IMG/VR virus record: IMGVR_UViG_3300037483_000443
Location: 71,655 to 135,654 of that record
Reading direction: 5' to 3' (one strand)
Source of the DNA: a virus
DNA length: 64,000 nucleotides
Shown here: positions 1-64,000 of the stretch, in pieces
How positions within the stretch are numbered: position 1 is the stretch's first letter
How the letters are laid out: every line of letters begins with the position of its first letter
The notes under the pieces: generated by a model
Told to the model about the DNA's origin: nothing
The model's input: the letters and a program-made list of their open reading frames with translations, nothing else
Databases searched by the model: none
Translations under genes and position numbers: made by a program

Positions 1-173
1 TCTTTAGCTTCAGACATGATGTCTTTAACGCCCAGCTGATGTGTCTTGATGTGTCCCTTGTGCAACAGGATCTCCTCGATGAAGCCCTCTAATTGAGATT
101 TTGTCACGGGATTGTTCACGATGGTATCGAGGCTGAACTGGATCTTGGTCTTCTTGCCGGTTGCATCTTTCAT
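1..173 (-). CDS. T4 DsbA-like dsDNA-binding protein, 5' part (runs off window)
   Basis: ATG at 173 reads MKDATGKK...FIEEILLHKGHIKTHQLGVKDIMSEAK, resembling the T4 DsbA HKLKI...IKDIRIRAKD segment; not in ORF track. Confidence 0.5.
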   Translation of the reverse strand, partial: MKDATGKKTKIQFSLDTIVNNPVTKSQLEGFIEEILLHKGHIKTHQLGVKDIMSEAK

Positions 174-265
174 TTGGTATTTCTCCGTAGTTGATTATCA
201 GGAAGAGTCATTTTAACATACATGACTTTGGAAGGACATTTACTAAGCAGTTAGCTTCAACAGAT

Positions 266-298
266 AAAAATGCCCCGGTCTTTTGGCGACCGAGGCAG
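266..298 (-). terminator. probable intrinsic terminator
   Basis: TGCCCCGGTC/GACCGAGGCA stem with A-run on the left (U-tract on minus strand). Confidence 0.55.
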
Positions 299-328
299 AG
301 CCATGTTCCAGAGCCTTAGGCAGAGGTA

Positions 329-841
329 CTAGTGATAGGTTGAAGAGAATTGGGTGCGAGGAATGTTCATTGGCTCAAATGCGAAGTCACCGTTTCCAGA
401 TAGTTCGATCGCGTCATCGGAGTAGAAGATCTCATATTTGACTAGCCACGAGTTTGCATTTAATGCTGCGATCTCTTCGCCTTCTGAGTTATCTGCGAAG
501 AATAATACACTACAACAGTTGTCATCCCAGCCACTAAGATACTTTGCTCCAAACTTCGCGGTAAGAGCTTCTATTGAATCAGCATCTTGGATCATAATTG
601 ATGGGTTAGCAATCATGAATTGACTGATGAAGTGTTCACCTTTGGTGTAAAAGGCCAGAGCTTTCTGTTCAAAGTCACCGTTTGCGGCTGATAATGCTTC
701 ACCATATGACATGAATAGCTTTGAGCGCATCTTGAAATCGACTATAGGTCCTGTGACAGCAGAAACACCCTTCATGTCCATCATCGTTTTGACGATTGGG
801 TTGGTGAGGTTGAAAGAGGTAACGAAGTAGAAGTTGCGCAA
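329..841 (-). CDS. hypothetical protein
   Basis: 170 aa ORF directly downstream of the structural gene. Confidence 0.7.
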   Translation of the reverse strand: MRNFYFVTSFNLTNPIVKTMMDMKGVSAVTGPIVDFKMRSKLFMSYGEALSAANGDFEQKALAFYTKGEHFISQFMIANPSIMIQDADSIEALTAKFGAKYLSGWDDNCCSVLFFADNSEGEEIAALNANSWLVKYEIFYSDDAIELSGNGDFAFEPMNIPRTQFSSTYH

Positions 842-853
842 CTTTAGATTCCT

Positions 854-2413
854 TTATGTAGGTCCAAGAACATATTTGTGAGTAACCACTGTAACGGCAG
901 GAGTTCCAGTGATGGTAGGTACATTAAAGAGCGCTGGATCGCTAGGATCTGATGGTGTTAACGGGTGAAGCAATTGAGTAAGTCTTGATTGAGCAGTTGA
1001 AAACTCATAGAGTCCTGTAAACGGTTCTTGTGCATAAGTAAAGGTGAAAGTAGAATCTATCACGCTTCCAGACAAATAGACGTTGAGATCCTTATCTTGA
1101 AAGTTGTAAGGGTCTTTTGCCACGACAAAGAAGATCTCGCTCAACGAGATGTCGATGGGAACGACTGCTATTGTAGCGGTACCTGTTCCTGTACCGGCTC
1201 CAGTAGCAGTAAATTCGATTCCGATCGTGTTAGAATTAGCTCCGATCGCAGTAAAGTCAGTAGTGCCAATTGAAGTGATTTGATACGTCGTCCCGACGAC
1301 AAAGCTTCCTGCATTTATCGTGACGGCTCCGATTACAACTTGAGCTCCCTTGACTCCATAACTGTAATCGTTTATCAAAGCATCAAGCTGTGAACAATAC
1401 ATCAAGTATCGCGTTCCAACGGTTGGAATTGTCACTGCATTATAGTTACCCCAAGCATCTCCGCTTAATAAGGTTAGCGGAGATGTTCCATTAGAGGTGG
1501 TAATTGACGGATCTAACACAACAAATTCAAGAGGGATGATGCTGCTATCAAGTACATTTGCTGTTAAGTCGTTGTAAACTATGACATTAACTACATTGTT
1601 AGATTCAAAGATCGCAGGTGTAAAAGTAATGCTTTGGTTTGTAATCGAAATTATGTACTGAGTATCAGGAACCAGAACGCCGTTGACGTAAACACTGATC
1701 TTGTTGCTGATAGAAAATCTCAAGGTATTTGAATTTGGGCTATCATCTGGTCCACTGATAACAGCAACTGCTCCAGATACAAGGTATGTAAAGTTCATGC
1801 TCTGGAGTAGATCTGGAGAGATCGGGAATACGTTCAATAAAATTTTGACATTTTGGGCCAGATGGAACGTATTATTTTGGGTGTCTACTGTAATCACCGT
1901 AGTTGTTGCAGTTCCTGAACCTGCTCCTGGACCAGTCGCGATGAAAGTTGAACCGACTATGTTAATATCAGCCCCAATCAACGTAAAATCAGTATTTCCC
2001 AAAGTTTCAATTACATATTCTACACCAGTAATGAAATTTCCGGCTGGTACAGAACTGGGAGTTGTACCGTTTATGTAATAAGAGTGCTCCGTACTAGAAG
2101 TTGCTCCTTTTTGCAGCACAGCCATCGTCATCATACCAATTTCAGAAGTAGACAATGGGATTAAAGGGTCTGTCGTGATCGTTGGGGACGATAGAATCAC
2201 TGTCCCCCGTGGAATGAAATCTTGAAGTCCCTGGACCGGTGGAGTAAAGAGAAACTTCTTGTTTGTTCTCTCACCTACTCGTGATAACTTTCCGCGGCAT
2301 TTGAGAGTTATGTTACAACGCAGGGGATCAGGACGACGGCTGTCGATCTGAATCTCAGTCTGTCGATTGCATGTATCACATTGAAAGACGATGTATTTGT
2401 TTAGAGTGCTCAT
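854..2413 (-). CDS. virion structural protein (baseplate/tail-associated)
   Basis: 519 aa, T/S/V/G rich, two copies of AG(N/S)F..G..Y.I...G.TDFT.IGA..N..G..F.ATG.G.G.GTAT repeat, N-terminal CxxC...C...C. Confidence 0.6.
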   Translation of the reverse strand: MSTLNKYIVFQCDTCNRQTEIQIDSRRPDPLRCNITLKCRGKLSRVGERTNKKFLFTPPVQGLQDFIPRGTVILSSPTITTDPLIPLSTSEIGMMTMAVLQKGATSSTEHSYYINGTTPSSVPAGNFITGVEYVIETLGNTDFTLIGADINIVGSTFIATGPGAGSGTATTTVITVDTQNNTFHLAQNVKILLNVFPISPDLLQSMNFTYLVSGAVAVISGPDDSPNSNTLRFSISNKISVYVNGVLVPDTQYIISITNQSITFTPAIFESNNVVNVIVYNDLTANVLDSSIIPLEFVVLDPSITTSNGTSPLTLLSGDAWGNYNAVTIPTVGTRYLMYCSQLDALINDYSYGVKGAQVVIGAVTINAGSFVVGTTYQITSIGTTDFTAIGANSNTIGIEFTATGAGTGTGTATIAVVPIDISLSEIFFVVAKDPYNFQDKDLNVYLSGSVIDSTFTFTYAQEPFTGLYEFSTAQSRLTQLLHPLTPSDPSDPALFNVPTITGTPAVTVVTHKYVLGPT

Positions 2414-2465
2414 ATAGATATTTACACATCTCTCAATTATTTTCTACTTCAAGAGAGCCTCAATA

Positions 2466-2702
2466 TTATTGCACTGTGACCGTGATATACTTGCGCAACG
2501 TCACGTCCTTGTCTTGGCACGAGAACGCATCACCGTTCTTATAGTTTACTACCTTAAGACATGCCCCGTTGCTTACATGAACTTTTGGTAGATCCAGATA
2601 ATCAGTGAGGGTCTTCATGAACCACATGGTTGCTGCGACTGTCATGCAGATCGCAGCAACCGTCGAGACTAATTGCTTAGTAGTGACTGCGTAGTAAGCC
2701 AT
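2466..2702 (-). CDS. small membrane-anchored protein
   Basis: N-terminal hydrophobic helix, GGAG RBS. Confidence 0.6.
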   Translation of the reverse strand: MAYYAVTTKQLVSTVAAICMTVAATMWFMKTLTDYLDLPKVHVSNGACLKVVNYKNGDAFSCQDKDVTLRKYITVTVQ

Positions 2703-2710
2703 GATCGCTC

Positions 2711-3313
2711 CTAAAGAGAAGACGCAACACCGAGGATAAAGAATTCCTTGATGCGCTTAACTGACTCGAGAGTATATTGAATGTCTTCAAGAGAGTTGTG
2801 CTTACCTCGTGGAGGTAATCCCAACGTCGCAAAGATATCTTCGGAATATGTCAGCTCCATGAGAGCAGTTGCGATCGCACAGCTGTCAATAGACGTCGGG
2901 TGATAGGTGAACGCCAATCCAGCAGCGTCAAGCAACTGGATAGTAAACGCCTTGTCAAAGTGCACACGATGTCCCAACAACATAACTTCACTGGTTCCCA
3001 TATATTTACTGACCATTCCGACCAACTCAAACGCAGCTTCCTCTTGAGTAATTCCGTTCTTCTCTAGGTGTTCTTGGGTGATCCCGTGGATATTCTGTGC
3101 GCCCATGTTCCACTGGTACTTAGGATCAAATTTGATCTCGCGGTAGAGCTGCTCGATCGGTTTCAACGTTCTCACGTCAAAGATGATCGCTCCGAAAGAG
3201 ATACCTTGGTGTTTAGCCGCATAGTTGGGGAGGGAGTATCCAGACGTCTCCCAGTCGATCGCCAGGCCGAAACTAGGGAGTCTGTTGAGGTCTTTCTTCT
3301 TAGGTTCAGCCAT
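2711..3313 (-). CDS. DEDDh 3'-5' exonuclease (DnaQ/RNase T-like)
   Basis: ExoI IDWETSG, ExoII GHRVHFD, ExoIII HNSLED motifs. Confidence 0.85.
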   Translation of the reverse strand: MAEPKKKDLNRLPSFGLAIDWETSGYSLPNYAAKHQGISFGAIIFDVRTLKPIEQLYREIKFDPKYQWNMGAQNIHGITQEHLEKNGITQEEAAFELVGMVSKYMGTSEVMLLGHRVHFDKAFTIQLLDAAGLAFTYHPTSIDSCAIATALMELTYSEDIFATLGLPPRGKHNSLEDIQYTLESVKRIKEFFILGVASSL

Positions 3314-3320
3314 AGCTATC

Positions 3321-3596
3321 TCACTTAACTTCAGCGGGTGTGTCACCCTGAGTTTTCAGCTGAGCAATGAGCTTGCTGACGATGTTCGACGCACGGTCAA
3401 ACATCTTACCCTTCATGTAGGTAGGAGCCTGAGAAATCTCATTGAGAGCGTATGCAAACTGCACCTCATAGTTGTAACGATCTGTGCCTTTTTTGTTGTT
3501 AGCACCGAAGTTCTTGATGAGGCGAGAGAAACGCTCGTTCAGTTCCTTGACGTGAACTTCTGCGTTGAAGAGAGTAGAGGTATTAGATTTTGTCAT
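3321..3596 (-). CDS. hypothetical protein
   Basis: 91 aa ORF in the minus-strand gene run. Confidence 0.6.
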   Translation of the reverse strand: MTKSNTSTLFNAEVHVKELNERFSRLIKNFGANNKKGTDRYNYEVQFAYALNEISQAPTYMKGKMFDRASNIVSKLIAQLKTQGDTPAEVK

Positions 3597-3676
3597 GATG
3601 TAATTCCCAAGACTAGTTGATCGGATGATTTCATTTACTACTTGATCATTGTATCAAACTAGCCCCGGTAAGTACA

Positions 3677-4390
3677 TTAATCTCCTACTCTGATACGACG
3701 ACGAACGTCTTCTACCTGTCCAGGACCCTCTAGGTGGCGCAGCATCTTCTCGATCAAAGGATTTCGCACGATGTGACCTGATGAGAACTCAACTGTAGCG
3801 ATCTCTCCATCAACTGCGCTGAGACGATCAGTTGCCCACTTCAAGCCGTTCTCAAGACGATCTGGAAGATCTGACTGTGCACAGTCACCGGTGATGACGA
3901 TCTTCGAATCATATCCGATTCGAGTCAAGAACATCTTCATCTGCTCTTTGGTTGTGTTCTGGGCTTCATCAAGAATCATGAAAGCTCGATTTAGACTGCG
4001 TCCACGCATGTAAGCTAGAGGGAGGATTTGGATGCGGTTCTCACTGAACAGCATCTCCGAACGTTGAATTCCGACGTGACTCTCAATCGCGTCAAACAAA
4101 GGCATCAAGTAAGGGTGAATCTTTTCGTTCATGTCACCCGGTAAGTAGCCGATGTCTTCGGTAGCCACGAGCGGACGAGTCAGGATGATCTTGTCAACTT
4201 CGCCTGCGAGCAATGCTTCGAGCGCAACGTACGTGGCAAGGTGAGTCTTACCTGTACCAGCGGGTCCGGTGCAGAAGGTGACAGTTGACTCTTTGATCGT
4301 TTGGACGTAGTACTCTTGAGTTGAGTTGCATGCAGTGAGGGGCTTGATGAAGGTATCAGGGAGTTTCTTCGGGTAGTTCTTCTTGGCCAT
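3677..4390 (-). CDS. phoH: PhoH-family ATPase
   Basis: GPAGTGKT Walker A, IGYLPG, YMRGRS, ILDEAQN, TGD..QSD, HIVRN. Confidence 0.95.
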   Translation of the reverse strand: MAKKNYPKKLPDTFIKPLTACNSTQEYYVQTIKESTVTFCTGPAGTGKTHLATYVALEALLAGEVDKIILTRPLVATEDIGYLPGDMNEKIHPYLMPLFDAIESHVGIQRSEMLFSENRIQILPLAYMRGRSLNRAFMILDEAQNTTKEQMKMFLTRIGYDSKIVITGDCAQSDLPDRLENGLKWATDRLSAVDGEIATVEFSSGHIVRNPLIEKMLRHLEGPGQVEDVRRRIRVGD

Positions 4391-4438
4391 GTGCGGCTCC
4401 TGGTTGGGTTGCTTGTGCTACTATGGTATTAGAAAGTA

Positions 4439-4470
4439 AAAAGGGCAACCGATAATATCGGTTGCCCTTT
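4439..4470. terminator. hairpin terminator
   Basis: AAAGGGCAACCGAT-aat-ATCGGTTGCCCTTT perfect inverted repeat. Confidence 0.7.
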
Positions 4471-4493
4471 CATAACTCAAGATAGAAATCTCG

Positions 4494-4739
4494 TCACTTT
4501 TGAGAGTGAAAAATCTTAGCTTCTGCTTCAATATATTGATCAAATTTCTTGCCAAACTTTTTCTTGAGATAGTTTTGAATATCTGTTTCTTTGCCAAGAT
4601 GAACATGAGAAAGTTTCTTCCCTAGTTCTTTTTCAAGATCTTTGGTTTTCATCGAGTACAATCGATCCCACTCAGCTTCAATCTTTTCAAAATCTGTTTT
4701 GCTGAGTGATTCTGACATTTGAAGAAGTTCTTTAAGCAT
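4494..4739 (-). CDS. putative internal head protein
   Basis: N-terminus MLKELLQMSES resembles cleavable capsid-targeting leader. Confidence 0.5.
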   Translation of the reverse strand: MLKELLQMSESLSKTDFEKIEAEWDRLYSMKTKDLEKELGKKLSHVHLGKETDIQNYLKKKFGKKFDQYIEAEAKIFHSQK

Positions 4740-4741
4740 AA

Positions 4742-5044
4742 TCACAATTGTTTCAAGAATTCTTCAACTTTTGGAGGAAGCGTGTAATCTCTAGGAAGCT
4801 GTTTCTTGAAGTAAGCTTTTGCTGCATCTCTCTTGCTCTTATCAAAGAACTTACTGTCGTCTGGCTTGTTACCAAATCCACCCTTAACTTTACCTACTTC
4901 AATTTCCCTTGAATCAAATGCAACGATTCTGAGGTCTAACTTATCATTCGACAAAACGTACGGCTTACCAGTCTCGATAAAGTCACATCTCCAACCATCA
5001 ATCTTCATACTAGATTCTGCTAATATCAGGAGCTCTTTAAGCAT
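4742..5044 (-). CDS. putative internal head protein
   Basis: N-terminus MLKELLILAES, paralogous leader to neighbour. Confidence 0.5.
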   Translation of the reverse strand: MLKELLILAESSMKIDGWRCDFIETGKPYVLSNDKLDLRIVAFDSREIEVGKVKGGFGNKPDDSKFFDKSKRDAAKAYFKKQLPRDYTLPPKVEEFLKQL

Positions 5045-5046
5045 GA

Positions 5047-5436
5047 TCAGTCGTTAGCCTCACGTGATTGAAGGAACTTCAGATACTCAAGATATTCTTG
5101 CGTAGGATTGCGAAGCGCGTAGAGAGCATCGCGATCCTTAGTCTGAAGCAGATCGTACAATCTGATAGCTAACGCAGTCATCTCTGCCGGAGGCAGAGCT
5201 CTAAGCATGTCAATCACTTCCTTAGAGGTAGAGACATTGCTGTCGAAGAGCGGGTTGGAGTTCTTGTAGAACTCTCCCATCTTGAGGAACTGGAGGAGAC
5301 GAGCTACCACCATGTACTCAAAGTGATTATCTGCTCGTCCTCGACGAATGATGTTAGCGACAGACATCATCACATTCGGCTCAACTACTCCACCTTCATT
5401 GATGAGTCTTGCTTGTGCGATTTCATGTATCTTCAT
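5047..5436 (-). CDS. putative late/virion protein
   Basis: MKIHEI...LINE leader; ATAAATA late motif at ~5464-5470. Confidence 0.5.
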   Translation of the reverse strand: MKIHEIAQARLINEGGVVEPNVMMSVANIIRRGRADNHFEYMVVARLLQFLKMGEFYKNSNPLFDSNVSTSKEVIDMLRALPPAEMTALAIRLYDLLQTKDRDALYALRNPTQEYLEYLKFLQSREAND

Positions 5437-5490
5437 GGAAGCTTCCCTAGACAGGTTTGAAGTTATTTATCACTTAGAGTCCTGAAACTC

Positions 5491-6123
5491 TTAGCTCCAA
5501 GGATCGCGAACTTCGTCACACATGCCGTACTTCAAGGCTTCTTTCGCGGAGATCCACTTGTCAGAGCTACCTAACAGAACGTCTTGAATCTGTTTCTCAG
5601 ACATCTTGGTATGACGTTGGAAGTGCTCAACGAAGCGCTTGTGGATGTCATCATCATGATTACGTTGAGCGATGAACTCATGGTACTTTCCTTCCATTCC
5701 CTGATAGAACTGGTGGGTCATGATGAAGGAGTTGCGAGACATGATGCGCTTACCCTTGGTGCCGGCAGTAAAGATCAAGGACGCCATCGAGGCAACCATG
5801 CCGATTCCAACGGTTTGAATCTGGAGGCGGCTGCTCTCCATCAAATCAATAATACCGAAGCCGTCATAGACTCCGCCACCGGGAGAGTTGATGAGCAGCG
5901 TAAGAGGTTGTTCTTCAGGGAAGATGTAGTTAGCTTTGATGATGAACTGACAGAGATCTTCAGCTGATTCTTCATCGATCGGCCTGAACAGCATGTAGGC
6001 TCCGATTGACTGTAGTGAGAACTTGTCGATGGAGATGATCTCTCCTTCATCGCCTGTACGATCTGTGGCTTTAGCCGTCTTTTTAATTGGTTTCTTGGTA
6101 GTTGGAGAGGAATTTAACGCCAT
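5491..6123 (-). CDS. clpP: ClpP-family protease
   Basis: INSPGG, ASMAS (Ser), MTHQ (His), DKWISAKEALKYGMCDEV. Confidence 0.9.
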   Translation of the reverse strand: MALNSSPTTKKPIKKTAKATDRTGDEGEIISIDKFSLQSIGAYMLFRPIDEESAEDLCQFIIKANYIFPEEQPLTLLINSPGGGVYDGFGIIDLMESSRLQIQTVGIGMVASMASLIFTAGTKGKRIMSRNSFIMTHQFYQGMEGKYHEFIAQRNHDDDIHKRFVEHFQRHTKMSEKQIQDVLLGSSDKWISAKEALKYGMCDEVRDPWS

Positions 6124-6179
6124 GAAGAACCTTTGATGTGAATTTAGATCTTGCGACCTTTACTACTTCTGCCAATTAG

Positions 6180-6782
6180 TCATATTCTTGAAAACAAATA
6201 GACTCGATCAAAATCCTTCAGCTTACTGCCTTGCTTTCCGTACTCAACCTTAACAGTGTACAGAGTCTTGTACATGTCACGACCCCCGTCGGAGAGCCCC
6301 AGTTGGAAGCGAATCTCATCATGGTCACGAAGAATCTTGAACCACGGAGTAGCTCTTCCCTTCTTCTCAATGCGAAAGATCTCACTCCAAGCATCAGTAA
6401 CATGCTTGATCGCAGCCTCAGCACCGTCAAGCAATTGCCTGATCATGATCTCACGTTCTTCACGCTTGTAGAGCAGAGGAACCTTCGCGGAGGGAGAGAC
6501 CTCAACAGCTTCACGATGGCTTGAAGAGACGAGTTTTTCATCTTTCGTCTCGACTGAGAGCTTACCTGTTGCCTTGGGATTGTTCAACAAAGCAAACTCA
6601 AGGTGATCATCTGCGATTGGGTGTATTTTTGACAGAGAGTTGATGTCACGGGTCCACTCTTTCTCCAATGCCTTCTTCAGGTCAAGGAGAACTTGAGTGT
6701 GGTAGCGCTCTTGAAACAATATGTAGCGTTCAGCATGTTCGCTGCGGAGTGCTTCTTGAATGATGAAGTTCTTCAGTGCCAT
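6180..6782 (-). CDS. hypothetical protein
   Basis: 200 aa ORF, translationally coupled to upstream gene. Confidence 0.7.
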   Translation of the reverse strand: MALKNFIIQEALRSEHAERYILFQERYHTQVLLDLKKALEKEWTRDINSLSKIHPIADDHLEFALLNNPKATGKLSVETKDEKLVSSSHREAVEVSPSAKVPLLYKREEREIMIRQLLDGAEAAIKHVTDAWSEIFRIEKKGRATPWFKILRDHDEIRFQLGLSDGGRDMYKTLYTVKVEYGKQGSKLKDFDRVYLFSRI

Positions 6783-7285
6783 TAGCTCTTTCGCTTCAGC
6801 CCGATGGGGAGGTAATCTTGATAGTACTTCTTGAAGCGAGCTTCGTCGAAGCCTTCCTTGAATCCCTTGTGAACGACGTCTCGAAGATCACCGAGAGTGA
6901 ACTCACCCTCTTTAGTGATCACCAACAAGCCGCGACCAGCTCCGTACTTCTTTGAGTGAAGACGAAGGCTAGTCACTTCAAGTTCTTCTAGATCATCTCT
7001 GTAGGGAACGTCGATGAGCTTGACTTTGATAGTATCCTTGGGTTGAGGGAGGTTGAAGCGACGCTTCAAGGGTCCCAGAGCATCAAAGACCTTGCTGTCG
7101 GAGTTATACTCAACGCTTACACCATTGATCTCAATGATGTCAGAGAAGTATACGTAGTTGTCAGAACCACCTGGTTTTGTATAAACAGCTGGCTCATCTT
7201 TCAGCGACGAAAAAGAACTAACGACGCGCGAGTCACCGCTGTCTTTAGTTCTGATTCGATCTCCGGAAACGGGTACTACTAGCAT
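6782..7285 (-). CDS. hypothetical protein
   Basis: 167 aa ORF. Confidence 0.7.
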   Translation of the reverse strand: MLVVPVSGDRIRTKDSGDSRVVSSFSSLKDEPAVYTKPGGSDNYVYFSDIIEINGVSVEYNSDSKVFDALGPLKRRFNLPQPKDTIKVKLIDVPYRDDLEELEVTSLRLHSKKYGAGRGLLVITKEGEFTLGDLRDVVHKGFKEGFDEARFKKYYQDYLPIGLKRKS

Positions 7286-7291
7286 GGATCT

Positions 7292-7513
7292 TTACTCTTT
7301 TGCTGCAAGGCGTTCAGCTTCAGCAGCAGCCTCTTCCTCAGCAGCAATTCGTGCGGCAGTCTCGTCTTCAGTTTCTACCGGTGTTGGGTTGACTCTCTCA
7401 CGCATCTTTGCAGACAAAACGGCATGCAAATTCTGATTAGCGGTTTCTGGGTCATCCTTGATGAAGCTGCTGATCACGTCACGCAGCTGGGCTTTGATTT
7501 CGTCTTGATCCAT
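7292..7513 (-). CDS. small acidic late protein, possibly prohead-core (gp67-like)
   Basis: TATAAATA at 7562-7569 and AAGGAG RBS upstream; helical N-part plus E/A-rich tail. Confidence 0.45.
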   Translation of the reverse strand: MDQDEIKAQLRDVISSFIKDDPETANQNLHAVLSAKMRERVNPTPVETEDETAARIAAEEEAAAEAERLAAKE

Positions 7514-7561
7514 CTTGATCTCCTTTGGTATAATGAAGTGATCGCCTCGCGATCTACCTTC

Positions 7562-7569
7562 TATTTATA
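7562..7569 (-). promoter_or_regulatory. T4-type late promoter TATAAATA
   Basis: exact TATAAATA on minus strand upstream of 7513 start. Confidence 0.65.
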
Positions 7570-7606
7570 CTTCCAGAGACCTTGATGTTTTGCAACTAAG
7601 CTCTAC

Positions 7607-7801
7607 TTAGACACTTTGCGTTTCCTCTAACAGGTGCAAGTCACAATCTAGCACCTCACACCACACGACCCCCGGCTCTTCGATCTTCTCAAACTGATGC
7701 CAGAACCGATGATCACCTGGGTAGCGTTCACGTCCCATGTAAGCCAAGCGTTCTGGTTGGTTTCTCCAGTTGTACTTTCCGCCAATCTTCATTTCATGCA
7801 T
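7607..7801 (-). CDS. hypothetical protein
   Basis: MHEMKIGG... with AGGAG RBS. Confidence 0.6.
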   Translation of the reverse strand: MHEMKIGGKYNWRNQPERLAYMGRERYPGDHRFWHQFEKIEEPGVVWCEVLDCDLHLLEETQSV

Positions 7802-7826
7802 GTTCTGTCTCCTTATAGAGGCTGCG

Positions 7827-8300
7827 TTAGCTTGGAAGTTTGTACAATACTTTCTTGAAGTCATCACCGATCGTCTCGTCGATGATCGTGCTGATGATCT
7901 TCCAGTTGCCACCGCCGAGGCCAGCTCCGATCATCGGGAAGATGATGTCAAGCTTCTTGCAGTCTTTTTCACGGTTAAGGTGGACACTTCTTGCAATCTC
8001 TTTGACTTTTTCAAAACATTTAGCGACAGCTTCATAGTCAACATGGCGTTTATCGGTACCGTATTGAATTTGTGTCATAGCGTTGACGATGATCTTGTTT
8101 GGAGCTACTTCACAGTCAATGATGTTTCCTGACGTCAAACCATAGCGAGTGAAACATTCTCTGTAGACCCGGAAGGCTTCTGGAAAGCGTCTCTTTACCT
8201 CAGCTGCGATACCTGAGCCCATTACACCCTGACAATTACATCCATGTACGATGATCCCTTCGGGGACGTCGAGGGCGTTGCCGAAACGTTCTTCGATCAT
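7827..8300 (-). CDS. macrodomain (Appr-1-p processing) protein
   Basis: IVHGCNCQGVMGSGIA and PMIGAGLGGGNW motifs. Confidence 0.9.
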   Translation of the reverse strand: MIEERFGNALDVPEGIIVHGCNCQGVMGSGIAAEVKRRFPEAFRVYRECFTRYGLTSGNIIDCEVAPNKIIVNAMTQIQYGTDKRHVDYEAVAKCFEKVKEIARSVHLNREKDCKKLDIIFPMIGAGLGGGNWKIISTIIDETIGDDFKKVLYKLPS

Positions 8301-8480
8301 TTTAGTACTCCCATTATCAATTTAGTTCCTGCTGTCTCTTTCGAGCCGACTTGTCGGCCTGGAACGTGTCCCAGATCGGCTCGTACTCTTCCCAAGTCAA
8401 CTCCGGCTTTATGTGCTTGCATATGTCGAACCATTCAACCTTGTCGAATTCATGCAGTTTGGCATCGTCTTTTGTGTTCA

Positions 8481-8762
8481 TTAAATACTTCCTTCGGTGG
8501 AGTCCTTCACAGGGAAGACCTTGTATGCCCGAATGTTGACTTTGTCAGAATCTTGAGACCAAGTCTTTTCGAATGGTTGACCGTAGAGGAAGTTTTGTAC
8601 TTTCTCCACGGAGAGAGACAACAAGTTTTTAGGTGTGAACTTCACTGCTCGCCCCACGACAGTTCGATCATGTCCATCCGAGCTGGTAGAGTATCCGTAG
8701 AGTTGACCCATGATGATCTCATTTCCGAGAGCATCAACCGATCCATACTTTTCTTCGCTCAT
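8481..8762 (-). CDS. hypothetical protein
   Basis: coupled small ORF. Confidence 0.6.
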   Translation of the reverse strand: MSEEKYGSVDALGNEIIMGQLYGYSTSSDGHDRTVVGRAVKFTPKNLLSLSVEKVQNFLYGQPFEKTWSQDSDKVNIRAYKVFPVKDSTEGSI

Positions 8763-9069
8763 TTCTGCTCCCATTTCAAGTCATTATCATCGTTGACTGT
8801 GTAAACACCCTTACCCTGTGCATCGTAGATATACGGAGATCCGCAGCAACCACATCCACCAATCACGATACCATGCTTCTCCGAGAGCTTACCCAGCTCT
8901 TCAAGAAACTTTTTTGTATTTGCTGCTTTTTGCTGTTGATCATTCATGATTTCTCCTTAACGTAAACTTGTTGAATGTTGCGAACGAATCCAGCTTTCTC
9001 ATCCACGTCTAAACGGCTAGGTCTCCGCAAATGTCGTTCCGCCACAACGTGCAATATCAAATGGCAGGC

Positions 9070-9420
9070 TCATACCTGCTCCTTACGCTTGGATGCGGCA
9101 AGACGGAGTTCTTCTTCCATTTGCAGTTTGAGTTGGATTAAATCTTCTTCGTTTGAGCCAGCATGTATTGCAGTAATTGCCAATGCCATAGATGAGATTC
9201 TTGCCTCTGCAATCTTTTCTTCCAGCCATTGCGTAGCCAATGGCTCTGTGGCAGAGAGTGCTAATTCAAATTTCCTGCTGCTCTTCCCTATATTCCGCTG
9301 ATCGTCTTTCTCTCTACGCAGGAAGTCTGTTATAAGATCAACCAGCATCGCCCTCTCACGCTTGAGAGATTCGTTCTCCAAGTAAAGTGCATCAGCAAAA
9401 TTCCGATTTGGGTCACTCAT
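9070..9420 (-). CDS. hypothetical coiled-coil protein
   Basis: 116 aa ORF with AAGGAG RBS. Confidence 0.6.
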   Translation of the reverse strand: MSDPNRNFADALYLENESLKRERAMLVDLITDFLRREKDDQRNIGKSSRKFELALSATEPLATQWLEEKIAEARISSMALAITAIHAGSNEEDLIQLKLQMEEELRLAASKRKEQV

Positions 9421-9535
9421 GCTTTATTCTCCTTGGTGGTGATTGGTGTGGATGGGCGGATGATGAGTGGCTTTTCATATCGAGACATTTTGCAACCGCG
9501 ATGCGGGTATCCGTCCGCACCAATCGGTCTTACGT

Positions 9536-10021
9536 TCATGCTTTGCTCCAATCAAAATCAGATCGAAAGTCAGAATCAACTACAGGTTGAGGGTTAGCTA
9601 CCTTCGGCTGCCAGTCATATTGCCGCCCTACTGTAATGTGCAGCCTGTAGTCAAGACGCAGACCGAGCTCTTTGCGGATCTCGATGAGGCGAGGAGATTC
9701 AACAGTCAGAGACCAGAACTGCCAGTGACGTTCCAAGCGAGACGGATCATACATGAGCTCGATTTCATGCCCGGCATACTTCTTCCAGAGGTTAAGTCGA
9801 TCTTTAGAGATACGCTCATCGCCCTTGACCACAGTGCAGTGAACGCCGAACATCGGACGTTGAAGAGTCAGCCACTGACCGTACTTCTTAGTGAGGAACC
9901 ATTGGTAGTAGAGGTCAAGCTGATCACGTGGCAATTGCACGATGAGAGTGCGTTGCTTGTGAGTTTTCTTGAAGTCCTGACGAACAGGATCGTAAACGAG
10001 CTTGCCTTTAACTTTGATCAC
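9536..10021 (-). CDS. 2H-phosphoesterase-like protein
   Basis: two HxT-type motifs (HCTVV, HITVG) about 70 aa apart; first gene after the suppressor tRNA. Confidence 0.55.
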   Translation of the reverse strand: MIKVKGKLVYDPVRQDFKKTHKQRTLIVQLPRDQLDLYYQWFLTKKYGQWLTLQRPMFGVHCTVVKGDERISKDRLNLWKKYAGHEIELMYDPSRLERHWQFWSLTVESPRLIEIRKELGLRLDYRLHITVGRQYDWQPKVANPQPVVDSDFRSDFDWSKA

Positions 10022-10037
10022 TTTGTGATCTCCTGTT

Positions 10038-10114
10038 TGGTGCGACTGGGGAGGATCGAACTCCCGTTGACGCGGATTTAGAGTCCGCCGCTAAAACCAC
10101 TCAGCTACAATCGC
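10038..10114 (-). tRNA. tRNA-Sup(CUA), amber suppressor
   Basis: acceptor GCGATTG/CAGTCGC-A-CCA, anticodon arm GCGGA-CTCTAAA-TCCGC, T arm GGGAG-TTCGATC-CTCCC; own promoter at 10131-10159. Confidence 0.9.
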
Positions 10115-10130
10115 GTTATTTGATAAGAGA

Positions 10131-10159
10131 ATTATATCATGTGCATCTAGAAAGTAAAC
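10131..10159 (-). promoter_or_regulatory. early promoter
   Basis: GTTTAC-N17-TATAAT with extended -10 TG. Confidence 0.8.
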
Positions 10160-10163
10160 ACTT

Positions 10164-10493
10164 TTACCACCGGCTCAAAACATCTTTGTCAGTTTCATCG
10201 ATCTCCGGGAGCAACGGCAGAAACCGATCTTTGTTGTCGATGATCCACTGACAAGTATCTACCCAGCCGTGATCTGTTTCACGGACTTCCGCCGAGTACG
10301 GGCGTAGATATGTGATCAAGTATATTGCAACCCCGTGAGGAAATTCTATTCCAGCTTCCTCAAAGTCCGGTTTGTAGGAATAGCACTTATCACCGTGAGC
10401 TCCGATGATTCCGGCATTTAGCTCCCAATCGAGATTGAGCTTCGCAAAGAATGCCGGAAGATGCTTCTCAAGCCATTTGTAGTGATCGATCAT
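10164..10493 (-). CDS. hypothetical protein
   Basis: 109 aa, last of a coupled early run (10490-10678, 10678-10929, 10932-11183). Confidence 0.65.
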   Translation of the reverse strand: MIDHYKWLEKHLPAFFAKLNLDWELNAGIIGAHGDKCYSYKPDFEEAGIEFPHGVAIYLITYLRPYSAEVRETDHGWVDTCQWIIDNKDRFLPLLPEIDETDKDVLSRW

Positions 10494-11333
10494 GATGCCT
10501 TCCCACGGTGAGTAACTTGAAATCCGGCGCGACGTGCAGCATCAATTACATCGTTGACACTGTGTTCATATTTGCGCCTACAGTCACGATGGCCCTTCAT
10601 GTAGCCGATTATGAATCCTGTCGTTCCTCCAATAGTACCGAAGAATAACCATCCCATCAGCAAAGCGTGGTCGTTCATTACTTGACTCCCTTAGAGATCG
10701 TGGCGAAGCAGCGTCCGGGGATGAACGAAGCTGAGAAGTCAGTTCTGCGAATTTCGTTTCGTTCTTTGATCGACTTTTTGTCCCATGCAACACAGCGAAT
10801 GAGGGTTTCAGGATCGGGAGTGTACGGAGTAGAGATACCCCAGACTTTCTTACCTTCTACTTGGGTGATGAAGTGTCCAGCGATAACTTCACCGACTTTG
10901 GGACGAGCATTCAGGATGACGTCGGTCATTTCTACCTCGCGATGTACATGATGGCTACAACTTCTTCGATGTTATCAACCGGGTGAAACACCCCGACGAC
11001 ATCGCCTTGGTCTAAACGTTGGAATCCCATCGGATAGTTGGGGTCGGATGAGATGACTTCATCGACCAGATCGGCAATGTCGTCGCCTGCATAGTCGATT
11101 GAGTTCAGACGTTCTTCACCGACGTAGAAGTCTCCCTCGACTCCGTTGAACGTCACCAGATATTTGCCGGATGGAGTCTTCATCTCAGTATGCTCCCAGA
11201 GCGAGTTGTTTACCGCGGGCTCGGCTTACATGCTTTCCAAATTTTGCTTTGTGGCGACCGGTACCAGAAGATTTTGAGTGCTTTGCGACGAAATTATTTG
11301 TTTTCATATTACCTCCGTTGATTTAATGGAGTA

Positions 11334-11362
11334 ATTATATCAAAGCACTCAAGAAAGTAAAC
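11334..11362 (-). promoter_or_regulatory. early promoter
   Basis: GTTTAC-N17-TATAAT. Confidence 0.8.
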
Positions 11363-11562
11363 AACTTTGTTCAGTCTTTTGACCAACCGCCACCGGAAAG
11401 TTTAGTTCTCCATTGCGGAGATTGACAGTGAGTACATTGTCGATGTTGAATGTTATTGAAGTGAATGCTACTGCGACCTTTAGTAGAGACCCAACTACCG
11501 TAAGTGTGAAAACCGAGTTTGCAAAGAATCTTGTCAAGCATCTTTCCCTCCGTTAATACTCG

Positions 11563-11595
11563 TCAGCTCTGTTCACTACTTAGTGAACAGAGCTG
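11563..11595. repeat. perfect inverted repeat/hairpin
   Basis: CAGCTCTGTTCACTA-ct-TAGTGAACAGAGCTG downstream of thg1. Confidence 0.7.
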
Positions 11596-11651
11596 CATCT
11601 TCCATCGCGAGAAAGCTCTCACGGATGAATTTATAGATGCAGCTCCAAACG

Positions 11652-12431
11652 TTAGAAAAGATCTTCAACGGTTAGATCAGACATATATGGCAGTTCAACC
11701 GGCTTCACCGGTCGACGCGTCACTAACTCAGTGGTACGGTGCTTCTCGGGAATCTTTGCTAGCTCAAGCTCAGTGAGAGGGCGCTTCTCCTCAACGCGAC
11801 GGAAGTAAGTCCCCTTCCGGTAGCAAGAAGCATAGTTCTCCCACGGATCACCGATCTCACGCAGCATCTGCTTCTTTGCTTCACTGCTAGCTCCATGCAG
11901 CACTCTGTCAGAGAAGTGTGCTTGGGCTACCATCGAGATAGAGTTCTTGATCGCATCTTTCTCACGCCACAGTAAGCACTGGTAAGCTTCATGTAGCGTA
12001 GGAACTTGCCATACTCGTGCATCAAACAGCGGCAGAGCATCTGCTTTTTCAGGTAAGACAGCTGCCAAGTGTTTGTTGAAGTACGCAGTGGCAGTTGCCG
12101 AGAGAATCGAGCAGATCTTTTGGTAGCGTCCGTCAAAAATGTACTCTTGAACTGCGTCTGCTGGAAAGAACCAAACAAGAGTTATCTCATCTGATTGAGT
12201 GTAACCGATTAAGGCACAAGTTTGCTCGACGAGGTACTTTGTGGTGTCTTGCATCAGCTTCGTCAGATTCTCATCAAAAGGGCGCTTCAACCCCTTCGTG
12301 AAGGTGTGAAATGCTCGCCCGTCAAGCCTAGCAATCATCGGCATCCCGATCATGGCTTTACGAGAACCTTCTACTCCCTCGAGAGCTTTCATCTTGTCGC
12401 CGAGGGTATCGTTCTTTGCTATGTTTGTCAT
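11652..12431 (-). CDS. tRNA(His) guanylyltransferase Thg1-like protein
   Basis: RLDGRAFHTFT, YTQSDEI, FDGRYQK, FDARV, WRE.DA.KNSI motifs. Confidence 0.92.
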   Translation of the reverse strand: MTNIAKNDTLGDKMKALEGVEGSRKAMIGMPMIARLDGRAFHTFTKGLKRPFDENLTKLMQDTTKYLVEQTCALIGYTQSDEITLVWFFPADAVQEYIFDGRYQKICSILSATATAYFNKHLAAVLPEKADALPLFDARVWQVPTLHEAYQCLLWREKDAIKNSISMVAQAHFSDRVLHGASSEAKKQMLREIGDPWENYASCYRKGTYFRRVEEKRPLTELELAKIPEKHRTTELVTRRPVKPVELPYMSDLTVEDLF

Positions 12432-13735
12432 TTTCTCTTGTTCCAAAGTGCGATTGCAGAATACACTGCTTCGTTCCCAACGATCGCGCCAGACCCTGTT
12501 CGACCCCCTGTATCACTCGGTCCGCAAGCCCCGCAGTTGCATGAGACATATACTGAAGTTGCCGGTTGACCAGAGTACGAGATTCCGTTCGGCTGTGATC
12601 CACAGAATGGGCAGGATTTCAGCTCTCCGATGAAAGCATTCCGGACGATCTCAGATTTCGTCTTTAAGACAAAGCTCTTGATCTCTGACGGCTTCAGGCC
12701 TTTCACCATCTCTGTAAAGTCCAACTCCAACAAATCGTTGAAAGTGTTCTCAAGATTGGTGAAGAAGTCTTTTGCTTTATCGTCGAATCGATCCAACTTT
12801 TCCAACTTTTTCGTCAACGTGATCATGTTATACAGGTCGCCGTTCTTGATTTCTTCACGAAACGCATCGAAGACCTTAACGATCTGCTCAATCTCTGGCT
12901 CGCCAGACAACCGAACGATTTGAAAGATCTCGTCAACTTTCTGCATGAACTTGCAATAACGTGCTACGTCGCTCGGAACGCGGAACTTTTCCAGCTGTTC
13001 CTTGGTCATAGTGCCTACTTCCAAGAACAAGAACTGCTTCTCATCTAGTGAGAGAATTTCCTCTACCTCATCGGTGTATAGACAGGGAATGACTAGTCCC
13101 TTCAGACGTTCAACCAAGTGCAGAGCACCGATGCTTAGCAAGAAGTTGATACCGATACTAGGACGTTTCTCCGACAACAGCTTGGTCATCTCCGTCCAAA
13201 TCCGGTCAGCAGACAGGGCGTCCAGTTCACCGCTCTCTACTAGCTTACGGCAGAGCTCGACAGTTTCGGGAGCGATCTTGAACCTGTAGCGAGAAGCGAA
13301 GCGAGCAACGCGGATGACCCGCAGAGGATCTTCGGCGAAGGCTTCACTCGTGTGACGGATGATGCCGTCCTTCAGATCCTGACGACCATGCCAAGGATCG
13401 ATGTACTCACCGGTCTCCAAGTTGTAAGCGATCGCGTTGATCGTCAGATCACGACGCAGCAGGTCGTCGTTGATGATGATGTGCGGTCCGAACTCGAACT
13501 CAAAGCCTTGGTAGCCAGCAGCGACTTTCTTTTCACGACGAGCAAGAGCATACTCATCACCGGTTTCAGGATGGAGGAAGACGGGGAATGAAGCTCCGAC
13601 CTGCTTGAAACCTTGGTCGAGCATGTATTGAACGTCGGCCCCGACTACGACGTAATCAAGATCTTTCGGCTCATTGCCGAGAAGCTTGTCTCTTACTGCG
13701 CCGCCAACGAGCAGGCATTGAACTTTTTTAGTCAT
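12428..13735 (-). CDS. cca: CCA-adding tRNA nucleotidyltransferase with C-terminal Lar-like Zn finger
   Basis: VGGAVRD, DLDYVVVG, RRDLTINA, EDPLRVIRVARF; tail LKSCPFCG...CNCGA.G...AIALWNKR. Confidence 0.92.
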   Translation of the reverse strand: MTKKVQCLLVGGAVRDKLLGNEPKDLDYVVVGADVQYMLDQGFKQVGASFPVFLHPETGDEYALARREKKVAAGYQGFEFEFGPHIIINDDLLRRDLTINAIAYNLETGEYIDPWHGRQDLKDGIIRHTSEAFAEDPLRVIRVARFASRYRFKIAPETVELCRKLVESGELDALSADRIWTEMTKLLSEKRPSIGINFLLSIGALHLVERLKGLVIPCLYTDEVEEILSLDEKQFLFLEVGTMTKEQLEKFRVPSDVARYCKFMQKVDEIFQIVRLSGEPEIEQIVKVFDAFREEIKNGDLYNMITLTKKLEKLDRFDDKAKDFFTNLENTFNDLLELDFTEMVKGLKPSEIKSFVLKTKSEIVRNAFIGELKSCPFCGSQPNGISYSGQPATSVYVSCNCGACGPSDTGGRTGSGAIVGNEAVYSAIALWNKRK

Positions 13736-13768
13736 CTTGATAAATACTTGAAAGTGAAAGGGATTTCA

Positions 13769-14503
13769 ATGTTTCTTCAAAACAAATATACAAAGTGGTA
13801 CATGAACATTATAACACAAGCTAAGCTTGATGTAAACAACAGAAGTGAAGGGTATTTTGAGAAGCATCACATCATTCCAAAATCTCTTGATGGATCTGAT
13901 TCAAAAGATAATTTGGTGAAGCTAACAGCAAGAGAGCATTTCATCTGTCATACACTTCTTATTAAGATGTTAGAAGGAAAAGCAAGACAAAAGATGGCGT
14001 ATGCAATGTACTTTTTAATGAATAGAAAGAATAGAAAAGAGCAATTGAAGATCAACTCTAGAATTTTTCTCTTCTTAAGAGAAGAACATTCAAAAGCAAT
14101 TTCTATGGCTTTGACTGGATTAGAGAGATCTGAAGAGCATTGTAAGAATCTTTCTCTAGTTGCTAAGAAACGAGTAGATTCTGGAACTTGGAATAATCCT
14201 TGGGCGGGAGAGAAAGGATCCGAGATGTCATCTCGACAGAATAAAGAAAGGGTGCTGAAGGGTACTAACCCATGGGCAGGAAAGAAGGGTTCTGAACTTT
14301 CTAAGAAGATCTGTGCAGAACAAATCAAGAAAGGAACTCATCCGTTTCAAGATCGAGAGAAGGCAAGAGAAAGAACATTGAAACAAGTTGAAAATGGGAC
14401 ACACATGACCCAAGTTGAGCATACATGCCCTCATTGTGGAAAGACGGGAACTGGATGGACGATGTTCAGGTGGCACTTCAAGAATTGCAAAACTTTAAAA
14501 TGA
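13769..14503 (+). CDS. HNH homing endonuclease
   Basis: EKHHIIPKSLDGSD...NLVKLTAREHFICH; GT(N/H)P(W/F) repeats; C-terminal CPHCG..WHF.NCK; GATAAATA upstream. Confidence 0.88.
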   Translation: MFLQNKYTKWYMNIITQAKLDVNNRSEGYFEKHHIIPKSLDGSDSKDNLVKLTAREHFICHTLLIKMLEGKARQKMAYAMYFLMNRKNRKEQLKINSRIFLFLREEHSKAISMALTGLERSEEHCKNLSLVAKKRVDSGTWNNPWAGEKGSEMSSRQNKERVLKGTNPWAGKKGSELSKKICAEQIKKGTHPFQDREKARERTLKQVENGTHMTQVEHTCPHCGKTGTGWTMFRWHFKNCKTLK

Positions 14504-14728
14504 AGTTACCACCAGGCAAATTCGAGGCATGGTTTGTGATACATGCCAATAAATGTACTGCACCCATTCTCAAAACCACGACAATCACGACAAGTTATCT
14601 TACATTGTCTCTTTGCTTCTTTTTCATCATGATTCTCCATGGCAGCAAAACGGGTTCCCGCTCTCTTTGTAGAATGAATTTGGGAGGTGAACTCATGCTT
14701 ATTTTCTTTTGTAGTTTTGCGTGGCATG

Positions 14729-15043
14729 TTATCTTCGATTCGAAGAAAAGTTGCGAATTGCTTCTGCTGTTGAAGTCATTGAAGAGATTCCTCTCTTTTT
14801 ATCTTGCTCTTCAGCGTAAGAGATGTAACCCTTGCTTTCGAGGATGGGAAGAGGGCTGAGATGCTTCGCTCTCTCTGTGAAGTATTCTTCGGGAGTGAAG
14901 TTGGTGATAAGAAATTTTACGAAATGTCGCGCTGATCGTGTTGGACTAACGTGTTTGAAACGAGCAACAAACTCTTGATCATGATATACCCAAACTTCTT
15001 GAGGATGAGCATCAACACTGATATTCCATTCTTTAGATCTCAT
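14729..15043 (-). CDS. hypothetical protein
   Basis: GGAGG RBS behind early promoter 15064-15092. Confidence 0.65.
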   Translation of the reverse strand: MRSKEWNISVDAHPQEVWVYHDQEFVARFKHVSPTRSARHFVKFLITNFTPEEYFTERAKHLSPLPILESKGYISYAEEQDKKRGISSMTSTAEAIRNFSSNRR

Positions 15044-15063
15044 ATCTTCCTCCTTAAAGGGTA

Positions 15064-15092
15064 ATTATATCACAGTGCTCAAGAAAGTAAAC
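15064..15092 (-). promoter_or_regulatory. early promoter
   Basis: GTTTAC-N17-TATAAT. Confidence 0.8.
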
Positions 15093-15094
15093 AC

Positions 15095-15487
15095 TTATGC
15101 GATAAAATCTGAAGAGTCTTCTGAGAATAGATCTGGAAGATCCATCGTTTGATTGGCAAGAGAATGGGTGCAATCACCCAAGAACTGAATTCGACCGTCG
15201 GTGACGAAGCTGTGGCAACGATCATCTACGTACTCACCTTTCCAACCCACTGGAGCTGGATTGTCATTAGAGTAACCTTTGGGATGCCGGTAAGTCACCA
15301 GAACGCTAGGGGAAAAGGTAGGTTTCTCGATGTTACCATTCCAACCCCAGTTGCTATTGCCTCCCTCGATCATCACCTGATGAAGCCCATGTCCTGTTTT
15401 GGCGCACCCTGGGCATCGAAAGTATAGAAAGCGATGGGTTTCAGTTCGAATTTCTCCGAGAACTTTAGAGATTTGGTTTATCTTCAT
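15095..15487 (-). CDS. Cys/His metal-binding protein (DUF6527-like)
   Basis: CPGC...H...WNG...PTFSPSVL...RCHSFVTDGRIQFLGDCTH. Confidence 0.65.
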   Translation of the reverse strand: MKINQISKVLGEIRTETHRFLYFRCPGCAKTGHGLHQVMIEGGNSNWGWNGNIEKPTFSPSVLVTYRHPKGYSNDNPAPVGWKGEYVDDRCHSFVTDGRIQFLGDCTHSLANQTMDLPDLFSEDSSDFIA

Positions 15488-15673
15488 TACTTTGGCTTCT
15501 CGTAGTATATAGATCGATGCTCAGAAAGATGATTGCTACGGTTGTGTTGAGAATTGGTATGAGAGTGATCGCAAGAGCGAAGGCCCATTCTTGGGAATCT
15601 TTCACACATCTATAAGTCACATCTACGTATGCATAGTAGACACAAATGAAGAATGAAACCCAATAGACGTACA

Positions 15674-16330
15674 TCATTTGAAGAGCACCTTGTAAGTAGT
15701 GTAGACAGAAATTCCAATCCACAGACAGGCCCAGACAACCGCTGGAATTCCGGTAGAATTCTGCATGTTGAGAGCATCAGTTGCAGTCCCAGTCCCTGAA
15801 AGAACGAAGAGAGTCTTCAGGTCATAGAACGCGTTGAGGAGAAGCTGAATTGAAATGAATGCTGCAATGAACTCGATGACTCTCTTGGAAAAATAGACGA
15901 TCGTCACCAAGATTGCAGCAGAGATTGCCATTCCCCAGATAGTACCGAACAAGTTGTGAAACCCGGTGTACAACATCGTGATGAAAGAAAAAGCCAAGAA
16001 CACCGATAAGATCCCAGATGCGTTCACGTTCTTTCTCAGGAGATAGATGCTGAAAACTCCAACGAGCATCGTTCCAAGATAACCAGCAAAGTTGATGATC
16101 CATTGGATTCCACCTGACGTCATTGTAGTTCCAGACATGTCAGGATTGATGTTGATCTCATAGACTCGCCCTCCTGTTACAAGAGCAGCAAGAGCATGGC
16201 ACATCTCATGAACGTAGGTGACAAAGAGCTTGATCGGATAGATCAGCGTATCCGCACCAGGAACCATCGAGATCATGAAGCATACGATCGTAGTGAACAA
16301 CATCATGAGTGACATTCTAGAAGTCATCAT
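15674..16330 (-). CDS. M50B-like membrane metalloprotease
   Basis: HEMCH, AGY, TDA motifs and multiple TM helices. Confidence 0.8.
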   Translation of the reverse strand: MMTSRMSLMMLFTTIVCFMISMVPGADTLIYPIKLFVTYVHEMCHALAALVTGGRVYEININPDMSGTTMTSGGIQWIINFAGYLGTMLVGVFSIYLLRKNVNASGILSVFLAFSFITMLYTGFHNLFGTIWGMAISAAILVTIVYFSKRVIEFIAAFISIQLLLNAFYDLKTLFVLSGTGTATDALNMQNSTGIPAVVWACLWIGISVYTTYKVLFK

Positions 16331-16623
16331 TTCTTACCTAGAAACTCGTCAAGGGCTGCACAGAATTTGTTGTAGTCAAGCTTGTACTTTTCAGCAATTT
16401 CTTGAGCATGAAAATAGTTTGTGCTTGTTTCTTTTCTGAATGAAATGCTGATTTCTGGTAAGCTTTCATCTTGTTCATCCCAAGTAATCTCAAAGTTTTC
16501 AAGTCTTGAGATTGCATCCTTGTCCTGAAATAGAGGCTGTAGACCGTATAACAAGACTGCAAGTTTGTCAGTAGCTTTAGATTCAGAATTTTCAACGATG
16601 AATTTCAAATCAAAATTGTTCAT
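16327..16623 (-). CDS. hypothetical protein
   Basis: 98 aa ORF. Confidence 0.6.
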   Translation of the reverse strand: MNNFDLKFIVENSESKATDKLAVLLYGLQPLFQDKDAISRLENFEITWDEQDESLPEISISFRKETSTNYFHAQEIAEKYKLDYNKFCAALDEFLGKK

Positions 16624-16705
16624 GATCTTCTTTCTCTTCTATAAATAAAATGTCTATCGCGAGACTGGAATCTCCATAGACTCTAACGCTTTTGGGAGCA
16701 TCAGC

Positions 16706-17320
16706 ATGTCTATTTATCCTTCAACTAAGGTCTTACCTTACGTCTACTGGCTTAATCACAAGATAACTGGCCAGTTCTACATCGGCTATCGTGAAGCTAA
16801 CAAACTTCCAGCTGATCAAGATCTTCCTATCTATCAAACTTCATCAAAGAAAATCAAAGAGCTAGGGTTTGAAAATTTTGACTGGAAAATCGTTGCTGAA
16901 TTCTTTGATGGAGACTCAGCATATAATTTTGAAAATCATTTAATAGAATCTTACATAAAAGATCCTCTTTGTATAAATGGACATTATCGTAAAAATGGTA
17001 GCAATCATTTTAAACGTACTGGACCACATTCAGCTGAAACTAAAATCAAAATATCACTTGCAGCTAAATTTATCTCACAAGAGACTAGAGATAAATTAGC
17101 AACGGCTGGTCGAAATCAATCTCCTGAAAAGAGAGCTAAACTTTCGATTGCACAAACTGGCAGAATTTATTCTGAACAATCAAAACAAAAGATGTCAGCA
17201 GCTAAACTTAACAAGAAACGCAACCCATTATCAGAAGAAACAAAAGCTAAAATATCATTAGCTAGAAAGAATTATTGGGAAAAGAAACACGCGGAGTACC
17301 TGGCAAATTTTGCCAGTTGA
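16706..17320 (+). CDS. GIY-YIG homing endonuclease with NUMOD3-type repeats
   Basis: YVY...FYIG; HSAETKIKIS / SEETKAKIS repeats; TATAAATA at 16640-16647. Confidence 0.85.
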   Translation: MSIYPSTKVLPYVYWLNHKITGQFYIGYREANKLPADQDLPIYQTSSKKIKELGFENFDWKIVAEFFDGDSAYNFENHLIESYIKDPLCINGHYRKNGSNHFKRTGPHSAETKIKISLAAKFISQETRDKLATAGRNQSPEKRAKLSIAQTGRIYSEQSKQKMSAAKLNKKRNPLSEETKAKISLARKNYWEKKHAEYLANFAS

Positions 17321-18212
17321 GCTTCTCGCGAAGCGTGTGATAGTAGCTGTAAGTCAGATCGTCTAACTTTGGGTGCATAAAGTCAACGGCTGAAATAGAC
17401 TTCTTGATGATGAGGCTGTCACGAGCATTCTTCGCGTTCATGTTAGCAACTTTTGTACCGTCAACGAAAACTTCAGCTTCTCCGTTAATCAGCTTGAACC
17501 TGACTTGAGAGTTGTCATTGATGATCAGCGGACGGCAGGACAGGGTTTGTGGAAGAATCGGAACGATCTCAATGACGCGAGCTGTCGGGTGGATGATCGG
17601 GCCTCCAGCAGACATCGCGTAAGCAGTAGAGCCAGTGGGTGTGGAGATCATGAGCCCATCTCCGCGAGCATGGTATGCATACTCAAAGTCGATGTAGACT
17701 TCAAACTCGATCACCTTGCCAGTAGATCGAGAGATCACGACTTCATTCAGCGCAAGGTAGCGACTTTTCTCACTCTCACCAAGAGTCCAATCATCCTTGA
17801 TGTCAAGCATATTTCTCCGCTCGATGGTGTACTTTTGCTTGTCTTCAATCATGTCGATGACTGCATCGTAGTCAAAGTCATGAGGGACATCAGTGATGAA
17901 ACCAAGCCGCCCAAGATTGACACCGAGGAGTGGGATGCCGATTGACATCTCTTTAGCGACAAAGAGCATCGTACCGTCTCCACCGAAGACAACGGCGACG
18001 TTAGCAACAATCCCTAAATCACTGAGACTCTCAATCTTAGTATCATGGGCAAGAGCACGATCTTTGAAAAAGTTCTCAGCCGTCTCTTTGTCAAACATCA
18101 CTGTATGACCTTGACGATGGACAGTAGCTGCAAAAGTTTCTAACATTGTCAGGATGTTAGAGTGAGCAGAATCGTTCTGTCCAGTCTTACGACCGATAAT
18201 AGCGATGATCAT
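17262..18212 (-). CDS. nadK: NAD+ kinase
   Basis: GGDGT, GRLGF, LNE, GDG..ISTPTGSTAYAMSAGGP. Confidence 0.93.
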   Translation of the reverse strand: MIIAIIGRKTGQNDSAHSNILTMLETFAATVHRQGHTVMFDKETAENFFKDRALAHDTKIESLSDLGIVANVAVVFGGDGTMLFVAKEMSIGIPLLGVNLGRLGFITDVPHDFDYDAVIDMIEDKQKYTIERRNMLDIKDDWTLGESEKSRYLALNEVVISRSTGKVIEFEVYIDFEYAYHARGDGLMISTPTGSTAYAMSAGGPIIHPTARVIEIVPILPQTLSCRPLIINDNSQVRFKLINGEAEVFVDGTKVANMNAKNARDSLIIKKSISAVDFMHPKLDDLTYSYYHTLREKLNWQNLPGTPRVSFPNNSF

Positions 18213-18487
18213 CCATCCCTCATTGAAGTAGTTAGTGAGTTTACGTGTTTAATGAACCTTTGCCAGAGCGTAGGCGGCTTTTGTTCAAAGAAGTCTCCGC
18301 TCGGACCACAAGCACCAAACCGACCACGATTCGACTCGCAGAAAGAGCTCCACTTGGAGCCACTATCTGTTAGCTCACCGTTGACCGGGCTTGGATTGAA
18401 CGCATCTGACTCTGGATGATGACAAGCATGCTTTGTTCCCATGCTTGTCATCATATGATGTTTACAATCTATGCAAAGCTTCATCAT
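18209..18487 (-). CDS. small Cys-rich hypothetical protein
   Basis: CIDCKH...C...C...CG. Confidence 0.6.
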   Translation of the reverse strand: MMKLCIDCKHHMMTSMGTKHACHHPESDAFNPSPVNGELTDSGSKWSSFCESNRGRFGACGPSGDFFEQKPPTLWQRFIKHVNSLTTSMRDG

Positions 18488-18984
18488 AGTCTCTTCACGG
18501 TATTAAGATCAACTCCGTTTCGCAGGAGCTTGCGTAGTTTCATCAAACGGCTACAGAATTCAACTTGAGTTAGCACCGTCTTACTTTCACTAGTGCGACC
18601 GATTCGGTGTGTCAAGATCAAGTCGCCAGTGTCCAAGATCGCCTGGCGAAACTTCTCATTAGCCTTAGCTAACTCCAGATATGCCCGGTCGATCAAAAGC
18701 TGGTATTCATCACTCTTTCGACAAAAGATTTCACCGTTCCACCAAAGAGCTTGCTTTGTCTTCCATTGTACGTTTCGCTCTTTACCGCGATGTTTTGCTT
18801 GAACTCCCGTCAGCTTACAAACCTCAACTTGAATGTGAGGTTTGTCAAACTTAAGAGCTTGGAGGAAGCCCTCCATAGAAGCGCACTCTACACCGTCAAG
18901 CGTAAACTTGAATGCTGTAAAGTTACTCAAATCACCGGCTGGGTAAGAACTCTTCGTACCGATGTCAAGCATATTTGCGCTCAT
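18484..18984 (-). CDS. NADAR-like protein (T4 gp30.3-like)
   Basis: LSNF...SMEGFLQALKF...LWWNG...F..A...TG. Confidence 0.7.
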   Translation of the reverse strand: MSANMLDIGTKSSYPAGDLSNFTAFKFTLDGVECASMEGFLQALKFDKPHIQVEVCKLTGVQAKHRGKERNVQWKTKQALWWNGEIFCRKSDEYQLLIDRAYLELAKANEKFRQAILDTGDLILTHRIGRTSESKTVLTQVEFCSRLMKLRKLLRNGVDLNTVKRL

Positions 18985-19514
18985 TTTGCTGTTCCGTATA
19001 GTTTGATGAGTGACTTTACTTCATCCCAGTTCGAGGCGTGATGGTCTCGCGGAGGTTTGTAAGTCGTTTGGTAACGTCTTGGTTCCCATCCGTGAGTAGG
19101 TGAGTTACCGAAACGAATCACTGTCCCCTCGAACTGATGAGCATTTGCCCATGCAGGAAAATCGTCGATTAGAAAGTCGCGGTGGGTTCCCACACAACCT
19201 TTGTCAGGAGAAATGATGATGTGGTCTTCCATGAAGGGAGCATGTTCGTACAACCACTGAATCTTTTCTGTAGCTGCGAGAGGGTTCTCCGATGGAATTT
19301 TTGTTAACATCATTGGGAAGTAACCGTTATCGAGCAACCACTTCAAACCGTCTATCGCTCCGGGAATAGGTTTCAAATCACGATAGATTCCAGGAAGCTT
19401 CTTGAACTCAGTAGCAGTCATGCCAACAGACTTGAAGCCGCCTTCAAAGTCAGCAACTACGCCATCCATGTCAACATAGACACGAATCAAGTCAGGATAT
19501 TCACGGATGCTCAT
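18981..19514 (-). CDS. HAD 5'(3')-deoxyribonucleotidase
   Basis: DMDGVVADF, EK..WL, K...LIDD motifs. Confidence 0.85.
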   Translation of the reverse strand: MSIREYPDLIRVYVDMDGVVADFEGGFKSVGMTATEFKKLPGIYRDLKPIPGAIDGLKWLLDNGYFPMMLTKIPSENPLAATEKIQWLYEHAPFMEDHIIISPDKGCVGTHRDFLIDDFPAWANAHQFEGTVIRFGNSPTHGWEPRRYQTTYKPPRDHHASNWDEVKSLIKLYGTAK

Positions 19515-19549
19515 AAAGATTCCTAGTGATGTCTTTGTAATTACCGGCT

Positions 19550-19936
19550 CTAATCTGCCATGAGCTTGTTATGTTCAACAACGTCTTTAAGGTTTGAACC
19601 TTTGAGCACTTTTGGGCAAAAAGAAACAACTTCCGGTACAAGTGTTGTTTTGTTGATGATGTCTTGAACCGATTGAGAGATCTGTTTGGTGGCTGTGGGG
19701 AGAGGTATGCTAAAGAGAGGTATGCTCTTGAAATCACCATTCACCATTTGAACCATTTCTTTGACAGTTCTTGCGATTTCATCTTCTCTCTCATCACCAG
19801 TCATTACGTTGACTTTAGCAAGCCAATCTTCATTCCAAGTAATGCCAAACTTCACAAGTCCACTCTCGGCTTTGACATGAGAGATGACCTCATCTCTCAG
19901 AGCGACGTACGGCATGATGAATGCACCTACAGGCAT
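19550..19936 (-). CDS. hypothetical protein
   Basis: MPVGAF start with AAGGAG RBS. Confidence 0.6.
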   Translation of the reverse strand: MPVGAFIMPYVALRDEVISHVKAESGLVKFGITWNEDWLAKVNVMTGDEREDEIARTVKEMVQMVNGDFKSIPLFSIPLPTATKQISQSVQDIINKTTLVPEVVSFCPKVLKGSNLKDVVEHNKLMAD

Positions 19937-20395
19937 GACATCACTCCTTGTCAGCCGAACCGCGTTGAATAGATTGGCGACGCTTAAGCGCCAACATAGA
20001 AGCATGGGCTTCCAGCATACCGCGACGCTGAGATTTGGACTGGCCGATCAGCATGATCTTGAGAGACTTTGGGCACTTGAAGTGTTTGTCGAGCATTTTT
20101 GTTTCTCCGGTTGGATTGATCTATTGAAATAACATTTTAACACATACATCTGTGAAAGTAAACAAGAAAGTGAAACGGCGTTGATCAATTAAGACCGACG
20201 CCGTCATGTCATTGAAGCACAAGTCCTGCAGTCAATTACTACTTAAGACTAATGGATTACCTTAATCAGCAGCATTGATGAATGTAGCACCGATGATCGT
20301 ACAGAGCAAGACAGTGACTTATTAAACCTGAGGACTTTGACAAGTACCTCAGGCTTGGTTGGACGTTTAGATCTTAAGACCTTTTATAGCATCTC

Positions 20396-21031
20396 TTAAC
20401 CGATTTTTTCACCGGTGACATGGTTTGTTACAATGTCATCTTGGCTACGATATGTTTTAATCTTATCACCACGCATCCCAGCTCCTCGAAGATCTCTCTT
20501 TTCATCGTTCTTTCGTTTCTGCTCTTGATTAGAAAAATAACTTCTAACTTTTGCTTCAAGAAGAGATCTAGCATTTTTCTTGTTGGTATGTTGACAACGC
20601 TCTCTAGCAATTGCTTCTATTCCAGTAGGAATGTGCCGCATGACAACACATGAGTCTGTTGTATTAACATGTTGTCCACCCGGACCGCTAGATTTCTTGG
20701 TGAAGACCGTGATGTCACGATCGTTCAACTTCCACTCAGCTTCTTCTGGAACGATCATTGCTACTACCGTCACTGTTGAAGTGTGAACTCGTCCTTTACG
20801 TTCAGTGGGTGGGATTCGTTGCCACCGGTGACCGCCCGACTCTTGGAGCAATCCCCGGACGAGATTGTCTGGCCCATCGATCGTTAGATTGATTCAGCCG
20901 TGTTGCTCTTCAAAGTCAACTCGAGCGTTGATCCGCTCTGCAAATCGTGCGTAGATGGTAGCTTGGTCATTGACCAAGAGCTTTGCGTCTTCTCCGCCCT
21001 CACCTGGGCGGATCTCTAAACTGATCTTCAT
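20396..21031 (-). CDS. short RF1-type peptide chain release factor with in-frame UGA at codon 46 (20894-20896)
   Basis: ATG 21031 with AGGAG RBS: MKISLEIRPGEGGEDAK...EEQHG*INLTIDG...ESGGHRWQRIPPTERKGRVHTS...GPGGQHVNTTDS; both parts in one frame. Confidence 0.85.
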
Positions 21032-21083
21032 GTCTTTCTCCTAGTTGTGTTGTTTTCTTGAACTTCAAGTGAACATATCAACG

Positions 21084-22070
21084 CTAGGAGTCTTTCTTTC
21101 CAACAAGGTGTCCTGTTCCATTGCAACAAGAACATTCTGAGATTGGTTGATTTAGATGAAACATTAGCTCGTTAAGATAAAGCCTTACATTCTCGATCAA
21201 GTCTTCAAGAGAATTACCCTTGAAACCTTCGATCGGAGTGTAGCCTTTGTACTTGTTGATGTTGTCTGTCATCTCGAAAATCTCAACTAATTTCGTGGTG
21301 ACAGTACGATTAGTGATGCGAGGGCGAGCGTATGATTTCCCATTTGGCTTCTTCTCTTCGTAAGTGTTCACGATCGGTTTGATCTGAATCTTTTTCTTGA
21401 CAGTAAAGCAGAAGTCATAGTCACTCGTAACTTCAGCATACATGCGATCAAGGTTCTCCTTGACATATTGACGCACAATCTTGTATGATTGTGCTGAAGT
21501 GATGTAACATGGACGCTTGTGCAAGAGCAAGTCGGGGATCAACATCTTCTCAAGTTCGTACCAATTCACGACCGTGCTCAAGTCAAGTTCTTTAACCTTC
21601 TCCCATGCTCCGTCGTTCTTGATTCGAATCTTCATGTCTGATATGCTTCCAGGCAACTCGACTTCGATTTCGCCACAGTACTTGAATTCTGCAGGGTTGG
21701 TTACCCACTTGGAGGGTTCTTGATCAAATTCAGAACGATACAGTGACTGGAGCGTTGCGTGTTTTCCAGTCCATTCTCCGTCGTTATCATTGACCTCGGC
21801 TGGCCAGAGAACTGGCTGGAACCTATCTGCTAGAGATTCATCGATCAAAATGTACCGCTTGTTGATGAAACTACCGGTAGTGAACACTTCGTAAGATGAA
21901 GCTTCAGTTTCACCGGGGACAAAGTACCAAGACTGGTGAAAAGTAGGCATGATCGTCTGACCATTGATGCGGTGGCGATTTACGTCAAATACTTTCTGCC
22001 GTTCGCTTCCGTAGAACACAGAAGAAGCAACGTAGATGCCATTTGCTGACTTGTACCAATCAATTTTCAT
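21084..22070 (-). CDS. hypothetical protein with C-terminal CxxCxGxG
   Basis: 328 aa, AGGAG RBS before MKIDWY. Confidence 0.75.
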   Translation of the reverse strand: MKIDWYKSANGIYVASSVFYGSERQKVFDVNRHRINGQTIMPTFHQSWYFVPGETEASSYEVFTTGSFINKRYILIDESLADRFQPVLWPAEVNDNDGEWTGKHATLQSLYRSEFDQEPSKWVTNPAEFKYCGEIEVELPGSISDMKIRIKNDGAWEKVKELDLSTVVNWYELEKMLIPDLLLHKRPCYITSAQSYKIVRQYVKENLDRMYAEVTSDYDFCFTVKKKIQIKPIVNTYEEKKPNGKSYARPRITNRTVTTKLVEIFEMTDNINKYKGYTPIEGFKGNSLEDLIENVRLYLNELMFHLNQPISECSCCNGTGHLVGKKDS

Positions 22071-22081
22071 GTCTTCTCCTC

Positions 22082-22411
22082 TCAGAGGAACGAGATACTT
22101 GCTTTTGCCTTGAAAGTTCCAGCTTTCTGAACTTCCGGCCAATATTTAATGACGTCTTCGATCAGGTCAAGTGACGTTCTAAAGTCGGCTTCGATCGTCT
22201 GAATGCCTGCGCTGTACGCAAGAGGGTCTCCCTCTTCAGTGATGAACGTCACACTATTATCGCCAATCAAATCTTTTTCAGTGGACTTTGCGAACGTCAT
22301 CATGATACGTCCACAAAGTGTATAGGTACGAAGCACGGTGTCTCCGAACTGTCCGCTCATTCCGCGAACGTTGCAGGCCTCGATGATGTCAAACAGACCT
22401 TTGCGGTACAC
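22082..22411 (-). CDS. hypothetical protein, start uncertain
   Basis: frame stays open upstream to a TAG at ~22481-22483. Confidence 0.5.
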   Translation of the reverse strand: MYRKGLFDIIEACNVRGMSGQFGDTVLRTYTLCGRIMMTFAKSTEKDLIGDNSVTFITEEGDPLAYSAGIQTIEADFRTSLDLIEDVIKYWPEVQKAGTFKAKASISFL

Positions 22412-22489
22412 ATGTCGCAGAAACTTGTCAAATGTTTGTTGAAGTACGTACTTTTGAGCGTTGCAGTATCGTTCATTTGACTACAGTTT

Positions 22490-22730
22490 TCTGTCCTCCC
22501 CGGGTTTCAATCCGGATCAACGGTGCACCAACCCAACCGTATAAGTGAGAAGTTCCCACGATCTGTTTGGCTTGCTGCCTATATCACGGTAGTAGTAACG
22601 AACATGTGTTAGTTTCCAAAACTATGAGCTTATGCCCTTTATTACTTTTGCACTTCTTCTACACGCTTCTCACGGCAGTCCCGAACTTCCTCTACACAAC
22701 ATAAGTGTGCAGCGATAGGCCGGACGTTAA
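22490..22730 (-). ncRNA. RNase P RNA-like gene (compact, divergent 3' end)
   Basis: ATCGCTGC-P3(ACAC/GTGT)-AGAGGAAGTTCGGG; P5 CTGCC/GGCAG-CAAG; P6 GTGAGAAG/CTTCTCAC; AGTGCAAAAG; P15 GCCAA/TTGGT. Confidence 0.65.
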
Positions 22731-22732
22731 AC

Positions 22733-22807
22733 TGGTCTCTCTACCCAGACTTGAACTGGGATCTAAAACTTAGGAGGTTCTTATGCTATCCATTGCACTA
22801 TAGAGAG
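22733..22807 (-). tRNA. tRNA-Arg(CCU)
   Basis: cloverleaf, loop CTCCTAA, CCA encoded. Confidence 0.85.
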
Positions 22808-23778
22808 ATTGACCTTCTTATATCACGCTCACCTCTAGGGCTCTTTGCCCAAACTGTCATTCACAAACTTCAACTTGGAGAAAAGCAAAATCTCATCCAA
22901 ACTGGAACTGAGCTACGAGGGCTATGTTACGACTCAAGAACCTTATTACGATAGAAAGAGATCATCATGTAATCTGGGAAGGGTTTGAGAACTTCAGAAA
23001 GAAAGTTCATCTCGTCTGAACGATAACCACTCAGTTTGTGATCTTGAATACACGCCATGTAGATCTTTTCAGCATCAACACGTGCTGTTTTATCTCCTTC
23101 GGCAAAACGCCGAACTACATTCTTTTCTTCGTTCGTCAACATTTCATTACCTCCACATCTATTTAATGCGTTTGGTCCAGCGATAAACTCTCTTCTCACC
23201 ATTGTCATTCACTGTGATAGGGTATCCACAAGATTAACGAACTGGTCAATCTTCCAGAATTTAAGGACACCATTCAGGTGGACAACACTTTAACTACACC
23301 AAGCTATTTGATTGTATATAGTGAGAACTTTACTAACCGTGAAGCATTCCTGTCCAAAGTGGAAGAGTTCTATTCAAAGAACAGTTAATGGTGATCCCGC
23401 CCAATTATAATTAGGGCAACGCCGCACAAGATGGCAATTATGCTAGGAATAAAATGTCCCCACGAATGTTGGTTTGGTGTGGATGTCAAGAGGCAAAAAA
23501 GAATGGTGTTACTCACTACCAACAATATTCCAAAAATTGTATTGTTCATGTCAGATCCTTCAGGATAAACCTTAAACACCAGTTGATATGATGCACTTCA
23601 TACCAAGCACATCACCGTGCTTGTTGGTATACGTTTCACTTTGAATTCCGGCAGCGTTGCACTTTGCAGATCAGCCAGACAAACAGGCCTTGCAAGATGA
23701 ACGCAATTACGATAATCATGATCCATGAAATATAGAAAATGATGAACGCAATGATCGCAATGAACTTCAAGAAAGTTT

Positions 23779-24177
23779 TCATATTAAGACCTTGTGCAAC
23801 AATGCGTAAACGTCTTTTGGATCCAACTTGTAGAGCTTGTTGTCACCAGAGATAAGCTTTCCGATCACGGTAACACGACCCTTCATACCCATGATCTCGT
23901 AGGTACGAGTACCGAAGACTACTTTCTTACCGATGTCATCGGTCGACAAGCCTTGAGAGAATCCATTGCGTTGCATGTCACGGAAGAACGTCGGATCAAC
24001 GTCGCCCATGACGTCTTTACTGAGAAACTCGATCTGTTTCAACTTGAAACCAGTTCCGTTGGCATCATACGTGATGTTGCTACTACCGAGGCTCAGATTA
24101 TGCTTCTTTGCAACAGCTTCCAATGCTTCTCTGATGTCTTTGTGAATGATCGCGATGTTTTGTTTGGTGATTGCCAT
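23779..24177 (-). CDS. hypothetical early protein
   Basis: GGAGG RBS behind promoter 24202-24230. Confidence 0.7.
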   Translation of the reverse strand: MAITKQNIAIIHKDIREALEAVAKKHNLSLGSSNITYDANGTGFKLKQIEFLSKDVMGDVDPTFFRDMQRNGFSQGLSTDDIGKKVVFGTRTYEIMGMKGRVTVIGKLISGDNKLYKLDPKDVYALLHKVLI

Positions 24178-24434
24178 GTTACCTCCGATTGCGATAGTGA
24201 AATTATATCACCTTGCACCGGAAAGTAAACACTTTATCAACGTTTTGATGCGTTGAAAACGATGATTTGTTCAGCTTGAGTCTTACAAGCTTTCAATTTC
24301 TTGGCTAACTCGGACTTTGGATTTTGGCGGATGAACTCTGCCATGATCAAACAGAGCTCGTACTGGTTAGTAACGGGTTGGGTCATTTCTTTCTCCTAAA
24401 ATGACATTCTATCCCATTGCGAGATAGAAGTAAA

Positions 24435-24977
24435 TTAGTCTCGGATCTTGAACACCGGCACTTCTTCGATGCCGTAGTGAACTTCTTTTTTGTAGAGATA
24501 GCCGTCAGTGCAGAGCTTATGCGTCTCATGATACCCGAGAGACAACGCCAGTTTCTTCTGAGCTGCCATCTGAACTTCAAAACGAGCACCTTGACGTGCC
24601 TTGTTACGAGCGTTGATCTGCTGAGTAAGCAGCTTGATCTTTGTGCGCTCATCCATCATGGCTTGTGTAATCTGAGCTTTTCCGATACCCGCCGGCCAAC
24701 GAGGATAATCAGGAGTATTCTCATACTCTACCGGTCCTAACTCTGCGTCGATCTTCTCTCTTTGAGCTTTGATCAGCTTGATTGCATCGTTGCACTTTTG
24801 TTGCTTGGCATAGAGCTGGTTGACCATCTTCTCAGCGTCTTCTCTCTCGAAAGCAACACCCTTGTTGCAGTGTCCCCTGTCTTCAAACTCACCCCAGGAA
24901 GCAGTTACTAGGAAGATAGTTTGGGTTACCACGAAATCATCAGCCATGCGATGCTCCTGTAAGACTATCGAGGACAT
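24435..24977 (-). CDS. hypothetical protein
   Basis: 180 aa ORF. Confidence 0.65.
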   Translation of the reverse strand: MSSIVLQEHRMADDFVVTQTIFLVTASWGEFEDRGHCNKGVAFEREDAEKMVNQLYAKQQKCNDAIKLIKAQREKIDAELGPVEYENTPDYPRWPAGIGKAQITQAMMDERTKIKLLTQQINARNKARQGARFEVQMAAQKKLALSLGYHETHKLCTDGYLYKKEVHYGIEEVPVFKIRD

Positions 24978-25088
24978 TGACTGCCCAATCAGCTACTTTA
25001 TGTCCACGCTTTACGCCGAGAATGATCTCAGAGATCATACACACGATCACCGAGAAGAAAACAGCTAGCAGAAGCTTTGCGAATCGCA

Positions 25089-25448
25089 TCATACTACCTT
25101 GTTGAGTTCCAGGAAACGGTCAGTCCGCATGACGGCCGTTGCGTTCGGCAGCTTCACGAAGTGTCCTGCAGCGTTGCGGTACATACCGTCGCGGTCTGTT
25201 GCAGCGACCAGTTCGATCTTGCGAGGGCCTTTGACGTCTGTCAGCTCGCGAACCAGGTACTTCATCACCACACCGAGGGTACGATCGGCGTTGTAACGCT
25301 TGGTCTTGCGGACGTCGGCAGCGCCGATCAGGCTTTCCTTCAGGATCTTCACGGAGTGACTAGCGTTACCGATAATCACGATCTTCTTGGTTTTGCCGGA
25401 ACCTTCAACCAGAATGTTTTTAACGAAAGAAGCGGTGTCTGCGTACAT
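25089..25448 (-). CDS. hypothetical early protein
   Basis: GGAGG RBS behind promoter 25484-25512. Confidence 0.7.
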   Translation of the reverse strand: MYADTASFVKNILVEGSGKTKKIVIIGNASHSVKILKESLIGAADVRKTKRYNADRTLGVVMKYLVRELTDVKGPRKIELVAATDRDGMYRNAAGHFVKLPNATAVMRTDRFLELNKVV

Positions 25449-25519
25449 GATTACCTCCAGTTTTGTTTAGTTGCGATAGAGTAATTATATCAAAGTGCTC
25501 AAGAAAGTAAACAACTTTG

Positions 25520-26200
25520 TTAGTAATTGATCAACTTTTCTCGGATATCTGCACGGTTCCACTGCTTTACCGGAAGAAGCGGATTCTGAGTATTATCATC
25601 ACTCTCGATGGCAATGGGAACGAACGACAGGCGGAAGAACGATCGAACATGACCAGCGCTAGCCGGATCACGACGATGAACAACGTAAGGATCAATGACG
25701 TAGATGTGGTTGGGCTTCACCGTCACATAATCAGTCTGTCGAGAGTCAAAGAAGTTGTGCAGATTGTGCTTCATCGGGTCAAAGTCAGATGGTACTGGTG
25801 TATTTGTTGTTGAGACTTGGGTTGGGAAGTTGTTTGACCAGATGTAATTCTGTTCGGGAACGTGTGGATACCGCATGGAGAAGCCGTCAACGTGCCAAAC
25901 ATCGTCGGTCTTGCTGGTAACTTCACCACTTCTTACCGTGAGGTAGACGAAGGGATGATACGTGAAGTGAGTCTTCTGGAACTCACAGCACTTCTCGATC
26001 GTTTCGCGCATCCACTCAAGCTCTGGTGGAATCATGAGCTCAGAACCATCAAAGCGAAGAGCCATCCGGAGAATGTATTGACGGTGATCAGGTGGAGTTA
26101 GAAAGTGTTCTCCGAGGTCTAGAGATTCAAGAGTGTCTGCCTGTGTTCCGTAGAGAGACAGCGTCAGGTTCTTGTCAAAGCGATTGAAAACTGTGCTCAT
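25520..26200 (-). CDS. possible 2OG-Fe(II) dioxygenase-fold protein
   Basis: WHVDG (HxD) plus distal VVHR and R.FFRLSF. Confidence 0.5.
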   Translation of the reverse strand: MSTVFNRFDKNLTLSLYGTQADTLESLDLGEHFLTPPDHRQYILRMALRFDGSELMIPPELEWMRETIEKCCEFQKTHFTYHPFVYLTVRSGEVTSKTDDVWHVDGFSMRYPHVPEQNYIWSNNFPTQVSTTNTPVPSDFDPMKHNLHNFFDSRQTDYVTVKPNHIYVIDPYVVHRRDPASAGHVRSFFRLSFVPIAIESDDNTQNPLLPVKQWNRADIREKLINY

Positions 26201-26211
26201 GAGAATCCCGG

Positions 26212-26514
26212 TTAGAAATCAAAGAAATCAACGTCATAGCTGATGACCAACTCAGTTGGAACTTCATCGATGAGAATCGGGGAGTACCAATCCGGACAAT
26301 CACCAAAAGAAAATTTACGAGATGTGCTGAACACCATCCGTCCTTCTTTAGTAGCAGCTTCGATCAGGTGAGCAATGTAGCGATATTCATGCTCAAAGTC
26401 TTTTGCAAACTGTTTGACTTTGTCCAAATCTACACAGAAAGATTCACTGGAGTATTCTACTTCGTCAAATTCGTTGAAGTGCTGATGAGTTTCTACGAAG
26501 AGGATAGGAGTCAT
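26212..26514 (-). CDS. hypothetical acidic protein
   Basis: behind promoter 26545-26573. Confidence 0.6.
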   Translation of the reverse strand: MTPILFVETHQHFNEFDEVEYSSESFCVDLDKVKQFAKDFEHEYRYIAHLIEAATKEGRMVFSTSRKFSFGDCPDWYSPILIDEVPTELVISYDVDFFDF

Positions 26515-26619
26515 ATCGATCTCAGTTTGATTTGCGATGGAATAATTATATCAAAGTGCTCAAGAAAGTAAACAAGTTTGTGGGAATTTTCGTCAAGAAT
26601 TTGACGTTTGAGGAGTGGG

Positions 26620-26688
26620 TACCCTGCCGCCGAGTCGAACGGCGCATTTAACTTTCGGAGAGTCAAAGCTAATTCCCTTAGGCAGGAT
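26620..26688 (-). tRNA. atypical tRNA-Arg(CCG), reduced D arm
   Basis: ATCCTGC/GCAGGGT acceptor, CTAA-GGGAA-TTAG mini D arm, loop CTCCGAA, T arm CGCCG-TTCGACT-CGGCG. Confidence 0.65.
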
Positions 26689-26781
26689 AAAGACGCTGTT
26701 AGCGACCTCGAATCTTCTCACAGCGGCCACCGAGATTGCTAGTGGACTTCAGCCTGATGCTTGTGCAGAGCGGGGACAAAA

Positions 26782-27372
26782 TTATTCGCCGTCAGGTTCA
26801 AGACCCTGAACAAATAGACGATCGTAGTAAGCCTTCGTCTTGATCTTCACCATGAAGTCATCACCCTTGGCGATAACTCCCTCGAAGACTGGATACTTAC
26901 CCTCACGCACGTCCAAGATGAACTGCTTATTGAGGTTGCCTTGGTAGATCACTTCGGCAGCTTGCGGTAAGTCTCCGTAGACATCAACGAATTGCTTCGG
27001 AGGGACAAAACCCTTCTTGAAGAGAAATACGTCGAACAGCTTCAATTCTTTCTGTTCAGTCTCATCGTGCTGTCCGGCAAAGCTTAATGGTCCGAAGAAT
27101 TCCGTAAATGCAGTGATGCGTTCTGGATTCCTGACGATCTGCTTCGTGCGGCGAACGATCTCATCTCCAAGGGTGTCCATGAAGAGCGGAATCGCTTCTC
27201 GATAGACCGGAGTAGAGGCATCAAACATCTGACGGCGAGTGCCAAACTTGTTCCATCCCTTCTTAGGAGACCACTCCCATCGAAGATTGGATCCGTCGTA
27301 CTTGTAGAAAGCGATGCATTGCTTTCCGATTGGAGCTTTACTAGCTCCGAGGATGCTGGGATACTGTAACAT
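26782..27372 (-). CDS. RNA ligase (adenylyltransferase domain only)
   Basis: motif I KYDGSN, III FTEFFG, IIIa FDV, IV EGVIAK, V VKIKT. Confidence 0.8.
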   Translation of the reverse strand: MLQYPSILGASKAPIGKQCIAFYKYDGSNLRWEWSPKKGWNKFGTRRQMFDASTPVYREAIPLFMDTLGDEIVRRTKQIVRNPERITAFTEFFGPLSFAGQHDETEQKELKLFDVFLFKKGFVPPKQFVDVYGDLPQAAEVIYQGNLNKQFILDVREGKYPVFEGVIAKGDDFMVKIKTKAYYDRLFVQGLEPDGE

Positions 27373-27400
27373 AACTGCCTTTCGGTGAAAGGCGAAGAGG

Positions 27401-27673
27401 TCAAACGCTAAGAGGGTCTTGAATCTCAGCTCGGTAAGTTCCGTCTGGTAGAGGAACTGCTACTGCTACTTTCTCAAGAGGTGAGAAAGGGTGCCGATTG
27501 GAGATTTCGAGGGCTCTCTGCTTTGCATCTTTGATCGCTTCTGCCTGTTTAATCTTTTCTTTCAATACCTTGACGGCATCGACAAAATCGGCTTCACTCT
27601 TGAAGTCAACGAATTGGCCGAAGATCTGAGTTGCTTCATCCGACGTGATCGGAACTTCTAAACAGGCTTCCAT
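27401..27673 (-). CDS. hypothetical protein
   Basis: 90 aa ORF with AGGAG RBS. Confidence 0.6.
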   Translation of the reverse strand: MEACLEVPITSDEATQIFGQFVDFKSEADFVDAVKVLKEKIKQAEAIKDAKQRALEISNRHPFSPLEKVAVAVPLPDGTYRAEIQDPLSV

Positions 27674-27699
27674 GATAGTTGATCTCCTATGATAATGTT

Positions 27700-27774
27700 T
27701 GGTGCCCTGATGCGGACTCGAACCGCAATAACCGGATTACAAAACCGGAGTAATAGCCTTTATACGATCAGGGC
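27700..27774 (-). tRNA. tRNA-Thr(UGU)
   Basis: cloverleaf, loop TTTGTAA, CCA. Confidence 0.85.
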
Positions 27775-27840
27775 AGTGGAGACTGGCATGAGGCTCTTAG
27801 CTTTTCATGCAAGAAGGTAATTAGCCTTCCGCCGCAGTCA

Positions 27841-27914
27841 GGGGTGACGTACGGGGTTCGAACCCGTGAGACAAGATTCACAGTCTTGGATGTTACCACT
27901 ACATTAACGCCACC
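27841..27914 (-). tRNA. tRNA-His(GUG)
   Basis: loop CTGTGAA, G-1/C73, ends CC-T. Confidence 0.85.
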
Positions 27915-27987
27915 GGTGCTCATTGTCAGAATCGAACTGACGTCTAATGCTTACGAAACATTTGTACTACCATTATACTAAACGAGC
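27915..27987 (-). tRNA. tRNA-Thr(CGU)
   Basis: loop TTCGTAA, ends CC-G. Confidence 0.85.
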
Positions 27988-27992
27988 AATTG

Positions 27993-28165
27993 ATCGGAGA
28001 GTTTAAGCACACTTTTCGGAATTCATCTGGAGATCGTATCAAAGTCCGATTCTTCGATCTCCTGTGCTGCGGGTTTCGCCGTGACGCATAGCAGTTAGCT
28101 GCGAGCTGGGACTTACCAGCTTCTCTCCGTAACCCACTCACCTTTCGGTGACCTCAAGTCACGAT
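27993..28165 (-). ncRNA. unassigned multi-hairpin RNA between tRNAs
   Basis: CGGAGAG/CTCTCCG closing helix; TCACC-GAAA-GGTGA, AGCTGG/CCAGCT, GGAGATCG/CGATCTCC. Confidence 0.45.
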
Positions 28166-28166
28166 C

Positions 28167-28239
28167 GGTGCTCCTACCGGGAATCGAACCCAGGACTAAT
28201 CCCTACCATGGATTTATTATGCCACTTAACTATAGGAGC
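28167..28239 (-). tRNA. tRNA-Thr(GGU)
   Basis: loop ATGGTAG, ends CC-G. Confidence 0.85.
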
Positions 28240-28530
28240 TTTGTTTTGAGCTCATCTATTTGAGAATAGAGAGCTTTTCTTGCAATTTCTGAAACTGGGT
28301 TGTACCACTTTATGCGAACTACTTCATATCCACTTTCACGTAGCTTTGAGTCTTTTCTTGCATCTTTTGCAGCAATTTCAAGAGCGATCTTTCCAGGGAG
28401 AAGAAAGTCTATGAAATATCTACCAACTTTAACCTCGCGTTGAAACTCTATCTTTTCTTTTTCAAACAATGAGATAAAATATTGCTCTGGATAACTAGGA
28501 ATAAGCTTAAATCTTGTCTTCCAACCAATC
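28230..28530 (-). pseudogene. truncated DUF559/Vsr-like endonuclease remnant
   Basis: SYPEQYF...GRYFIDF...IALEI...D..L...GYEVVRIKW, lacks the DG..H segment and a proper start. Confidence 0.6.
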
Positions 28531-28552
28531 GTTTAGAAGTTAAAAGTTCAAT

Positions 28553-28626
28553 TGGTAACTCCTAACAGAATCGAACTGTTGTATTCGCGATGTCGACGCG
28601 ACGCTCTACCATTGAGCTAAGGAGTT
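28553..28626 (-). tRNA. tRNA-Val(GAC)
   Basis: loop TCGACAT (C33), CCA. Confidence 0.8.
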
Positions 28627-28699
28627 GGTGCCGACGCCCAGAATCGAACTGGAGGTCCATGCTTACAAGGCATGTGTTATACCACTTAACTAAGCCGGC
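28626..28699 (-). tRNA. tRNA-Thr(UGU)
   Basis: loop CTTGTAA, CCA. Confidence 0.85.
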
Positions 28700-28703
28700 A
28701 ATT

Positions 28704-28778
28704 TGGTGGGCCGTGCTGGGGTTGAACCAGCGACCTTAGAATTATGAGTTCTCTACTCTACCGTTGAGTTAACGGCCC
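28704..28778 (-). tRNA. tRNA(CAU), probably Ile2
   Basis: loop CTCATAA, GGGCCGT acceptor, CCA. Confidence 0.8.
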
Positions 28779-28782
28779 AGGT

Positions 28783-28851
28783 TGGTAACTCCTACAGGAA
28801 TCGAACCGTGTATCTGTCGGTCGACAATGCTCTACCATGAGCTAAGGAGTC
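28783..28851 (-). ncRNA. tRNA-Val paralogue with collapsed anticodon loop
   Basis: acceptor/D arm nearly identical to 28553-28626 but arm is TGTC-GACC-GACA; CCA kept. Confidence 0.65.
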
Positions 28852-28920
28852 GGAAGGGAGAATCGAACTCACCGTCTGAGATTTTGCAGATCTCCGCATA
28901 AGCCACTTTGCTATTCCGAC
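28848..28920 (-). tRNA. tRNA-Cys(GCA)
   Basis: loop CTGCAAA, U73; 3' end overlaps next tRNA-like gene. Confidence 0.85.
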
Positions 28921-28928
28921 GTGTTATT

Positions 28929-29021
28929 TGGTACTCCTGCTGGGTAACGCTCCCAGTACTTGCCCTCATCTAGAGCCTTGGCGGGGTATAAAGCCGCTTG
29001 TTTTCTTTAAACTACAGGAGC
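28929..29021 (-). tRNA. tRNA-Ile(UAU)-like with long variable arm
   Basis: GCGG/CCGC stem with loop TTTATAC, variable hairpin GCTCT/AGGGC, T loop AGCGTTA, CCA. Confidence 0.65.
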
Positions 29022-29047
29022 AAAGCTTGAATCCCATTCTAGAGCAA

Positions 29048-29122
29048 GGTCCCGCCATTCGGAATCGAACCGACGCCTTCTGCTCTTCAGGCAGACGTAC
29101 ACACCAGATATACGATAGCGGG
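29048..29122 (-). tRNA. tRNA-Phe(GAA)
   Basis: loop CTGAAGA, ends CC-T. Confidence 0.8.
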
Positions 29123-29208
29123 ATGATAAGGGACTTTCACCCTCTCATTGACGTGGCTCCGGTCTCTAACGACCACTTGAATACCTTAAGTACCGGCTCT
29201 CTTCAATT

Positions 29209-29284
29209 TGGCAGGGGGTGGGAGACTCGAACTCGCCTAACCTGGTTTCAAAGACCAGTATGCATACCCTTGCATCTACCCCCA
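29209..29284 (-). tRNA. tRNA-Gln(UUG)
   Basis: loop CTTTGAA, G73, CCA. Confidence 0.8.
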
Positions 29285-29318
29285 ATTGTAAATACTCGAA
29301 ACATTCTGAGGAATCATC

Positions 29319-29756
29319 ATGTCTCTACTAAACGAAATGCTCATCATCTCTCAGCTGAAAGAATCTGCTGGTAGTGATACAACAACTCTTACTAATCTTC
29401 CAGAGTTCAAGGAACTTGCAAAAGCAGACCCTGCTTTTGCAAAGAACCTCATTCTTGCTTGGAAGGGCGACTCGGCAGTTTATGCTAAGTCAGCAGGAAA
29501 GACCAAAGATCTTTTGTTCCCTTTGCTGTTCAAGAAAGATTACTTGGACAAGAAAGGTCAAAAGTTTGCAGAACTGCCACACTTTAAGCAGATCATCAGT
29601 GCTCTTGCTAAGGTCTACGCGAAAACTTTTCCACAGATCCCAGAAGATGCCCGAATCGACGTGGGTGTCTGGCACGACGTAAAGTGGAAACGAGCATACG
29701 AATCAGCTGAAGAACAGGCTGAGTATGATATGCTTCGCGAAGAACTTCTCAGTTAA
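29319..29756 (+). CDS. putative internal head protein inserted in the tRNA array
   Basis: MSLLNEM...LKES leader; TAAATA just upstream. Confidence 0.6.
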   Translation: MSLLNEMLIISQLKESAGSDTTTLTNLPEFKELAKADPAFAKNLILAWKGDSAVYAKSAGKTKDLLFPLLFKKDYLDKKGQKFAELPHFKQIISALAKVYAKTFPQIPEDARIDVGVWHDVKWKRAYESAEEQAEYDMLREELLS

Positions 29757-29994
29757 TCATTATCTTCATTGAAGAGCGTTACGATCGGACCAAGGTTCCA
29801 TACCTCATCAGTTTGGTAACGTTGTTGCAGCAAGTATCTCTGCTTCTGCAGTTCACGGTTGCTTGAATCTTTAAGCTTGATGATGCGCAGCTTGAAGAGC
29901 ATCCTTGCACCGAAGCGATCCTTGCCGAAGTTCAATGCGCAAAACGTTTCTAACTTCAACTTCTTATACTTCAACCACTCTCTCAGAGTCAGAT

Positions 29995-30210
29995 TCATAG
30001 TTCAAACGCGTTGTAGACGTGAACAATAACCTGTTTACCAGAAGGCAGAACCGCGTCAAGCTTATAGTGATTGATCGATTCACGTTTGGCAGCAAATTCT
30101 TTCTCAACGTTTGATTCGAGAAACTCTTTGTTCTCTTTTGTCATGAATCCGAAGGGAAACTTTCCTGCAGCTTCGATACCGTGTTGAATTTTAACTTTTA
30201 CTGTAGACAT
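29995..30210 (-). CDS. hypothetical early protein
   Basis: AAGGAGG RBS behind promoter 30234-30261. Confidence 0.65.
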   Translation of the reverse strand: MSTVKVKIQHGIEAAGKFPFGFMTKENKEFLESNVEKEFAAKRESINHYKLDAVLPSGKQVIVHVYNAFEL

Positions 30211-30271
30211 AATTGCCTCCTTTTGATGGAGTAATTATATCATGAGCATCCAGAAAGTAAATAACTTTGTG

Positions 30272-30346
30272 TGGCAGCACCGGAGGGAATCGAACCCTCT
30301 AACTCTGGTTCAAAGCCAGATATCCATGCCATTGGATCTCGGTGCG
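30272..30346 (-). tRNA. tRNA-Gln(UUG)
   Basis: loop CTTTGAA, CCA. Confidence 0.8.
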
Positions 30347-30347
30347 G

Positions 30348-30422
30348 TGGCAGCCCCTCCCAGGGTCGAACTGGGGTCTACTGAGTCAGAGTCAGTCATC
30401 TTAGCCGTTAGACGAAGAGGCA
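30348..30422 (-). tRNA. tRNA-Gln(CUG)
   Basis: loop CTCTGAC, CCA. Confidence 0.85.
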
Positions 30423-30426
30423 ATTG

Positions 30427-30497
30427 AAGCAGAGAAGAAATCACGGTGGGTGTTAGTCGATTAAAAGGCGAAGTAACCCATTGCTACACATCTGCTT
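30427..30497 (-). ncRNA. WUACUUCG-core RNA, copy 1 (minimal)
   Basis: AAGCAGA/TCTGCTT stem, TGTGTAG, TGGG-TTACTTCG...CCCA. Confidence 0.7.
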
Positions 30498-30571
30498 GGT
30501 GCTTGGAAAGGGAATCGAACCCTAGGTCTGAGAGTTATCGGCTCTCTGTTCTACCATTGAACTATCCAAGC
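30497..30571 (-). tRNA. tRNA-Ile(GAU)
   Basis: loop CCGATAA (C33), CCA. Confidence 0.8.
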
Positions 30572-30573
30572 AT

Positions 30574-30647
30574 TGGGGTGAATCGGGGAATCGAACCCTC
30601 GCTTTCTGATTCACAGTCAGAAGTGCTACCACTACATCAGATCCACC
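30574..30647 (-). tRNA. tRNA-His(GUG)
   Basis: loop CTGTGAA, G-1, CCA. Confidence 0.85.
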
Positions 30648-30657
30648 GTTGAACAAC

Positions 30658-30734
30658 TGGTAGCCCCTACTGGATTCGAACCAGTGACCTATGCCTTATC
30701 AAGACACCGCTCTGGCCAACTGAGCTAAGAGGCT
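30658..30734 (-). tRNA. tRNA-Ile(GAU)
   Basis: loop TTGATAA, CCA. Confidence 0.88.
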
Positions 30735-30742
30735 ATTGAATA

Positions 30743-30869
30743 ACGATCGAATCGATATGACGGGAATCGAACCCGCGTCTCCCTCATCAAGAGGGCGCCT
30801 GATCCACTAGGCTACATGTCTCTTCATTCATCAAAGGATTGCCGTCCCTCTCAAACCAAAGTCGATCGT
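30743..30869 (-). ncRNA. tRNA-like RNA with 5-nt anticodon loop inside an outer helix
   Basis: D arm, CCCTC-TTGAT-GAGGG, T arm GCGGG-TTCGATT-CCCGT, no CCA; ACGATCGA/TCGATCGT closes the unit. Confidence 0.55.
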
Positions 30870-30925
30870 GGGCTACTGAAACATTCCAAATAGTCGGCAA
30901 ACGTCAGAGGGTGCTTTTCGTAACT

Positions 30926-31001
30926 TGGTGGGAGCACACGGTGACGATCCGTGACTCTTAGGGTAAAAGCCTAATGTGCAGAGCCGCTACACTATACTCC
31001 C
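30926..31001 (-). tRNA. tRNA-Lys(UUU)
   Basis: loop CTTTTAC, T loop ATCGTCA, CCA. Confidence 0.8.
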
Positions 31002-31033
31002 ATTTCATAATAGAAATAATTTCTGTTACTTTT

Positions 31034-31109
31034 TGGTGGGTGCCGAGAGAATCGAACTCTCATCTGGCGGATTAAGAGTCCGCTGTAATGGCCGTTATAC
31101 GAGGCACCC
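31034..31109 (-). tRNA. tRNA-Lys(CUU)
   Basis: GCGGA-CTCTTAA-TCCGC, CCA. Confidence 0.88.
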
Positions 31110-31112
31110 AAA

Positions 31113-31234
31113 TGGTAGAGATAAAATTGTCAGAGGTAACACTGCTTTCGCAGTTTGATGGGCTTGAACCATCTCATAATCGGGATATCTTCCCGGTCAC
31201 TTTTCCGAAGTAACTCTAAACGTTGCAACTACCA
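31113..31234 (-). ncRNA. WUACUUCG-core RNA, copy 2 (cargo with T-arm)
   Basis: TGGTAG/CTACCA stem, TAGAG-TTACTTCG...CTCTG, cargo GATGG-TTCAAGC-CCATC. Confidence 0.7.
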
Positions 31235-31235
31235 A

Positions 31236-31312
31236 GGTCTCTCGTGAAGGATTTGAACCTTCATTGTTCTACGTCCCAAACGTAGTGCCATACCAGGTTA
31301 GGCGAACGAGAG
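31236..31312 (-). tRNA. tRNA-Pro(UGG)
   Basis: loop TTTGGGA, ends CC-T. Confidence 0.85.
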
Positions 31313-31335
31313 ATAACTACTGCAATTTCCTGTGT

Positions 31336-31410
31336 TGGAACTCCCAACCGGATTCGAACCGGTATCTTCACGCTGAGAACGTAACGACCTAGCCGTTAGT
31401 CGATGAGAGT
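31336..31410 (-). tRNA. tRNA-Glu(CUC)
   Basis: loop TTCTCAG, CCA. Confidence 0.8.
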
Positions 31411-31462
31411 ATGGTGTCTATGTACTTCGGTTTGAGCAAACTGGCCCATAGACATGCATAAC

Positions 31463-31537
31463 TGGTCAGGACGGAGGGACTCGAACCCTCATCGTCTTCG
31501 TTCCGAACAAAGTAGCCAACCTTTGACCCACGTCCTG
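31463..31537 (-). tRNA. tRNA-Pro(CGG)
   Basis: loop TTCGGAA (A37), CCA. Confidence 0.8.
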
Positions 31538-31545
31538 ATGTAAAG

Positions 31546-31618
31546 TCCGACGTCCTAAGCCACTATGACGACAGTCAGCATTACCTGGACCGCCGGGATT
31601 CGAACCCGGGTTTTCGGA
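31546..31618 (-). ncRNA. circularly permuted tRNA module (T arm - closed acceptor - D arm)
   Basis: TCCGA..CCGGG-TTCGAAT-CCCGG-CGGTC..GACTG-TCGTCATAGTGGCTTAGGACG-TCGGA. Confidence 0.7.
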
Positions 31619-31619
31619 A

Positions 31620-31693
31620 GGTGGAGGCCCACGGTATCGCACCGTTGTAGTCAAAAATCTTGCAAGGATTTTCCGCAGCCTTCTGCTGCCCCC
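31620..31693 (-). tRNA. atypical tRNA-Ala(UGC), reduced D arm
   Basis: G3-U70 acceptor, GCAG-AAGG-CTGC mini D arm, loop CTTGCAA, T loop TGCGATA; overlapped by endonuclease stop. Confidence 0.65.
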
Positions 31694-32370
31694 AATTGTT
31701 TGATAACTCTTCCCTTTCGCCACCCTTCAGGAATAGAGTCAGTTTTATTGATACATTTACTTTCTACTTCATTTGTGATCCACATCAGACCAAAACGTGA
31801 ATTCTTTTCACCCTGTTGATGGTTATTCTGTTTGAAGGATTCTTTTCTCTTGATCATCGTTTCAGGAGAAGACAAAGCTTTAAGACCGGATTGACAACCT
31901 TTAACTCTTGCTTCTCGATTTGTAATCCAAGATCTTTTAATATGTCCACTCTTACTAACTGCTTTGCCGAACTTTTGCTTAAATTCAGGATCTTTCATTC
32001 TCTCTAAGAATTTAAGCTTGCATTTATCGTTGCGCATTTTATACTGCTCTTTGGTAAGACGTATGTCTCCACCACCAAGAGACAAATTCATGCACATTGA
32101 ATCTCTCAGCATCTTTTCTGTGATCACTTCAGCTTCTCTCTTCTTAAGAGATTCACGATCAGGGAGAAACTCCAAGATCTCTAACTTGAAGTTCTCACGA
32201 CCATGCTTCTTGATCGAATGCCACAAACGAGTTCCCGATCCGACATAACCATCTTCAAGAGAATCTGTTGAGTGCATCCCGTAGTAGAACTTACCGTTCA
32301 CCTGACATGTTGTTTTATAGATGAAGTGGTACTTCTTGGGATTAGTGTACCAGTTCTGTTTCTTTGACAT
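31651..32370 (-). CDS. GIY-YIG (Seg-like) homing endonuclease
   Basis: FIYKTT...FYYGMHST...YVGSG...HG.ENF; C-terminal G..WITN...IPEGWRKGR; ATAAATA at 32392-32398. Confidence 0.88.
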   Translation of the reverse strand: MSKKQNWYTNPKKYHFIYKTTCQVNGKFYYGMHSTDSLEDGYVGSGTRLWHSIKKHGRENFKLEILEFLPDRESLKKREAEVITEKMLRDSMCMNLSLGGGDIRLTKEQYKMRNDKCKLKFLERMKDPEFKQKFGKAVSKSGHIKRSWITNREARVKGCQSGLKALSSPETMIKRKESFKQNNHQQGEKNSRFGLMWITNEVESKCINKTDSIPEGWRKGRVIKQLGAAEGCGKSLQDF

Positions 32371-32422
32371 CTCACTATACTCCTTTGAGAGTATTTATGT
32401 GAGAGCATCAAAAAAAAATTAC

Positions 32423-32497
32423 GGTGGAGGTAGGGAGGATCGAACTCCCGACATTATGCTTGCAAAGCATACGCTCTCCCAGCTGAGCTAATCCCCC
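32423..32497 (-). tRNA. tRNA-Ala(UGC)
   Basis: G3-U70, loop TTTGCAA, ends CC-G. Confidence 0.85.
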
Positions 32498-32503
32498 ATA
32501 TGA

Positions 32504-32570
32504 CGGCGCTCTACCATTGAGCTACACCTAGTTACCTAAGCGCTGGGAATCGAACCCAGAGTCTCCGCCG
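32504..32570 (-). ncRNA. circularly permuted tRNA module
   Basis: CGGCG..CTGGG-TTCGATT-CCCAG-CGCTTAG-GTAA-CTAGGTG-TAGCTCAATGGTAGAG-CGCCG. Confidence 0.78.
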
Positions 32571-32646
32571 GTCTCTCATGGCAGATTCGAACTGCCGTTA
32601 TGCTTGCACCCCATGCAAGTGCCATACCAGACTAGGCGAATGAGAG
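32570..32646 (-). tRNA. tRNA-Pro(GGG)
   Basis: loop ATGGGGT, ends CC-G. Confidence 0.82.
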
Positions 32647-32654
32647 ATAGACGT

Positions 32655-32736
32655 TCCAGTGCTCTGCCGTTGAGCTACCGCTAGGACGGCTTTAAACCGT
32701 TTCCCGGCAGTCTGGGATCGAACCAGAATCGCTGGA
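32655..32736 (-). ncRNA. circularly permuted tRNA module
   Basis: TCCAG..TCTGG-TTCGATC-CCAGA, extended closed acceptor, TAGCTCAACGGCAGAGCA-CTGGA. Confidence 0.75.
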
Positions 32737-32811
32737 GGTGCGCCCGGTCGGAATCGAACCGACATCTACGGTTTTTCAAACCGTCACCTGAACCATCACG
32801 GTCACAGACGC
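32737..32811 (-). tRNA. tRNA-Phe(GAA)
   Basis: loop TTGAAAA, ends CC-T. Confidence 0.8.
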
Positions 32812-32815
32812 ATGT

Positions 32816-32921
32816 AAGTAGAGTTAAAGTTACTGAGAGAGTTGCCACCAAGCGGCGTCCTCGGGATGGCCCAAGGATTGGAGTCGAACCAACGAAGTAT
32901 CTCTTAGCTACGCAGCTACTT
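32816..32921 (-). ncRNA. WUACUUCG-core RNA, copy 3 (cargo with T-arm)
   Basis: AAGTAG/CTACTT stem, TGCGTAG, AAGAG-ATACTTCG-TTGG-TTCGACT-CCAA...CTCT. Confidence 0.72.
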
Positions 32922-32995
32922 GGTCGCGATCCCCGGTTACGATCCGAGTATTAGTCCTTATGAGAGACCCGTGATAGCCAGTTCACTAGATCGCG
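32921..32995 (-). tRNA. tRNA-Met(CAU)
   Basis: loop CTCATAA, T loop ATCGTAA, CCA. Confidence 0.75.
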
Positions 32996-32996
32996 A

Positions 32997-33071
32997 TGGT
33001 CCGCCCACCTGGAATCGAACCAGGGTTACAAGTTTAGAAGACTCGTGTATTTTCCACTATACGATGGACGG
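32997..33071 (-). tRNA. tRNA-Arg(UCU)
   Basis: loop CTTCTAA, CCA. Confidence 0.85.
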
Positions 33072-33073
33072 AT

Positions 33074-33146
33074 TGGTTGCGGTCGCCGGTGACGCTCCGG
33101 TTCTAGGGGATATGAACCCCTCGTGGCACTTTTCCACTACCCCGCG
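33074..33146 (-). tRNA. initiator tRNA-fMet(CAU)
   Basis: C1:A72 mismatch, GGG/CCC in anticodon stem, loop TTCATAT, CCA. Confidence 0.8.
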
Positions 33147-33219
33147 GTCAGTGCGACAGGACTCGAACCTGCATCGTCTTCGTTCCAAACAAAGTGATCA
33201 ACCTTTGACCCACACACTG
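33146..33219 (-). tRNA. tRNA-Pro(UGG)
   Basis: loop TTTGGAA (A37); paralogue of 31463-31537; ends CC-G. Confidence 0.8.
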
Positions 33220-33230
33220 ATAGTTACTGC

Positions 33231-33306
33231 TGGCGCTCCTAGGGGGAGTCGAACCCCTCTTTGCTGAGTTGAAAGCCCAGTGTCCTAACCGGTAGACGAT
33301 AGGAGC
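33231..33306 (-). tRNA. tRNA-Glu(UUC)
   Basis: loop CTTTCAA, CCA. Confidence 0.88.
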
Positions 33307-33311
33307 ATAAT

Positions 33312-33386
33312 TGGCGACCCGTGCGAGACTCGAACTCGCTTCCGATGCTAGACAGGCATCTATAATACCCTATATACGAACAGGCC
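33312..33386 (-). tRNA. tRNA-Asp(GUC)
   Basis: loop CTGTCTA, G73, CCA. Confidence 0.85.
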
Positions 33387-33388
33387 AT

Positions 33389-33472
33389 AATCAGAGAAAA
33401 GATCGGCAAGAGTGACTGGCTTTCGCCAAGTTTTCCATAAACGAAGTAACTCTCATTCCTACGCATCTGATT
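33389..33472 (-). ncRNA. WUACUUCG-core RNA, copy 4
   Basis: AATCAGA/TCTGATT stem, TGCGTAG, GAGAG-TTACTTCG...TTGGC-GAAA-GCCAG..CTCTT. Confidence 0.72.
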
Positions 33473-33545
33473 GGTACTGCGTACGGGAATCGAACCCGTC
33501 TCGTCGGCTTGAAGGGCCGCGGATCTCCCAGAAATCCAACGCAGT
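33472..33545 (-). tRNA. tRNA-Glu(UUC) with C33
   Basis: CGGC-CCTTCAA-GCCG, CCA. Confidence 0.7.
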
Positions 33546-33594
33546 ATGGTTCACTTGAATTTGTATAGACGCGCAAGTGATGTTCGCGCCGTTG

Positions 33595-33669
33595 TGGCGG
33601 GCTAGAGGGGAGTCGAACCCCCTTGTTGTGATAGACAGTCACACATAATAACCGGTATATGACTAACCC
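33595..33669 (-). tRNA. tRNA-Asp(GUC)
   Basis: loop CTGTCTA, CCA. Confidence 0.85.
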
Positions 33670-33674
33670 ATGTT

Positions 33675-33751
33675 TGGCTCCCCAGGCTGGATTCGAACCA
33701 ACGACCTAGTGATTAACAGTCACTCGCTACTACCGACTGAGCTACTGGGGA
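33675..33751 (-). tRNA. tRNA-Asn(GUU)
   Basis: loop CTGTTAA, CCA. Confidence 0.9.
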
Positions 33752-33827
33752 ATTGTTTGGCGGTGTTCGTGTGAATCTTGACCGTAGTCAAGAACCATGC
33801 TTAACTAGTCGCATGTCATGTAACACC

Positions 33828-33920
33828 GGGCTCCCCAGGCAGGAGTCGAACCTGCATACCGTTCAAGACGGACTACGGCTGATTAACAGTCAGCTCTCTT
33901 ACCACACAGAGTCCCGGGGA
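33828..33920 (-). tRNA. tRNA-Asn(GUU) with long variable arm
   Basis: loop CTGTTAA, variable region with CCGT-CTTGA-ACGG, ends CC-C. Confidence 0.75.
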
Positions 33921-33947
33921 ATTGTATTACTACTGCTTATTGCAGTT

Positions 33948-34022
33948 TGGACCCCCGTACAGGAATCGAACCTGTGTCTTGGCGTTCGTAGCACCACGCA
34001 TTTTCCACTATACGAACGGGAG
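33948..34022 (-). tRNA. tRNA-Arg(ACG)
   Basis: loop CTACGAA, CCA. Confidence 0.85.
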
Positions 34023-34026
34023 TTAT

Positions 34027-34103
34027 TGGTGCCTGGTGAAGGACTCGAACCTTCATAATCCACTTTGTAAGAGTGGTGGCTAACCTCTCACCGTCAACCA
34101 GGC
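34027..34103 (-). tRNA. tRNA-Val(UAC)
   Basis: loop CTTACAA, CCA. Confidence 0.82.
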
Positions 34104-34340
34104 AAAAATTTGATGACAGAAAAATCGTCATCGAACGTTCCTTTTATCACCCTCGGTGGGGATCAATCCAGATAAATGAAGACCATCGTCTTCAACCACG
34201 CCCTCATTATGGAGTCCTTTATTTTGAGTGCCGGACGCGATCGCGTTCCGCATTAGCACTTTACTACGTACAGCTTTGAAAATGATCAAGGGACCTTTTA
34301 AGGTCCCTCGCAGTTGGATTCTACTTCTTGTTAGATCTAG

Positions 34341-34493
34341 TTAATCACCGGATCCAGCTCCAATTGCGAGGACTTTTGCATTTCTTGCATCATTATCCAT
34401 CACTTCAGGTCGATTTGTTCGTTCAAAGCAAATCTCTACCTGCTTAGGTGTTGGTGTTGGTTGATGCGCAAATTTTATTGCAAAAGTTTTCAT
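34341..34493 (-). CDS. 50 aa ORF ahead of the tRNA array
   Basis: MKTFAIKFAHQPTPTPKQ...GAGSGD*, ATAAATA immediately upstream, hairpin AGGGACCTT/AAGGTCCCT at 34289-34308 downstream. Confidence 0.4.
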   Translation of the reverse strand: MKTFAIKFAHQPTPTPKQVEICFERTNRPEVMDNDARNAKVLAIGAGSGD

Positions 34494-34652
34494 AATGTTA
34501 TTTATGGTTGAGCAATCTTTTCCAAAAAGTTAGTTCCACGAGGGAGCATTAAGAGTGGGACGTCAACCCGAAGGTATCAGTACGACCACTTTCAATATTT
34601 CCTCAGTGTAAGAGTATTGTATCACAGACTCTTACAAAAGTAAACATATTTG

Positions 34653-34809
34653 TTGAAGATGTAAAGCACGATAATCTCTCCGCTTTACCGCTAAGCTACC
34701 AGTCCACTATTGTGTCCCAGGTCGGGGTTGAACCGACGACTGACTCTGATCTCTTATCGTCCGCGCGAACTTTAAGAAACTGCAAGATTGTCGTGCTTTA
34801 CATCTTCAA
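34653..34809 (-). ncRNA. permuted tRNA module closed by a 25-bp helix
   Basis: TTGAAGATGTAAAGCACGA(C/T)AATCT inverted repeat enclosing GTCGG-TTCAACC-CCGAC and TAGCTTAGCGGTAAAGC; promoter at 34829-34858. Confidence 0.7.
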
Positions 34810-35022
34810 TTTCGTTTACCGTAAGAGAATTGTAACATAAGTCTCTTCAAAAGTAAACATATTTGTTGCTTAGTTCTTGGTACCGTTGAGCAAGAGTTTT
34901 CACTCTCTTCTTTATCCGGAACTCCGACGAATCGGCTCCGCGCTACTGCGTACTCGGTTTGTGGGTAAGGACTCGAACCTCACTATACATTACACCTACC
35001 GTAGGTGTCATACCACAAAATT

Positions 35023-35170
35023 TGGGTCGACATTACGGAATCGAACCGTCCAGCTTCGTTAGTTCGGTACTCTCTAGCAGTCTTATCTGCTCCGTAGGCT
35101 TACCGCTACGTTGAAGTCTCTATCGCCGCCTGGAACCACCTGTCTCGGTATTTCCTTTCGGATCCACCGT
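35023..35170 (-). ncRNA. Y RNA-like transcript with T arm
   Basis: 5' TGGATCCGAAAGG pairs with 3' TCGACCCA leaving a bulged C; ACGG-TTCGATT-CCGT; promoter at 35177-35205. Confidence 0.45.
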
Positions 35171-35218
35171 TTGAACATTATATCAGGAAGTACCAAAAAG
35201 TAAACAACTTTGTTGAGT

Positions 35219-35722
35219 CTACTGAAACTTTTTTCGTTTGATCAAGTATTCTTTGAAGTCATTCCAAGCTTCGTCTGGAATTTGCTTACTAAGCAAAACT
35301 GTCATCATCCCACCAGCTGGGAGCTTAACATTCTCAATAATCTTGGGAAAACTTCCCTTATTGAATTTTCGCGCAATCCAGTTATAGATCTTCATTCGCT
35401 TTTCTGCATGATCAGCAGCCATGAAGATGATTGCGTCTAGATCATATTCATGAATCTTAGATGAGACTCCGTTAATAACGGCGCCTAATACTTTTGCAGA
35501 ATTTTTGTTGTTCCCTGTAAGTTCAAGACTATCAATCTCTCCCTTGGATTTCAGGAACCCAACGTTAGCGATGTTGTAAGTCTTTTGATTGAACTCATAA
35601 GTTCCAGCTTCAATTCGAATTTTGTAATTCTCATCTTCAACTGTAAACTTTCCAATTGCAGTCGATCGATCAGCAGACCAGTCAACTTGAACTGTAGAGT
35701 CAAAAATTTCGTTTATCAGCAT
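35219..35722 (-). CDS. putative late/virion protein
   Basis: MLINEIFDS leader, 167 aa. Confidence 0.65.
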   Translation of the reverse strand: MLINEIFDSTVQVDWSADRSTAIGKFTVEDENYKIRIEAGTYEFNQKTYNIANVGFLKSKGEIDSLELTGNNKNSAKVLGAVINGVSSKIHEYDLDAIIFMAADHAEKRMKIYNWIARKFNKGSFPKIIENVKLPAGGMMTVLLSKQIPDEAWNDFKEYLIKRKKFQ

Positions 35723-35728
35723 GTTTGT

Positions 35729-35775
35729 CTCATTGAGAAGAGCATGAGTTGTATGCTTATGCTCTTCTCAATGAG
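35729..35775. repeat. 17-bp inverted repeat downstream of tmRNA
   Basis: CTCATTGAGAAGAGCAT...ATGCTCTTCTCAATGAG. Confidence 0.7.
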
Positions 35776-35799
35776 GAGTGGATCATTATCACCACCCTC

Positions 35800-36095
35800 A
35801 CCTATCCGCCTATTCCGGGTCTGTACGGTTACAAAGAGTCTATTGCTAGACTAGGCGGAACTTCAGCTTAGGCTGCGAGAGCCAGAGCACCATTTGCGTC
35901 ATTAGCACTTATGGTTTTGCTACGCTTAGGGCGTTCGCCTTACCCGTTGACTTTTCATTCTATCTCACCCAATCAAATCCAGGTACACCCCCATGATGGA
36001 TCTTATTGCTCGGTGGAGGTGGCGGGAATCGAACCCGCGTCTTGAGCGCCTTACCTTAAAAGGTGTCCTTTCGGACTACAACGATATTCATACAA
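35800..36095 (-). ncRNA. ssrA: two-piece (circularly permuted) tmRNA
   Basis: T arm+CACCTCC-A-CC (36041-36012) lies upstream of 5' end GGGGGTG (35992); G3-U70; tag GCT..TAA 35906-35868 = ANDANGALALAA*; promoter 36103-36131. Confidence 0.9.
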
Positions 36096-36222
36096 CAGAA
36101 GCATTATATCACAGTCTACAATAAAGTAAACATTTGGATGATTGCGAAGGAATCAACCTAGACGCAATCATTACTACTATTTATTGGCGCCTGCTCTACC
36201 AGCTGAGCTACATCGAAGATTA

Positions 36223-36403
36223 CTGAATGCTGTTAGATAGACGGATCGGATTCGAACCGATGCTTCACCTGCGCGGAGGCACCTCGCGGATCTCTTAAGC
36301 CCTTCAAATCCAATATCTGATAGCAACATTGGAATTATTCAGGCGACTAGCCTCCAGGTGTGTTTTAGGCCGCTAAACTACCGACCGTCTAAGCAGCATC
36401 CAG
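36223..36403 (-). ncRNA. tRNA-like RNA with ~90-nt insertion in the anticodon arm
   Basis: extended acceptor helix, D arm TAGTTTAGCGGCCTAAAAC, CACCTG-GAGGC...GCCTC..CAGGTG, T arm ATCGG-TTCGAAT-CCGAT; promoter 36411-36439. Confidence 0.65.
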
Positions 36404-36449
36404 TTTGATCATTATATCAGGATACTCAAGAAAGTAAACAACTTTGTTG

Positions 36450-36728
36450 CTATTTTTGACGCTTCGGCATCAATTTATCATGCACATACATTGCACAATT
36501 GATGCCGATTGCACCACCCGCAGCAAAGAACAAGAACTGTTCTAGTTGTAATCCACCTGTGGGTAATAGCTTGAAGATTACGTAGTTGAATCCTGCGATA
36601 CCGATCGAAGTGATCGTTGACAGTAGATACTTACGATGCTCGACGTTGAGCTGTTGAAATCCGGCCAAGAAGACCAGAAGGAAAGATGAAGCAAAGAGAA
36701 GTAAATTATTGAACACAACTAGCTCCAT
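36450..36728 (-). CDS. small membrane protein
   Basis: three hydrophobic helices. Confidence 0.65.
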   Translation of the reverse strand: MELVVFNNLLLFASSFLLVFLAGFQQLNVEHRKYLLSTITSIGIAGFNYVIFKLLPTGGLQLEQFLFFAAGGAIGINCAMYVHDKLMPKRQK

Positions 36729-36942
36729 GACGAACGATTTTCACGATCTCACGAGTTGTAACGAGTCTACACTTCGCGGCAATCTCTGGGATCCGGTGCT
36801 TCGGAACATCATAGTGATCTTTGTGAAACCAACAAGACTTGATCTTGAGCTGTCGAGCCATCTCATGAAGATTCTCGATTGAGTAAGGAACGCAGATGAG
36901 GTGCCGTCCTGGACCGTCGGTCAGGAATTCAAGGGTAAACAT
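36706..36942 (-). CDS. DUF4031-like protein
   Basis: HL....LHEMA..L.IK..WFH.DHYDVP. Confidence 0.55.
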   Translation of the reverse strand: MFTLEFLTDGPGRHLICVPYSIENLHEMARQLKIKSCWFHKDHYDVPKHRIPEIAAKCRLVTTREIVKIVRHGASCVQ

Positions 36943-36949
36943 AAAGTCA

Positions 36950-37384
36950 TTATATTACAGGTTGAGAAGTCTGTAAACTAAGACTGTATTTGAGAAAAGT
37001 AACGTCGCTGACTAAGATGTGGTGAGTCAACCAGTCAAACAGAAATTGCTGAAGTTCTATCGAGATGTCTTCGCCTTCTTTGAAACGATCAAGATATTTT
37101 TCAGCGTCTTCAAGTAGCATTCGGTGAGCATTGACGTGATCTTCATACTCTGGAAATTTAATCTTGAGCATCTCTTGCTCTTCAGAAGAAAAGTGATCTA
37201 CTGTTTGTTGAATCAACCGCCTAACGATCGAGATGATTCGGTCTTCTGAAGATCCGTCAAAACGAGCTTCATAGAGATCATTGATTGAATTAATGAGGGC
37301 TCTATGCTGCTCGTCTAGAACGCGAGAGCCAAGCATAAAATCATCAGGATTAAGTTGGAGTGGACGTGATAATTTCAAGTTCAC
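36950..37384 (-). CDS. bacteriohemerythrin
   Basis: LDEQH, HFSSEE, HVNAH, WLTHHILVSD di-iron motifs. Confidence 0.9.
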   Translation of the reverse strand: MNLKLSRPLQLNPDDFMLGSRVLDEQHRALINSINDLYEARFDGSSEDRIISIVRRLIQQTVDHFSSEEQEMLKIKFPEYEDHVNAHRMLLEDAEKYLDRFKEGEDISIELQQFLFDWLTHHILVSDVTFLKYSLSLQTSQPVI

Positions 37385-37386
37385 GA

Positions 37387-39195
37387 TCAGATCACTTCAT
37401 TTGATTCATTGAAAATTTGCTTTACTGTCCAAGTAGGAGCAACCGTGTAAGTTACTGTGATCGTATCTGAGGGAGATAAGACAAAAGTACCTGAAGTCAA
37501 CCCTGTAGAGGCTCCTCCGATTGAGATTGCAGACACTGTGCCCCCTCCAACCGTCACCTGTTGATCACAGAACGAGTTGTTTGTGTAAGCTACTCCTGAT
37601 GAAGGGAGAGCGAACCCAGCAGCAGTGAGTGGGGTTGTGATGTATTTGACTCTGTGAACTTGAGGGTTGTACACTCTTAATCTAATGGTGATGCCTGGAG
37701 TTCTTCCTTCTATGCTCACGATGCAAGCAAGGCCTGCGCCTTGAGCCGGGTCTGCAACTGTACTTGCAGTTATGTTACTCAACTTAGGAGTAACTGATCG
37801 AATATCTACTTTCTCTGTGAAGTTTGCTTCATTGAGAGATGTAGTTGTAGGAGCTGACCAATTTGAAACGATTGACCCCGTGAAGAATTGCTGCTTAACG
37901 CTAACGTTGTAGATAAATGGTGCACCGTTAGCTCCATCATCTACAACTACTTTTGCAACTCCTTGCAAAACTTCATTACCATCTAGAGCCGTGTAAGGAG
38001 GAGAAGCCGTTTGAAAGTTTGCTGATAGCTGCAAGGTAGCTCGCCACATATCTCCTGCTGTGCCGCCTAAGCTCATCGGCACTAACAAACACTCATAGAA
38101 ATAGCCGTTTGCATCAAATCCTTGAGTTTGTGTTGCGTTAACAGTCCCAACTTCTGACGTGTAGAAGTGTGAAGTTATGGGAGAAGGAGATGTCAAATTG
38201 ACATAATTTTGTGTAGAAAATCCACTACCAAAAAAACCAATCTTCTTGGGTAACAGAGCTCTAACAGACGACGCAATAGATTTTCCGATGTAGTAAGCAC
38301 CGAGCTTTGACGGGTTAATACTATCTGCAGCATAGAAACCAAGACCTAAATTTGCAAATCCATTCACGTCTTTGAGTAAGATAGTAGTATCTACGTATAG
38401 AGACTGTGCCTTGAAATTTAACAACCATGATTCTATTGAAGAATTTACCGAGTCGATCAGAGCTTGAACTGCTGCATGGCTCGCAACTGGGGCATTAACA
38501 GGATTGATCGATTCAAAGACCACATACTTTCCAGCTTTGAATATCTCAAGGATGAGATGCTGCAAATTTGCAACAGTTGTCGCGGCTGGTGTCAGTGCGA
38601 TGCAATCATTGACACCATATTGAATGAATACGACTTGAACATCTGATTTGATCAGGTCAAGATATGTTTTTCCGTTGGTTCTTGAAGTAGAAGCCCAAAG
38701 TGCAGCCGTATCTCCGTCTACTGCGTAAGACCGAGAATACTCTGCATCTTGCATGTGAGCGACAGTCCACATCGAGGAACGATTGTTAGCAAATGATGTA
38801 CCAGTGCCACTACATTCTGGTGTAGTTCCGCTAAATGAATTGTAACGACTATCACCCCAGAACGCACATTCGTAGGGTGTAAGAGACGATTTTTGTAGAT
38901 TTAGAGCTGTAGTTCCTGTAGGACTGATGAGATTGATCAAGTCACCGTTTACATCATGGGTGTAGATCTCATTGATCAACGTTTGAATAGCTAAAAGCAA
39001 CTGAGCATTGTTTTGTGGGTCAAGATTGACTCCAGTTGCTTCAATTACTCTTGAAATTTCTTCTTGAACTGCGTTAAAGAAAGTAGCATCGGCGACCGTG
39101 CCGCGCACGTTCAAAGATGCAAAAGCATCTTTGAACCCGTCTTTACCTGTTCCAAACATGTTGGGCACGCGATTTGCAGTATCAATTCTTTTCAT
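37387..39195 (-). CDS. tail fibre/spike with SGNH hydrolase-like domain
   Basis: N-terminus like Mu tail fibre (MKRIDT...FG.GK.GF...NAVQEE); GDS, GVND, DSINP blocks. Confidence 0.75.
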   Translation of the reverse strand: MKRIDTANRVPNMFGTGKDGFKDAFASLNVRGTVADATFFNAVQEEISRVIEATGVNLDPQNNAQLLLAIQTLINEIYTHDVNGDLINLISPTGTTALNLQKSSLTPYECAFWGDSRYNSFSGTTPECSGTGTSFANNRSSMWTVAHMQDAEYSRSYAVDGDTAALWASTSRTNGKTYLDLIKSDVQVVFIQYGVNDCIALTPAATTVANLQHLILEIFKAGKYVVFESINPVNAPVASHAAVQALIDSVNSSIESWLLNFKAQSLYVDTTILLKDVNGFANLGLGFYAADSINPSKLGAYYIGKSIASSVRALLPKKIGFFGSGFSTQNYVNLTSPSPITSHFYTSEVGTVNATQTQGFDANGYFYECLLVPMSLGGTAGDMWRATLQLSANFQTASPPYTALDGNEVLQGVAKVVVDDGANGAPFIYNVSVKQQFFTGSIVSNWSAPTTTSLNEANFTEKVDIRSVTPKLSNITASTVADPAQGAGLACIVSIEGRTPGITIRLRVYNPQVHRVKYITTPLTAAGFALPSSGVAYTNNSFCDQQVTVGGGTVSAISIGGASTGLTSGTFVLSPSDTITVTYTVAPTWTVKQIFNESNEVI

Positions 39196-39620
39196 AATTT
39201 ATCGGTAGTAATGATGTTGAAGATGACGTCTTCATTGCGATCTTTTGCCTGACGAAGCGCGCTCTTGACATCAGCGAGACCGCCGTTCTTCTCGTTAATG
39301 GCAGCATTCGTGAGGTCAGAAACTTTGGTATTCATCCCAGAGCGAACTGCGGCGAAGATCGCATTTTGCACCATTCCATCTTCTTCAATGATGGCCAAGA
39401 TTGCAACACGTCCTTCAGTAAAGCGCTTGAACGCTTTACTCGGGTCGCTAGATTGATTGGAGCTTTGAGAGAGAAGAGCAAGCTTCTCTGAGTTAAGATC
39501 AAGCCCTACCGTCTTACCAATTGATTCAAAGACTGGATCTAGCTGATCTTGAGGAACTCCGGCAGAATCCTCGGTGAAGAAGGACTCGATGATACTGCTT
39601 TTGATTTCTGCTAATTTCAT
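39192..39620 (-). CDS. putative late/virion protein
   Basis: MKLAEI...IIES leader; ATAAATA at 39652-39658. Confidence 0.6.
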   Translation of the reverse strand: MKLAEIKSSIIESFFTEDSAGVPQDQLDPVFESIGKTVGLDLNSEKLALLSQSSNQSSDPSKAFKRFTEGRVAILAIIEEDGMVQNAIFAAVRSGMNTKVSDLTNAAINEKNGGLADVKSALRQAKDRNEDVIFNIITTDKL

Positions 39621-39683
39621 TCACAATTCCTCTCGGTCAGTGTTCCGAGAGTATTTATTTCATCATCAAACGATGTTTGATTT

Positions 39684-40742
39684 TTATTGCTTGGTTGAAT
39701 CTTGCAGCCAAGTTGCAGCTGTTTGACCATTACTGAAACGGTCTTCGGTGAACTCGGTCAACTCTAGAGTTGAGAGTCCTAAGTCCATCGCAACATCTAG
39801 CAGAATTTGGGTGACAACGGACGTGTCGAGACGCTGATGATTCATCATGTGCGTCTTAAGAGTAGAAGTAACCTGCGAGAAGATCTTTTTCTTATCTTCA
39901 GACGTTTTATTCGTCTTTTTGACATCTTCAAGTTCTCCTGTAAGTTCTTGAATCCGAATCTTGGCTGCATCTGCGTACGTCGAAAGTCCTTTCTTCACCC
40001 CATCAACCATGAATAGTTCATGGTCAAGTTTTTCTTTCTCGCGAGCCAGATTCACGTACTTTCGTGTAAAGCCGATCTGCAGCTTCATCTTCAGAGTGAT
40101 CATTTGATATGCCTGAAGCAGTTCTGGGAAGAGCTTCGAAGCAGTCTTGAGCATCGGGAGGAAGACATCTTCAGCTTCATCAGCATAGCTATCCATCTTG
40201 GAGATAGAGAAAACGTCAATCATCGTGGAGAGGTTGTCGTTGCGATCAAGACCTTTGACGATCGAAGCGATCAAGTCCTGGCCGATCTCGCGAATGTACT
40301 CTTCCTTGTTCTTGTGTTGTCCGACGAACTTCTTTGTCAACTTCCAGCAGATCTCAGCGATCTTTTTGCCGAAGTTATTGTAGATCTCTTCATATGAGAT
40401 GCTGTGGTCTTCTTGAACGTCATGCAACAAAGCCGCAACAATGCAAAGTTCTTCTTGCTTGTCAGTCAGACCCTTCAGTTGAGTAACAGACAGAGCAATG
40501 CGAATCTGGTGGTGGAGGCTTGGAGTGACCTTGTCTTTACGGAAACGCTCTTCAGCCGGAATTCTGAACTCGATGCGTTCGATGTATCCGAGAGCCTTGA
40601 TCGCCTTGTTGTATCCCTTCCCGATCAGGTAATACTTCAAAGCGGTCTTTTCGCGCTCATACTGAAGAGCATTCTTGAGACGCTGTTGTTTAAGGCTATC
40701 TATGTCAACACCGGATTGATCGAGAAGAGTAAAGTCAGTCAT
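39684..40742 (-). CDS. HD-domain hydrolase (SpoT/Mesh1-like) with coiled-coil tail
   Basis: RKD...P...H, ALLHDVQED, LTK, KGLDRNDN. Confidence 0.8.
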   Translation of the reverse strand: MTDFTLLDQSGVDIDSLKQQRLKNALQYEREKTALKYYLIGKGYNKAIKALGYIERIEFRIPAEERFRKDKVTPSLHHQIRIALSVTQLKGLTDKQEELCIVAALLHDVQEDHSISYEEIYNNFGKKIAEICWKLTKKFVGQHKNKEEYIREIGQDLIASIVKGLDRNDNLSTMIDVFSISKMDSYADEAEDVFLPMLKTASKLFPELLQAYQMITLKMKLQIGFTRKYVNLAREKEKLDHELFMVDGVKKGLSTYADAAKIRIQELTGELEDVKKTNKTSEDKKKIFSQVTSTLKTHMMNHQRLDTSVVTQILLDVAMDLGLSTLELTEFTEDRFSNGQTAATWLQDSTKQ

Positions 40743-40979
40743 GACAAGAAGACCTTTGCTGTGTTAGAAAAGACGTGAAGTTCAACGTTGTAGACTTTGC
40801 CACAATCACCTATATTGTCACTCCAACATACGTTATCTCCGATACGAGGAACAAAGATAGGCGTACGGGCGTCATTAGCACGAACCGTTTTGACCAGTTC
40901 ATTTTTAAAGTAGTATGTAACAACAAAGACTTGCATTTGACCTCCAATTCCAGAAAATTCATTATAACACAAGTCCCAG

Positions 40980-41013
40980 AAAAAAGAAAGGAGAGATTAC
41001 TCTCTCCTCTTTT
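40980..41013. terminator. probable terminator
   Basis: AGGAGAGA-ttac-TCTCTCCT flanked by A and T runs. Confidence 0.6.
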
Positions 41014-41027
41014 AAGCTAAGCCATGA

Positions 41028-41732
41028 TCATGGCTTAGGTGGAACTGCAGCTGCTGTGGCGTACATCTTCGACATGTCGAGACCAGAACCATCAGTAGAA
41101 GTACCGTCAGCATAGAACATGTCAACTCCTCGAGTAGCGGATGCCGCGCAGTTTAGGGTAGTGAACGCATCCTTTGCTCCTTTGCTATCATAGGTGAAGT
41201 TTACTGCATTTGAAGCCTTGATTCCCATCTGAGTAGCTACTGCCTGTGCATTCATGTTTGCCCCGATGAATAGAACTTCCCAACCGTGCTCGCGCTCGAC
41301 GTCCTTGATCATCTTTTGCAAATTTGTGTAATTGTACTCTTTACTGGAGTTCTCTTGTCCGTCAGTCAAGATCGCGACGATCGTCTTCGTATTCTTCGGA
41401 TTGTCGTTCTTGAAGCGAGATATCGTCATCCCGACGGCGTCATACAGAGCGGTCATACCTCGAGGCACGAAGGTCTTGGAGTCAAGAGCCGATACTTCAT
41501 TGAGTGGAACGTTGTTATGGACAACCAGATACTCATGGTCAAACTGCACCAGAGATAGCGTCGCCTTGCCGGGAACTGCTTTCTGTGATTCTAGGAACGA
41601 ATTAAAGCCGCCAATTGTTTCGTCTTTGATGCTATCCATTGAACCGGAACGGTCGAGGATGAAGAAGATGCGAGCATTCTGAGGCTTGGTCTTCTTGGTA
41701 ACTTTCTTCTTAGGTGTAATCATTTGTGTCAT
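41028..41732 (-). CDS. vWA-domain protein
   Basis: DRSGSM MIDAS, GMTALYDA, ILTDGQENSS, FIGAN. Confidence 0.88.
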   Translation of the reverse strand: MTQMITPKKKVTKKTKPQNARIFFILDRSGSMDSIKDETIGGFNSFLESQKAVPGKATLSLVQFDHEYLVVHNNVPLNEVSALDSKTFVPRGMTALYDAVGMTISRFKNDNPKNTKTIVAILTDGQENSSKEYNYTNLQKMIKDVEREHGWEVLFIGANMNAQAVATQMGIKASNAVNFTYDSKGAKDAFTTLNCAASATRGVDMFYADGTSTDGSGLDMSKMYATAAAVPPKP

Positions 41733-41743
41733 GTCGTCTCTCC

Positions 41744-42529
41744 TTAGTCTATGATTTGCAGCGATGTGCCACATTGTGAGCAGAATTTTGCTGCGGTTGA
41801 TCTACTGCGGTGTCCGCAAGTAGTGCATGAAGTTCTGTTACGAGTTGTTACCGTCTTTGAAACTGTCTTACCGTCGTGTTCACCCATCAGTTTCAAGATG
41901 ATCACATACTTCTGACTCTCCAGTGGAAAGTTAGTTACATTGTTGAACCCTTGATCTGAGATTGAACCCGGCGCAGTAATTCCAGAAGATGACGTGAAGA
42001 CTCCGTTGACTGTAGGATAAGACCCTACTGAAGAGCTTCCGCAATATCCACCAATCGTAGTATTGTTGTAGTAATGTGGACCAGGATCACCAGTCCCACC
42101 GCTTCTTAACAACCACTTATCACGATTCCACGGGTCATTTGGATAAGGTAACGGTGCATAGATGTTGTGGAACATCTGAATCTTCTCGTATTGGAACTCA
42201 ATGCGAACGAGACCGTCATCTACGCGAATACCTCGGTGACTTGCAACCTCAGCAGTGCGCTTGATGAACTTGAACTTATGGCCTCGATCAAGGTTGCCAC
42301 CCTTGATGAAGCGCTCTAGCTCGATGCCATCGTTAGGATTGACGACGAGTGACACTCCCTCAGTCGCATCAACGCCGTCGATTTCAACCTTAACGGAAGC
42401 ACGAACAGAATTTTTGTTCTTGATAAAGAGACTATACTCTGTGCTGAAAGGCAAGTACACTTGATCTTCAAACTCTCGAAGAACTTTTCCGTCAGCCTTG
42501 ATAGCTACTGCCAATTTGTTACTATACAT
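41744..42529 (-). CDS. hypothetical protein with C-terminal double Zn ribbon
   Basis: MYSNKL start with AAGGAG RBS; CTTCG...FCSQCG. Confidence 0.8.
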   Translation of the reverse strand: MYSNKLAVAIKADGKVLREFEDQVYLPFSTEYSLFIKNKNSVRASVKVEIDGVDATEGVSLVVNPNDGIELERFIKGGNLDRGHKFKFIKRTAEVASHRGIRVDDGLVRIEFQYEKIQMFHNIYAPLPYPNDPWNRDKWLLRSGGTGDPGPHYYNNTTIGGYCGSSSVGSYPTVNGVFTSSSGITAPGSISDQGFNNVTNFPLESQKYVIILKLMGEHDGKTVSKTVTTRNRTSCTTCGHRSRSTAAKFCSQCGTSLQIID

Positions 42530-42609
42530 TTTACTTCTCCTTAGACGCACAGGCCAAGCGTCGTGATTAAGCCTGTTTCCACGATCTGCCAACACGGTTA
42601 TTATTGATA

Positions 42610-42736
42610 GCAGATTGATGTGAGATAACCATTTTGTCCCAGAACCTGTATAATTCTTAAGATTCTTAGATATGGTCTTACCGAAATAGAGTTTTCCGGT
42701 GATAGAGTGTTGCTTTATGTAAAGATATGTAGGCAT
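42610..42736 (-). pseudogene. GIY-YIG endonuclease N-terminal remnant
   Basis: [21 protein letters not shown]...Y.GSG..W..H, near copy of the 44446 gene N-terminus. Confidence 0.7.
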
Positions 42737-43097
42737 AAAAGCTCTCATATCATGCTCCCATGGTCGACTGACTGGCAACCAAGACATAAGTCAGTTAAAG
42801 TTCGGTACTGCTACTACAAGAACACGTTGAACCAGTCCATGTTCTTTCTTATTTATGATGTCAATTTCCTGGGTAGAGCCAGTTCATAACGATCTCAATA
42901 CCGATCAAGACGATCGCGATGATTCCAACCCACTGGAGTAAGCTGTCAAAGCTGATGGTGATTGTCATCTTTGCTCCAATGCTGGAATTCAGGATTGCTC
43001 TCTATGTCTAGATCTTCTTGTGGTTGACCCACACAGATCGCGTCATTAGGACACTTCTCAAGTATCTTCATGAGCCATTCTTTGGTGATATTGAACT

Positions 43098-43394
43098 TCA
43101 TAGAAGTATGTTCTTTCCTGAGATGATTCCAGAGAGGACGCTGTCTAACCACCAGTGTGGAAACTTTTCATCGAGGTAGAGCTCATACTTGATCAGAACC
43201 CCAGCTTCAATGTCTTCTTTCCACATTGCAACATTGACGTTCAGCCATTTCTTGCCGTGGTAGAATCCGTTGTTACTTTTGGGAGTTGAGCCACCGTATG
43301 ACTCATAGTTGTATAGCTCGATGAGAGCTTCATCAGAAAAGTCTAGATTAGAGTTCTCTTCTGGATGAGCGAACATCCGATAGAGCTCGGACAT
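43098..43394 (-). CDS. hypothetical protein, start uncertain
   Basis: frame open a further 31 codons upstream to a TAA. Confidence 0.55.
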   Translation of the reverse strand: MSELYRMFAHPEENSNLDFSDEALIELYNYESYGGSTPKSNNGFYHGKKWLNVNVAMWKEDIEAGVLIKYELYLDEKFPHWWLDSVLSGIISGKNILL

Positions 43395-43563
43395 TCGAAG
43401 AAATTTACCGGAACACCCTTTTACAGAGTGACGTGGTTCACCGTTGTGGTGCTTGCGTTTAGCGATGACATAGACAACCTCCCTGAATTAAGCGGTTGGC
43501 GCCTTTTCAAGCGCCTTCCGAACTCTTTCTACCTCGGTTGGTAGATGAGATATTACTCGTTCA

Positions 43564-43767
43564 TCAAACGGCCTGGATGTTTGATGCTTGTTTGCCCTTC
43601 GGACCGGTAGTCACGTCAAACGAGACTTTCTGACCTTCCTTGAGGGATTTGAATCCGTTCATATTGATCGCAGAGAAGTGTGCGAAGAGATCATCGCTGC
43701 CATTGTCGGGCGTAATAAAGCCGAAACCCTTAGCGTCATTGAACCACTTACAAATTCCTGTTGCCAT
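43564..43767 (-). CDS. cspA: cold-shock protein
   Basis: [12 protein letters not shown] (RNP1), LFAHFSAI (RNP2), [10 protein letters not shown]. Confidence 0.95.
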
Positions 43768-44446
43768 TTTCTATTTCCTTAAAATTAACAGCTTGCACGA
43801 TTGCTTGCCGTTTCTTACATCTATCAAAGTGATAATGTTTCATAGCACTTTTTCCGCCTTTAAGACCGCAATGAGGGCACATAATTAACTCTTGCGGACC
43901 TTTCATTTTACCTTTCAATGAAGCAGAAATTTTTGCTTTTTGTTCTGCTGATTTAGGGATTCCTAATTGATTTCCCTTACCAGCAATAGATCTTATTCTT
44001 TTGCCTTCTTCAGACATTGGTCCTTTGGGTTTCCTCATTTTCTGCTTATCTTCTTCAGATCTGAGTTTACCTTTAAGGGCTGCTGATTTCTTAGCTTTGG
44101 TCTCTTCAGAATCAGGCCCACGCCGATTCACGACCGTGTGTTTCAAACCAAGAACTCCACCACCTTCAAGACCATCTTCTGGCTTTAAATTTGCCCAAGA
44201 ATCTGATTCAACAATTTCCCACATGCTAGAACACATGAGAGCAAATTCTTTGATACTGTCTTCATCAAAGAAGAGACAATACCAAATAGTCTCTACGTGT
44301 TCATATCCGTGAACTTTTAGATGACTATTCCAATAGGTTCCAGACCCATTGTACTCAAGCAGGTGTTGTTCAATCAGAGTAGATTTGCCAAAGTATAGCA
44401 AACCGGTAATTGCATGCTGTTTGATGTAAAGATAGGTTGGTTTCAT
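43748..44446 (-). CDS. GIY-YIG homing endonuclease with NUMOD3 repeats
   Basis: [29 protein letters not shown] repeats, CPHCG...HFDRCK; TATAAATA at 44452-44459. Confidence 0.85.
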
Positions 44447-44532
44447 GAAGCTATTTATAGCTTCACTACTTTACCTTTTGCTTCTTGGTTCCACCAAGTC
44501 AGAGTCAACTGACAAGATGAAGTGGTAATGCA

Positions 44533-44873
44533 GTAAACTAGAGATGAGGTCGAACAGCGCCTTACCGGCCCTCTCGGGTAAATTCTACACCTCTAGCGTA
44601 GAATCGGTATCTTGGATTAACCTTTGTCCCCAAGCTTAGGGCCACATAACCAATGGCGAGGACATACTATACCAGCATGCTCAGTTCCGGAATTATCTGG
44701 AATCAAGTTGACTTTTTCTCAGTCAACTAATGAGAGATGCTAGTTTCGAAGTGAGCTCCTACTAGGGGCCAAAATCTATTTCGAGGTTTCCCTCTTGAAG
44801 TCCAAGATTTCTCTTGGCAAGCATCATACTTCCTCAGTAGTCGAAGTATCGCTATCCAATGCAGCTAGTTTAC
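44533..44873 (-). ncRNA. WUACUUCG-core RNA, copy 5 (large ~290-nt cargo)
   Basis: GTAAACTAG/CTAGTTTAC stem, TGCATTG, TAGCG-ATACTTCG...CGCTG; multiple inner hairpins. Confidence 0.68.
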
Positions 44874-44918
44874 CGGATTCACGTAAGGGAATCGAACCCT
44901 CATCAACTGTTCGTGAAC

Positions 44919-45287
44919 TTACAACTCTTCTATCCTGACGTAGATCTTTTCGGGTGGTACCTGAAAGTACAGCAAAAAGCTTGGACAGAGCCAACCTTCT
45001 TGATTTAGAAGATCACACCAGTACTTATGCCAGATCTCAGTTTCAAGAGGTCCTAATGTATCTGACTTAATGTAATCAAGAACTACTGCGCCGTCGATCG
45101 GCTCATCGGAGATCGTCAATTGAACAGGACCTACAAATTTGTAGGTTAGCTTGTCAAGCATTTTGTCGATACCGTTGATTAGACCCTCTTTAAGAAGACC
45201 ATGAACTGGATCGTCAAATACCCACTCTTTATAAGAGAAGGCATTCATGATCTTGTATGGAAAGAGGACAAATTGTCTTATGTACAT
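44919..45287 (-). CDS. hypothetical protein
   Basis: WVFDD...L.KE..I.GID...GWLCP....YF..PP..IY; promoter 45294-45323. Confidence 0.7.
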   Translation of the reverse strand: MYIRQFVLFPYKIMNAFSYKEWVFDDPVHGLLKEGLINGIDKMLDKLTYKFVGPVQLTISDEPIDGAVVLDYIKSDTLGPLETEIWHKYWCDLLNQEGWLCPSFLLYFQVPPEKIYVRIEEL

Positions 45288-45331
45288 GGAATCATTGTAT
45301 CACAAACTCATGAGTTTGTAAACAACTTTGT

Positions 45332-45403
45332 TGGAAGCGACGTGTGGAGTCGAACCACAGGAGATAGGCTTATGAGACCTATTTGAATCCCATTCTCATC
45401 GCA
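45332..45403 (-). tRNA. atypical tRNA(CAU), reduced D arm
   Basis: GAAT-GGG-ATTC mini D arm, loop CTCATAA, 1:72 mismatch, CCA. Confidence 0.7.
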
Positions 45404-45445
45404 GGACCTACAAGTCAGAATCAACCAAACTTGTAGATGAATAGC

Positions 45446-45599
45446 TTGATGAGAAGGGTGTCGGTATGAGCTTTCAGTGCCGCTGTTTTACCATTAAACT
45501 ACACCCTCACAGTAAAGCATTACATCGGAGAGGGCACCGGGAATCGAACCACGGAACCGCGGCTTGGGATCGAAGTATCTCAAGCCTACGCAACATCAA
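45446..45599 (-). ncRNA. WUACUUCG-core RNA, copy 6, carrying a full permuted tRNA module (YrlA-like)
   Basis: TTGATG/CATCAA stem, TGCGTAG, TGAG-ATACTTCG; GCCGC-T arm-TGCCCTC..GAGGGTG-D arm-GCGGC. Confidence 0.78.
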
Positions 45600-45815
45600 A
45601 CGGATCTACAGAGCTAGAGTCAACCAACTCTGTAGACAGGGGCGTCTCACGACGTTAAACCGTTACCGCGGGGATACCGGGGTCCTACAGCATGCTGTAG
45701 GAGATTTTAAGCCGGAACTGTTGATACAAGTTGGATTCAACACTACCAGCGTATCAACCGATAGCTCCACCAACCTTGTCACTTCTTACGGCGAATGCGA
45801 AAGTGACGCAGATTC

Positions 45816-45890
45816 GGAGCGGCAGACCGGGTACGATCCGGCAACCTTGACGTTGGCAACGTCACGCTCTACCAATTGAGCTACTGCCGC
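45816..45890 (-). tRNA. tRNA-Gly(GCC)
   Basis: loop TTGCCAA, T loop ATCGTAC, ends CC-G. Confidence 0.88.
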
Positions 45891-46027
45891 ATAATGGGTT
45901 GTCACCGAACTCTTTCTTTACACTCTGAACGAATTTCTCCGGGAATGCACTTGTAAGTCACAAGATTACTTTCGGCTTCACTTACAACAACTACACACAG
46001 AATGTGCACACACTCTGCTATCACGAC

Positions 46028-46100
46028 GGTGCGGGCTAGGAGAATCGAACTCCTGACGTCTGGTTGGAAGCCAGTGGTTTTGCCATTAAACTAAGCACGC
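46028..46100 (-). tRNA. tRNA-Gly(UCC)
   Basis: loop CTTCCAA, ends CC-G. Confidence 0.85.
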
Positions 46101-46654
46101 ATTGGAGAATTTCTTCTATAGGCTACTCCGTACCTACCATCATAATGTTTGTCAATGAATCGTTTTGCCTGAGTTGAACTAAAATTCAAAATCTCTGCAA
46201 CTTGACCAACCCAACCAATCTTAGTAAAATCTATTCTTGAAAGTAATTTCAATCTTGATTCCACTACTTCATGCGTCAATGTTTTATGATTATCTAATCC
46301 GCTTCTCCCAGCCCTAAATCTCAGTTTCTTAAGAGCTTCAGGATCGTTTTTATACTTATCCAGCGTAAGTTCATAAAGATTTTTTCTTGCACCGCTTTTG
46401 ATGGCATCTTTAAGATTTTCTGAATAAGTACCCCAATACAAATGTTTTGGATTAGAACATTTTGCATTGTGACAAGCATGGCAAAGCAAAATTTTCTGGT
46501 TAGAAGCTGGTATCGTTGTTCTTAGAAAGTGAGCAAGCAATGCTCTAAAATCTTTAGAACCTCCACCAATTTCAATACACTCAGATTCAAGATCTAAATG
46601 TTTCTGTCTTTCTTCCTGTGATAACAGGATGTACACATCTAACTTCTGATACAT
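46091..46654 (-). CDS. HNH (His-Cys box-like) endonuclease
   Basis: LCHACHNAKCSNPKHLYWGTYSEN; stop lies inside tRNA-Gly. Confidence 0.8.
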   Translation of the reverse strand: MYQKLDVYILLSQEERQKHLDLESECIEIGGGSKDFRALLAHFLRTTIPASNQKILLCHACHNAKCSNPKHLYWGTYSENLKDAIKSGARKNLYELTLDKYKNDPEALKKLRFRAGRSGLDNHKTLTHEVVESRLKLLSRIDFTKIGWVGQVAEILNFSSTQAKRFIDKHYDGRYGVAYRRNSPMRA

Positions 46655-46655
46655 A

Positions 46656-46732
46656 GGTGATCAAGGATGGAATCGAGCCATCATCACCTATTTCTACAAA
46701 GAAACAGTGCTCTGCCATTGAGCTACATGATC
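46656..46732 (-). ncRNA. tRNA-like RNA with over-long anticodon stem and 4-nt loop
   Basis: normal D arm, CTGTTTCT-TTGT-AGAAATAG, T loop CTCGATT. Confidence 0.6.
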
Positions 46733-46734
46733 AT

Positions 46735-46824
46735 TGATGGAGTAAAAGTTGGCAAGAGTAACTGGCCTGAGGCCAAGTTGACGTGGAAGGTTAACGAAGT
46801 AACTCTTATCCTATGCAACCATCA
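46735..46824 (-). ncRNA. WUACUUCG-core RNA, copy 7
   Basis: TGATGG/CCATCA stem, TGCATAG, AAGAG-TTACTTCG...TTGGCC-TCA-GGCCAG..CTCTT. Confidence 0.72.
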
Positions 46825-46909
46825 GGAGCGGGTGAACGGAATCAAACCGTCATACGACTTTCGTCTGCTTGCTTGGAAGGCAAGTGCCCTATCAATGGAC
46901 CACACCCGC
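46825..46909 (-). tRNA. tRNA-Gly(UCC) with long variable arm
   Basis: loop CTTCCAA, variable hairpin GAC-GAAA-GTC, ends CC-T. Confidence 0.75.
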
Positions 46910-47047
46910 ATTATCGATAAATCTCAGAATCTTCCGGTAGATACCGAAGTTCGTAAATCAGTATCGATTTTGATATTGTAACACAGACTCACTCAAAAGT
47001 AAACATATTTGTTGAGTCGGTTGAATTATTTATCGTTGAGCATCTTT

Positions 47048-47575
47048 TCAATTCTCTTCTGGAATATCTCTTGGGATGTACTTGAAGGAAGACGGCGCAT
47101 CTCCAGAGAAAACTTTTGACAACAGACGATACACCCTTTTGTTCATACAAGAAGTATCACACCAGTCACGGTCAAGAGCTGCGCCGTACTTGTCAGTGAT
47201 GAATTGTGCAACGGCTGCTGACCTACTAACACCAGCGTGGCAGTGAACGATCACATGGTCACAGTCAAGAGAGTTCAGGTACTCGATGATCTCTCTTGCA
47301 TGGTTGTAGTTAGCTAACTGCAGACCATGCCACATTACTCTACACTGAGGGTTACTCGGATCAAGATCAGGAATCGCTCCTACTTTCTCCTTTATATTTT
47401 CTTCGTAGAGATCGTCAAACTGTAGCCTCAGGATCGAGTGAAAGCCATCCTTGATTCTTGCAGGATCATCACCGGGTGTAGTCAGTGAGATGACAGCAAC
47501 GTTAGCATCAGGCTCAATCCGTTCTTCAACCATGATCTGGCTGCGAAACTTGACGGTCTTGAAGATATTGGTCAT
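47048..47575 (-). CDS. Cys-dependent (dual-specificity) phosphatase
   Basis: VHCHAGVSRS CX5R motif, LQFDD. Confidence 0.88.
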   Translation of the reverse strand: MTNIFKTVKFRSQIMVEERIEPDANVAVISLTTPGDDPARIKDGFHSILRLQFDDLYEENIKEKVGAIPDLDPSNPQCRVMWHGLQLANYNHAREIIEYLNSLDCDHVIVHCHAGVSRSAAVAQFITDKYGAALDRDWCDTSCMNKRVYRLLSKVFSGDAPSSFKYIPRDIPEEN

Positions 47576-47928
47576 CCGAGGTTACCAGACTTACGATCTG
47601 TTTCATTCAGGGCGCTGAGAAATGCATCAATCACTTCGATCTTGCTCTTCACCATCTGCAGAGCAGTGTGTCCACGTCCTGTGTCGTAGTATTCATTAGG
47701 ATATGCATAGTTAATGTCACTGCGCAACTCAGACATCGTTTTCTTCATGAACTTAATCGTGTCAAGATTTATGTTGTTAGCAAACATTTGAAGTCTTTCG
47801 TAAGGTATGAGATATTGTATCTTAGCTTAATTGCCTTGTACATTAAACTGGAAGAGAGAAATCTCTTCCAGTTTAATACGATACCATTAGAATGAGGCCC
47901 AAATTTAGCTCAGGACTTTGTGGTAACC

Positions 47929-48351
47929 TCAATCAACCAGGTTGATCTTACCGGCTTTCTCTGCAATAGCTTCCACGGAGTTACCAGACAGCTCGATCAG
48001 CTGACGAGCTAGCGGATCATTCTTCAGGTAGCGGTGTACATGCATCGTAGCAACAGAAAGACCTTGCCAACGGGTTTGACCGTTCATCAGCTTATTCTTG
48101 TTGGTGATTGGTGTGAAAGCGCTCTTCTTTGGGTCACGTCCCAGGATCAGATCATGAATCAGGAAGTAGCTAGAAGAAAGCTTTGCCTTGTCTGCTGTGA
48201 TCTCCTTCCAGAGCTTGAAGTATGCCTTCATGTCAGCGATCGGCTCTTCGATCTCAATCTTTTTCACTTCCATGATCGTTGGAGCTTTCACTTCAATTGG
48301 TGCAGTGGTCTTGTTCATGAACTTCTCGGTGATAGTCTTAATGATTTGCAT
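47929..48351 (-). CDS. hypothetical protein
   Basis: 140 aa, AAGGAG RBS. Confidence 0.7.
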   Translation of the reverse strand: MQIIKTITEKFMNKTTAPIEVKAPTIMEVKKIEIEEPIADMKAYFKLWKEITADKAKLSSSYFLIHDLILGRDPKKSAFTPITNKNKLMNGQTRWQGLSVATMHVHRYLKNDPLARQLIELSGNSVEAIAEKAGKINLVD

Positions 48352-48362
48352 GTTGTTTCTCC

Positions 48363-48818
48363 TTAAAATTTGATTTGGGCAAGTGCTGCATCTACTTTAG
48401 TCTTTACTTCACTAGCGATCGCTATCTTCACCAGACGATCAACTTCACTCTTTACACGCAATGCAATTGTAGCTTCTGCAGCTTTCATCTGAGCTTCGAT
48501 GCTGCTAGCAATTAAGCTTTCTATCTCTACGTTGGAAGCTTTGCATACCGCAGTCTTGATTTCATCTTTGAGAGTCTGTTTAAGCGTGATTGTTCTGCTC
48601 CAATTACCAGATTGATAAGAGCCGAAACTCTCGACAATTTTCGACTTTTCTGTTTCAGCTGCTTTCGACACAGCCGACTGGATGTCAGAGTCAACCCCTT
48701 TTACGAATCGACGAGCTATGTTTTCAAGCACACATTGTTGAATCTTGAGACGAAATTGTTCATCCTTCTCGATCAGTGATGCTAGTGCGTTAGTGTCTAA
48801 TTTAATCTCGATGCTCAT
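48363..48818 (-). CDS. hypothetical helical protein
   Basis: 151 aa, AAGGAG RBS. Confidence 0.7.
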   Translation of the reverse strand: MSIEIKLDTNALASLIEKDEQFRLKIQQCVLENIARRFVKGVDSDIQSAVSKAAETEKSKIVESFGSYQSGNWSRTITLKQTLKDEIKTAVCKASNVEIESLIASSIEAQMKAAEATIALRVKSEVDRLVKIAIASEVKTKVDAALAQIKF

Positions 48819-49023
48819 CGGTTTCTCCTTTAGATTGCTGCAATTTGGTCTGCAAAGTCATACATCTCTTTGTTCATTGATCTCATTCCTTCTTCATTAG
48901 AACGAGTCGTAATAAGATGATCGGTGTAATAGTCCCATTCACGATACAAAGTTTCACGAATGAAGAAGCGAATATCATCGAGCTCTTGTTGCGTCAAAGC
49001 AATAGTGTCATCATCAATTCGTT

Positions 49024-49356
49024 TCATGCTGTCTTCTCCTGGTTAAAAGTGATCCATGCTTCACAAAGTGTACGGCTTTCATCTTCAGCGTACAGCTCTG
49101 CGGTTTCTTTGATGAGGCTAATGCGAAGAGCAATTCCCTTCCTCTTAGACATGATGCCGTAGAGACCGCTCTTGCTGATTTCTCCTCTCTGCAGAGGACG
49201 TCCGAGGTGAAAGGTTACTCGCTCTGGACGATACTGTGGCTTATCTTTGCAGATGAAGTGAGCCAGATCTCGACTAAACGTGAGACGGTAGAGCTTCTTG
49301 TCATCACGAACTGCCCAGATCTTCTCAGATAGCTTACAGCTTCCAGAGCAGCTCAT
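49024..49356 (-). CDS. hypothetical protein
   Basis: MSCSGS start overlaps (ATGA) the stop of the Pth2-like gene. Confidence 0.65.
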   Translation of the reverse strand: MSCSGSCKLSEKIWAVRDDKKLYRLTFSRDLAHFICKDKPQYRPERVTFHLGRPLQRGEISKSGLYGIMSKRKGIALRISLIKETAELYAEDESRTLCEAWITFNQEKTA

Positions 49357-49715
49357 GATTGTTCTCCTGCCTTGTAGAGACGATACTTCTTGAAGTGATG
49401 ACGCTGCTCTGCCGTGAGGGGCACGGTAGCAAAAGAAGTATGGCTTGGTAGATAGCCTAGATTGTCGTCGGGCTCGTAGAAGAGAGCACAATCGATACCT
49501 TGTGAGGCTATGTGATCATGAGCTTTGAGGAGATGTTCCTCATCGCGAGCTTCGAGTAGAATGAGAGAAGTAGTCTCGTTGAACTTCTTACCAGCGAGAC
49601 CGGCTTTGAGACCTGCTTCAAGAGTTGCGTGCGCAGCTTGAACGATTTGCTGTGCAGCTGGGAGATCCTTGCGAATGAATGTGTAGCAGTAAGTCTTATC
49701 AGAAATCTACAGCAT
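49353..49715 (-). CDS. Pth2-like peptidyl-tRNA hydrolase family protein with UAG at codon 3
   Basis: AAGGAG-N5-ATG CTG TAG ATT...; downstream 117 open codons YTFIRKDLPAAQQIVQAAHA...FYEPD...TVPL; absent from ORF track. Confidence 0.8.
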
Positions 49716-49768
49716 GATTACTCCTTGGTTGGTTGAACTACAAAATTATTTATCGTTTAAGAAGATTC

Positions 49769-49798
49769 ATTATAACACAGTTGTCTTAGAAAGTAAAC
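49769..49798 (-). promoter_or_regulatory. early promoter of the Pth2-like gene
   Basis: GTTTAC-N18-TATAAT; late-type GATAAATA at ~49747-49754. Confidence 0.75.
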
Positions 49799-49807
49799 AA
49801 CTATGTA

Positions 49808-51217
49808 TTACAACATCGCGTGAACTTCACCCTTGTCGCAGTCCACACACACATCCATAAATTTTGTGTAGATTTTTGTTGCATTATCAAGCCGTAAGAT
49901 CTTAACGTTGAATTCACGTCCTACAGTAGCAAGGTGACATAGCTTACCACCAACCTCAGTGATCACAGCACCCTTTCCGTTTTTGCATGCAGATAGCATC
50001 GCGATCTCATAATCGGGGCTTGCCGAAGGAATAACGATGATAGATCCTTCAGGGACTGATTCTCCAGGTTTTGGCAGAACAACCCGCCCGATTGTAGTAC
50101 CCTTACCTGCAAGCACTGTACACTCAAAGCCGAGAAGCTCACGCTGAAGTTCATGCATTGCGTCGTACGCAGAACTAACGATTGGATTGCGATCGCCACC
50201 AATCATATCATACCACGTTTCGATCTCTAAACCAGCGCCGAGCAACCAATCAGTATGATATGGGTCATCATTGTACATCTTCCAACCGCTGGAAGATACA
50301 ACACTCCACGGTACGGTCATCATGTGACGGCTTCTAATTTGAAGCGCCCAACCTTCAAAAGCTCCTCGTGGAACACGAAGTTCACTTGTTTTGTTTCCGT
50401 TCTTGTCTTTGAGAGATAGAGTCATCCAACCCCTATCTCCGAGAGAATTTGCTTGTTCGATGATTTCTTTGCGAGCAGCTTCTATTCGAGCTTCATGTAT
50501 CTTCTTCATGACAGCTGCGACTCGCTCGACGCGTTCTGAATCTGAACGCTCTTCATCAAGAGCGACAATTGAAACGACTTCTTCCGTGATCTCATTATCT
50601 TCGGCTTCCCACCCACGACGATAGAAGAAGTGTCCAAACTTCAATGCATTATCTACCGATTCTTGTGGAGTGGTATTTTTTGTCATCCAAAGAGGGGGAA
50701 GACCTTCTGCTATCTTGAATAGAACGATGGTGTCTACATTTCCGTACTTCACGGTAAGCGCAAGATCTTTGAATTGATTATCAGCGTAAAATAGACTGCG
50801 TTTATAGCTGAATTCTTGTAGATCTTTACGATCCAGGCATGGGAGAGACCCACTGTTCAAGTATTCTGCTGCCCAGAGAGCATCTTCACGACCCCAGCGA
50901 TCGACGATTGCGTATGGTATGTAGCACTTGTGATCAGTGTGTTCATAGAAGTGGCCGTAAGCATAGCCTAGACGCTCGAGATATTCTTCAGCATCGTCAT
51001 CGACTAACTGGATTCCTTCTGGATCTTCAAATGATTGAATTCCAGTAAGACGCTTGGACCCACTAAGAATCGAGATTGCGATATCATGAGTCATACCATC
51101 AACATCGCGAATGAGGGCATTCAGTGAATAATCCCAACGCCCTTCCACGACGAGGTCTCGAAAGAAATCGGTCAAAAAATCGCCTGAAATAGAGAAGTGA
51201 ACAACTGTTTGTGTCAT
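49808..51217 (-). CDS. protein with C-terminal PEP-utilising swivelling phosphohistidine domain
   Basis: GAVITEVGGKLCHLATVGREFNV matches the GG..SHAAIVARE signature. Confidence 0.7.
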   Translation of the reverse strand: MTQTVVHFSISGDFLTDFFRDLVVEGRWDYSLNALIRDVDGMTHDIAISILSGSKRLTGIQSFEDPEGIQLVDDDAEEYLERLGYAYGHFYEHTDHKCYIPYAIVDRWGREDALWAAEYLNSGSLPCLDRKDLQEFSYKRSLFYADNQFKDLALTVKYGNVDTIVLFKIAEGLPPLWMTKNTTPQESVDNALKFGHFFYRRGWEAEDNEITEEVVSIVALDEERSDSERVERVAAVMKKIHEARIEAARKEIIEQANSLGDRGWMTLSLKDKNGNKTSELRVPRGAFEGWALQIRSRHMMTVPWSVVSSSGWKMYNDDPYHTDWLLGAGLEIETWYDMIGGDRNPIVSSAYDAMHELQRELLGFECTVLAGKGTTIGRVVLPKPGESVPEGSIIVIPSASPDYEIAMLSACKNGKGAVITEVGGKLCHLATVGREFNVKILRLDNATKIYTKFMDVCVDCDKGEVHAML

Positions 51218-51279
51218 GATGACTCCAATCTTGGAATGGAGTAATTATATCATGAGCATCTAAAAAGTAAACAACTTTG

Positions 51280-51594
51280 TTATTTTCTATGAAGCTTTCG
51301 TTTAATGACTCGTTGTTTGTTATATGTGAGATCTACATCCCACTCACCGAAATAGTCTTGATGATAGAAGAATTCATAGACTACATTGACCCAAATCTTA
51401 TCACCTACCCTCAGTTTATAAGCCGCGTTTGGGAGTGGAAGAGATTTAGTACTGAGAAGATCAAAGTCATCTCTTGCGGCGTCTTTTCCTTCCAGTGAAT
51501 GACCAGTGAGTATGATTGCATTCACGTCAAACGGAACATACTCACTGTCAGTTCTCTCGATGATCAATAGAGCCTTACCTTTGAGACATCTCAT
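51280..51594 (-). CDS. hypothetical protein
   Basis: 104 aa in coupled run. Confidence 0.6.
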   Translation of the reverse strand: MRCLKGKALLIIERTDSEYVPFDVNAIILTGHSLEGKDAARDDFDLLSTKSLPLPNAAYKLRVGDKIWVNVVYEFFYHQDYFGEWDVDLTYNKQRVIKRKLHRK

Positions 51595-52463
51595 AGCATA
51601 TCCATGTCATAGTTCAAGCAGTTCTTCACACGCTTGATGTACTCAGACTCGGCAATCTCTTTAGCATCATCAAGATCAGGCCCAACCCCACCGAAGCCAC
51701 CCCAGGGAGTCTCGTCGATCGTAGGGTCATCAAACTGCTTCCAACCCTTCCAGGTGATCAAGAATCTGCCAAACGGCGTCTCAGCAGTAACGTGGTGATA
51801 CCTACACTCTTCGCACGGTTCTTTGACGTCAGACCACTCTAATGGCTTAATCATGGTGCTAACCAAGGCTGAAGAGTTAGATCCGGGTTGAAGACATCTC
51901 CGATCGATGGTAGCTTCTCTGTAACCGGAAAATAAAGGTGTCCCTTAATCGGAACATCTGCATGTAGTCCTGGGGTGAGAGCGATGTTTATGACGATGTC
52001 ATTTTGATCTGTGATTATACAACACATCTAAGCACCTCTCAACATATACCAAACACGAATCCCCATCGTACCAGGTTGATAACCACTTGTAGAAGACAGA
52101 TCATAAAAGAGAGTCTCGACGCTGATCACACTGACGATCTGCATGTCTTTCTCTTGCTGAGTCTTCCAGTCATTGAGGGCTTTGATCGACGCGACCAGGT
52201 CATATCGCGTTCCACCGTTCAAGATAGGATGACAGGAAACCTTTTCAGTGAAATCTTTGCACTGGATAGTAGTCATTGGAGCTTTCTCAGTTCGTTAGGG
52301 TAACATTCAGTAATCCACTTGCACCACATAGGTCTCACGTCAATGTAAGCTCCATTGACGTAAACGATGATTCCGTTCTTGTTCTTTTGATGCTTCAGAG
52401 GAGCAATCGTAGTCAAGATCTCGACACGGTCACCGACTTTGAGCGCTGAACGACGGTTCTTCT

Positions 52464-52952
52464 TCACAGCAGAGGTAGATGATCGCATATTCCTTTTACC
52501 TGGCTTGGGTATGCCGGACCGATGACTCCACAGGTCAAAGTTTTGACGCCGTTGAACTCGGTCAAGCCGTTGTCGATGATGAGCTTAGTATTGAGCCCTG
52601 CAAGCTCTGCTTTTGTGATGACGTCACGAAGCTCTTGTTCACTTGTAGCACTCAAACATATCTTGGTAAAGCTCCCCTTGACGAGCCACTCTTCCAGAAC
52701 CGGAGTAAGGGGGATCATCAAGTAGCAATCACCGGCATCGCCCATGAATTCGGTGTAGTTATTGAAGATAGCACCGACAACTCCGTGAGATCCTTGCGCA
52801 ACCATCTTACCCTTGCGCATGTTCAGATCCTTTCGAAGGATGATCCACTGCTTGGGAACTTCTTCAACAGAAGGTGTGTCTTCAGCGAGGACTTTCTCGA
52901 GAACTTTTGTGTCTACTTCGTTCTCTAGAGCAGCTTTCATGAGTTTATTCAT
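52464..52952 (-). CDS. peptidyl-tRNA hydrolase Pth2
   Basis: RKDLNMRKGKMVAQGSH, TKICL, DNGLTE, T.T...IGP, HLPLL. Confidence 0.92.
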   Translation of the reverse strand: MNKLMKAALENEVDTKVLEKVLAEDTPSVEEVPKQWIILRKDLNMRKGKMVAQGSHGVVGAIFNNYTEFMGDAGDCYLMIPLTPVLEEWLVKGSFTKICLSATSEQELRDVITKAELAGLNTKLIIDNGLTEFNGVKTLTCGVIGPAYPSQVKGICDHLPLL

Positions 52953-53139
52953 GAGAATTCCTTATGAAGTTGATTGAATCTTGCCAGTTGTGGCTATAGC
53001 GAGGTGGAGTGCTAGGTCCTGGAACTTTATCAGAGCATCGGTGAATACCCCACCACAAAACTCCATTACGAACCTCGGCATCCTTCTGACCACAAATCTG
53101 ACAAAACTTATAGACGTTGCGCTTGAGAGCCATGCTTAC

Positions 53140-53439
53140 TTAGTCTCCAGAGTCGATGTCATAACGATCTCCACAGTGAGGGCAATCATAGACAGTGTAG
53201 CAACGGCTCACATTTCGACCTTTGTACTCATGTACACAAGGTCGACCGTTGTCTTTGTGCAGACGAACGTAGCCGTACGTCTTTCCACCCATCGTCTGTC
53301 CTCCACAGTTTCTGCACTTGATCTCGGTAGGATTCTTCCAGTACTTCGCCGATTCTTCAGGAGTCAGCTTGTGAATGCCGGTGCCATGACAGATCGGACA
53401 TTCACCGTGTCCGGTTGGAATGTTGGTGTAGATCTTCAT
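53140..53439 (-). CDS. Zn-finger protein
   Basis: CPICHGTG, CRNCGG, CPHCG. Confidence 0.65.
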   Translation of the reverse strand: MKIYTNIPTGHGECPICHGTGIHKLTPEESAKYWKNPTEIKCRNCGGQTMGGKTYGYVRLHKDNGRPCVHEYKGRNVSRCYTVYDCPHCGDRYDIDSGD

Positions 53440-53706
53440 AGAAAGTCCTTGTCATATCTAGAGAATCCACTGTTTGTTCCACGTCCACGTTCCCCGTTGA
53501 GAGTGCACCAATCTGGCTGTATGTCTAGAAATTCTTCATCGGAAATCTCAAAGTAAACTTTATGACAGCTTTCACAATACTTACCCCAATCACCGTTAGC
53601 CTGAGAGCAACGATGATTCCACCCTCGTGCATAGTGGCTGTGAAGTTTTCGGTGACCACGGGACCCACAGCGAGGGCACTTTTCTCCGAAGATGAAGTCA
53701 AGCAAC

Positions 53707-54048
53707 TTAGCTAACATTAGTCACTCCTTGAGCTGTTCTGAAGATCACCTCACTGCTGATCTTGTAGCAGAGAACAGCTTCTTGTTCATAGTGTACAAGA
53801 GTCATGTCCATGACTTCCTCGATCTCTTGCTTAGACGCAACGATTCTCACTGGAATCATGCGCTCAACAAAGAGAGTGCCGTGAGGAGACAACCACTGTC
53901 CTTTGGTGGGCTGCATGATCGTGAGTCCACCGGTGATCTTGCGAACTTTCTCGTCCCAGACGCGGTGGAAGCGAGTCTTGAAGAACTTTTCCCCGTTAGT
54001 ATTTGGACGAACGGTCGGGATGAGGATTTCCCACATTGACTTCTTCAC
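53707..54048 (-). CDS. hypothetical protein
   Basis: GGLT......GQW...ERM...HYEQEAV. Confidence 0.65.
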   Translation of the reverse strand: MKKSMWEILIPTVRPNTNGEKFFKTRFHRVWDEKVRKITGGLTIMQPTKGQWLSPHGTLFVERMIPVRIVASKQEIEEVMDMTLVHYEQEAVLCYKISSEVIFRTAQGVTNVS

Positions 54049-54527
54049 TTGATCGGCTCCAGTGATTTCTTCATGATTCCGATGAACTGAGCCATCGTTG
54101 CATTTTTTCTACAAACGGTAACCCACTTGGGATCAAAGTGGTATCCAGGGACAACACTATCATTTACCCCAGAGATCTTCCGAACGAGAGTGCCAGCAGA
54201 ACAGCCAGGGTGTTCATCATCCTTGACCACATAAACCTCATTGCTCAAGTTCAGAGTACGTCGGTCAGAAGAATCTTTGATCGTCAGTTTCTCTTGTAGT
54301 TCCCAGCCAGTACTTTTGACATGCATGCGATTGATCGAAATCTTGATCTCACGATTACCACCATTTCGGCTCCCGAAGACATAACCGTCCATATCACACG
54401 GTAGCATGATCGCCTTGCCGTCACTGATATCTGTGACTTTACCATATCGGTTGGGCATGCGCTTGTCAAGATCTTTCCAAACCTGCCCGAGCATCACTTC
54501 GATGCCAGTTTTCGTGATGTTGTTCAT
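54045..54527 (-). CDS. hypothetical protein
   Basis: 160 aa in coupled run. Confidence 0.6.
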   Translation of the reverse strand: MNNITKTGIEVMLGQVWKDLDKRMPNRYGKVTDISDGKAIMLPCDMDGYVFGSRNGGNREIKISINRMHVKSTGWELQEKLTIKDSSDRRTLNLSNEVYVVKDDEHPGCSAGTLVRKISGVNDSVVPGYHFDPKWVTVCRKNATMAQFIGIMKKSLEPIK

Positions 54528-54991
54528 ACACCCAGAGCCTTTCTTTCTTCTTCTGTCAACTTTGCGACAGCATTCTTGCGAACATTAGCGAGACGTTCTT
54601 CTTCAGCAAGATGATCGCGATGCTGTTGAACCTCATCTTCAACGTTCTTAAGAGTCCAGAGATCATCTCTACCAGAGGGAACTACGTTGAAGGTGAAATG
54701 ATCTGTATCATTCCAGTGATGGCCTTTAGTCACCGTGAACTCTACTCTGTTGTTGGGCAGTCTCTTCACGGAGAAACCAGCATCCGAGAAACTTGCAAAA
54801 TCTAGAACTGCGTTCAGTAGGCGTTCATTCCAGTTTGCAGTATCCTTGCGAAACTGTTCGGCTTGCTCTGCAGCCATCTTCTCGTGGAGAGCGGCTTCAC
54901 GAGCTTCTCTTTCGAGGCGACGTTGAGTACGCAGCGCTTTCTTTTCAGCAGCAGACAGAACAGGTTTTGTATCAGCAACAGTCGCCATCAT
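54524..54991 (-). CDS. hypothetical early protein
   Basis: ends AKLTEEERKALGV; promoter 55020-55048. Confidence 0.7.
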   Translation of the reverse strand: MMATVADTKPVLSAAEKKALRTQRRLEREAREAALHEKMAAEQAEQFRKDTANWNERLLNAVLDFASFSDAGFSVKRLPNNRVEFTVTKGHHWNDTDHFTFNVVPSGRDDLWTLKNVEDEVQQHRDHLAEEERLANVRKNAVAKLTEEERKALGV

Positions 54992-55103
54992 TTTCTCCGG
55001 GATCGTTTATGATGGAGAAATTATATCATGTGCATCAAGAAAGTAAACAACTTTGTTGAGAAAAGAGGGTGAGCATTGCACTCACCCTCACAGCAAGCTC
55101 AGA

Positions 55104-56048
55104 TCAGAACTTACCGAAAGTCAACGCTGAAATCTTGTCGAAGGTTCCACCAAACAGTGACACGACACGCTCGATCAACTGTTTCACGACACGGTTCAAC
55201 AGCAACCACAGCAAAGTGATCGGCCAAGAGAAGCTGGCACCGATTACGAATGATTTGCAGGTCTTGAATCGAGGTGGCAGAATCTGAGCAACGGCATCAT
55301 CAAGCTGTTGCTTTGTCGGTGACTTGGAAATTTGAATACCGTTGATGAACTCTGCGTCGGATTCTCCCGTGTTATTGCGGTCCCTGGCGCTTGGGAACAC
55401 TTTAAGATCAGTAACGTTAAAGTTCAGCTCTCCGTGAACGTCATCAAAAATCTCTTTACGATTGCTTCCGTTGATGACAACGAGGTATTTTCGCAAGGAG
55501 TTTACATACTCATCTACTGGCGTCTCAAGAAAATGAGAGCCTGCAAATGAGATGCTCTTTGCCCAGTTTGGCAGATCTTGCTCATCTAGCAAGTTTTCGA
55601 AGCGCTCTTTTGCTTTCCAGTTGTAAAACACCCAAAAGATGAACGCCGTGATGATACCGGCAAAGATGTATCCTGCTGCAAAGTAAGCTATGGTAGCAAT
55701 TAGACCGATGCTTGTGAACATTTCAGCGATCTCGTTCCAGAAGTAAAGACCGACGCAAATGAACGACAGTGTCATTGTGAAAGTCGACTTACTGTAGTAC
55801 TTCGCATCCAAGAAGTAGAACGAAGAGAAGATGAAGAGAATTGCGAGCCACGGCGAGAGCAGAATCACAAATGGGAGAGCAGTCAGCATAAAGAATGCAG
55901 CTACTCCTTCAAGGAATGTTTGATCTGCTACGGGTGCAACTTGAGCGATTTGATCTGCATGCCCAAAAGTCACAGAGATGACTGGATCTGCTGCAAAGGC
56001 GCTAAACGTGACTAACAACAGAATAATACCGATGATAAGTTTCTTCAT
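55104..56048 (-). CDS. membrane protein
   Basis: signal peptide and several TM helices, downstream of the Ter cluster. Confidence 0.7.
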   Translation of the reverse strand: MKKLIIGIILLLVTFSAFAADPVISVTFGHADQIAQVAPVADQTFLEGVAAFFMLTALPFVILLSPWLAILFIFSSFYFLDAKYYSKSTFTMTLSFICVGLYFWNEIAEMFTSIGLIATIAYFAAGYIFAGIITAFIFWVFYNWKAKERFENLLDEQDLPNWAKSISFAGSHFLETPVDEYVNSLRKYLVVINGSNRKEIFDDVHGELNFNVTDLKVFPSARDRNNTGESDAEFINGIQISKSPTKQQLDDAVAQILPPRFKTCKSFVIGASFSWPITLLWLLLNRVVKQLIERVVSLFGGTFDKISALTFGKF

Positions 56049-56103
56049 GATGGGCCCTTAGTGAATGATGCCCTCCACGAGGGAGGGCAGTTGTTCTTGA
56101 TGC

Positions 56104-56883
56104 TTAAGCTTTCATCCAAGCAAGAAGCTCGTCATTGATCAGACGCTCGTTCAACTGATCATCTGGAAGTTCAACGAACTTCTTGTAGTCAGCAACGTGG
56201 TCAAAACTTACATTACTGAAACGATCGGCCAACTGCTTGATGTAGTTGAACTGGCTTGCATCGCGATTGACACCCAGGAAGATGATGTACATCTGGTCGC
56301 CATTCTTCTCGGATTGCTCCAAGAGACGAGTAGTCTCGGAACGATCAGAGTTCTCGCCGTCAGTTACGAACAGCACGAGACTCTTGCGCTTTACTGGAGC
56401 CGCCGGTGTAGCTACTTCTTTCTTGCTACCGAACAGACCGCCGAAGAAACCTTTCTTTTCCGGAGCAGCCGGAGCAGAGTCGTCGGGCAGATATCCGAAG
56501 AGTTGCAAAGCCTGACGAATCGGAGGGGTGTAGTTAGTGCCACCGTTCCATACATCACAGTCGATCACGTTCTTTGCAACAAAGTCTGTGTAGTTGGTCT
56601 CGGTGATAGCACCGACATGCTCGGAACGGTTTGAGAAAGCGATTGTGTCCAGTTTCTTGTCCGGGTCAAACAGCATACCCCAGGCAGTCAGACGCTCGAT
56701 TAACAGCTCGGTCAGAGCAGGTTCGCCGCGGCGAGCGATGTGAGCATCCACGAAGGAGCCAGAAACGTCAAGAGCAAAGCAGAGCTCCATAACGGGAGGT
56801 GTGGTAATCCCGGCCTTTGCCAAGCAGAGGGATAAAGACTTCTTGGTAGCTTCCAGCTTGTTCAGATTTAGTACTAGTGCCAT
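56104..56883 (-). CDS. Ter-associated vWA protein
   Basis: LDVSGSF, GGTNY, FVTDGEN, IIFLGV. Confidence 0.82.
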   Translation of the reverse strand: MALVLNLNKLEATKKSLSLCLAKAGITTPPVMELCFALDVSGSFVDAHIARRGEPALTELLIERLTAWGMLFDPDKKLDTIAFSNRSEHVGAITETNYTDFVAKNVIDCDVWNGGTNYTPPIRQALQLFGYLPDDSAPAAPEKKGFFGGLFGSKKEVATPAAPVKRKSLVLFVTDGENSDRSETTRLLEQSEKNGDQMYIIFLGVNRDASQFNYIKQLADRFSNVSFDHVADYKKFVELPDDQLNERLINDELLAWMKA

Positions 56884-56884
56884 G

Positions 56885-57799
56885 TTATATGACTCCTTTG
56901 ATAGTTGAACGAAATTCTTCCAGTTTGTTCTTGGCAAGGATTCGGTTAGAATCATCACTCAAGTAATGCAATGTTGTAACAGAAATCCAGCTTGGGATGG
57001 TAGTCAGCACAGTGTCAACTAACAGCGAGTTGATCCTTTGCATAGATTGAACCATCGCCGATGAGGTCATCTTCATTTCTAACAGATTGTTCCAGCTCTT
57101 AGTGAGAGAGACCAATCTGAGGTCAATCATGTCTTGCTCATCTTGAGGACGAATTTTAGACAAAACGTGGTTTGTGATCAGTAAAATCTTGATCTTTTTT
57201 TCCACATCAAAGGATTCATCACCAAGATCCGCTAACTCCTTAATGACTGGTTCTAACTGAGTGCTTACAAGCTTCAGAGTAGAAACACAGCTCTCGAGCT
57301 GTCTTACATTCTCTTGAAACTTTGCTTCAGTGTTCGAGAAGTTAAAGATTCCCTTCGGCTCGAACCACTCATGAAGTTGATCAACGAGTGTATTAACTCG
57401 AACCATCATTCCCTGAGCATCCACTAAAGCACGTTTCTTAGACATCTCTAAGAACTGGGAAGCCAACTTTGCAGCTTCCTTTTGCTCTGTCATCCCAAAG
57501 TCACTCCAATTACGACGAATCCCCTTTGCCGGAATGTTACGGATTAATACCTCTCTTACTGCTTCCAAGTCACCGTCATCTGCTGCCGGGTCAATCTTCT
57601 TCAGATCTGCCAGAGTAGGAAGATCTATCACCAGGCGCTCGCCTTTTAGAGCATTTGCTGGTGTAAAGGACTTCGCCGGAGTAGGAGTAACCACAGCTTC
57701 TGGTTGACGTCCCACAGTACCAGGAAGAGCAGAGGGTTTGAAATCTTTCTTAGTCTCTGCTTTCATCGAACCGGCGACAGATGTTGGAGTGAATACCAT
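56885..57799 (-). CDS. TelA-like helical protein
   Basis: coiled-coil, TTIPSW motif, position in Ter cluster. Confidence 0.55.
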   Translation of the reverse strand: MVFTPTSVAGSMKAETKKDFKPSALPGTVGRQPEAVVTPTPAKSFTPANALKGERLVIDLPTLADLKKIDPAADDGDLEAVREVLIRNIPAKGIRRNWSDFGMTEQKEAAKLASQFLEMSKKRALVDAQGMMVRVNTLVDQLHEWFEPKGIFNFSNTEAKFQENVRQLESCVSTLKLVSTQLEPVIKELADLGDESFDVEKKIKILLITNHVLSKIRPQDEQDMIDLRLVSLTKSWNNLLEMKMTSSAMVQSMQRINSLLVDTVLTTIPSWISVTTLHYLSDDSNRILAKNKLEEFRSTIKGVI

Positions 57800-57802
57800 G
57801 GC

Positions 57803-58447
57803 TTAGGAGAAGTGACCCAGAACTTCGTTGAAGTCTTGATCGAAACCAACAGCCACCGGGTAGAACGAGATGGTGTTAGAGGGATCGATGATGATGGAGC
57901 CCATCTGCACCCCGACGAAGTCACCGAACTGAGCCGACAGATTGGCATCAAATACAGACTTACCGTCGCCGTCCTCGATGATCACGCGAGGGTTAGTTAC
58001 GTTCTTGAACTTGTTCGGGCCACTTTGCGGGTGGATCATGGCGATCAGCGGAATTTCGATGGCGGCATTGGCCTTCGGAGTCAGCTTGCTTGGATCGATC
58101 ATGACGAACTCGTCATCAGCTCCGTCATCAGCACCACCGCTCAGTGCATCGGCGCTGTGAATCATCGCACCGCCGTGGATTGAGAAAGTACCATCAGCAG
58201 CTTTCACCAAGGTACCTACTTCACTACCGGCGATCTTGCGCTTCACGTTGTAGGTAGACAGGATGTCATCGAAGCTTTCGACCTTGGCCGCAGTTCCGTC
58301 GTTTATGCAATGAAATGCATGCAGGTCGAGGTCGGTATCACCGCCCCAGGACAGACGTACTTTGAAGCGTTCGGTCTTCTTCAGATTGAGCGACAGCTTG
58401 TTTGGCTTTGCATCGCCCGCCTTGGTCAAATTCATAGTTAATGCCAT
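57803..58447 (-). CDS. TerD-family stress protein
   Basis: LNLKK, W....DLDLHAF, HSAD...G...G.DDE. Confidence 0.8.
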   Translation of the reverse strand: MALTMNLTKAGDAKPNKLSLNLKKTERFKVRLSWGGDTDLDLHAFHCINDGTAAKVESFDDILSTYNVKRKIAGSEVGTLVKAADGTFSIHGGAMIHSADALSGGADDGADDEFVMIDPSKLTPKANAAIEIPLIAMIHPQSGPNKFKNVTNPRVIIEDGDGKSVFDANLSAQFGDFVGVQMGSIIIDPSNTISFYPVAVGFDQDFNEVLGHFS

Positions 58448-58458
58448 GGTAGATCTCC

Positions 58459-59652
58459 TTAGTTGTACTTCGAGGTGCTAGTGCGGGCACCCAAATCCGC
58501 AATGTTCTTGCGAGCTTCACCGAACACCTTGCGGGCTTCATCGAACGCGACTCGATTTGTAGCCTTTGCCTCATCCACGATCTTCATCAGCTCGGTCGTG
58601 TCTGACACGATCTGCTTGATCTGCTCTGCCTGCATCAACCGATTCTTGCCAGGTGCAGTAACAGCGTCGCTTACGACTTGTTGCATCAGCCTACCGCGAA
58701 CTGCTAACAGGTTATTGTCCAGGTCAGCAGATTGTGCAGACAGCTGTTGGACAGAGCGGATAGCCAGGGTGCTCTGCAGTGTGATCAAGGTCATCTTGAT
58801 GCTCGCGAAACGAGTAGCAGCAGTCGTAGTAGTTTCCTGTAGCGTGATGATGCCGGCATTTTGAAGTTGTCGTACAACCAGAGCATCAGCCGGGAGTCGT
58901 GTCAGAACACCTTCCATGGCTAGCACACGGCTTTCCATGGCTTGCAGCTTTTCTTCCCACTCACGCTTCTCGGCGATGTCCCAAGTACTGGTATCAACAG
59001 CCTTTGCTTTTGCCAAAGCTAGTTGACCTTGGTAGGTAGCACCGACGAACTGAACGTAGTTCAGAAAGTAAGCTTCACGCAGCTTATCCATCACCTTGAG
59101 TTCACTCTCGAGATTGATCTGCTCATTTCGCAGATCAGCTTCCATCTTGTTGATGACGGTAGTCAGAGACAGACTCTTACCGGCGATCAGAGTGCGAGTA
59201 CTTTCCAGGAAGTCGTTTTTCAGCTTGTTCAACTTCTTCTTAGAGAAGAAAACGCTGAAGACTCGTTGCCACAGAGGTAGTTTATCATCCAGAACCTTCG
59301 TGGCGAGAGCCGGCAAATCTTCCTTGCTAACCTGTTCGTTGAACGTAGAAACGAGGTTGAAGAGACGAGGAGAGTCAGCCCGGTTGATTCGGTCCAGGAA
59401 TCCATTCAGCGAGTGATTCAGATTCTGATCGACGTCGGCATGGAACAGAGCGATGTTCTGCAGCGTCATTTGCTGGACGTCAGGAATCTGCTGTTCGATC
59501 GAGGTGCGGTCATCGGGGTTGAGTAGTGAAGCTACCGAGATACCGGCAGTCAAGTCTTGAGCTTGAACAGCCGGTACTGGAGCCGACGTACCCAGCGACG
59601 ATGGAGTGAAGAAGTCGCGCTTGACCGGTGTAGTAACTGTAGTTGTGGTCAT
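58459..59652 (-). CDS. TelA-like toxic anion resistance protein
   Basis: long helical 397 aa protein between TerC-like and TerD genes. Confidence 0.6.
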   Translation of the reverse strand: MTTTTVTTPVKRDFFTPSSLGTSAPVPAVQAQDLTAGISVASLLNPDDRTSIEQQIPDVQQMTLQNIALFHADVDQNLNHSLNGFLDRINRADSPRLFNLVSTFNEQVSKEDLPALATKVLDDKLPLWQRVFSVFFSKKKLNKLKNDFLESTRTLIAGKSLSLTTVINKMEADLRNEQINLESELKVMDKLREAYFLNYVQFVGATYQGQLALAKAKAVDTSTWDIAEKREWEEKLQAMESRVLAMEGVLTRLPADALVVRQLQNAGIITLQETTTTAATRFASIKMTLITLQSTLAIRSVQQLSAQSADLDNNLLAVRGRLMQQVVSDAVTAPGKNRLMQAEQIKQIVSDTTELMKIVDEAKATNRVAFDEARKVFGEARKNIADLGARTSTSKYN

Positions 59653-59670
59653 GGTAGTCGGTCCTTTCAA

Positions 59671-60669
59671 TTACTGCTCGTTACGTTTCGCGATCACAGA
59701 AGAGACGATCGCGGCTACGATGAATGCAGCGCCGACGAGGCCGGTCACTACTTCAGGTATCTCATGGAAGGTTCCTACGAACATCAGCACTGCCAGAGAG
59801 CCGATAGCATAGAAAGCTCCGTGTTCCAAGTACTTGAATTCGTTCAGAGTCCCCTTGTCCACCATCATCAAGGTCAGAGACCGCACGAACATCGCACCGA
59901 TACCAAGACCTAGAGCGATCACGAAAATGTTGTTGGTCAAAGCGAAGGCTCCGATCACACCGTCGAACGAGAAGCTGGCATCCAGAACTTCAAGGTAGAC
60001 GAACGTACCGATTCCAGCCTTGGCAACAGTAGTAGTGGCTTCGTCTGCTTCAAAGAATTCACCAAACCATTCTACAATGATGAACGTAATGACACCCATC
60101 ATACCAGATACCAGGAAGCTGTTCACTTCTTCTACCGGCAGATACTTGGAGATCACGAAGATCAGACCGAGGGTAACTGCGATCTCGGTTGCCTCTAGGT
60201 GAGGAAGGTGTTTCTCGATGAAATCGACCCAGTGAACTTCCTTTTCCTTGTCGAAGAAGAACTTTAACGTCACCATCGTCAGGAAAGCACCACCGAAACC
60301 GGCAATCAAAACGTGGGCTGAAGTAAGAGTTTCAGCATACTTTGTCGGATCATACACGGCCATGTGCAGAGCAGCCCAAGGAGTGATAGCAGCGACGACA
60401 GAGACGATCAGCAATGGGAAGATAACCCTCATTCCGAAGACGGCGATGACCATACCCCAGGTCAGGAAGCGTTTACGCCAAACGTCGTCCATCGTTGCGA
60501 GATACTTGGCATTGACGACAGCGTTGTCGAAGGACAGAGAAACTTCCAGGACACCCAGAATCAGGACGATGAGAGCAGCCTTCCAACCACCCAACAGCAC
60601 AGCCGCAGTAACGATCGAAGCTAGTGTGAAGGCGAAAGAGCCTTTAAAGTAATGCAGAAGATTATTCAC
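59671..60669 (-). CDS. TerC-like DUF475 membrane protein
   Basis: LEVSLSFDNAVVNA, YLEVLDASFSFDGVIGAFA, YLEHGA. Confidence 0.9.
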   Translation of the reverse strand: MNNLLHYFKGSFAFTLASIVTAAVLLGGWKAALIVLILGVLEVSLSFDNAVVNAKYLATMDDVWRKRFLTWGMVIAVFGMRVIFPLLIVSVVAAITPWAALHMAVYDPTKYAETLTSAHVLIAGFGGAFLTMVTLKFFFDKEKEVHWVDFIEKHLPHLEATEIAVTLGLIFVISKYLPVEEVNSFLVSGMMGVITFIIVEWFGEFFEADEATTTVAKAGIGTFVYLEVLDASFSFDGVIGAFALTNNIFVIALGLGIGAMFVRSLTLMMVDKGTLNEFKYLEHGAFYAIGSLAVLMFVGTFHEIPEVVTGLVGAAFIVAAIVSSVIAKRNEQ

Positions 60670-60746
60670 AGATTTTCCTCTTGATGTTTCCGCCATTTTA
60701 CTAGTAGAGGTGGCGGAAAATCCTCTTTTGTGCAGCATGTAAGAGA

Positions 60747-60776
60747 ATTATAACCTAGATGAGGAGAAAAGTAAAC
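60747..60776 (-). promoter_or_regulatory. early promoter of Ter cluster
   Basis: GTTTAC-N18-TATAAT. Confidence 0.75.
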
Positions 60777-60793
60777 AACATTGTTGAGAAAAG

Positions 60794-60821
60794 AAAAAGG
60801 CTCCAAATTTGGAGCCTTTTT
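60794..60821. terminator. bidirectional-type terminator
   Basis: AAAAAGGCTCCAAATTTGGAGCCTTTTT palindrome. Confidence 0.75.
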
Positions 60822-60836
60822 GTGAAGTTTTGTACT

Positions 60837-61307
60837 TTACTTGATGCCGGTAGTATATGAAGTTGGTTTACCGGGGGCAAAGTGGGCTGTTAGTAATTGT
60901 TGTCGATTCTTTGGGTCAAAACTAATGTGGACCCACGTTCCCTCGTAGATGAGTTGATCAAACTTAACATGATGCTCTGCGATCGCCTTTGCAACTTCTC
61001 TGGGAGTACCAAAATCTGGGCAAACAAAATCAATTGCAAATCCATCCATGTGAGCAGAATGCTTTGCTCCTCCGATAGCAAGGTTCAGTGCTTCACATCT
61101 AAACCATGAATCAATGTAAATTGGTTTGCTATCAAGGATCATTCTAATGAGTTCCATACCCTTAGCAGCAATCACCATGTTTGTAATCTGTTTATCGTTT
61201 GGATTATTCGTAATTCCCTGACGAATCGCAGTAGAAGAGAACGTACCCTCTTCAACGGTAAAGTGAACAGAAAGCCGACGATTAGAAGTAGTTGGTGTAG
61301 TAGACAT
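60837..61307 (-). CDS. peptidase M15A endolysin
   Basis: HFTVEE, S.FRC..LN..IGG...SAH..G.A.D, FDQLIYE..WVHISF. Confidence 0.88.
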   Translation of the reverse strand: MSTTPTTSNRRLSVHFTVEEGTFSSTAIRQGITNNPNDKQITNMVIAAKGMELIRMILDSKPIYIDSWFRCEALNLAIGGAKHSAHMDGFAIDFVCPDFGTPREVAKAIAEHHVKFDQLIYEGTWVHISFDPKNRQQLLTAHFAPGKPTSYTTGIK

Positions 61308-61310
61308 AAT

Positions 61311-62987
61311 TTAGTACCCTGTGCAAGTGATGATAAGCACGGTAGATGCTGGCCAGGCCTGTGCCGCACCGGTGCTGTTCAAATAGTTAGTAAGTGTAAC
61401 AGAAGAAGTGGTAGATGCAGACACCGCTGTAGTGTCTAAGAAGTTTGCAGCAACAGGAGCAAAGACTTGAATGATTGCGTTCCAACCGTTTGTAGCAGTA
61501 GGAAGACCGATCACTCCGCTTGATGCAGTACCGCCCGTACCGACGTTCAATCTGAAGGTCAATGTACCATTTGCTGTAATCGATGCGCCTGTACCAAACC
61601 CGGATGAGACCGTTGGTGCAGTACCAGAGATCAATGTCTTGGGAGTTACTACTCCCAACGCGATACCTCCGAGATTTGTTGCAGTACCGATGTTGATAAA
61701 TCCAGCACCAGTTAATTGGAAAGTATTTGCTGGAACTACAGTACCCGTAGGAGTAAGGTTGATGTGAAGATCAGACGGAGTACTTGCTCCGGTAAAAGTA
61801 CCAGCTGCTACAACATCTAGTGAAGCAGAATAAGCCCAGTTAGTTTCTCCGTAACCGATGAAGTCTAAGTTACCGATCAAATCTCCTGACTGAGTCGCAG
61901 TTGGAGCGACAACGGTGCCTCTACATGATACGTAGGCGACAGAAGCTGTTGGAGAATTGCTAGCTCCGCTAGCTGCGACGTTTACCGATGAGAACCCTGA
62001 TGTAAATGAACCCAATGTTGCATTAACAGAAACCGGAATCGTAGTTGACGTTGATGATCCTAGTGTAACGTAGGCTCCGCGAAGTCGAAGGTCACCAGAG
62101 CTTTCAAGCGTTGCAGCGTTGATCGCCGTTAATGAGTTAACAGGAGTCAAGTTGAAATTGAAACGGGTTTCGGTTCCAGCACCTGAAAAGGTACTAGATG
62201 CTTGACATTCAATACCACCGCTATAGTTAAAAGTTGCTCCATTGTAACCGTAGAAGTCGATATCTCCTATGGAATCACCAACTTGGATTGCTGTAGGGAC
62301 GATAGAAGTACCGCGAGCATTTCTGAACGAAATGGTTGATTTTCCAGTTAATCCCACAACACCATACGCGGTCATTTCTACTGAATTTCCGTTTGCGTTG
62401 AGTCCAGATGTTGTTACAGATCCAGTAGAAAATAATCCTAGCGGCGCAGCACCTGTACCGATGTTAGATAGGGTAGCAACTTGATTAGAAGCGGTAGACC
62501 CAGCTGCACAGAGATTCCAACTGTAAGATGTAGGAGTGCTTCCAGCTGTCCAAGTTCCCGCTGCAACACAATCAAATGCGGCAGCGTATGAAAATATGTT
62601 TGAGTTGAATCCGTAAAAGTCAATGTTACCGATGACGTCACCGATGTTGGTCGTCAGGGGTGTAGCAAGAGTACCACGTGAAGTTTTGAGAGCGATTGAG
62701 GCTTTAGTTCCTCCGGCGCCATTGTACCAGATATATTCTGCTGAATAGTTACCACTTCCTGCAGGACCACTGGCAGGTGTATGACCGAAGTAATACGATC
62801 CACCGTTAGTAACGACAGTGTTGTCCAGTGTATTGAAAGACATCACGTCGGATGTAGTTGCGTTAGCATTACCAATAGACATATAGATCGTCCCAGTCTC
62901 AGGATTCCTGATCGTAATGTTGTTGGTTGCGGTCAAGCTTTGACCGAACTGTACGTTGTTGGTAATCAGAGTACTAGTTGTTGCCAT
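61311..62987 (-). CDS. tail fibre protein
   Basis: T/G/S rich; three RGT...PT....GD.IG..DF.G repeats. Confidence 0.75.
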   Translation of the reverse strand: MATTSTLITNNVQFGQSLTATNNITIRNPETGTIYMSIGNANATTSDVMSFNTLDNTVVTNGGSYYFGHTPASGPAGSGNYSAEYIWYNGAGGTKASIALKTSRGTLATPLTTNIGDVIGNIDFYGFNSNIFSYAAAFDCVAAGTWTAGSTPTSYSWNLCAAGSTASNQVATLSNIGTGAAPLGLFSTGSVTTSGLNANGNSVEMTAYGVVGLTGKSTISFRNARGTSIVPTAIQVGDSIGDIDFYGYNGATFNYSGGIECQASSTFSGAGTETRFNFNLTPVNSLTAINAATLESSGDLRLRGAYVTLGSSTSTTIPVSVNATLGSFTSGFSSVNVAASGASNSPTASVAYVSCRGTVVAPTATQSGDLIGNLDFIGYGETNWAYSASLDVVAAGTFTGASTPSDLHINLTPTGTVVPANTFQLTGAGFINIGTATNLGGIALGVVTPKTLISGTAPTVSSGFGTGASITANGTLTFRLNVGTGGTASSGVIGLPTATNGWNAIIQVFAPVAANFLDTTAVSASTTSSVTLTNYLNSTGAAQAWPASTVLIITCTGY

Positions 62988-62996
62988 TTTCTGTCC

Positions 62997-64000
62997 TTAA
63001 TAGATTTTCAGTACGGAATCTTGTGAGATCGTGACTATTACATCACTATTTATTGTGATCGGTCCGTCTACACTGGCATTTGAGTTAATTGGGATCGTCA
63101 AAGACACTGAAATTGAATTAAAATTCGACCAAATGTTACCTGAATAGATAGGAGTCTGCAGGGTATAAAGACCTGGGTTGTATGTCAGTGTAGTCGAAGC
63201 ATCTGGGCCAAAAGTTCCTGAAGTATTCGATACAAACACAGGGTAGTACGTAGCATCATTTCCAACTTCAGATACAGTAATGTTTGAAGTGATCGGACCT
63301 GTTGGACCAATCGGACCAGTAACCCCTACAGGACCGATGTGACCAGTTGGACCTGTAGCACCTGCGATACCAGTAGGGCCCGTAGCCCCGATTCCAGTCG
63401 GCCCGGTAACCCCCACACGCCCAGTAGGTCCAGTTGTACCAGTTGGGCCGGTAACACTTGGTCCAGTCGGTCCTACACTACCAGTTGGGCCGGTAACACT
63501 TGGTCCAGTTGGACCTGATGGCCCAAGAATGTTAGTTCCATAGTTCAAGAATGGATTGACGTTCAACAGGATCGTCGTTGCGTCAAGAATGACACCGATT
63601 GATTGAACTAGAATGTACGGATTAGAGATAGGCCGGTTTTGAGTTAGCTGACCTGTCGTGTCAACATAGACACTCTTCGAAATAGATAGATCCCAGTTCC
63701 ATGTTGGATTGTGAACTGCTCCGGTAGAAATGATCTGTGCACTATCACCAGGTTGAAGCGAAGTTCCTCCGATGATACCAACTGCAGCTTTTGCTGCTTG
63801 AGTTCCATCGGCAAGAGCGATCTCATCAAGACCGAATAGATAGACGGCCGAGTAAGCCGGAATAGATTGGATGGCAGTAGATTGGGTATTCAATGCTTCG
63901 AGACGAACAGGGGAAGAATATCCACCCTGCTGAACAAGAACATCGGTATCAGAAGTTAAAAAGTTTCCGTTTCCTGTTCTAATTCCCTTTTGATCATTTC
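62997..64000 (-). CDS. collagen-like (G-P-T repeat) fibre protein, 5' end outside window
   Basis: [12 protein letters not shown] repeats at ~63290-63525; frame open to window edge. Confidence 0.8.

Follow-up and report, generated by a model that had tools for sequence, protein, structure and literature searches.

In-frame stop codons in a phage PTH2-fold gene and a phage mini release-factor gene: two candidate recoding gates

Described systems and the interrupted genes of the window

Lambda bar minigenes (AUG-AUA-stop) stand alone in the genome and are toxic at low Pth levels. Among class-I release-factor genes, prfB (RF2) carries an early UGA that is passed by a +1 frameshift; for prfA, the available text of a survey of >12,000 bacterial genomes reports no programmed frameshift (PMC12421855). 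PrfH (RF-H) is a release-factor relative without domain 1 but with the GGQ domain. In recoded phages, according to the available text of Borges et al. (bioRxiv 10.1101/2021.08.26.457843), a suppressor tRNA opens genes with in-frame stops and release factors lie alongside, recoding extends to many late genes, and code-11 coding density falls; stops inside release-factor or Pth genes are not mentioned in that text. PTH2 in jumbo phages has been noted already (Iyer et al. 2021, PMC7824862), and two papers on jumbo-phage suppressor tRNAs state that they could name no target for them.

Here we describe two interrupted genes in a 64,000-nucleotide window of a giant phage (positions 71,655 to 135,654 of IMG/VR record IMGVR_UViG_3300037483_000443), the whole stretch of DNA analysed; in the literature searched, neither the UAG gate of the one nor the UGA gate of the other was found described. 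The features concerned are as follows.

5491-6123, minus strand: ClpP protease gene (Pfam 5.9e-36), context only
10038-10114, minus strand: amber suppressor tRNA-CUA, 77-nt cloverleaf (ARAGORN; Rfam RF00005, 57.8 bits)
10131-10158, minus strand: promoter-like site TTTACTTTCTAGATGCACATGATATAAT immediately upstream of tRNA-CUA, form TTTACTTTCT-N12-TATAAT
20396-21031, minus strand: mini-RF1 gene, 211 codons, starting at RF1 domain 2 (LEIRPGEGG), with PPT and GGQ
20894-20896, minus strand: in-frame UGA, codon 46 of mini-RF1, context GGC UGA A
35772-36135 (also placed at 35777-36103), minus strand: tmRNA of the permuted/two-piece type, tag ANDANGALALAA (ARAGORN; Rfam)
36103-36130, minus strand: promoter-like site of the tRNA-CUA class, at the tmRNA
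49353-49715, minus strand: PTH2-fold gene (Pth2L), with SD AAGGAG, an AUG-CUG-UAG leader, 117 codons and a stop
49707-49709, minus strand: in-frame UAG, codon 3 of Pth2L, next base A (AUU)
49769-49797, minus strand: promoter-like site of the tRNA-CUA class, upstream of Pth2L
52464-52952, minus strand: canonical, uninterrupted PTH2 paralogue (PF01981 1.2e-24; NCBIfam Pth2 75.5 bits)

All the parts listed by a first-pass annotation of this DNA thus stand: the intact suppressor tRNA with its own promoter, the RF1-type gene with UGA at codon 46, the Pth2-like gene with UAG at codon 3, and tmRNA, ClpP and a normal PTH2 in the same genome. By alignment to E. coli RF1, the release-factor gene is a domain-1-less mini-RF1 and not a full RF1.

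The two genes share features with the systems above and depart from each of them. The Pth2L leader is, like bar, a two-codon ORF plus stop tied to peptidyl-tRNA hydrolase biology, but it is fused in frame to a hydrolase-fold gene and has a stop that is nearly always UAG. Mini-RF1, like prfB, is a class-I release-factor gene with an early UGA, and 52 of 81 mini-RF loci carry the same cassette parts; however, prfB is RF2-type with its site in domain 1, while mini-RF is RF1-type with its site in domain 2, and prfB shifts frame whereas mini-RF1 and 28 relatives continue in frame, i.e. by read-through. Moreover the mini-RF product, unlike RF2, is not expected to read UGA. With PrfH it shares the loss of domain 1 and the GGQ domain, but it scores only 75 bits against a PrfH cut-off of 166.65 and keeps the RF1-type PxT decoding loop; the Pfam matches of the window include no RtcB. 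Suppressor tRNA and release factor occur together here as in the recoded phages of Borges et al.; the window, in contrast, uses the standard code, with UAG in one gene family, at codon 3, beside the tRNA. We consider it probable that the two genes are independent recoding gates, the UAG opened by the phage tRNA-CUA and the UGA set by the capacity for UGA termination.

The PTH2-fold gene, its UAG leader and suppressor tRNAs

The start region of Pth2L reads AAGGAGtaatc-ATG(49713-49715)-CTG-TAG(49707-49709)-ATT..., and the earliest ATG/GTG/TTG in the 117-codon open frame after the UAG lies 94 codons in; the AUG before the UAG is the only usable start. The predicted protein scores 22.3 bits against PF01981, slightly below the 23-bit cut-off. 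Its AF2 model (pLDDT 90.6) has a PTH2 fold, as judged from the best Foldseek matches, which were archaeal Pth2 and human Bit1 (TM 0.66-0.78; for MJ0051, E 1.7e-7 and TM 0.77). Common to Pth2L and archaeal/eukaryotic PTH2 are this fold, the Q-x-x-H-A helix motif and the D...T..A..P segment; Pth2L differs in its shorter loop at the Pth2 GKGK, its sub-cut-off Pfam score, its UAG gate and its link to suppressor tRNAs. Because of that score, and because two residues of the archaeal Pth2 GK loop have no counterpart in the profile alignment, hydrolase activity is not assured. Pth2L matched PHROG 34073 best and phrog_1866 second (3e-11), whereas phrog_1866 was the sole PHROG match of the uninterrupted paralogue (7.9e-29). 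Outside phages, a search of 185,579 species genomes from bacteria and archaea returned two short spurious matches only. Pth2L forms a family of its own, confined to phages.

Pth2L loci were surveyed in the window, 14 viral and 80 metagenome sequences (95 in total). A QQIVQAAHA-type motif was present in 92 of them, 71 of which were distinct, and 57 of the 71 carried an in-frame ATG...TAG leader (ATG plus exactly one codon in 37 of the 57); the remaining 14 comprised one with TAA in the same layout, three with TAG but no clear ATG, and ten with ordinary starts. Hence the stop was UAG in 57 of the 58 gated genes, and the base 3' of the leader TAG was G in 38, A in 15, C in four and T in none. Among seven cultured phages inspected, RaK2 and XacN1 were ungated and five were gated: RsoM2USA (ML-stop-ISDK, gene without annotation), GAP32 and CBB (both MAQ-stop-NEK, annotation truncated), ME3 (MT-stop-IHE, annotated CDS starting 18 bases past the start of the match) and Arash (ML-stop-NKH, annotation truncated). 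These five are jumbo phages.

The gated gene travels with suppressor tRNAs. All seven large records with gated Pth2L (G000, G001, G002, G003, G005, RsoM2USA and GAP32) encode tRNA-CUA. Within 1.5 kb either side of Pth2L, 33 of 107 tRNAs were CUA, every one on the strand of the gene, at 28 of 80 loci; over eight whole records, a base-rate sample picked through Pth2L, the figure was 8 of 294. The tRNA-CUA of the window has anticodon CUA, discriminator A73, a short variable loop and an encoded CCA (ARAGORN); the closest intragenomic tRNAs vary between genomes and do not point to one carried amino acid. Its promoter pattern (at most 2+1 mismatches) matched 22 times on the contig, 18 of these on the minus strand within the window. 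Ungated Pth2L also adjoins suppressor tRNAs (L133 and L136, CUA; L131, UUA; L164, UCA); gating alone therefore does not explain the linkage, and the target of the protein may be the suppressor tRNA itself or peptidyl-/aminoacyl-tRNA by-products of suppression. Such tight linkage to a dedicated phage tRNA-CUA suggests a UAG gate that this tRNA switches on, and argues against the proposal that the gate senses failing host RF1.

The interrupted mini release-factor family

Mini-RF1 runs from an ATG at 21031 to a terminal stop at 20396-20398 with the tripeptide PPT (PxT), and scores 181-184 bits against NCBIfam prfA, 111 against prfB and 75 against prfH. Its alignment covers residues 112-320 of the 360 of E. 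coli RF1, hence neither domain 1 nor the C-terminal tail is present; it belongs to a phage family without RF1 domain 1. The UGA aligns to a Gly in the RF1 'EHGG' and lies at the identical position in the relatives L003/L199 and L004/L200. In independent Logan contigs of two runs, covering 16345/16486-21200 and either possibly from the source sample, the TGA was unchanged.

We surveyed 81 mini-RF loci, not dereplicated (the window and 80 of 128 viral relatives), and none was uninterrupted. In 29 the stops lie in frame (12 with one TGA, 16 with two and one with TAG; 44 of 45 stops UGA), and the following base was C in 25 and A in 20 but never G or T. The other 52 have a prfB-like +1 frameshift site at the stop (TGA 44, TAG seven, TAA one), in which an SD-like GGAGG 3 nt before CUU is followed by the stop and the shift; the codon before the stop was CTT in 51 and UUU in one, and an SD-like run lay upstream in 44. 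Such frameshifting in most relatives had not been foreseen by the first-pass annotation. Counting all 81 loci, the gating stop was TGA in 72, TAG in eight and TAA in one. The same script applied to 80 bacterial loci found 70 uninterrupted long-N RF1 genes (prfA), while all four mini-type loci among them (RWQ/PPT-PPN) were frameshifted. Between L199 and L200, dN/dS was 0.15 over the 45 codons upstream of the UGA and 0.075 downstream, and between the window and L200 pS was 0.84 and pN 0.21 upstream. Thus both stops hold their position (57 of 71 Pth2L, 81 of 81 mini-RF interrupted) with purifying selection on both sides, which indicates that stop-codon decoding gates the two genes.

The family has RWQ at the RVQ position of RF1, retains the flanking Q and T, and has PPT in 73 of 81 loci and PPN or PQN in some members. 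In RF1, structural work has the flanking Q and T reading the third base of the stop codon. An RF1-type factor of this kind should not read UGA, and the UGA gate would therefore give no self-regulation. The opposite reading, in which mini-RF reads UGA (or all three stops) and stops its own synthesis as RF2 does in prfB, is rather unlikely but carries some weight: the prfB-like build of the 52 loci, the RWQ and PPN/PQN variants, the TAG and TAA sites (fitting a broad-specificity factor) and the preponderance of TGA, which is also the commonest stop in G009 (171 of 273 ORFs) and G010 (183 of 266), all fit it; against it stand the PPT and retained Q and T, and a prfA score well over that of prfB. 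The TGA share also parallels the 98.6% TGA in bacterial prfB given in the available text of PMC12421855.

The 16 relatives with two UGAs bear on how the gate opens, since leaky read-through of both would give very poor expression; an efficient UGA decoder is suggested in those phages. A dedicated tRNA such as a variant tRNA-Trp(CCA), making both gates tRNA-opened, is nevertheless improbable. G001 does have two tRNA-Trp(CCA), one of which has an anticodon stem with a C.A mismatch at the bottom, and in the available text of PMC13092985 a tRNA-Trp(CCA) with a 4-bp anticodon stem raises UGA read-through in E. coli; but that text describes tests of top-opened stems and sets bottom-opened ones aside, neither G000 nor G001 has a tRNA-UCA, the contig does not include the tRNA-Trp region, and TGA ends 86 of its 204 ORFs.

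Two gates or one circuit

The first-pass annotation had joined both genes in a single feedback circuit, with the RF1-type protein and the suppressor tRNA competing at the Pth2L UAG and tmRNA, ClpP and PTH2 as backup. Stop gating of both genes stood, as did the co-occurrence of every part, in the contig as well as in its complete relative G001; an RF1-type factor and a tRNA-CUA would moreover necessarily be competitors at UAG, and such competition is possible in the window phage. However, the gates are separable among relatives, so that the circuit is only partly supported and we give it a low probability: the cultured phages RsoM2USA and GAP32 have gated Pth2L and tRNA-CUA but no RF-1-domain gene, gated Pth2L occurs without an RF-1 match in G003 and G005 (both incomplete records), the gated release factor is found in G009 and G010, which lack a suppressor tRNA, and only 6 of 133 tRNAs in mini-RF flanks are CUA.

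Still less probable is that AUG-NNN-UAG acts in the manner of a bar minigene or as a coupling device, in which termination or dipeptidyl-tRNA drop-off is followed by re-initiation at the next codon and no suppressor is needed. The two-codon ORF has the layout of lambda bar, whose toxicity is Pth-dependent, and the codons after the UAG include ATT (10), GTG (2), CTG (2), ATC and ATA; yet in 36 of 57 leaders the stop is followed by GTT, GTA or GTC, none of which is known to act as an initiator. The SD spacing fits the upstream AUG and not the codon after the stop, re-initiation would not demand UAG, and the linkage to tRNA-CUA is tight.

Partial reassignment of TAG or TGA, as in code-15 or code-4 phages, with both genes merely recoded, is very unlikely. 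Suppressor tRNAs and release factors do occur in recoded phages (available text of Borges et al., bioRxiv 10.1101/2021.08.26.457843), and the contig is only 37% of the genome. But code-11 ORFs cover about 90% of both contig and G001 (93% of the whole 135,654-bp contig by greedy cover), and the other genes end normally, as claimed earlier: stops were TAA in 86, TGA in 86 and TAG in 32 of 204 contig ORFs, while in the 345-kb G001 TAG ended 55 and TGA 200 of 493. When frames with no start downstream of an in-frame stop were scanned for, Pth2L was the only credible extra case in the contig; only the Pth2L frame stood out in G000, and in G001, among the rows inspected, only those of Pth2L and mini-RF, other G001 rows (e.g. 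314384-314839, TAG-bounded) being left out. Pseudogenes or assembly errors, suggested by the stop that each gene has in place of an expected sense codon, are rejected: dozens of assemblies made independently, and the genomes of five cultured phages, share the stops, dN/dS stays well under 1 both before and after the UGA, and the two runs agree.

Together with these decoding assignments, independence of the two modules, which would merely happen to co-occur in the window phage, is the reading we think probable. From the observed anatomy, conservation, linkage and selection we infer the decoder of each stop, the role of each protein and the purpose of gating as follows. Expression of mini-RF1, which has RF1 domains 2-4 only, would require read-through in a leaky UGA-A context, and most relatives would reach the same end via the prfB-like SD and CUU UGA C +1 frameshift; output would rise when UGA termination is slow (RF2 limiting) and otherwise be low. 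At Pth2L, the ribosome would make only fMet-Leu unless tRNA-CUA, whose promoter is of the same class, has been transcribed, processed and aminoacylated by a host synthetase; this tRNA would then read the UAG, and the hydrolase-fold protein would be made and may act on the suppressor tRNA or on the by-products of suppression. Pth2L would therefore be an AND gate, requiring both that the promoter is on and that the suppressor tRNA is active. Kept across dozens of related phages, both gates look like deliberate switches.

Genetic code and gene content of the phage

The window makes up the right end (64 kb) of a virus contig of 135,654 bp (completeness estimate 37%), and most of its genes lie on the minus strand. 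The phage is a tRNA-rich jumbo myovirus, with 43 tRNA genes plus a tmRNA (ARAGORN) and with Pfam families that include PhoH, gp30.3, ClpP, a CCA-adding enzyme, Thg1, Gad1 and PTH2. Its closest complete relative is G001, whose 345,069-bp record carries terminal repeats, and its closest cultured relative is Ralstonia phage RsoM2USA.

The first-pass annotation had described a tRNA-CUA, an RF1-type gene interrupted by UGA and a Pth2-like gene interrupted by UAG, and all three features are present as described. Its view that the genome is otherwise standard-code also held: code-11 ORFs cover 93% of the contig, and TAA (86), TGA (86) and TAG (32) all terminate genes (204 ORFs). Recoding under code 15 or 4 was therefore rejected, given this cover and the use of both TAG and TGA as terminators. 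Code-11 cover was ~90% in nine of ten records, the exception being the fragment G006 (54 kb) with 81%; since all ten are ~81-93% coding under code 11 and TAG terminates genes in them, none is a recoded phage. Interrupted-frame scans of the window's own contig and G001 (with part of the G001 rows inspected) flagged the two gated genes, while two further frames (contig 17004, window 27460) were discarded as out-of-frame noise. A broader scan over more records was noisy.

Features of the window
10038-10114, minus: tRNA-CUA, clean cloverleaf with encoded CCA (ARAGORN; Rfam 57.8 bits)
11334-11361, 15064-15091, 25484-25511, 36103-36130: examples of promoter-like sites of the TTTACTTTCT class
11652-13735, minus: Thg1-like tRNA-His guanylyltransferase, and CCA-adding enzyme/Lar-like zinc finger fusion
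20396-21031, minus: mini-RF, an RF1-type gene interrupted by UGA
21084-22142, minus: homologue of Gad1 (anti-Gabija), Pfam 3.4e-65
28929-29021, minus: tRNA-Ile(tat), 93 nt, long extra arm or insert
29212-29284: additional tRNA, Rfam only
33828-33921, minus: tRNA-Asn, 94 nt, long extra arm or insert
35772-36135, minus: tmRNA, permuted (two-piece) model 104 bits, beta-proteobacterial model 87.8 bits
46656-46732, minus: tRNA-like gene, four-base anticodon (ttgt), 8-nt loop (ARAGORN; Rfam tRNA 45.1 bits)
49353-49715, minus: Pth2L, the UAG-interrupted Pth2-like gene
56104-60738, minus: tellurite-resistance-type gene cluster (vWA-TerF-like, TerD-like, TerC/DUF475; Pfam)

Upstream of tRNA-CUA lies a promoter-like site (TTTACTTTCT-N12-TATAAT). 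There are 22 near-identical sites of the form TTTACTTTCT-N12-(TG)ATATAAT on the whole contig, 18 of them on the minus strand within the window, and the same promoter-like motif precedes each of tRNA-CUA, Pth2L and the tmRNA. The Thg1-like gene and the CCA-adding enzyme/Lar-like fusion lie 1.5 kb from tRNA-CUA. tRNA-CUA shares its anticodon stem with the phage tRNA-Lys(CUU) of the same contig; because its best intragenomic match varies from genome to genome, no amino-acid identity was assigned.

The UAG leader of Pth2L and the suppressor tRNA

The 5' end of Pth2L reads AAGGAG-taatc-ATG-CTG-TAG-ATT, with the TAG (gate A) at 49707-49709; the frame that follows comprises 117 codons, and its earliest ATG, GTG or TTG stands 94 codons in. 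Relatives were collected from 14 viral-contig loci and 80 metagenome loci (80 kept of 98). A QQIVQAAHA-type motif was present in 92 of 95 loci (window included), 71 of them distinct, and most distinct sequences carried an in-frame leader ending in TAG.

N-terminal layout of Pth2L (71 distinct sequences) and state of the gene in cultured phages
In-frame ATG...TAG leader: 57/71
ATG leader ending in TAA: 1/71
TAG, no clear ATG: 3/71
Ordinary start: 10/71
RsoM2USA: ML*ISDK, gated
GAP32: MAQ*NEK, gated
CBB: MAQ*NEK, gated
ME3: MT*IHE, gated
Arash: ML*NKH, gated
RaK2: ungated
XacN1: ungated

The leader was constrained in several respects: i) it consisted of ATG plus exactly one codon in 37 of 57 cases; ii) the codon preceding the UAG was most often Leu (24) or Thr (18); iii) the codon following it was GTN or ATN in 49; iv) the base 3' of the TAG was mostly G (38), otherwise A (15) or C (four), and never T; and v) Shine-Dalgarno-like runs were correctly spaced for the leader ATG. 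The TAA leader (ATG TTG TAA ATT) belongs to locus L127. Re-initiation past the UAG, by which the Pth2L body could be made with the gate closed, is unlikely, since the next codon was GTT, GTA or GTC in 36 of 57 and the gate stop was almost always UAG.

Five of the seven cultured phages inspected carried the gate. The gated gene is absent from the annotation of RsoM2USA and truncated in those of GAP32, CBB and Arash, and in ME3 the annotated CDS starts 18 bases past the start of the match. Many database proteins of the family begin at internal codons, and five (P0001-P0003, P0018 and P0019) have Q at the UAG position, which may stem from code-15 gene calling and was not counted as evidence. XacN1 has its Pth2L domain at the C-terminal end of a longer ORF (ORF364, 279 residues, 840 bases; locus L400) with no UAG gate, so that the two tRNA-CUA genes of this phage are still without a known target.

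tRNA-CUA was found by ARAGORN in seven of seven large records with a gated Pth2L: the window's own contig, G001, G002, G003 (two copies), G005, RsoM2USA and GAP32. G004, a fragment of 46 kb, is devoid of tRNAs and terminates at Pth2L; on a longer contig with an identical Pth2L (L163), tRNA-CUA lies ~370 nt downstream. Within 1.5 kb on either side of Pth2L, tRNA-CUA made up 33 of 107 tRNAs (in 28 of 80 metagenome loci), all 33 on the same strand as the gene, against a background of 8 of 294 tRNAs in eight whole records, a rough comparison as these records were picked via Pth2L. Suppressors also accompany ungated genes (CUA in G007 and G008, UUA in G006): ungated L131 (G006 37075-37150) lies 1.2 kb from a tRNA-UUA and ungated L164 near a tRNA-UCA. 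The Pth2L family is thus associated with all three suppressor kinds. At L189 and L198, a tmRNA lies less than 100 nt from the tRNA-CUA adjoining Pth2L, and odd tRNAs comparable to the ttgt gene of the window (gcaa, ctag and caat) adjoin Pth2L at other loci.

In the simplest mechanism, the phage tRNA-CUA would decode the UAG of Pth2L; the stop being codon 3, a closed gate would cost a dipeptide only. Minigene work indicates that very short chains are released slowly, which should favour the tRNA over RF1 at this site.

At the protein level Pth2L scores 22.3 bits against Pfam PF01981, just short of the gathering score of 23, and 18.1 bits against NCBIfam Pth2 (cut-off 126). An AlphaFold (AF2) model from 25 sequences (pLDDT 90.6) matched archaeal Pth2 and human Bit1 in Foldseek (best E 1.7e-7, highest TM 0.78), and the first 13 PDB rows listed (ranks 1-15) were Pth2/Bit1-family or related structural-genomics entries; the modelled fold is PTH2 alpha/beta. 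The catalytic residues of PTH2 are the Lys of the GK loop and the Asp of the DAG segment. Pth2L keeps the Asp (D80, nearly invariant), and in a profile alignment to 2zv3 its GK loop falls two residues short and contains no Lys. Given the sub-cut-off Pfam score and this partial loss of the GK loop, hydrolase activity is not assured. Across the species genomes of bacteria and archaea (185,579), only two 19-residue chance matches turned up, and the family is essentially absent there.

The interrupted mini-RF family

The mini-RF starts at 21031 and reads MKISLEIRPGEGG...EEQHG, then TGA (20894-20896, codon 46; gate B), then INLTIDG...GGQ... to the stop at 20396-20398. It contains SGPGGQH (Pfam RF-1 3.5e-24) and RWQRIPPTERKGRVHTS, a PxT tripeptide (PPT) with flanking Q and T, versus SPF in RF2. 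Among NCBIfam models, prfA scored highest (181-184 bits; 184.5 against an equivalog cut-off of 400), followed by prfB (111) and prfH (74.6). By these signatures the gene is RF1-type, which predicts recognition of UAA and UAG; assignment to PrfH was rejected (TIGR03072 cut-off 166.65). The RF1-type class and the UGA at codon 46 claimed in the first-pass annotation thus stood, but the gene proved to be a mini-RF: it aligns to RF1 residues 112-320 of 360 only, so domain 1 and the C-terminal tail are absent. The same holds for domain 1 across the family, since the nearest ATG lay 1-7 codons ahead of the domain-2-opening motif in 78 of 81 loci (four codons in the window). In blastn (distant mode) against 50,697 phage records, the RF region had no match.

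Directly upstream lies the Gad1 homologue, and the two genes are probably co-transcribed because no promoter-pattern match lies between them. tRNA-Met(CAT) genes are conspicuously frequent near mini-RFs, accounting for 39 of the 133 tRNAs within 1.5 kb (L199-L278). A second, shorter RF-1-domain gene occurs in G002 (contig 29747-29935, minus; a 135-aa open frame covering RF-1 profile positions 5-68 only), a record that also carries a gated Pth2L.

With a five-sequence alignment as query, the best 80 of 128 viral relatives were examined together with the window in three classification rounds. Every one of these 81 loci was interrupted, although the rows were not dereplicated and several are near-identical.

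Interruption of the mini-RF gene (81 loci, window included)
In-frame TGA, single: 12
In-frame TGA, double: 16
In-frame TAG, single: 1
+1 frameshift at TGA: 44
+1 frameshift at TAG: 7
+1 frameshift at TAA: 1
Uninterrupted: 0

In the frameshift class, CTT preceded the stop in 51 of 52 loci and an SD-like run lay upstream in 44 of 52 (for example CGGAGG-GGT-CTT-TGA-C). In the window the frame stays 0 across the stop (GGC UGA AUC), without a prfB-type +1 frameshift, and the two closest relatives keep the TGA at the same codon. The base after read-through stops was C (25) or A (20) and never G or T. In the two-UGA clade (3.4-kb loci only), TGA-sense and TAG-sense readings lifted coding cover by equal amounts. 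Two low-GC loci (L253 and L261) have a CTT TAG C cassette displaced downstream by 16 codons from its usual place, close to the second UGA of the two-UGA clade (position 48 versus 46).

As a control, 80 loci from bacteria went through the classification script. There 70 were uninterrupted with long N-termini, as in ordinary prfA (RVQ, PET/PAT/PVT), while four had the phage-type RWQ/PPT-PPN signature and all four were frameshifted; of the other six, two had no GGQ hit, one no N motif, two combined an uninterrupted frame with a short open N-terminus, and one was odd. Mini-RFs with the +1 cassette also occur in bacterial assemblies, namely the Archangium gephyra chromosome (L324, CTT TAG) and Thiobacillus denitrificans (L321, CTT TGA), and probably sit in prophages there.

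Sequencing error had been named as one way in which the stops could prove meaningless. The TGA is identical in contigs from two sequencing runs, either of which may be the source sample. Between loci L199 and L200, dN/dS was 0.15 over the 45 codons upstream of the UGA and 0.075 downstream; between the window and L200, pS was 0.84 upstream and 0.70 downstream (near-saturated) and pN 0.21-0.25. These rates indicate that selection, purifying in the L199-L200 comparison, acts on both sides of the stop.

To make the window's mini-RF, the ribosome would have to read through UGA-A, which like UGA-C is among the leakiest contexts in E. coli. Mini-RF output should therefore be low, increasing once RF2 becomes limiting, and the frameshift relatives should respond likewise, as prfB frameshifting depends on the speed of UGA recognition. 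The loop is not obviously closed, since an RF1-like product should not read UGA. Two other readings are live: the mini-RF may be a self-regulating broad-specificity factor, or its UGA may be read by a dedicated tRNA decoder. Three observations leave room for these: i) 16 loci require the reading of two UGAs; ii) nine use TAG or TAA as gate; iii) the second of two tRNA-Trp(CCA) genes in G001 (contig 317874-317947, minus) has a weakened anticodon stem, with a C.A mismatch at its bottom, which makes it a possible UGA reader. Read-through of UGA by a tRNA-Trp with a 4-bp stem has been described, but the stems there were opened at the top (PMC13092985, in the part available). The tRNA gene search found no tRNA-UCA in the contig or G001. 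Selenocysteine insertion is unlikely, as RNAalifold on seven read-through-type loci gave no conserved hairpin by the UGA (consensus -5.0 kcal/mol, covariation term positive, a weak helix from ~36 nt downstream).

One circuit or two gates

Both stops are confirmed as programmed, conserved gates, far beyond chance: comparison with homologues, the check proposed in the first-pass annotation, recovered the UAG leader in 57 of 71 distinct Pth2L and an interruption in 81 of 81 mini-RFs. That annotation had joined tRNA-CUA and both interrupted genes, the phage RF1 among them, in a single feedback loop backed by tmRNA, ClpP and PTH2. Such a loop needs parts that travel together, and these separate, so it is supported only in part: i) RsoM2USA, GAP32 and RaK2 have no RF-1-domain gene; ii) G003 and G005, both incomplete records, have a gated Pth2L and no RF-1 hit; iii) G009 and G010 have a frameshift mini-RF and no suppressor tRNA; iv) tRNA-CUA makes up six of 133 tRNAs beside mini-RF genes. 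Both modules occur together in the window's phage and G001. There competition at UAG between an RF1-type factor and tRNA-CUA would follow, as a predicted consequence rather than a demonstrated design. The best-supported reading is therefore two independent gates, a suppressor-tRNA-opened switch on Pth2L and a UGA-termination-dependent gate on a domain-1-less RF1.

A bolder proposal, to which we give little credence, is a "suppression homeostat", with tRNA-CUA and Pth2L as a self-limiting pair and the UGA-gated mini-RF1 as its mirror image for termination. Pth2L, made by UAG suppression only, would hydrolyse charged or peptidyl suppressor tRNA, or drop-off products, and so hold read-through at a set level. 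If true, a standard-code giant phage would run a controlled, transient shift in stop-codon meaning, and the suppressor tRNAs of jumbo phages would for the first time have defined targets and a logic.

Jumbo phages with the standard code commonly carry suppressor tRNAs. In the portions of the literature available, the XacN1 paper (PMC5852040) reported tRNA-CUA and 18 amber stops read through in silico with no target identified, and the RsoM2USA paper (PMC8504454) reported tRNA-CUA and only speculated on its target. The available text of Borges et al. (bioRxiv 10.1101/2021.08.26.457843) covers suppressor tRNAs and RF1/RF2 in recoded phages, with nothing found there on stops within RF or Pth genes, and that of a 2026 jumbo-phage survey discusses suppressors only with alternative codes. 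From equally partial sources, Al-Shayeb et al. listed RF1, RF2 and tmRNA in huge phages, Iyer et al. (PMC7824862) noted PTH2 in jumbo phages, and Prince et al. (PMC12421855), who surveyed more than 12,000 bacterial genomes, saw no programmed frameshift in prfA and reported TGA in 98.6% of prfB motifs. The accessible text of Burroughs and Aravind 2019 (PMC6514570) does not contain "phage", "frameshift", "suppressor tRNA" or "Pth2". Across the main texts of the literature as accessible, no description of either gate was found.

The AUG-NNN-UAG leader, on a gene that gene callers overlook, is a conserved and testable target for jumbo-phage suppressor tRNAs, and experiments are feasible now because cultured phages carry it. 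Both gates are compact natural parts for suppressor- or termination-dependent gene switches. The mini-RF extends prfB-style gating beyond RF2 to a phage family of RF1-type genes that is obligatorily gated, mostly by UGA, and this obligate gating raises the question of what is sensed.

Follow-up and report, generated by a model that had tools for sequence, protein, structure and literature searches.

What purpose does a solitary amber suppressor tRNA serve in a phage that reads the standard genetic code? The question is raised by a tRNA gene with the anticodon CUA in the window, the 64-kb stretch of viral DNA analysed here, which is the final part of a 135,654-bp contig of 44.5% G+C. The contig carries baseplate, tail-fibre and replication genes together with many translation-related genes, among them a Thg1-like enzyme, a CCA-adding enzyme, a canonical PTH2, an RF1-like gene and tmRNA. 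Since no capsid or terminase gene was recognised in its 135.6 kb, the contig is probably a fragment. Among cultured phages the Ralstonia jumbo phage RsoM2USA came closest, its baseplate wedge protein being 44.5% identical. IMG/VR supplied a complete relative (G002; 345,069 bp, terminal repeats, rated 100% complete), which encodes 52 tRNAs, has an identical tmRNA tag peptide and likewise bears a CUA tRNA that stands alone. Megablast of the 6 kb around the window's CUA tRNA gave no match among phage records, and an exact-pattern scan of IMG/VR for this tRNA with the anticodon left free returned 0 matches.

The gene had been described in an earlier note, made from the letters of the window, as a stand-alone amber suppressor tRNA, and this was confirmed by ARAGORN and by Rfam, in which model RF00005 scored 57.8 bits at 10041-10114 versus a gathering score of 29. 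The cloverleaf consisted of an acceptor stem of 7 bp, a D stem of 4 bp with a D loop of 8 nt containing GG, and an anticodon stem of 5 bp closed by the loop CTCTAAA, with discriminator A73 and an encoded CCA. The loop was of the canonical 7-nt form, with U33 and a purine at position 37. ARAGORN reported 43 tRNAs in the 64-kb window, along with a permuted tmRNA, all on the minus strand; the CUA tRNA was the first of them, and its nearest neighbour lay at 22733, which agrees with the earlier estimate of a 12-kb separation (12.6 kb). As also noted before, the anticodon arm (GCGGA-CTCTAAA-TCCGC) was one base apart from that of tRNA-Lys(CUU) at 31034-31109 (GCGGA-CTCTTAA-TCCGC) while the bodies differed, being 68% alike over their entire length. 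The gene downstream had been called 2H-phosphoesterase-like, and both HxT motifs of its product (H61-x-T63 and H128-x-T130) were indeed invariant in 12/12 aligned homologues; the Pfam 2H-SAK profile matched it at 22.4 bits (E 1.5e-4), below the 27-bit cut-off. The positions of the features are collected in the table.

Table. Features of the amber tRNA locus and of the PTH2-like genes in the 64-kb window
Feature	Position	Strand	Basis and remarks
2H-phosphoesterase-like gene, 161 aa	9536-10021	minus	begins 16 nt past the CUA tRNA; HxT motifs
tRNA, anticodon CUA (reads UAG), 77 nt	10038-10114	minus	ARAGORN, Rfam RF00005, cloverleaf, syntenic homologues
Promoter-like TTTACT-16-TATAAT with TG extension	10131-10158	minus	directly upstream of the CUA tRNA; consensus scan, 10/12 matches
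Amber-gated divergent PTH2-like gene	49353-49715	minus	sequence, Pfam PTH2, AlphaFold fold
Promoter-like TTTACT-17-TATAAT with TG extension	49769-49797	minus	upstream of the gated PTH2-like gene; pattern search
Canonical PTH2 paralogue, ungated	52464-52952	minus	Pfam PTH2, E 1.2e-24; ends in TGA, without in-frame TAG

ARAGORN labels the anticodon CTA as tRNA-Pyl. The tRNA-Pyl architecture comprises an anticodon stem of 6 bp, a variable loop of 3 nt and a small D loop without GG. The molecule in the window has an anticodon stem of 5 bp, a variable loop of 5-6 nt and a D loop of 8 nt with GG. The architecture is therefore not that of a tRNA-Pyl, and the label reflects the anticodon alone.

To follow the locus through related genomes, the 2H protein was scanned against metagenome contigs, and 15 loci were obtained. 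The five closest of them (2H identity 65-79%) all had a tRNA 15-26 nt upstream of the 2H gene; six tRNAs were present in total, two standing at one locus, and the anticodon was CUA in 6/6. Together with the copy in the window, CUA was thus kept in 7/7 syntenic copies. At four distant loci (2H identity 34-35%) the slot before the 2H gene was occupied by a tRNA-Cys(GCA), and the IMG/VR relative L002 (2H identity 65%) lacked a tRNA in the 2.1 kb of sequence accessible upstream. The seven CUA tRNAs were only 60-80% alike and all their stems were intact. In a covariation analysis of the seven sequences, 140/140 cells were paired and both sides had changed in 12 of the 20 pairs, a result equalled in 0/500 shuffles. 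A wider set of 21 CUA tRNAs from 20 phage records gave the same picture, with the anticodon CUA in 21/21, the loop CTCTAAA in 18 and discriminator A in 17 of the 20 that were readable. By these comparisons the CUA tRNA is under selection as an amber reader. The gene is presumably transcribed and its product aminoacylated, for which the conserved client with an in-frame UAG described below speaks indirectly.

No amino acid stood out from these comparisons. Acceptor stems diverged widely across the 21 CUA tRNAs, and one was common to two cultured relatives. The likeness to the tRNA-Lys(CUU) arm was not kept in G002, where the arm of the CUA tRNA is GCGAT/ATCGC versus GCGGA/TCCGT in its own tRNA-Lys(CUU), so it does not speak for descent from a lysine tRNA or for a lysine identity. 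When the isotype was sought by similarity to the phages' own tRNAs, values of 66-74% were obtained with Cys, Lys, Leu, Trp, Thr and Phe with no consistent winner; blastn versus phage records gave only partial matches (78% to a tRNA-Cys of a Tunturiibacter phage, as well as Asn and Pro), and a search of E. coli genomes for an isotype match gave nothing meaningful. The CUA anticodon, placed on many tRNA bodies, leads to charging with Gln or Lys in E. coli, which fits the drifting acceptor stems.

We then asked what such a tRNA would read. Genes were called with a simple home-made codon-usage caller rather than a validated one, and on this basis the 154 genes of the contig ended in TAA (69), TGA (68) or TAG (17), and the 491 genes of G002 in TAA (243), TGA (191) or TAG (57), so that the TAG share of stops was about 11% in both. 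A phage with a recoded stop codon (code 15) was rejected on these grounds, as 17/154 genes end in TAG and one client with an in-frame TAG was found in the 135.6-kb contig and one in the 345-kb G002. The claim of the earlier note that the phage uses the standard code, with long ORFs unbroken by TAG, was sustained in several further ways. Among 56 TAG codons flanked by at least 40 open codons on either side, coding-like flanks were seen in one only, a TAG-ATG gene junction; at the 17 equivalent TAA codons, an RBS and a start marked ordinary junctions. The TAG at 52030-52028 between two small ORFs, considered and set aside, is directly followed by ATG and reads as an ordinary gene junction. The gene map had 30 gaps, and TAG read-through filled none of them better.

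Moreover, the genes that end in TAG showed no visible adaptation to a suppressor. In 86 reciprocal-best orthologue pairs of the contig and G002, a TAG stop was found on one side in 8 and on both sides in 0; a conserved read-through extension is therefore absent from these pairs. The next in-frame stop past the TAG stop was again TAG in 5 of the 17 genes of the contig. An efficient suppressor would extend the 11% or so of genes that end in TAG, so suppression has to be weak, dependent on context, or tolerated. TAG stops were scarce in two relatives that bear the tRNA, namely G011 (3/180) and G008 (1/38).

The one clear client proposed from the letters of the window was a Pth2-like gene, and this proposal held for a divergent PTH2-like gene in which TAG is the third codon. 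The gene begins with ATG (49715-49713), preceded at a distance of 5 nt by the strong RBS AAGGAG, and continues with CTG, TAG (49709-49707), ATT and 117 conserved codons to a TGA stop (49355-49353). The first canonical in-frame start (ATG, GTG or TTG) past the TAG is found at codon 95. The orthologue in G002 (74% identity) is built in the same way, with AGGAAG, the 4-nt spacer CATC and ATG AAA GCA GCT CTG TAG, the TAG being at 243955; the 119 codons after this TAG hold no ATG, GTG or TTG at all. We refer to the arrangement of ATG, 1-4 codons, TAG and a purine as the gate. The client in the window was located via this orthologue. The canonical PTH2 paralogue was also considered as client and was rejected, as its frame holds no TAG.

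The relationship of the client to PTH2 is a distant one. The Pfam PTH2 profile (PF01981) matched it with 23.0 bits, exactly the 23-bit cut-off (E 9.6e-5), and a profile of the client reached only E 0.012 versus Pth2 sequences of the PDB. An AlphaFold model built with 25 sequences had a pLDDT of 90.5, and a fold search of the PDB with this model gave 15 matches at E<=0.001 (TM 0.50-0.81), consisting of 14 chains of six Pth2-type entries and of Atu0240, a protein of unknown function. Archaeal and eukaryotic Pth2 structures (2zv3, 1wn2, 3erj, 1q7s and 1xty) matched with TM 0.66-0.81 and probability 1.00, and the N-terminal motif R-x-D-L ... Q-x-x-H-A is common to client and Pth2. The client is accordingly modelled with a Pth2 fold, although its identity to Pth2 is only 9-22% and its catalytic loops differ. 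The residues of the canonical Pth2 catalytic loops are the Lys of the GKGK loop and the Asp of DAG. In the profile alignment of the client the GKGK loop was replaced by a shorter P-x-A stretch and DAG was aligned to E-P-D, the DAG-x-T region reading Y-E-P-D-D. Since the canonical catalytic residues are not kept, the client is filed as PTH2-like and not as a proven peptidyl-tRNA hydrolase, and its enzymatic activity is uncertain. The phage additionally carries the canonical PTH2. Several database homologues of the client have Q where others have TAG (MKAALQVQ, MTQI, MSQI), an observation made at the protein level only, at which a CAG codon and a TAG read as Q look the same.

A genome-wide scan for a conserved in-frame TAG had been suggested as a check on the suppressor. 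We searched both strands of 7 contigs (874 kb) for an RBS and a start followed by 1-8 codons, any stop, and then a coding ORF of at least 70 codons without a start in the first 30. The PTH2-like gene was recovered in 4 contigs, together with one probable false positive in G002; the same scan of the 7 contigs returned no gate made of TGA or TAA, and in the contig of the window the PTH2-like gene was the only such gate. In G011 (183 kb) no client of any kind was detected.

The gate was then inspected by eye at orthologous loci and was present in 18 of 32. Of these loci, 18 came from the window's contig and IMG/VR, where 8 contigs were gated, 9 had a normal start and 1 was unclear. The remaining 14 were GenBank phages, inspected from 33 hit records, and 10 of them were gated: RsoM2USA, CBB, GAP32, fHe-Yen9-03, pEa_SNUABM_47, Serratia BF, XbC2, LR756511, Salmonella Arash and Acinetobacter ME3. 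RaK2 had a normal start, and in XacN1, Xoo-sp13 and Hallingskeid the domain was fused to an upstream ORF. This one gate recurred across very distant phages, in orthologues as low as 34-47% in identity and with hosts ranging from Ralstonia to Acinetobacter and Enterobacterales. The stop in the gate was invariably TAG, at codon 3, 4 or 6, and the residues of the leader were not conserved. The base past the TAG was A or G in 18/18 gated loci. A purine after UAG favours amber suppression in E. coli. No canonical start was found downstream of the TAG in 5 of the 18 loci, and in 5 more the first one was at least 85 codons on.

Gate and tRNA also occurred together. With pEa_SNUABM_47 left out, 17 gated records were examined and 14 had a CUA tRNA (the contig of the window, G002, G008, G012, G013, RsoM2USA, CBB, GAP32, fHe-Yen9-03, BF, XbC2, LR756511, Arash and ME3), and the three gated records without one were fragments rated 22%, 13% and 4% complete. 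In most such phages 0.5-8 kb separated the tRNA from the gated gene; the distance was about 40 kb in the window and in G002, where the tRNA stood at the 2H locus. In ME3, whose annotated tRNAs run up to tRNA4, it was one of these and preceded the gated gene by 450 nt; it was recovered from the annotation after being missed by the search pattern YTCTAAR...GTTCRA. The same pattern found no CUA tRNA in RaK2 and G016, which is a weak negative as it misses loops such as CCCTAAA. A CUA tRNA was present as well in G011 and G015, in which the PTH2-like orthologue is ungated, so the tRNA may have a further or older role.

The sequences upstream of the two genes were similar too. The earlier note had given the tRNA its own promoter, and a promoter-like site was identified on the minus strand (10158-10131); the 'early' timing attached to it is a prediction from its sigma-70-like consensus. 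The exact 12-mer GTTTACTTTCTA occurs at 10148-10159 in the promoter of the tRNA and at 49787-49798 in that of the PTH2-like gene. These are the only two exact copies in the 64-kb window, preceding the CUA tRNA and the gated gene respectively. The 12-mer is a motif of the -35 region, of which 11 copies with at most one mismatch were found in the window versus 0.28 expected. The common motif suggests that the tRNA and the gated gene are co-regulated.

Taken together, the comparative data supported the interpretation of the earlier note and strengthened the case for it. We consider it probable that the phage has a working amber suppressor which licenses one PTH2-like gene, an arrangement that amounts to a translational AND gate and not to a change of code. 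The CUA tRNA would be charged by a synthetase of the host. A ribosome that starts at the ATG of the client would reach UAG as the third codon, where release factor 1 would terminate and release a dipeptide; without the tRNA, the failure would be cheap and would leave no truncated protein. Once the charged phage tRNA reads the UAG, the full 120-residue protein would be made. As the tRNA gene and the gated gene stand behind one type of promoter, the output would need both products, and the pair would form a coherent feed-forward (AND) gate that stays tightly off and switches on late or more sharply. What we infer from these features is the read-through itself, the logic of a feed-forward loop and the role of the protein. 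The amino acid inserted probably matters little, because the UAG lies in a short and variable N-terminal leader and the acceptor stems drift freely. Such control may be needed because early synthesis of the PTH2-like protein does harm, or because the protein works on what suppression yields; alternatively, the gate may serve as a readout of how RF1 and the tRNA compete.

A further reading is speculative, and on balance we think it rather unlikely. The early in-frame stops on the phage's own translation-factor genes could sense the capacity for termination, with a UAG on the PTH2-like gene and a conserved UGA on the RF1-like gene. UAG has two readers, RF1 and the phage tRNA, and UGA has one, RF2, so that each gene would yield more product when the corresponding release factor of the host is scarce or blocked, for instance by a host defence. 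Through the amber tRNA, slow termination at the UAG would then lead to production of an enzyme that recycles tRNA. If true, stop codons would here form a natural feedback circuit on termination with two channels.

Other readings assign the tRNA a different purpose. It could be a general-purpose suppressor whose main role concerns the whole genome or the host: it would buffer nonsense mutations in a very large genome, extend host proteins ending at UAG, or compete with RF1 or with toxins targeting UAG in the ribosomal A site. The gate would then be a secondary passenger that could arise because the tRNA was already present. The CUA tRNAs of G011 and G015, whose PTH2-like gene is ungated, and those of XacN1, for which the accessible text of its report gives no target (PMC5852040), speak for such a role, as do the UCA and UUA suppressors also found in related fragments; the tmRNA, the canonical PTH2 and the RF1-like gene moreover indicate that the phage invests broadly in termination and ribosome rescue. 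However, TAG-ended genes lack adaptation to read-through, with a TAG stop conserved in none of the 86 orthologue pairs, and a general role alone does not predict that gate and tRNA go together so tightly or lie side by side in several phages. We judge the general-purpose reading distinctly unlikely. The tRNA could instead be at an early stage of TAG reassignment, a suppressor having been gained and in-frame TAGs starting to accumulate. This model is stated for relatives of recoded gut phages in the accessible part of a preprint on recoding, which describes a standard-code relative bearing a TGA suppressor (10.1101/2021.08.26.457843), and it would agree with the scarcity of TAG stops in G011 and G008, both holders of the tRNA. 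One gate kept across very distant phages with no second client, and a TAG that is still a normal stop in the contig and G002, point to stasis rather than transition, which leaves reassignment very improbable.

Two further readings separate the tRNA from the gate. The ATG-NNN-TAG could be a two-codon mini-ORF with no need of a tRNA, the body of the gene being translated by re-initiation or from a non-canonical start beside the stop. The two-codon bar minigenes of lambda interact with peptidyl-tRNA hydrolase biology, and the codon past the TAG was ATT, a weak start codon in bacteria, in 8 of the 18 gated loci; an in-frame GTG was found 9-20 codons past the TAG in 6 of the 18. Some product of the client could therefore arise without suppression. 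But the codon past the TAG was AAT, AAC, GTT, GCG or GAA, and thus no start, in the other 10 loci, and 5 loci have no canonical start at all afterwards. The stop, furthermore, is always TAG and never TGA or TAA, as a CUA tRNA requires, and the CUA tRNA accompanies the gate in all of the gated records examined except the three fragments, so that we hold a gate independent of the tRNA to be highly unlikely. It is just as hard to credit the tRNA with a role other than decoding, either as a signal for processing or stability 5' of the 2H mRNA or as a decoy or substrate for RNA repair or anticodon nucleases. The position 15-26 nt before the 2H gene is conserved over deep divergence whatever the anticodon, with tRNA-Cys(GCA) in distant relatives, as such a role would have it. 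Yet CUA and the canonical 7-nt loop were kept in all seven copies of the closer group while the remaining molecule changed, and in other phages the CUA tRNA lies near the gated gene rather than beside the 2H gene. The kept CUA loop and the placement near the gated gene indicate decoding of UAG, and a non-decoding role has in our estimate a very slim chance of being the correct one.

Suppressor tRNAs of this kind are known from standard-code phages. XacN1 has two genes for CUA suppressors, and when 18 amber stops were read through in silico no target emerged, according to the accessible text of its report (PMC5852040); RsoM2USA has one, for which the corresponding text of its paper names no specific target (PMC8504454). 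Both belong to the same broad group as the phage of the window, with a standard code, large tRNA sets and one or two CUA tRNAs. Unlike in the portions of those papers available, a target is identified here, and it is carried by RsoM2USA itself, while the XacN1 orthologue is fused and ungated. The announcement of a Stenotrophomonas phage, in its accessible text, reports a suppressor tRNA without an identifiable target, and a comparative paper on jumbo phages notes PTH2 in these phages and in its accessible text mentions neither suppressors nor gates. A full-text literature search, which covered articles without their supplementary tables, found no published amber-gated PTH2-like gene. As far as these searches show, the tRNA is of a known kind and a conserved single-gene amber gate with a dedicated tRNA is not in print.

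The translational AND gate that we favour resembles three known systems in part. In recoded phages (crAss-like, Lak and others), TAG is read as Gln via suppressor tRNAs, as described in the accessible part of the preprint (10.1101/2021.08.26.457843). These phages likewise combine a phage CUA tRNA with a standard-code host and make the translation of phage genes conditional, but there, in the text available, many late and lysis genes have in-frame TAGs and TAG is not a stop, whereas in the phage of the window TAG is the stop of 11% of genes, and a single gene has an in-frame TAG, as its third codon. A suppressor tRNA has also been used in an engineered coherent feed-forward 'leak dampener' in E. 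coli, in which, by the accessible text, the target needs the suppressor tRNA, two inputs are needed for output and leak is suppressed, as would be the case here (PMC7969014). That device is man-made and the phage arrangement is natural and conserved, its co-regulation being suggested by the promoter motif only. The third system is prfB, the gene for release factor 2, in which an early in-frame UGA autoregulates synthesis. The likeness to prfB lies in an early stop in a translation-factor gene whose synthesis hinges on competition at that stop; the differences are that prfB is rescued by a +1 frameshift with no dedicated tRNA and that it senses its own product.

The suppressor tRNAs of standard-code phages, which have repeatedly been reported without a purpose, would thereby gain a concrete target, and engineered suppressor-tRNA gates a natural counterpart. 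Suppression of stop codons in phages would not solely be a switch of code for the whole genome and could be a regulatory device for one gene. Several phages with the gated gene are culturable (GAP32, CBB, Serratia BF, Salmonella Arash and Acinetobacter ME3), which makes the question directly testable.

The gate also left its mark on annotation. In 12 of the 14 GenBank records inspected (the 10 gated phages and two others), the PTH2-like gene was unannotated or annotated from an internal start, and the gate explains why it was missed or truncated. RsoM2USA, with the gate ATG TTG TAG ATT, has no such gene in the annotation of its record, and LR756511, a 595-kb uncultured phage, is itself unannotated. 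Similarly, in a large protein database 13 of 25 homologues began within the conserved N-terminal strand, as is expected from a gene caller blocked by TAG.

Metagenome relatives matching the 2H-phosphoesterase-like protein at 34-35% identity (L016-L019) were found to carry a tRNA-Cys(GCA) directly 5' of the 2H gene, in the place taken here by the amber-reading CUA tRNA. As judged from these sequences, the amber anticodon is younger than the tRNA slot preceding the 2H gene. Phages with a CUA tRNA differed in their use of TAG: the codon accounted for approximately 11% of stops in the window's contig and in G002, the complete 345,069-bp relative, versus a far lower share in the IMG/VR relatives G011 and G008, where it was very rare (3 of 180 called genes in G011, 1 of 38 in G008). 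Anticodons for the other two stop codons occurred in fragments of related phages, UCA twice in G009 and UUA once in G007.

The motif GTTTACTTTCT[AT] was present at 11 sites in the window when at most one mismatch was allowed, versus 0.28 expected, and 10 of these sites lay on the coding strand. The motif probably represents the -35 region in a single class of phage promoters. Genes in the stretch that separates the amber-reading tRNA from the tRNA arrays include a CCA-adding enzyme carrying a fused Lar-like domain, a Thg1-like gene, and a Gad1 homologue.

Features of the window and of related phages
Feature	Position	Strand	Remarks
GTTTACTTTCT[AT] sites (examples)	window 4430, 11351, 15081, 25501, 26562, 36428, 51261, 55037		
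Thg1-like tRNA-His guanylyltransferase	window 11652-12446	-	
CCA-adding enzyme fused to Lar-like zinc-ribbon domain	window 12428-13735	-	
RF1-like gene	window 20396-21031	-	one in-frame TGA, 20896-20894
Gad1 (anti-Gabija) homologue	window 21084-22142	-	
Odd 'tRNA-Ser(UGA)', 70 nt	window 30752-30821	-	without long variable arm; acceptor-stem mismatches
Permuted tmRNA (two-piece type)	window 35777-36103	-	tag peptide ANDANGALALAA
Odd tRNA	window 46656-46732	-	8-nt anticodon loop (ttgt)
Split DNA polymerase gene (L006)	contig 67058-70974, outside window		341-aa N-terminal and 654-aa C-terminal pieces
UCA-anticodon tRNAs (two)	G009 54520-54591, 56932-57002		IMG/VR fragment of related phage
UUA-anticodon tRNA	G007 37075-37150		IMG/VR fragment; ~1.2 kb from PTH2-like gene lacking the early in-frame TAG

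The RF1-like gene lacked the N-terminal domain; it had the GGQ motif, and its PxT-type motif read PPT. In the G002 orthologue (66% identity) the TGA occupied the identical position, between ...EHG and INLT.... Neither the window's genome nor G002 yielded a clean UCA tRNA. This TGA could be a read-through sensor, a termination sensor, or a defect common to both phages.

The tmRNA tag peptide was identical in the window and G002. The G002 counterpart of the 70-nt 'tRNA-Ser(UGA)' had an anticodon loop of 6 nt with TTCA within it. Between the two pieces of the split DNA polymerase gene lay a homing-endonuclease gene, which interrupts it and is encoded on the other strand.

What the first reader, a model, noticed from the sequence alone, without database searches (positions are those of the whole stretch)
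22490..22730. Phage-encoded RNase P RNA-like gene with a non-canonical P4 3' strand
Directly after tRNA-Arg(CCU) the sequence follows bacterial type A RNase P RNA order: AUCGCUGC, P3, GAGGAAGUUCGGG, P5 (CUGCC/GGCAG) before CAAG, an 8-bp P6 pseudoknot, AGUGCAAAAG, P15-P16. It is only ~240 nt with a reduced specificity domain, and the expected ACAGAACCCGGCUUA end is replaced by UGAAACCCGGGGAGGAC, which would not fully pair the catalytic P4. Either a minimal ribozyme serving the tRNA arrays, a decoy for host RnpA, or a truncated gene.
Basis: partly seen in the sequence, partly recalled or inferred. Interest (0 to 1): 0.8.

Follow-up and report, generated by a model that had tools for sequence, protein, structure and literature searches.

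The report
Broken phage RNase P RNA gene
This is the front five-sixths of a phage-carried, cut-down RNase P ribozyme gene whose last ~37 bases, including one strand of the catalytic helix, were lost in a deletion that also beheaded the next gene, so it is most likely a dead remnant rather than an odd working ribozyme.

Summary
They lie on the minus strand at window 22731-22473, directly after tRNA-Arg(CCU).

The stretch belongs to a large family of reduced type-A RNase P RNAs in big tRNA-rich phages. A family HMM scores it 103 bits (E 5e-31), but only over positions 6-202 of 240.

The supposed replacement P4 3' strand (UGAAACCCGGGGAGGAC) is a misassignment. It is a conserved, covarying peripheral hairpin that intact relatives also have, upstream of their true P2/P4/P1 3' strands.

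In the window those 3' strands are absent. Homology stops after AGUCAAAUGA (22473). From about there the DNA encodes a protein that lacks the N-terminus present in its five homologues. A single deletion therefore cut both genes.

A near-identical peat-metagenome contig continues with the intact 3' end. Two independent assemblies confirm the junction. No 3' piece lies elsewhere in the 135-kb record, which is only about 37% of the genome.

Verdict: a 3'-truncated, probably catalytically dead remnant. This scan has already found the family itself many times on other DNA; I found no paper on it.

The parts
22733..22807 (-). tRNA-Arg(CCU) with encoded CCA, immediately upstream of the RNase P RNA remnant
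   Evidence: ARAGORN; Rfam tRNA 59.3 bits
22473..22731 (-). 3'-truncated phage RNase P RNA gene (259 nt; family HMM positions 6-202 of 240)
   Evidence: nhmmer 103.1 bits, E 4.8e-31; alignments A3 and A5
22723..22731 (-). P1 5' strand UUUAACGUC; its partner is missing
   Evidence: Coordinates. In L174 the equivalent UUUAACAUC pairs with GAUGUUAAA. P1 covaries in the family, 10 of 10 pairs.
22714..22719 (-). P2 5' strand CCUAUC; its partner GAUAGG is missing
   Evidence: P2 is 100% paired with 6 of 6 pairs covarying in 23 seeds.
22693..22710 (-). P3 hairpin
   Evidence: P3 is 99.2% paired in the family.
22679..22692 (-). P4 5' strand / CR-I, GAGGAAGUUCGGGA; orphaned, with no 3' partner in the record
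   Evidence: Family P4 is 99.5% paired with 6 of 8 pairs covarying. No 3' strand in the 135,654-base record.
22580..22665 (-). Stub standing in for the specificity domain (about 86 nt); poorly conserved even against the closest relative
   Evidence: 17 of 36 aligned letters identical to L174, with 22 gap columns. The stub varies from about 30 to over 200 nt across the family.
22666..22673 (-). P6 5' strand GUGAGAAG, pairing with 22545-22552
   Evidence: 8-bp perfect complement. 16 of 23 seeds have at least 6 contiguous pairs at the same place, with different sequences.
22525..22579 (-). P5 3' strand, J5/15 CAAG, P15, P16 with the P6 3' strand in its loop, and L15 GGGUUGGUGC (the tRNA-CCA-binding motif of type A; the role is recalled)
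   Evidence: 83% identical over 69 nt to phage DLP_6.
22500..22515 (-). Hairpin A, CCGG-AUUGAAAC-CCGG: the segment misread as a P4 3' strand
   Evidence: A5 columns 20-23 with 32-35: 100% paired, 4 of 4 pairs with changes on both sides
22483..22494 (-). Hairpin B, ACAG-AAAA-CUGU; the site of large insertions in relatives L122/L127, L175 and L177
   Evidence: A5 columns 41-44 with 63-66: 95.5% paired, 4 of 4 pairs covarying. Insertions seen.
22473..22482 (-). J18/2 remnant AGUCAAAUGA; the last bases homologous to the family. The deletion junction lies at 22473|22472.
   Evidence: A3 and A5 alignments. The X3 contig departs from the window exactly before 22473 (table 7).
22082..22471 (-). 5'-truncated protein-coding gene (open frame of 132 codons; the gene caller's product starts at GTG 22411). 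Homology to full-length relatives begins at YCNAQ, right at the junction.
21084..22070 (-). Gad1 (Gabija anti-defence 1) gene: context, not part of the RNA
   Evidence: Pfam PF25705, E 2.6e-65; PHROG 20113

Best explanation
Window 22731-22473 (minus strand) is the remnant of a phage-encoded, specificity-domain-reduced type-A RNase P RNA gene. A single deletion removed its last ~37 nt (P2 3' strand, P4 3' strand/CR-V, P1 3' strand), any sequence that lay between the two genes, and the first part of the next protein-coding gene.

What remains can still form P3, P5, P6, P15/P16 and two peripheral hairpins. It cannot form P1, P2 or the catalytic P4 helix, so by itself it should not cleave pre-tRNA.

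The phage's 43 tRNA genes would then rely on the host's RNase P, or on a second copy in the unassembled part of the genome.

Shown: homology, the missing strands, the exact junction, the truncation of both flanking genes, and an intact near-identical relative. Inferred: loss of activity, and that one event did it.
For: 1. Family membership. An HMM from 23 phage homologues hits once in the 135,654-base record, at 103.1 bits, E 4.8e-31. It covers HMM positions 6-202 of 240 only.

2. The family is a genuine RNase P core.
- 95.8% of 1033 cells are paired, against 28-42% when the partners are slid.
- 34 of 46 pairs show changes on both sides.
- P2 is 100% paired and P4 99.5% paired (RNAalifold).
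- Intact members match RF00010 over model positions 1-367.

3. Breakpoint. The closest full-length relative, L174, is 75/79 and 107/121 identical up to AAUGA, and 14/51 identical after it. L174 continues with UAGGAUUGGAACAGGAUCCCGGCUAUGAGAUGUUAAA.

4. A peat-metagenome contig (X3) has 3 differences over 22473-22594. It leaves the window exactly at 22473. Read on the RNA strand, its loose end is UAGGUUAAACAGAAUCCCGGCUAUGAGAUG.

5. The downstream frame aligns with four homologues (P0002-P0005) and L180 only from YCNAQ onward. All five extend at least 16 to about 70 or more residues further N-terminally.

6. No 3' strand lies elsewhere in the record. A regex search found none, and the best hit of the tail HMM has E 0.66.

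7. With 600 nt of downstream sequence available, the window is the only row of 67 in which I find no 3' strand. The tail HMM hits 56 of 67. Of the other 10, one is cut by its contig end and nine show the strand by eye.

8. The junction spans contigs of 9167 and 9026 bases in two runs, with 0 differences.
Against: - The record is only about 37% of the genome by CheckV. A trans-acting 3' piece or a second intact copy cannot be excluded.
- The retained helices are all still pairable, including compensated changes in P16 relative to L174 (read). This is what a working RNA would show, though it is also expected of a recent deletion.
- X1 and X2 may be the sample(s) the record was assembled from, so they are not fully independent. 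Contigs also hide minority alleles.
- Loss of activity is inferred from the role of P4 (recalled knowledge) and was not measured.
Confidence: 0.85

Rival explanations
1. Split (two-piece) ribozyme. The 259-nt RNA is the large piece, and the P2/P4/P1 3' strands are supplied in trans by a short RNA encoded in the unassembled ~63% of the genome.
For: - The record is about 37% complete.
- The same phage has a permuted, two-piece tmRNA.
- Close relatives carry tRNA-like inserts inside hairpin B or the S-stub hairpin. If these were processed like tRNAs, the RNA would be cut into two base-paired pieces.
- The remaining helices are intact.
Against: - The junction also truncates the neighbouring protein gene, which a deletion explains and a designed split does not.
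- There is no 3' piece in 135 kb.
- An IMG/VR scan for the clade's 3' end found it only in L122 and L127, attached to full genes.
- In relatives with inserts both halves stay adjacent.
Confidence: 0.06
2. One reading: a working minimal ribozyme whose P4 is closed non-canonically by CCCGGGG of UGAAACCCGGGGAGGAC.
For: UUCGGG can pair on paper with CCCGGG (duplex -8.3 kcal/mol).
Against: - That segment is the 3' arm of a hairpin conserved and covarying in relatives that also have a true P4 3' strand.
- The pairing would leave the conserved AAG of the P4 5' strand (GAGGAAG) unpaired, whereas the family pairs it with CU in 23 of 23 seeds (pairs 81/331 and 82/330).
- P1 and P2 would still be missing.
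- There is no RF00010 hit at E<=10.
Confidence: 0.02
3. The remnant has been put to another use: a decoy for the host RNase P protein or for pre-tRNAs, or a structured 5' leader for the downstream truncated ORF and Gad1 transcript.
For: - No terminator-like site lies between the remnant and the downstream genes on the minus strand, so read-through into the ORF and Gad1 is plausible.
- L15 (GGGUUGGUGC) and J5/15 are retained.
Against: - No conservation of the truncated form: one of 67 rows.
- A near-identical relative is intact, so the deletion looks recent.
- The remnant's fold is no more stable than shuffles (z -0.72).
- The P2-P4 region that the protein contacts in type A (recalled) cannot form.
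Confidence: 0.05
4. Assembly artefact: a chimeric join at 22473|22472.
For: The record is a metagenome-assembled fragment.
Against: Logan contigs of two runs, from two samples, span 21900-23100 in one piece with 0 differences, at depths 13.9 and 41.2. They may, however, come from the source sample(s).
Confidence: 0.02

Closest known systems
Bacterial type A RNase P RNA (Rfam RF00010; E. coli M1 RNA / rnpB)
   Same: - Same order of elements and near-consensus sequence for the P4 5' strand (GAGGAAGUUCGGG), P5, J5/15 CAAG and P15/L15 (CGGGUUGGUGC-like), plus the P6 pseudoknot.
- It lies among tRNA genes.
- Intact relatives align to RF00010 from model position 1 to 367.
   Different: - The window copy gets no RF00010 hit at all.
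- It lacks the P2, P4 and P1 3' strands.
- The specificity domain is reduced to a stub of about 86 nt.
- It is carried by a phage.
- Relatives score 27.8-54.7 bits, against a gathering score of 100.
Phage-borne reduced RNase P RNA family
   Same: - 103-bit HMM match.
- Shares the family's hairpins A and B, P6 and L15.
- 83% identical to DLP_6 over 69 nt.
- Sits in a tRNA array, as most members do.
   Different: The only copy among 67 rows without the 3' terminal strands. The break coincides with a truncated neighbouring gene.
Archaeal type T RNase P RNA of Pyrobaculum, and engineered catalytic-domain-only M1 derivatives (recalled; not checked in a call)
   Same: Natural or engineered loss of most of the specificity domain, with a retained catalytic domain. 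This is what the intact phage family resembles.
   Different: Those RNAs keep P1, P2 and P4. The window copy does not.
Orthopoxvirus (camelpox) RNase P-like RNA (passages of PMC3001073)
   Same: A virus-encoded RNA resembling RNase P RNA that showed no pre-tRNA processing in vitro and was discussed as a possible decoy.
   Different: That one belongs to a eukaryotic virus and has only loose structural similarity. Here the homology to type A is clear, and the defect is a defined deletion.

Membership tests
Bacterial RNase P class A (RF00010) | Covariance-model score at or above the gathering score (100 bits) | tested here: not met
   No hit on the window at gathering score, none at E<=10 on 22300-22900, and none in the whole record at E<=10. 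Intact relatives score 54.7, 36.4 and 27.8 bits.
Bacterial RNase P class A (RF00010) | P4 helix formed by the CR-I 5' strand and the CR-V 3' strand (ACAGAAnCCGGCU) | tested here: not met
   The 5' strand is present (22692-22679). The 3' strand is absent from the locus and from the 135-kb record.
Bacterial RNase P class A (RF00010) | P1 and P2 helices closing the molecule | tested here: not met
   The 5' strands are present (22731-22723 and 22719-22714). The 3' strands are missing: the HMM match ends at position 202 of 240.
Bacterial RNase P class A (RF00010) | J5/15 and the P15-L15 internal loop with the GGU motif | tested here: met
   CAAG, GCCAA...GGGUUGGUGC at 22574-22525. These columns are invariant in 23 seeds. 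The role in CCA binding is recalled, not tested.
Bacterial RNase P class A (RF00010) | P6 pseudoknot | tested here: met
   8-bp GUGAGAAG/CUUCUCAC. 16 of 23 seeds have at least 6 bp there with differing sequences. A column-wise count gave only 42% paired, because the alignment is out of register in that loop.
Bacterial RNase P class A (RF00010) | Specificity domain (P7-P12, CR-II/CR-III) | tested here: not met
   About 86 nt lie between P6 5' and P5 3'. RF00010 alignments of relatives skip about 140 model positions. Only some family members (L130, L156, L169) keep GGUAAGGGUGAAA-type motifs.
Bacterial RNase P class A (RF00010) | Pre-tRNA 5' leader cleavage | not testable with these tools
Phage-borne reduced RNase P RNA family (defined here by alignment A2) | Significant match to the family profile over its whole length | tested here: inconclusive
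   103.1 bits, E 4.8e-31, but positions 6-202 of 240 only. It is a member by descent and incomplete in structure.
Phage-borne reduced RNase P RNA family (defined here by alignment A2) | Peripheral hairpins A and B between P15 and J18/2 (sub-group with the window, L174, L037, L164 and others) | tested here: met
   97.7% of 86 cells paired, with 8 of 8 pairs changed on both sides.

The most novel reading that the evidence does not exclude
The remnant is the large half of a naturally split RNase P ribozyme. In a clade whose intact members already carry tRNA-like inserts in peripheral hairpins (which would cut the RNA in two if processed), this phage would supply the P2/P4/P1 3' strands from a separate short gene in the unassembled ~63% of its genome.
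Probability: 0.04. Interest if true: 0.85.

Novelty: new variant of a known kind. Interest (0 to 1): 0.33.

Why it matters
On its own this locus is a broken gene, so it does not show a new kind of catalytic core.

It matters in two smaller ways.
- It corrects the reading: there is no 'non-canonical P4'.
- It is a natural knock-out of the phage RNase P RNA. A phage with 43 tRNA genes and a tmRNA persists at contig depths of 13.9 and 41.2 in two sediment runs (X1, X2) without an intact copy in the 135 kb seen. A complete 345-kb relative, G001, has no detectable copy at all.

Both points suggest the phage ribozyme is an accessory function rather than an essential one.

The family is widespread, strongly covarying, unannotated, absent from the papers I could search, and present in the cultured phage DLP_6. 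It remains the interesting object, and this scan has already reported it from other genomes.

Tried and rejected
- RNAfold of motif-centred 600-nt stretches, used to find gene ends, was too noisy because the flanks pair. I replaced it with duplex searches for P4 and P1. These misplaced the P4 or P1 strands in 9 divergent or end-cut rows (L052, L128, L129, L133, L139, L141, L145, L155, L168), so I read those by eye.
- The column-wise P6 count gave 42% paired, an alignment-register problem. I replaced it with a per-sequence complement search, in which only 8 of 23 seeds beat 95% of their own shuffles.
- Weak tail-HMM hits were looked at and rejected: E 0.66 at window 63394-63375 (minus strand) and E 3.1 at 26202-26214 (plus strand). 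Neither has a P2 or P1 3' complement beside it, and the first cannot pair with the window's P4 5' strand.
- Promoter and terminator scan: 5 promoter-like sites against 3.6 expected, and no minus-strand terminator after the remnant. No conclusion drawn.
- MFE z-score of the remnant is -0.72.
- No RnpA (PF00825) in the record. This is uninformative for a 37% fragment.
- Small-share runs: X3 and X13 carry relatives, not this phage. X13 is an RNA library, but that does not show transcription.
- RF00010 also misses the insert-bearing copy in L127, so its silence on G001 is weak by itself.
- Literature: the paper search (listings only) gave no paper on a phage-encoded RNase P RNA. The DLP6 paper PMC5349666 has 0 occurrences of 'RNase P' in the listing. 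I read passages only of PMC3001073 and PMC13254310 (irrelevant).
- Supplementary tables of jumbo-phage surveys, which could list ncRNA hits, were not seen.

Full report
**Observation**

The feature lies on the minus strand.
- ARAGORN and Rfam place tRNA-Arg(CCU) at 22807-22733.
- The RNA that follows carries, in type-A order: a P1 5' strand (22731-22723), a P2 5' strand CCUAUC, a P3 hairpin, GAGGAAGUUCGGGA (22692-22679) and CUGCC...GGCAG.
- It continues with CAAG, GCCAA...GGGUUGGUGC, and an 8-bp complement GUGAGAAG/CUUCUCAC in the position of P6. Coordinates are; the P6 test is.
- Rfam's RF00010 nevertheless finds nothing in the window at gathering score, nothing at E<=10 on a 601-base slice, and nothing in the whole 135,654-base virus record.

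**What family it belongs to**

- A sensitive blastn against phage records matched 69 nt of the 3' half (22593-22525) at 83% to an unannotated spacer in the tRNA region of Stenotrophomonas phage DLP_6. On that spacer RF00010 aligns end to end (model 1-367) at 54.7 bits, E 5.9e-16, with the specificity domain skipped.
- A two-block pattern taken from the shared core found 60 IMG/VR stretches, many on contigs of 100-500 kb.
- I aligned 23 compact members (A2). RNAalifold recovered P1, P3, P4, P5, P15 and P16.
- With P2 added and P4 written as a pseudoknot, 95.8% of 1033 cells pair, against 28-42% for slid partners. 34 of 46 pairs change on both sides, and 0 of 500 shuffles reach any of the five measures. 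P2 is 100% paired and P4 99.5% paired.
- The family is therefore a genuine, structurally constrained RNase P RNA core with a variable, mostly tiny specificity domain.
- This scan has reported the family many times from other genomes: 131 findings hold the search words.

**The window copy is incomplete**

- A profile HMM of A2 (240 positions) hits the record once, at contig 94384-94125 = window 22730-22471. The score is 103.1 bits, E 4.8e-31, but it covers positions 6-202 only.
- Positions 203-240 are the P2 3', P4 3' and P1 3' strands.
It is followed by GGAGGAC and a second hairpin, ACAG-AAAA-CUGU.
- In 10 aligned relatives both hairpins are kept through compensatory changes: 97.7% of 86 cells paired, and 8 of 8 pairs changed on both sides. 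All 10 then continue with AGAUGAAUGAUAGG...ACAGAAyCCCGGCUA and a P1 3' strand.

**The break**

- A metagenome scan with a clade-specific 20-mer gave six loci.
- L174 is the closest full-length relative: 75/79 and 107/121 identical up to AAUGA, then 14/51.
- RF00010 matches L174 over the full model at 36.4 bits, and L177 at 27.8 bits.
- Laying public contigs on 21900-23100 gave three results.
  - A 233-base peat contig (X3) has 3 differences over 22473-22594. Its loose end begins exactly before 22473. Read on the RNA strand it spells UAGGUUAAACAGAAUCCCGGCUAUGAGAUG, the intact P2/P4/P1 3' strands.
  - Contigs of 9167 and 9026 bases from two sediment runs (X1, X2; possibly the source) span the whole stretch with 0 differences. 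The junction is therefore not an assembly join.
  - A soil metatranscriptome contig (X13) carries a relative, which by itself does not prove transcription.

**The other side of the junction is also truncated**

- The open frame 22480-22082 has four homologues of 152-213 residues, and a fifth on a 345-kb phage genome (L180).
- Similarity starts at YCNAQ, a few codons from the junction. All five extend at least 16 to about 70 or more residues further N-terminally.
- The frame has no in-frame ATG at the junction; the gene caller's product starts at an internal GTG.
- One deletion that removed the RNA's 3' end, the intervening DNA and the ORF's 5' end explains both truncations.
- Downstream lie Gad1 (PF25705, E 2.6e-65) and a release-factor-like gene. 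That gene also follows the RNase P RNA in L074, L174, L152 and L170.

**Is the 3' piece elsewhere?**

- Regex searches and the tail HMM (best E 0.66) find none in the record.
- The two best weak hits do not fit.
- An IMG/VR scan for the clade's 3' end returned only L122 and L127, attached to full genes.
- The tail HMM hits 56 of 67 family rows (60 distinct sequences). Of the 11 rows without a hit, one is cut by its contig end and nine are divergent members in which I read the strand by eye. The eleventh is the window.
- The record is only about 37% of the genome, so a trans piece or a second copy cannot be excluded.

**Mechanistic reading**

- Shown: homology, the missing strands, the junction and the intact relative.
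- Inferred from what is known of type-A RNase P (recalled: P4 carries the catalytic metal sites; P1-P2-P4 form the core): the remnant cannot fold its active site and is a dead gene. It is probably still transcribed behind tRNA-Arg, since no terminator-like site follows it.
- Its remaining helices are intact, which fits a recent event. One base that is C in all 23 seeds (column 212 of A2, the closing pair of P16) is U here, turning G-C into G-U.
- A complete, terminally repeated 345-kb relative (G001) has no copy detectable by pattern, RF00010 or BLAST. This suggests the gene is accessory in this phage group. RF00010's silence is weak evidence, because it also misses the insert-bearing copy in L127.

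**Comparison and novelty**

- The closest kind is bacterial type-A RNase P RNA. The intact phage family is a specificity-domain-reduced variant of it.
- I found no paper describing the family (paper search; listings only).
- The only viral RNase P-like RNA I met in print is the camelpox candidate, inactive in vitro (passages of PMC3001073).
- Supplementary tables were not seen.
- This locus adds no new catalytic design. It is a defective member, useful mainly as a natural knock-out.
- Interest is therefore modest (0.33). The bold alternative, a naturally split ribozyme, is kept at about 4%.

Noticed in passing
L127 2553-2700 (= L178), L122 (= L179), L177, L175: In the window's closest clade the RNase P RNA carries large insertions inside peripheral hairpins.
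- In L122/L127 a 133-nt element sits inside hairpin B. It has a 7-bp acceptor stem, a T arm and an encoded CCACCA. Rfam tmRNA scores it 13.4 bits, E 0.003; ARAGORN calls nothing.
- L177 has a similar ACCA-ended tRNA-like element in the S-stub hairpin, plus another insert in hairpin B.
- L175 has an insert of about 190 nt in hairpin B.
If these were processed like tRNAs, the ribozyme would be cut into base-paired pieces.
   Followed up: partly
window 21084-22070 (-): A Gad1 (Gabija anti-defence 1) gene (PF25705, E 2.6e-65; PHROG 20113) lies between the truncated ORF and the release-factor-like gene. No tblastn match to it lies between these genes in the related 345-kb phage (L180), nor in the other family loci checked.
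   Followed up: partly
window 20396-21031 (-): A release-factor-like gene (EIRPGEGGEDA... and GGQ motifs) has an in-frame TGA at 20896-20894. The two halves are in the same frame here, and also in L074 and L180, so the stop looks conserved: recoding, read-through or autoregulation.
   Followed up: partly
window 10038-10114, 46656-46732, 35772-36135: A tRNA with anticodon CUA (a UAG suppressor type, labelled Pyl by ARAGORN), a tRNA with an odd anticodon loop (ttgt), 43 tRNA genes in all, and a permuted two-piece tmRNA (RF04321, 104.4 bits).
   Followed up: no
KU682439.2 about 105774-106022 (L001 1407-1655): The cultured Stenotrophomonas phage DLP_6 carries an unannotated 249-nt reduced RNase P RNA between a hypothetical CDS and tRNA-Arg(CCG) (RF00010 54.7 bits, full model). 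The DLP6 paper's listing shows no mention of RNase P.
   Followed up: partly
G001 (the record of L180; 345,069 bases, terminal repeats, CheckV 100%): A complete related phage genome shares the ORF and the release-factor-like gene but shows no RNase P RNA by pattern, RF00010 or BLAST.
   Followed up: partly
It resembles the stem-enclosed tRNA-like inserts seen in the relatives' RNase P RNAs. I did not look at it.
   Followed up: no
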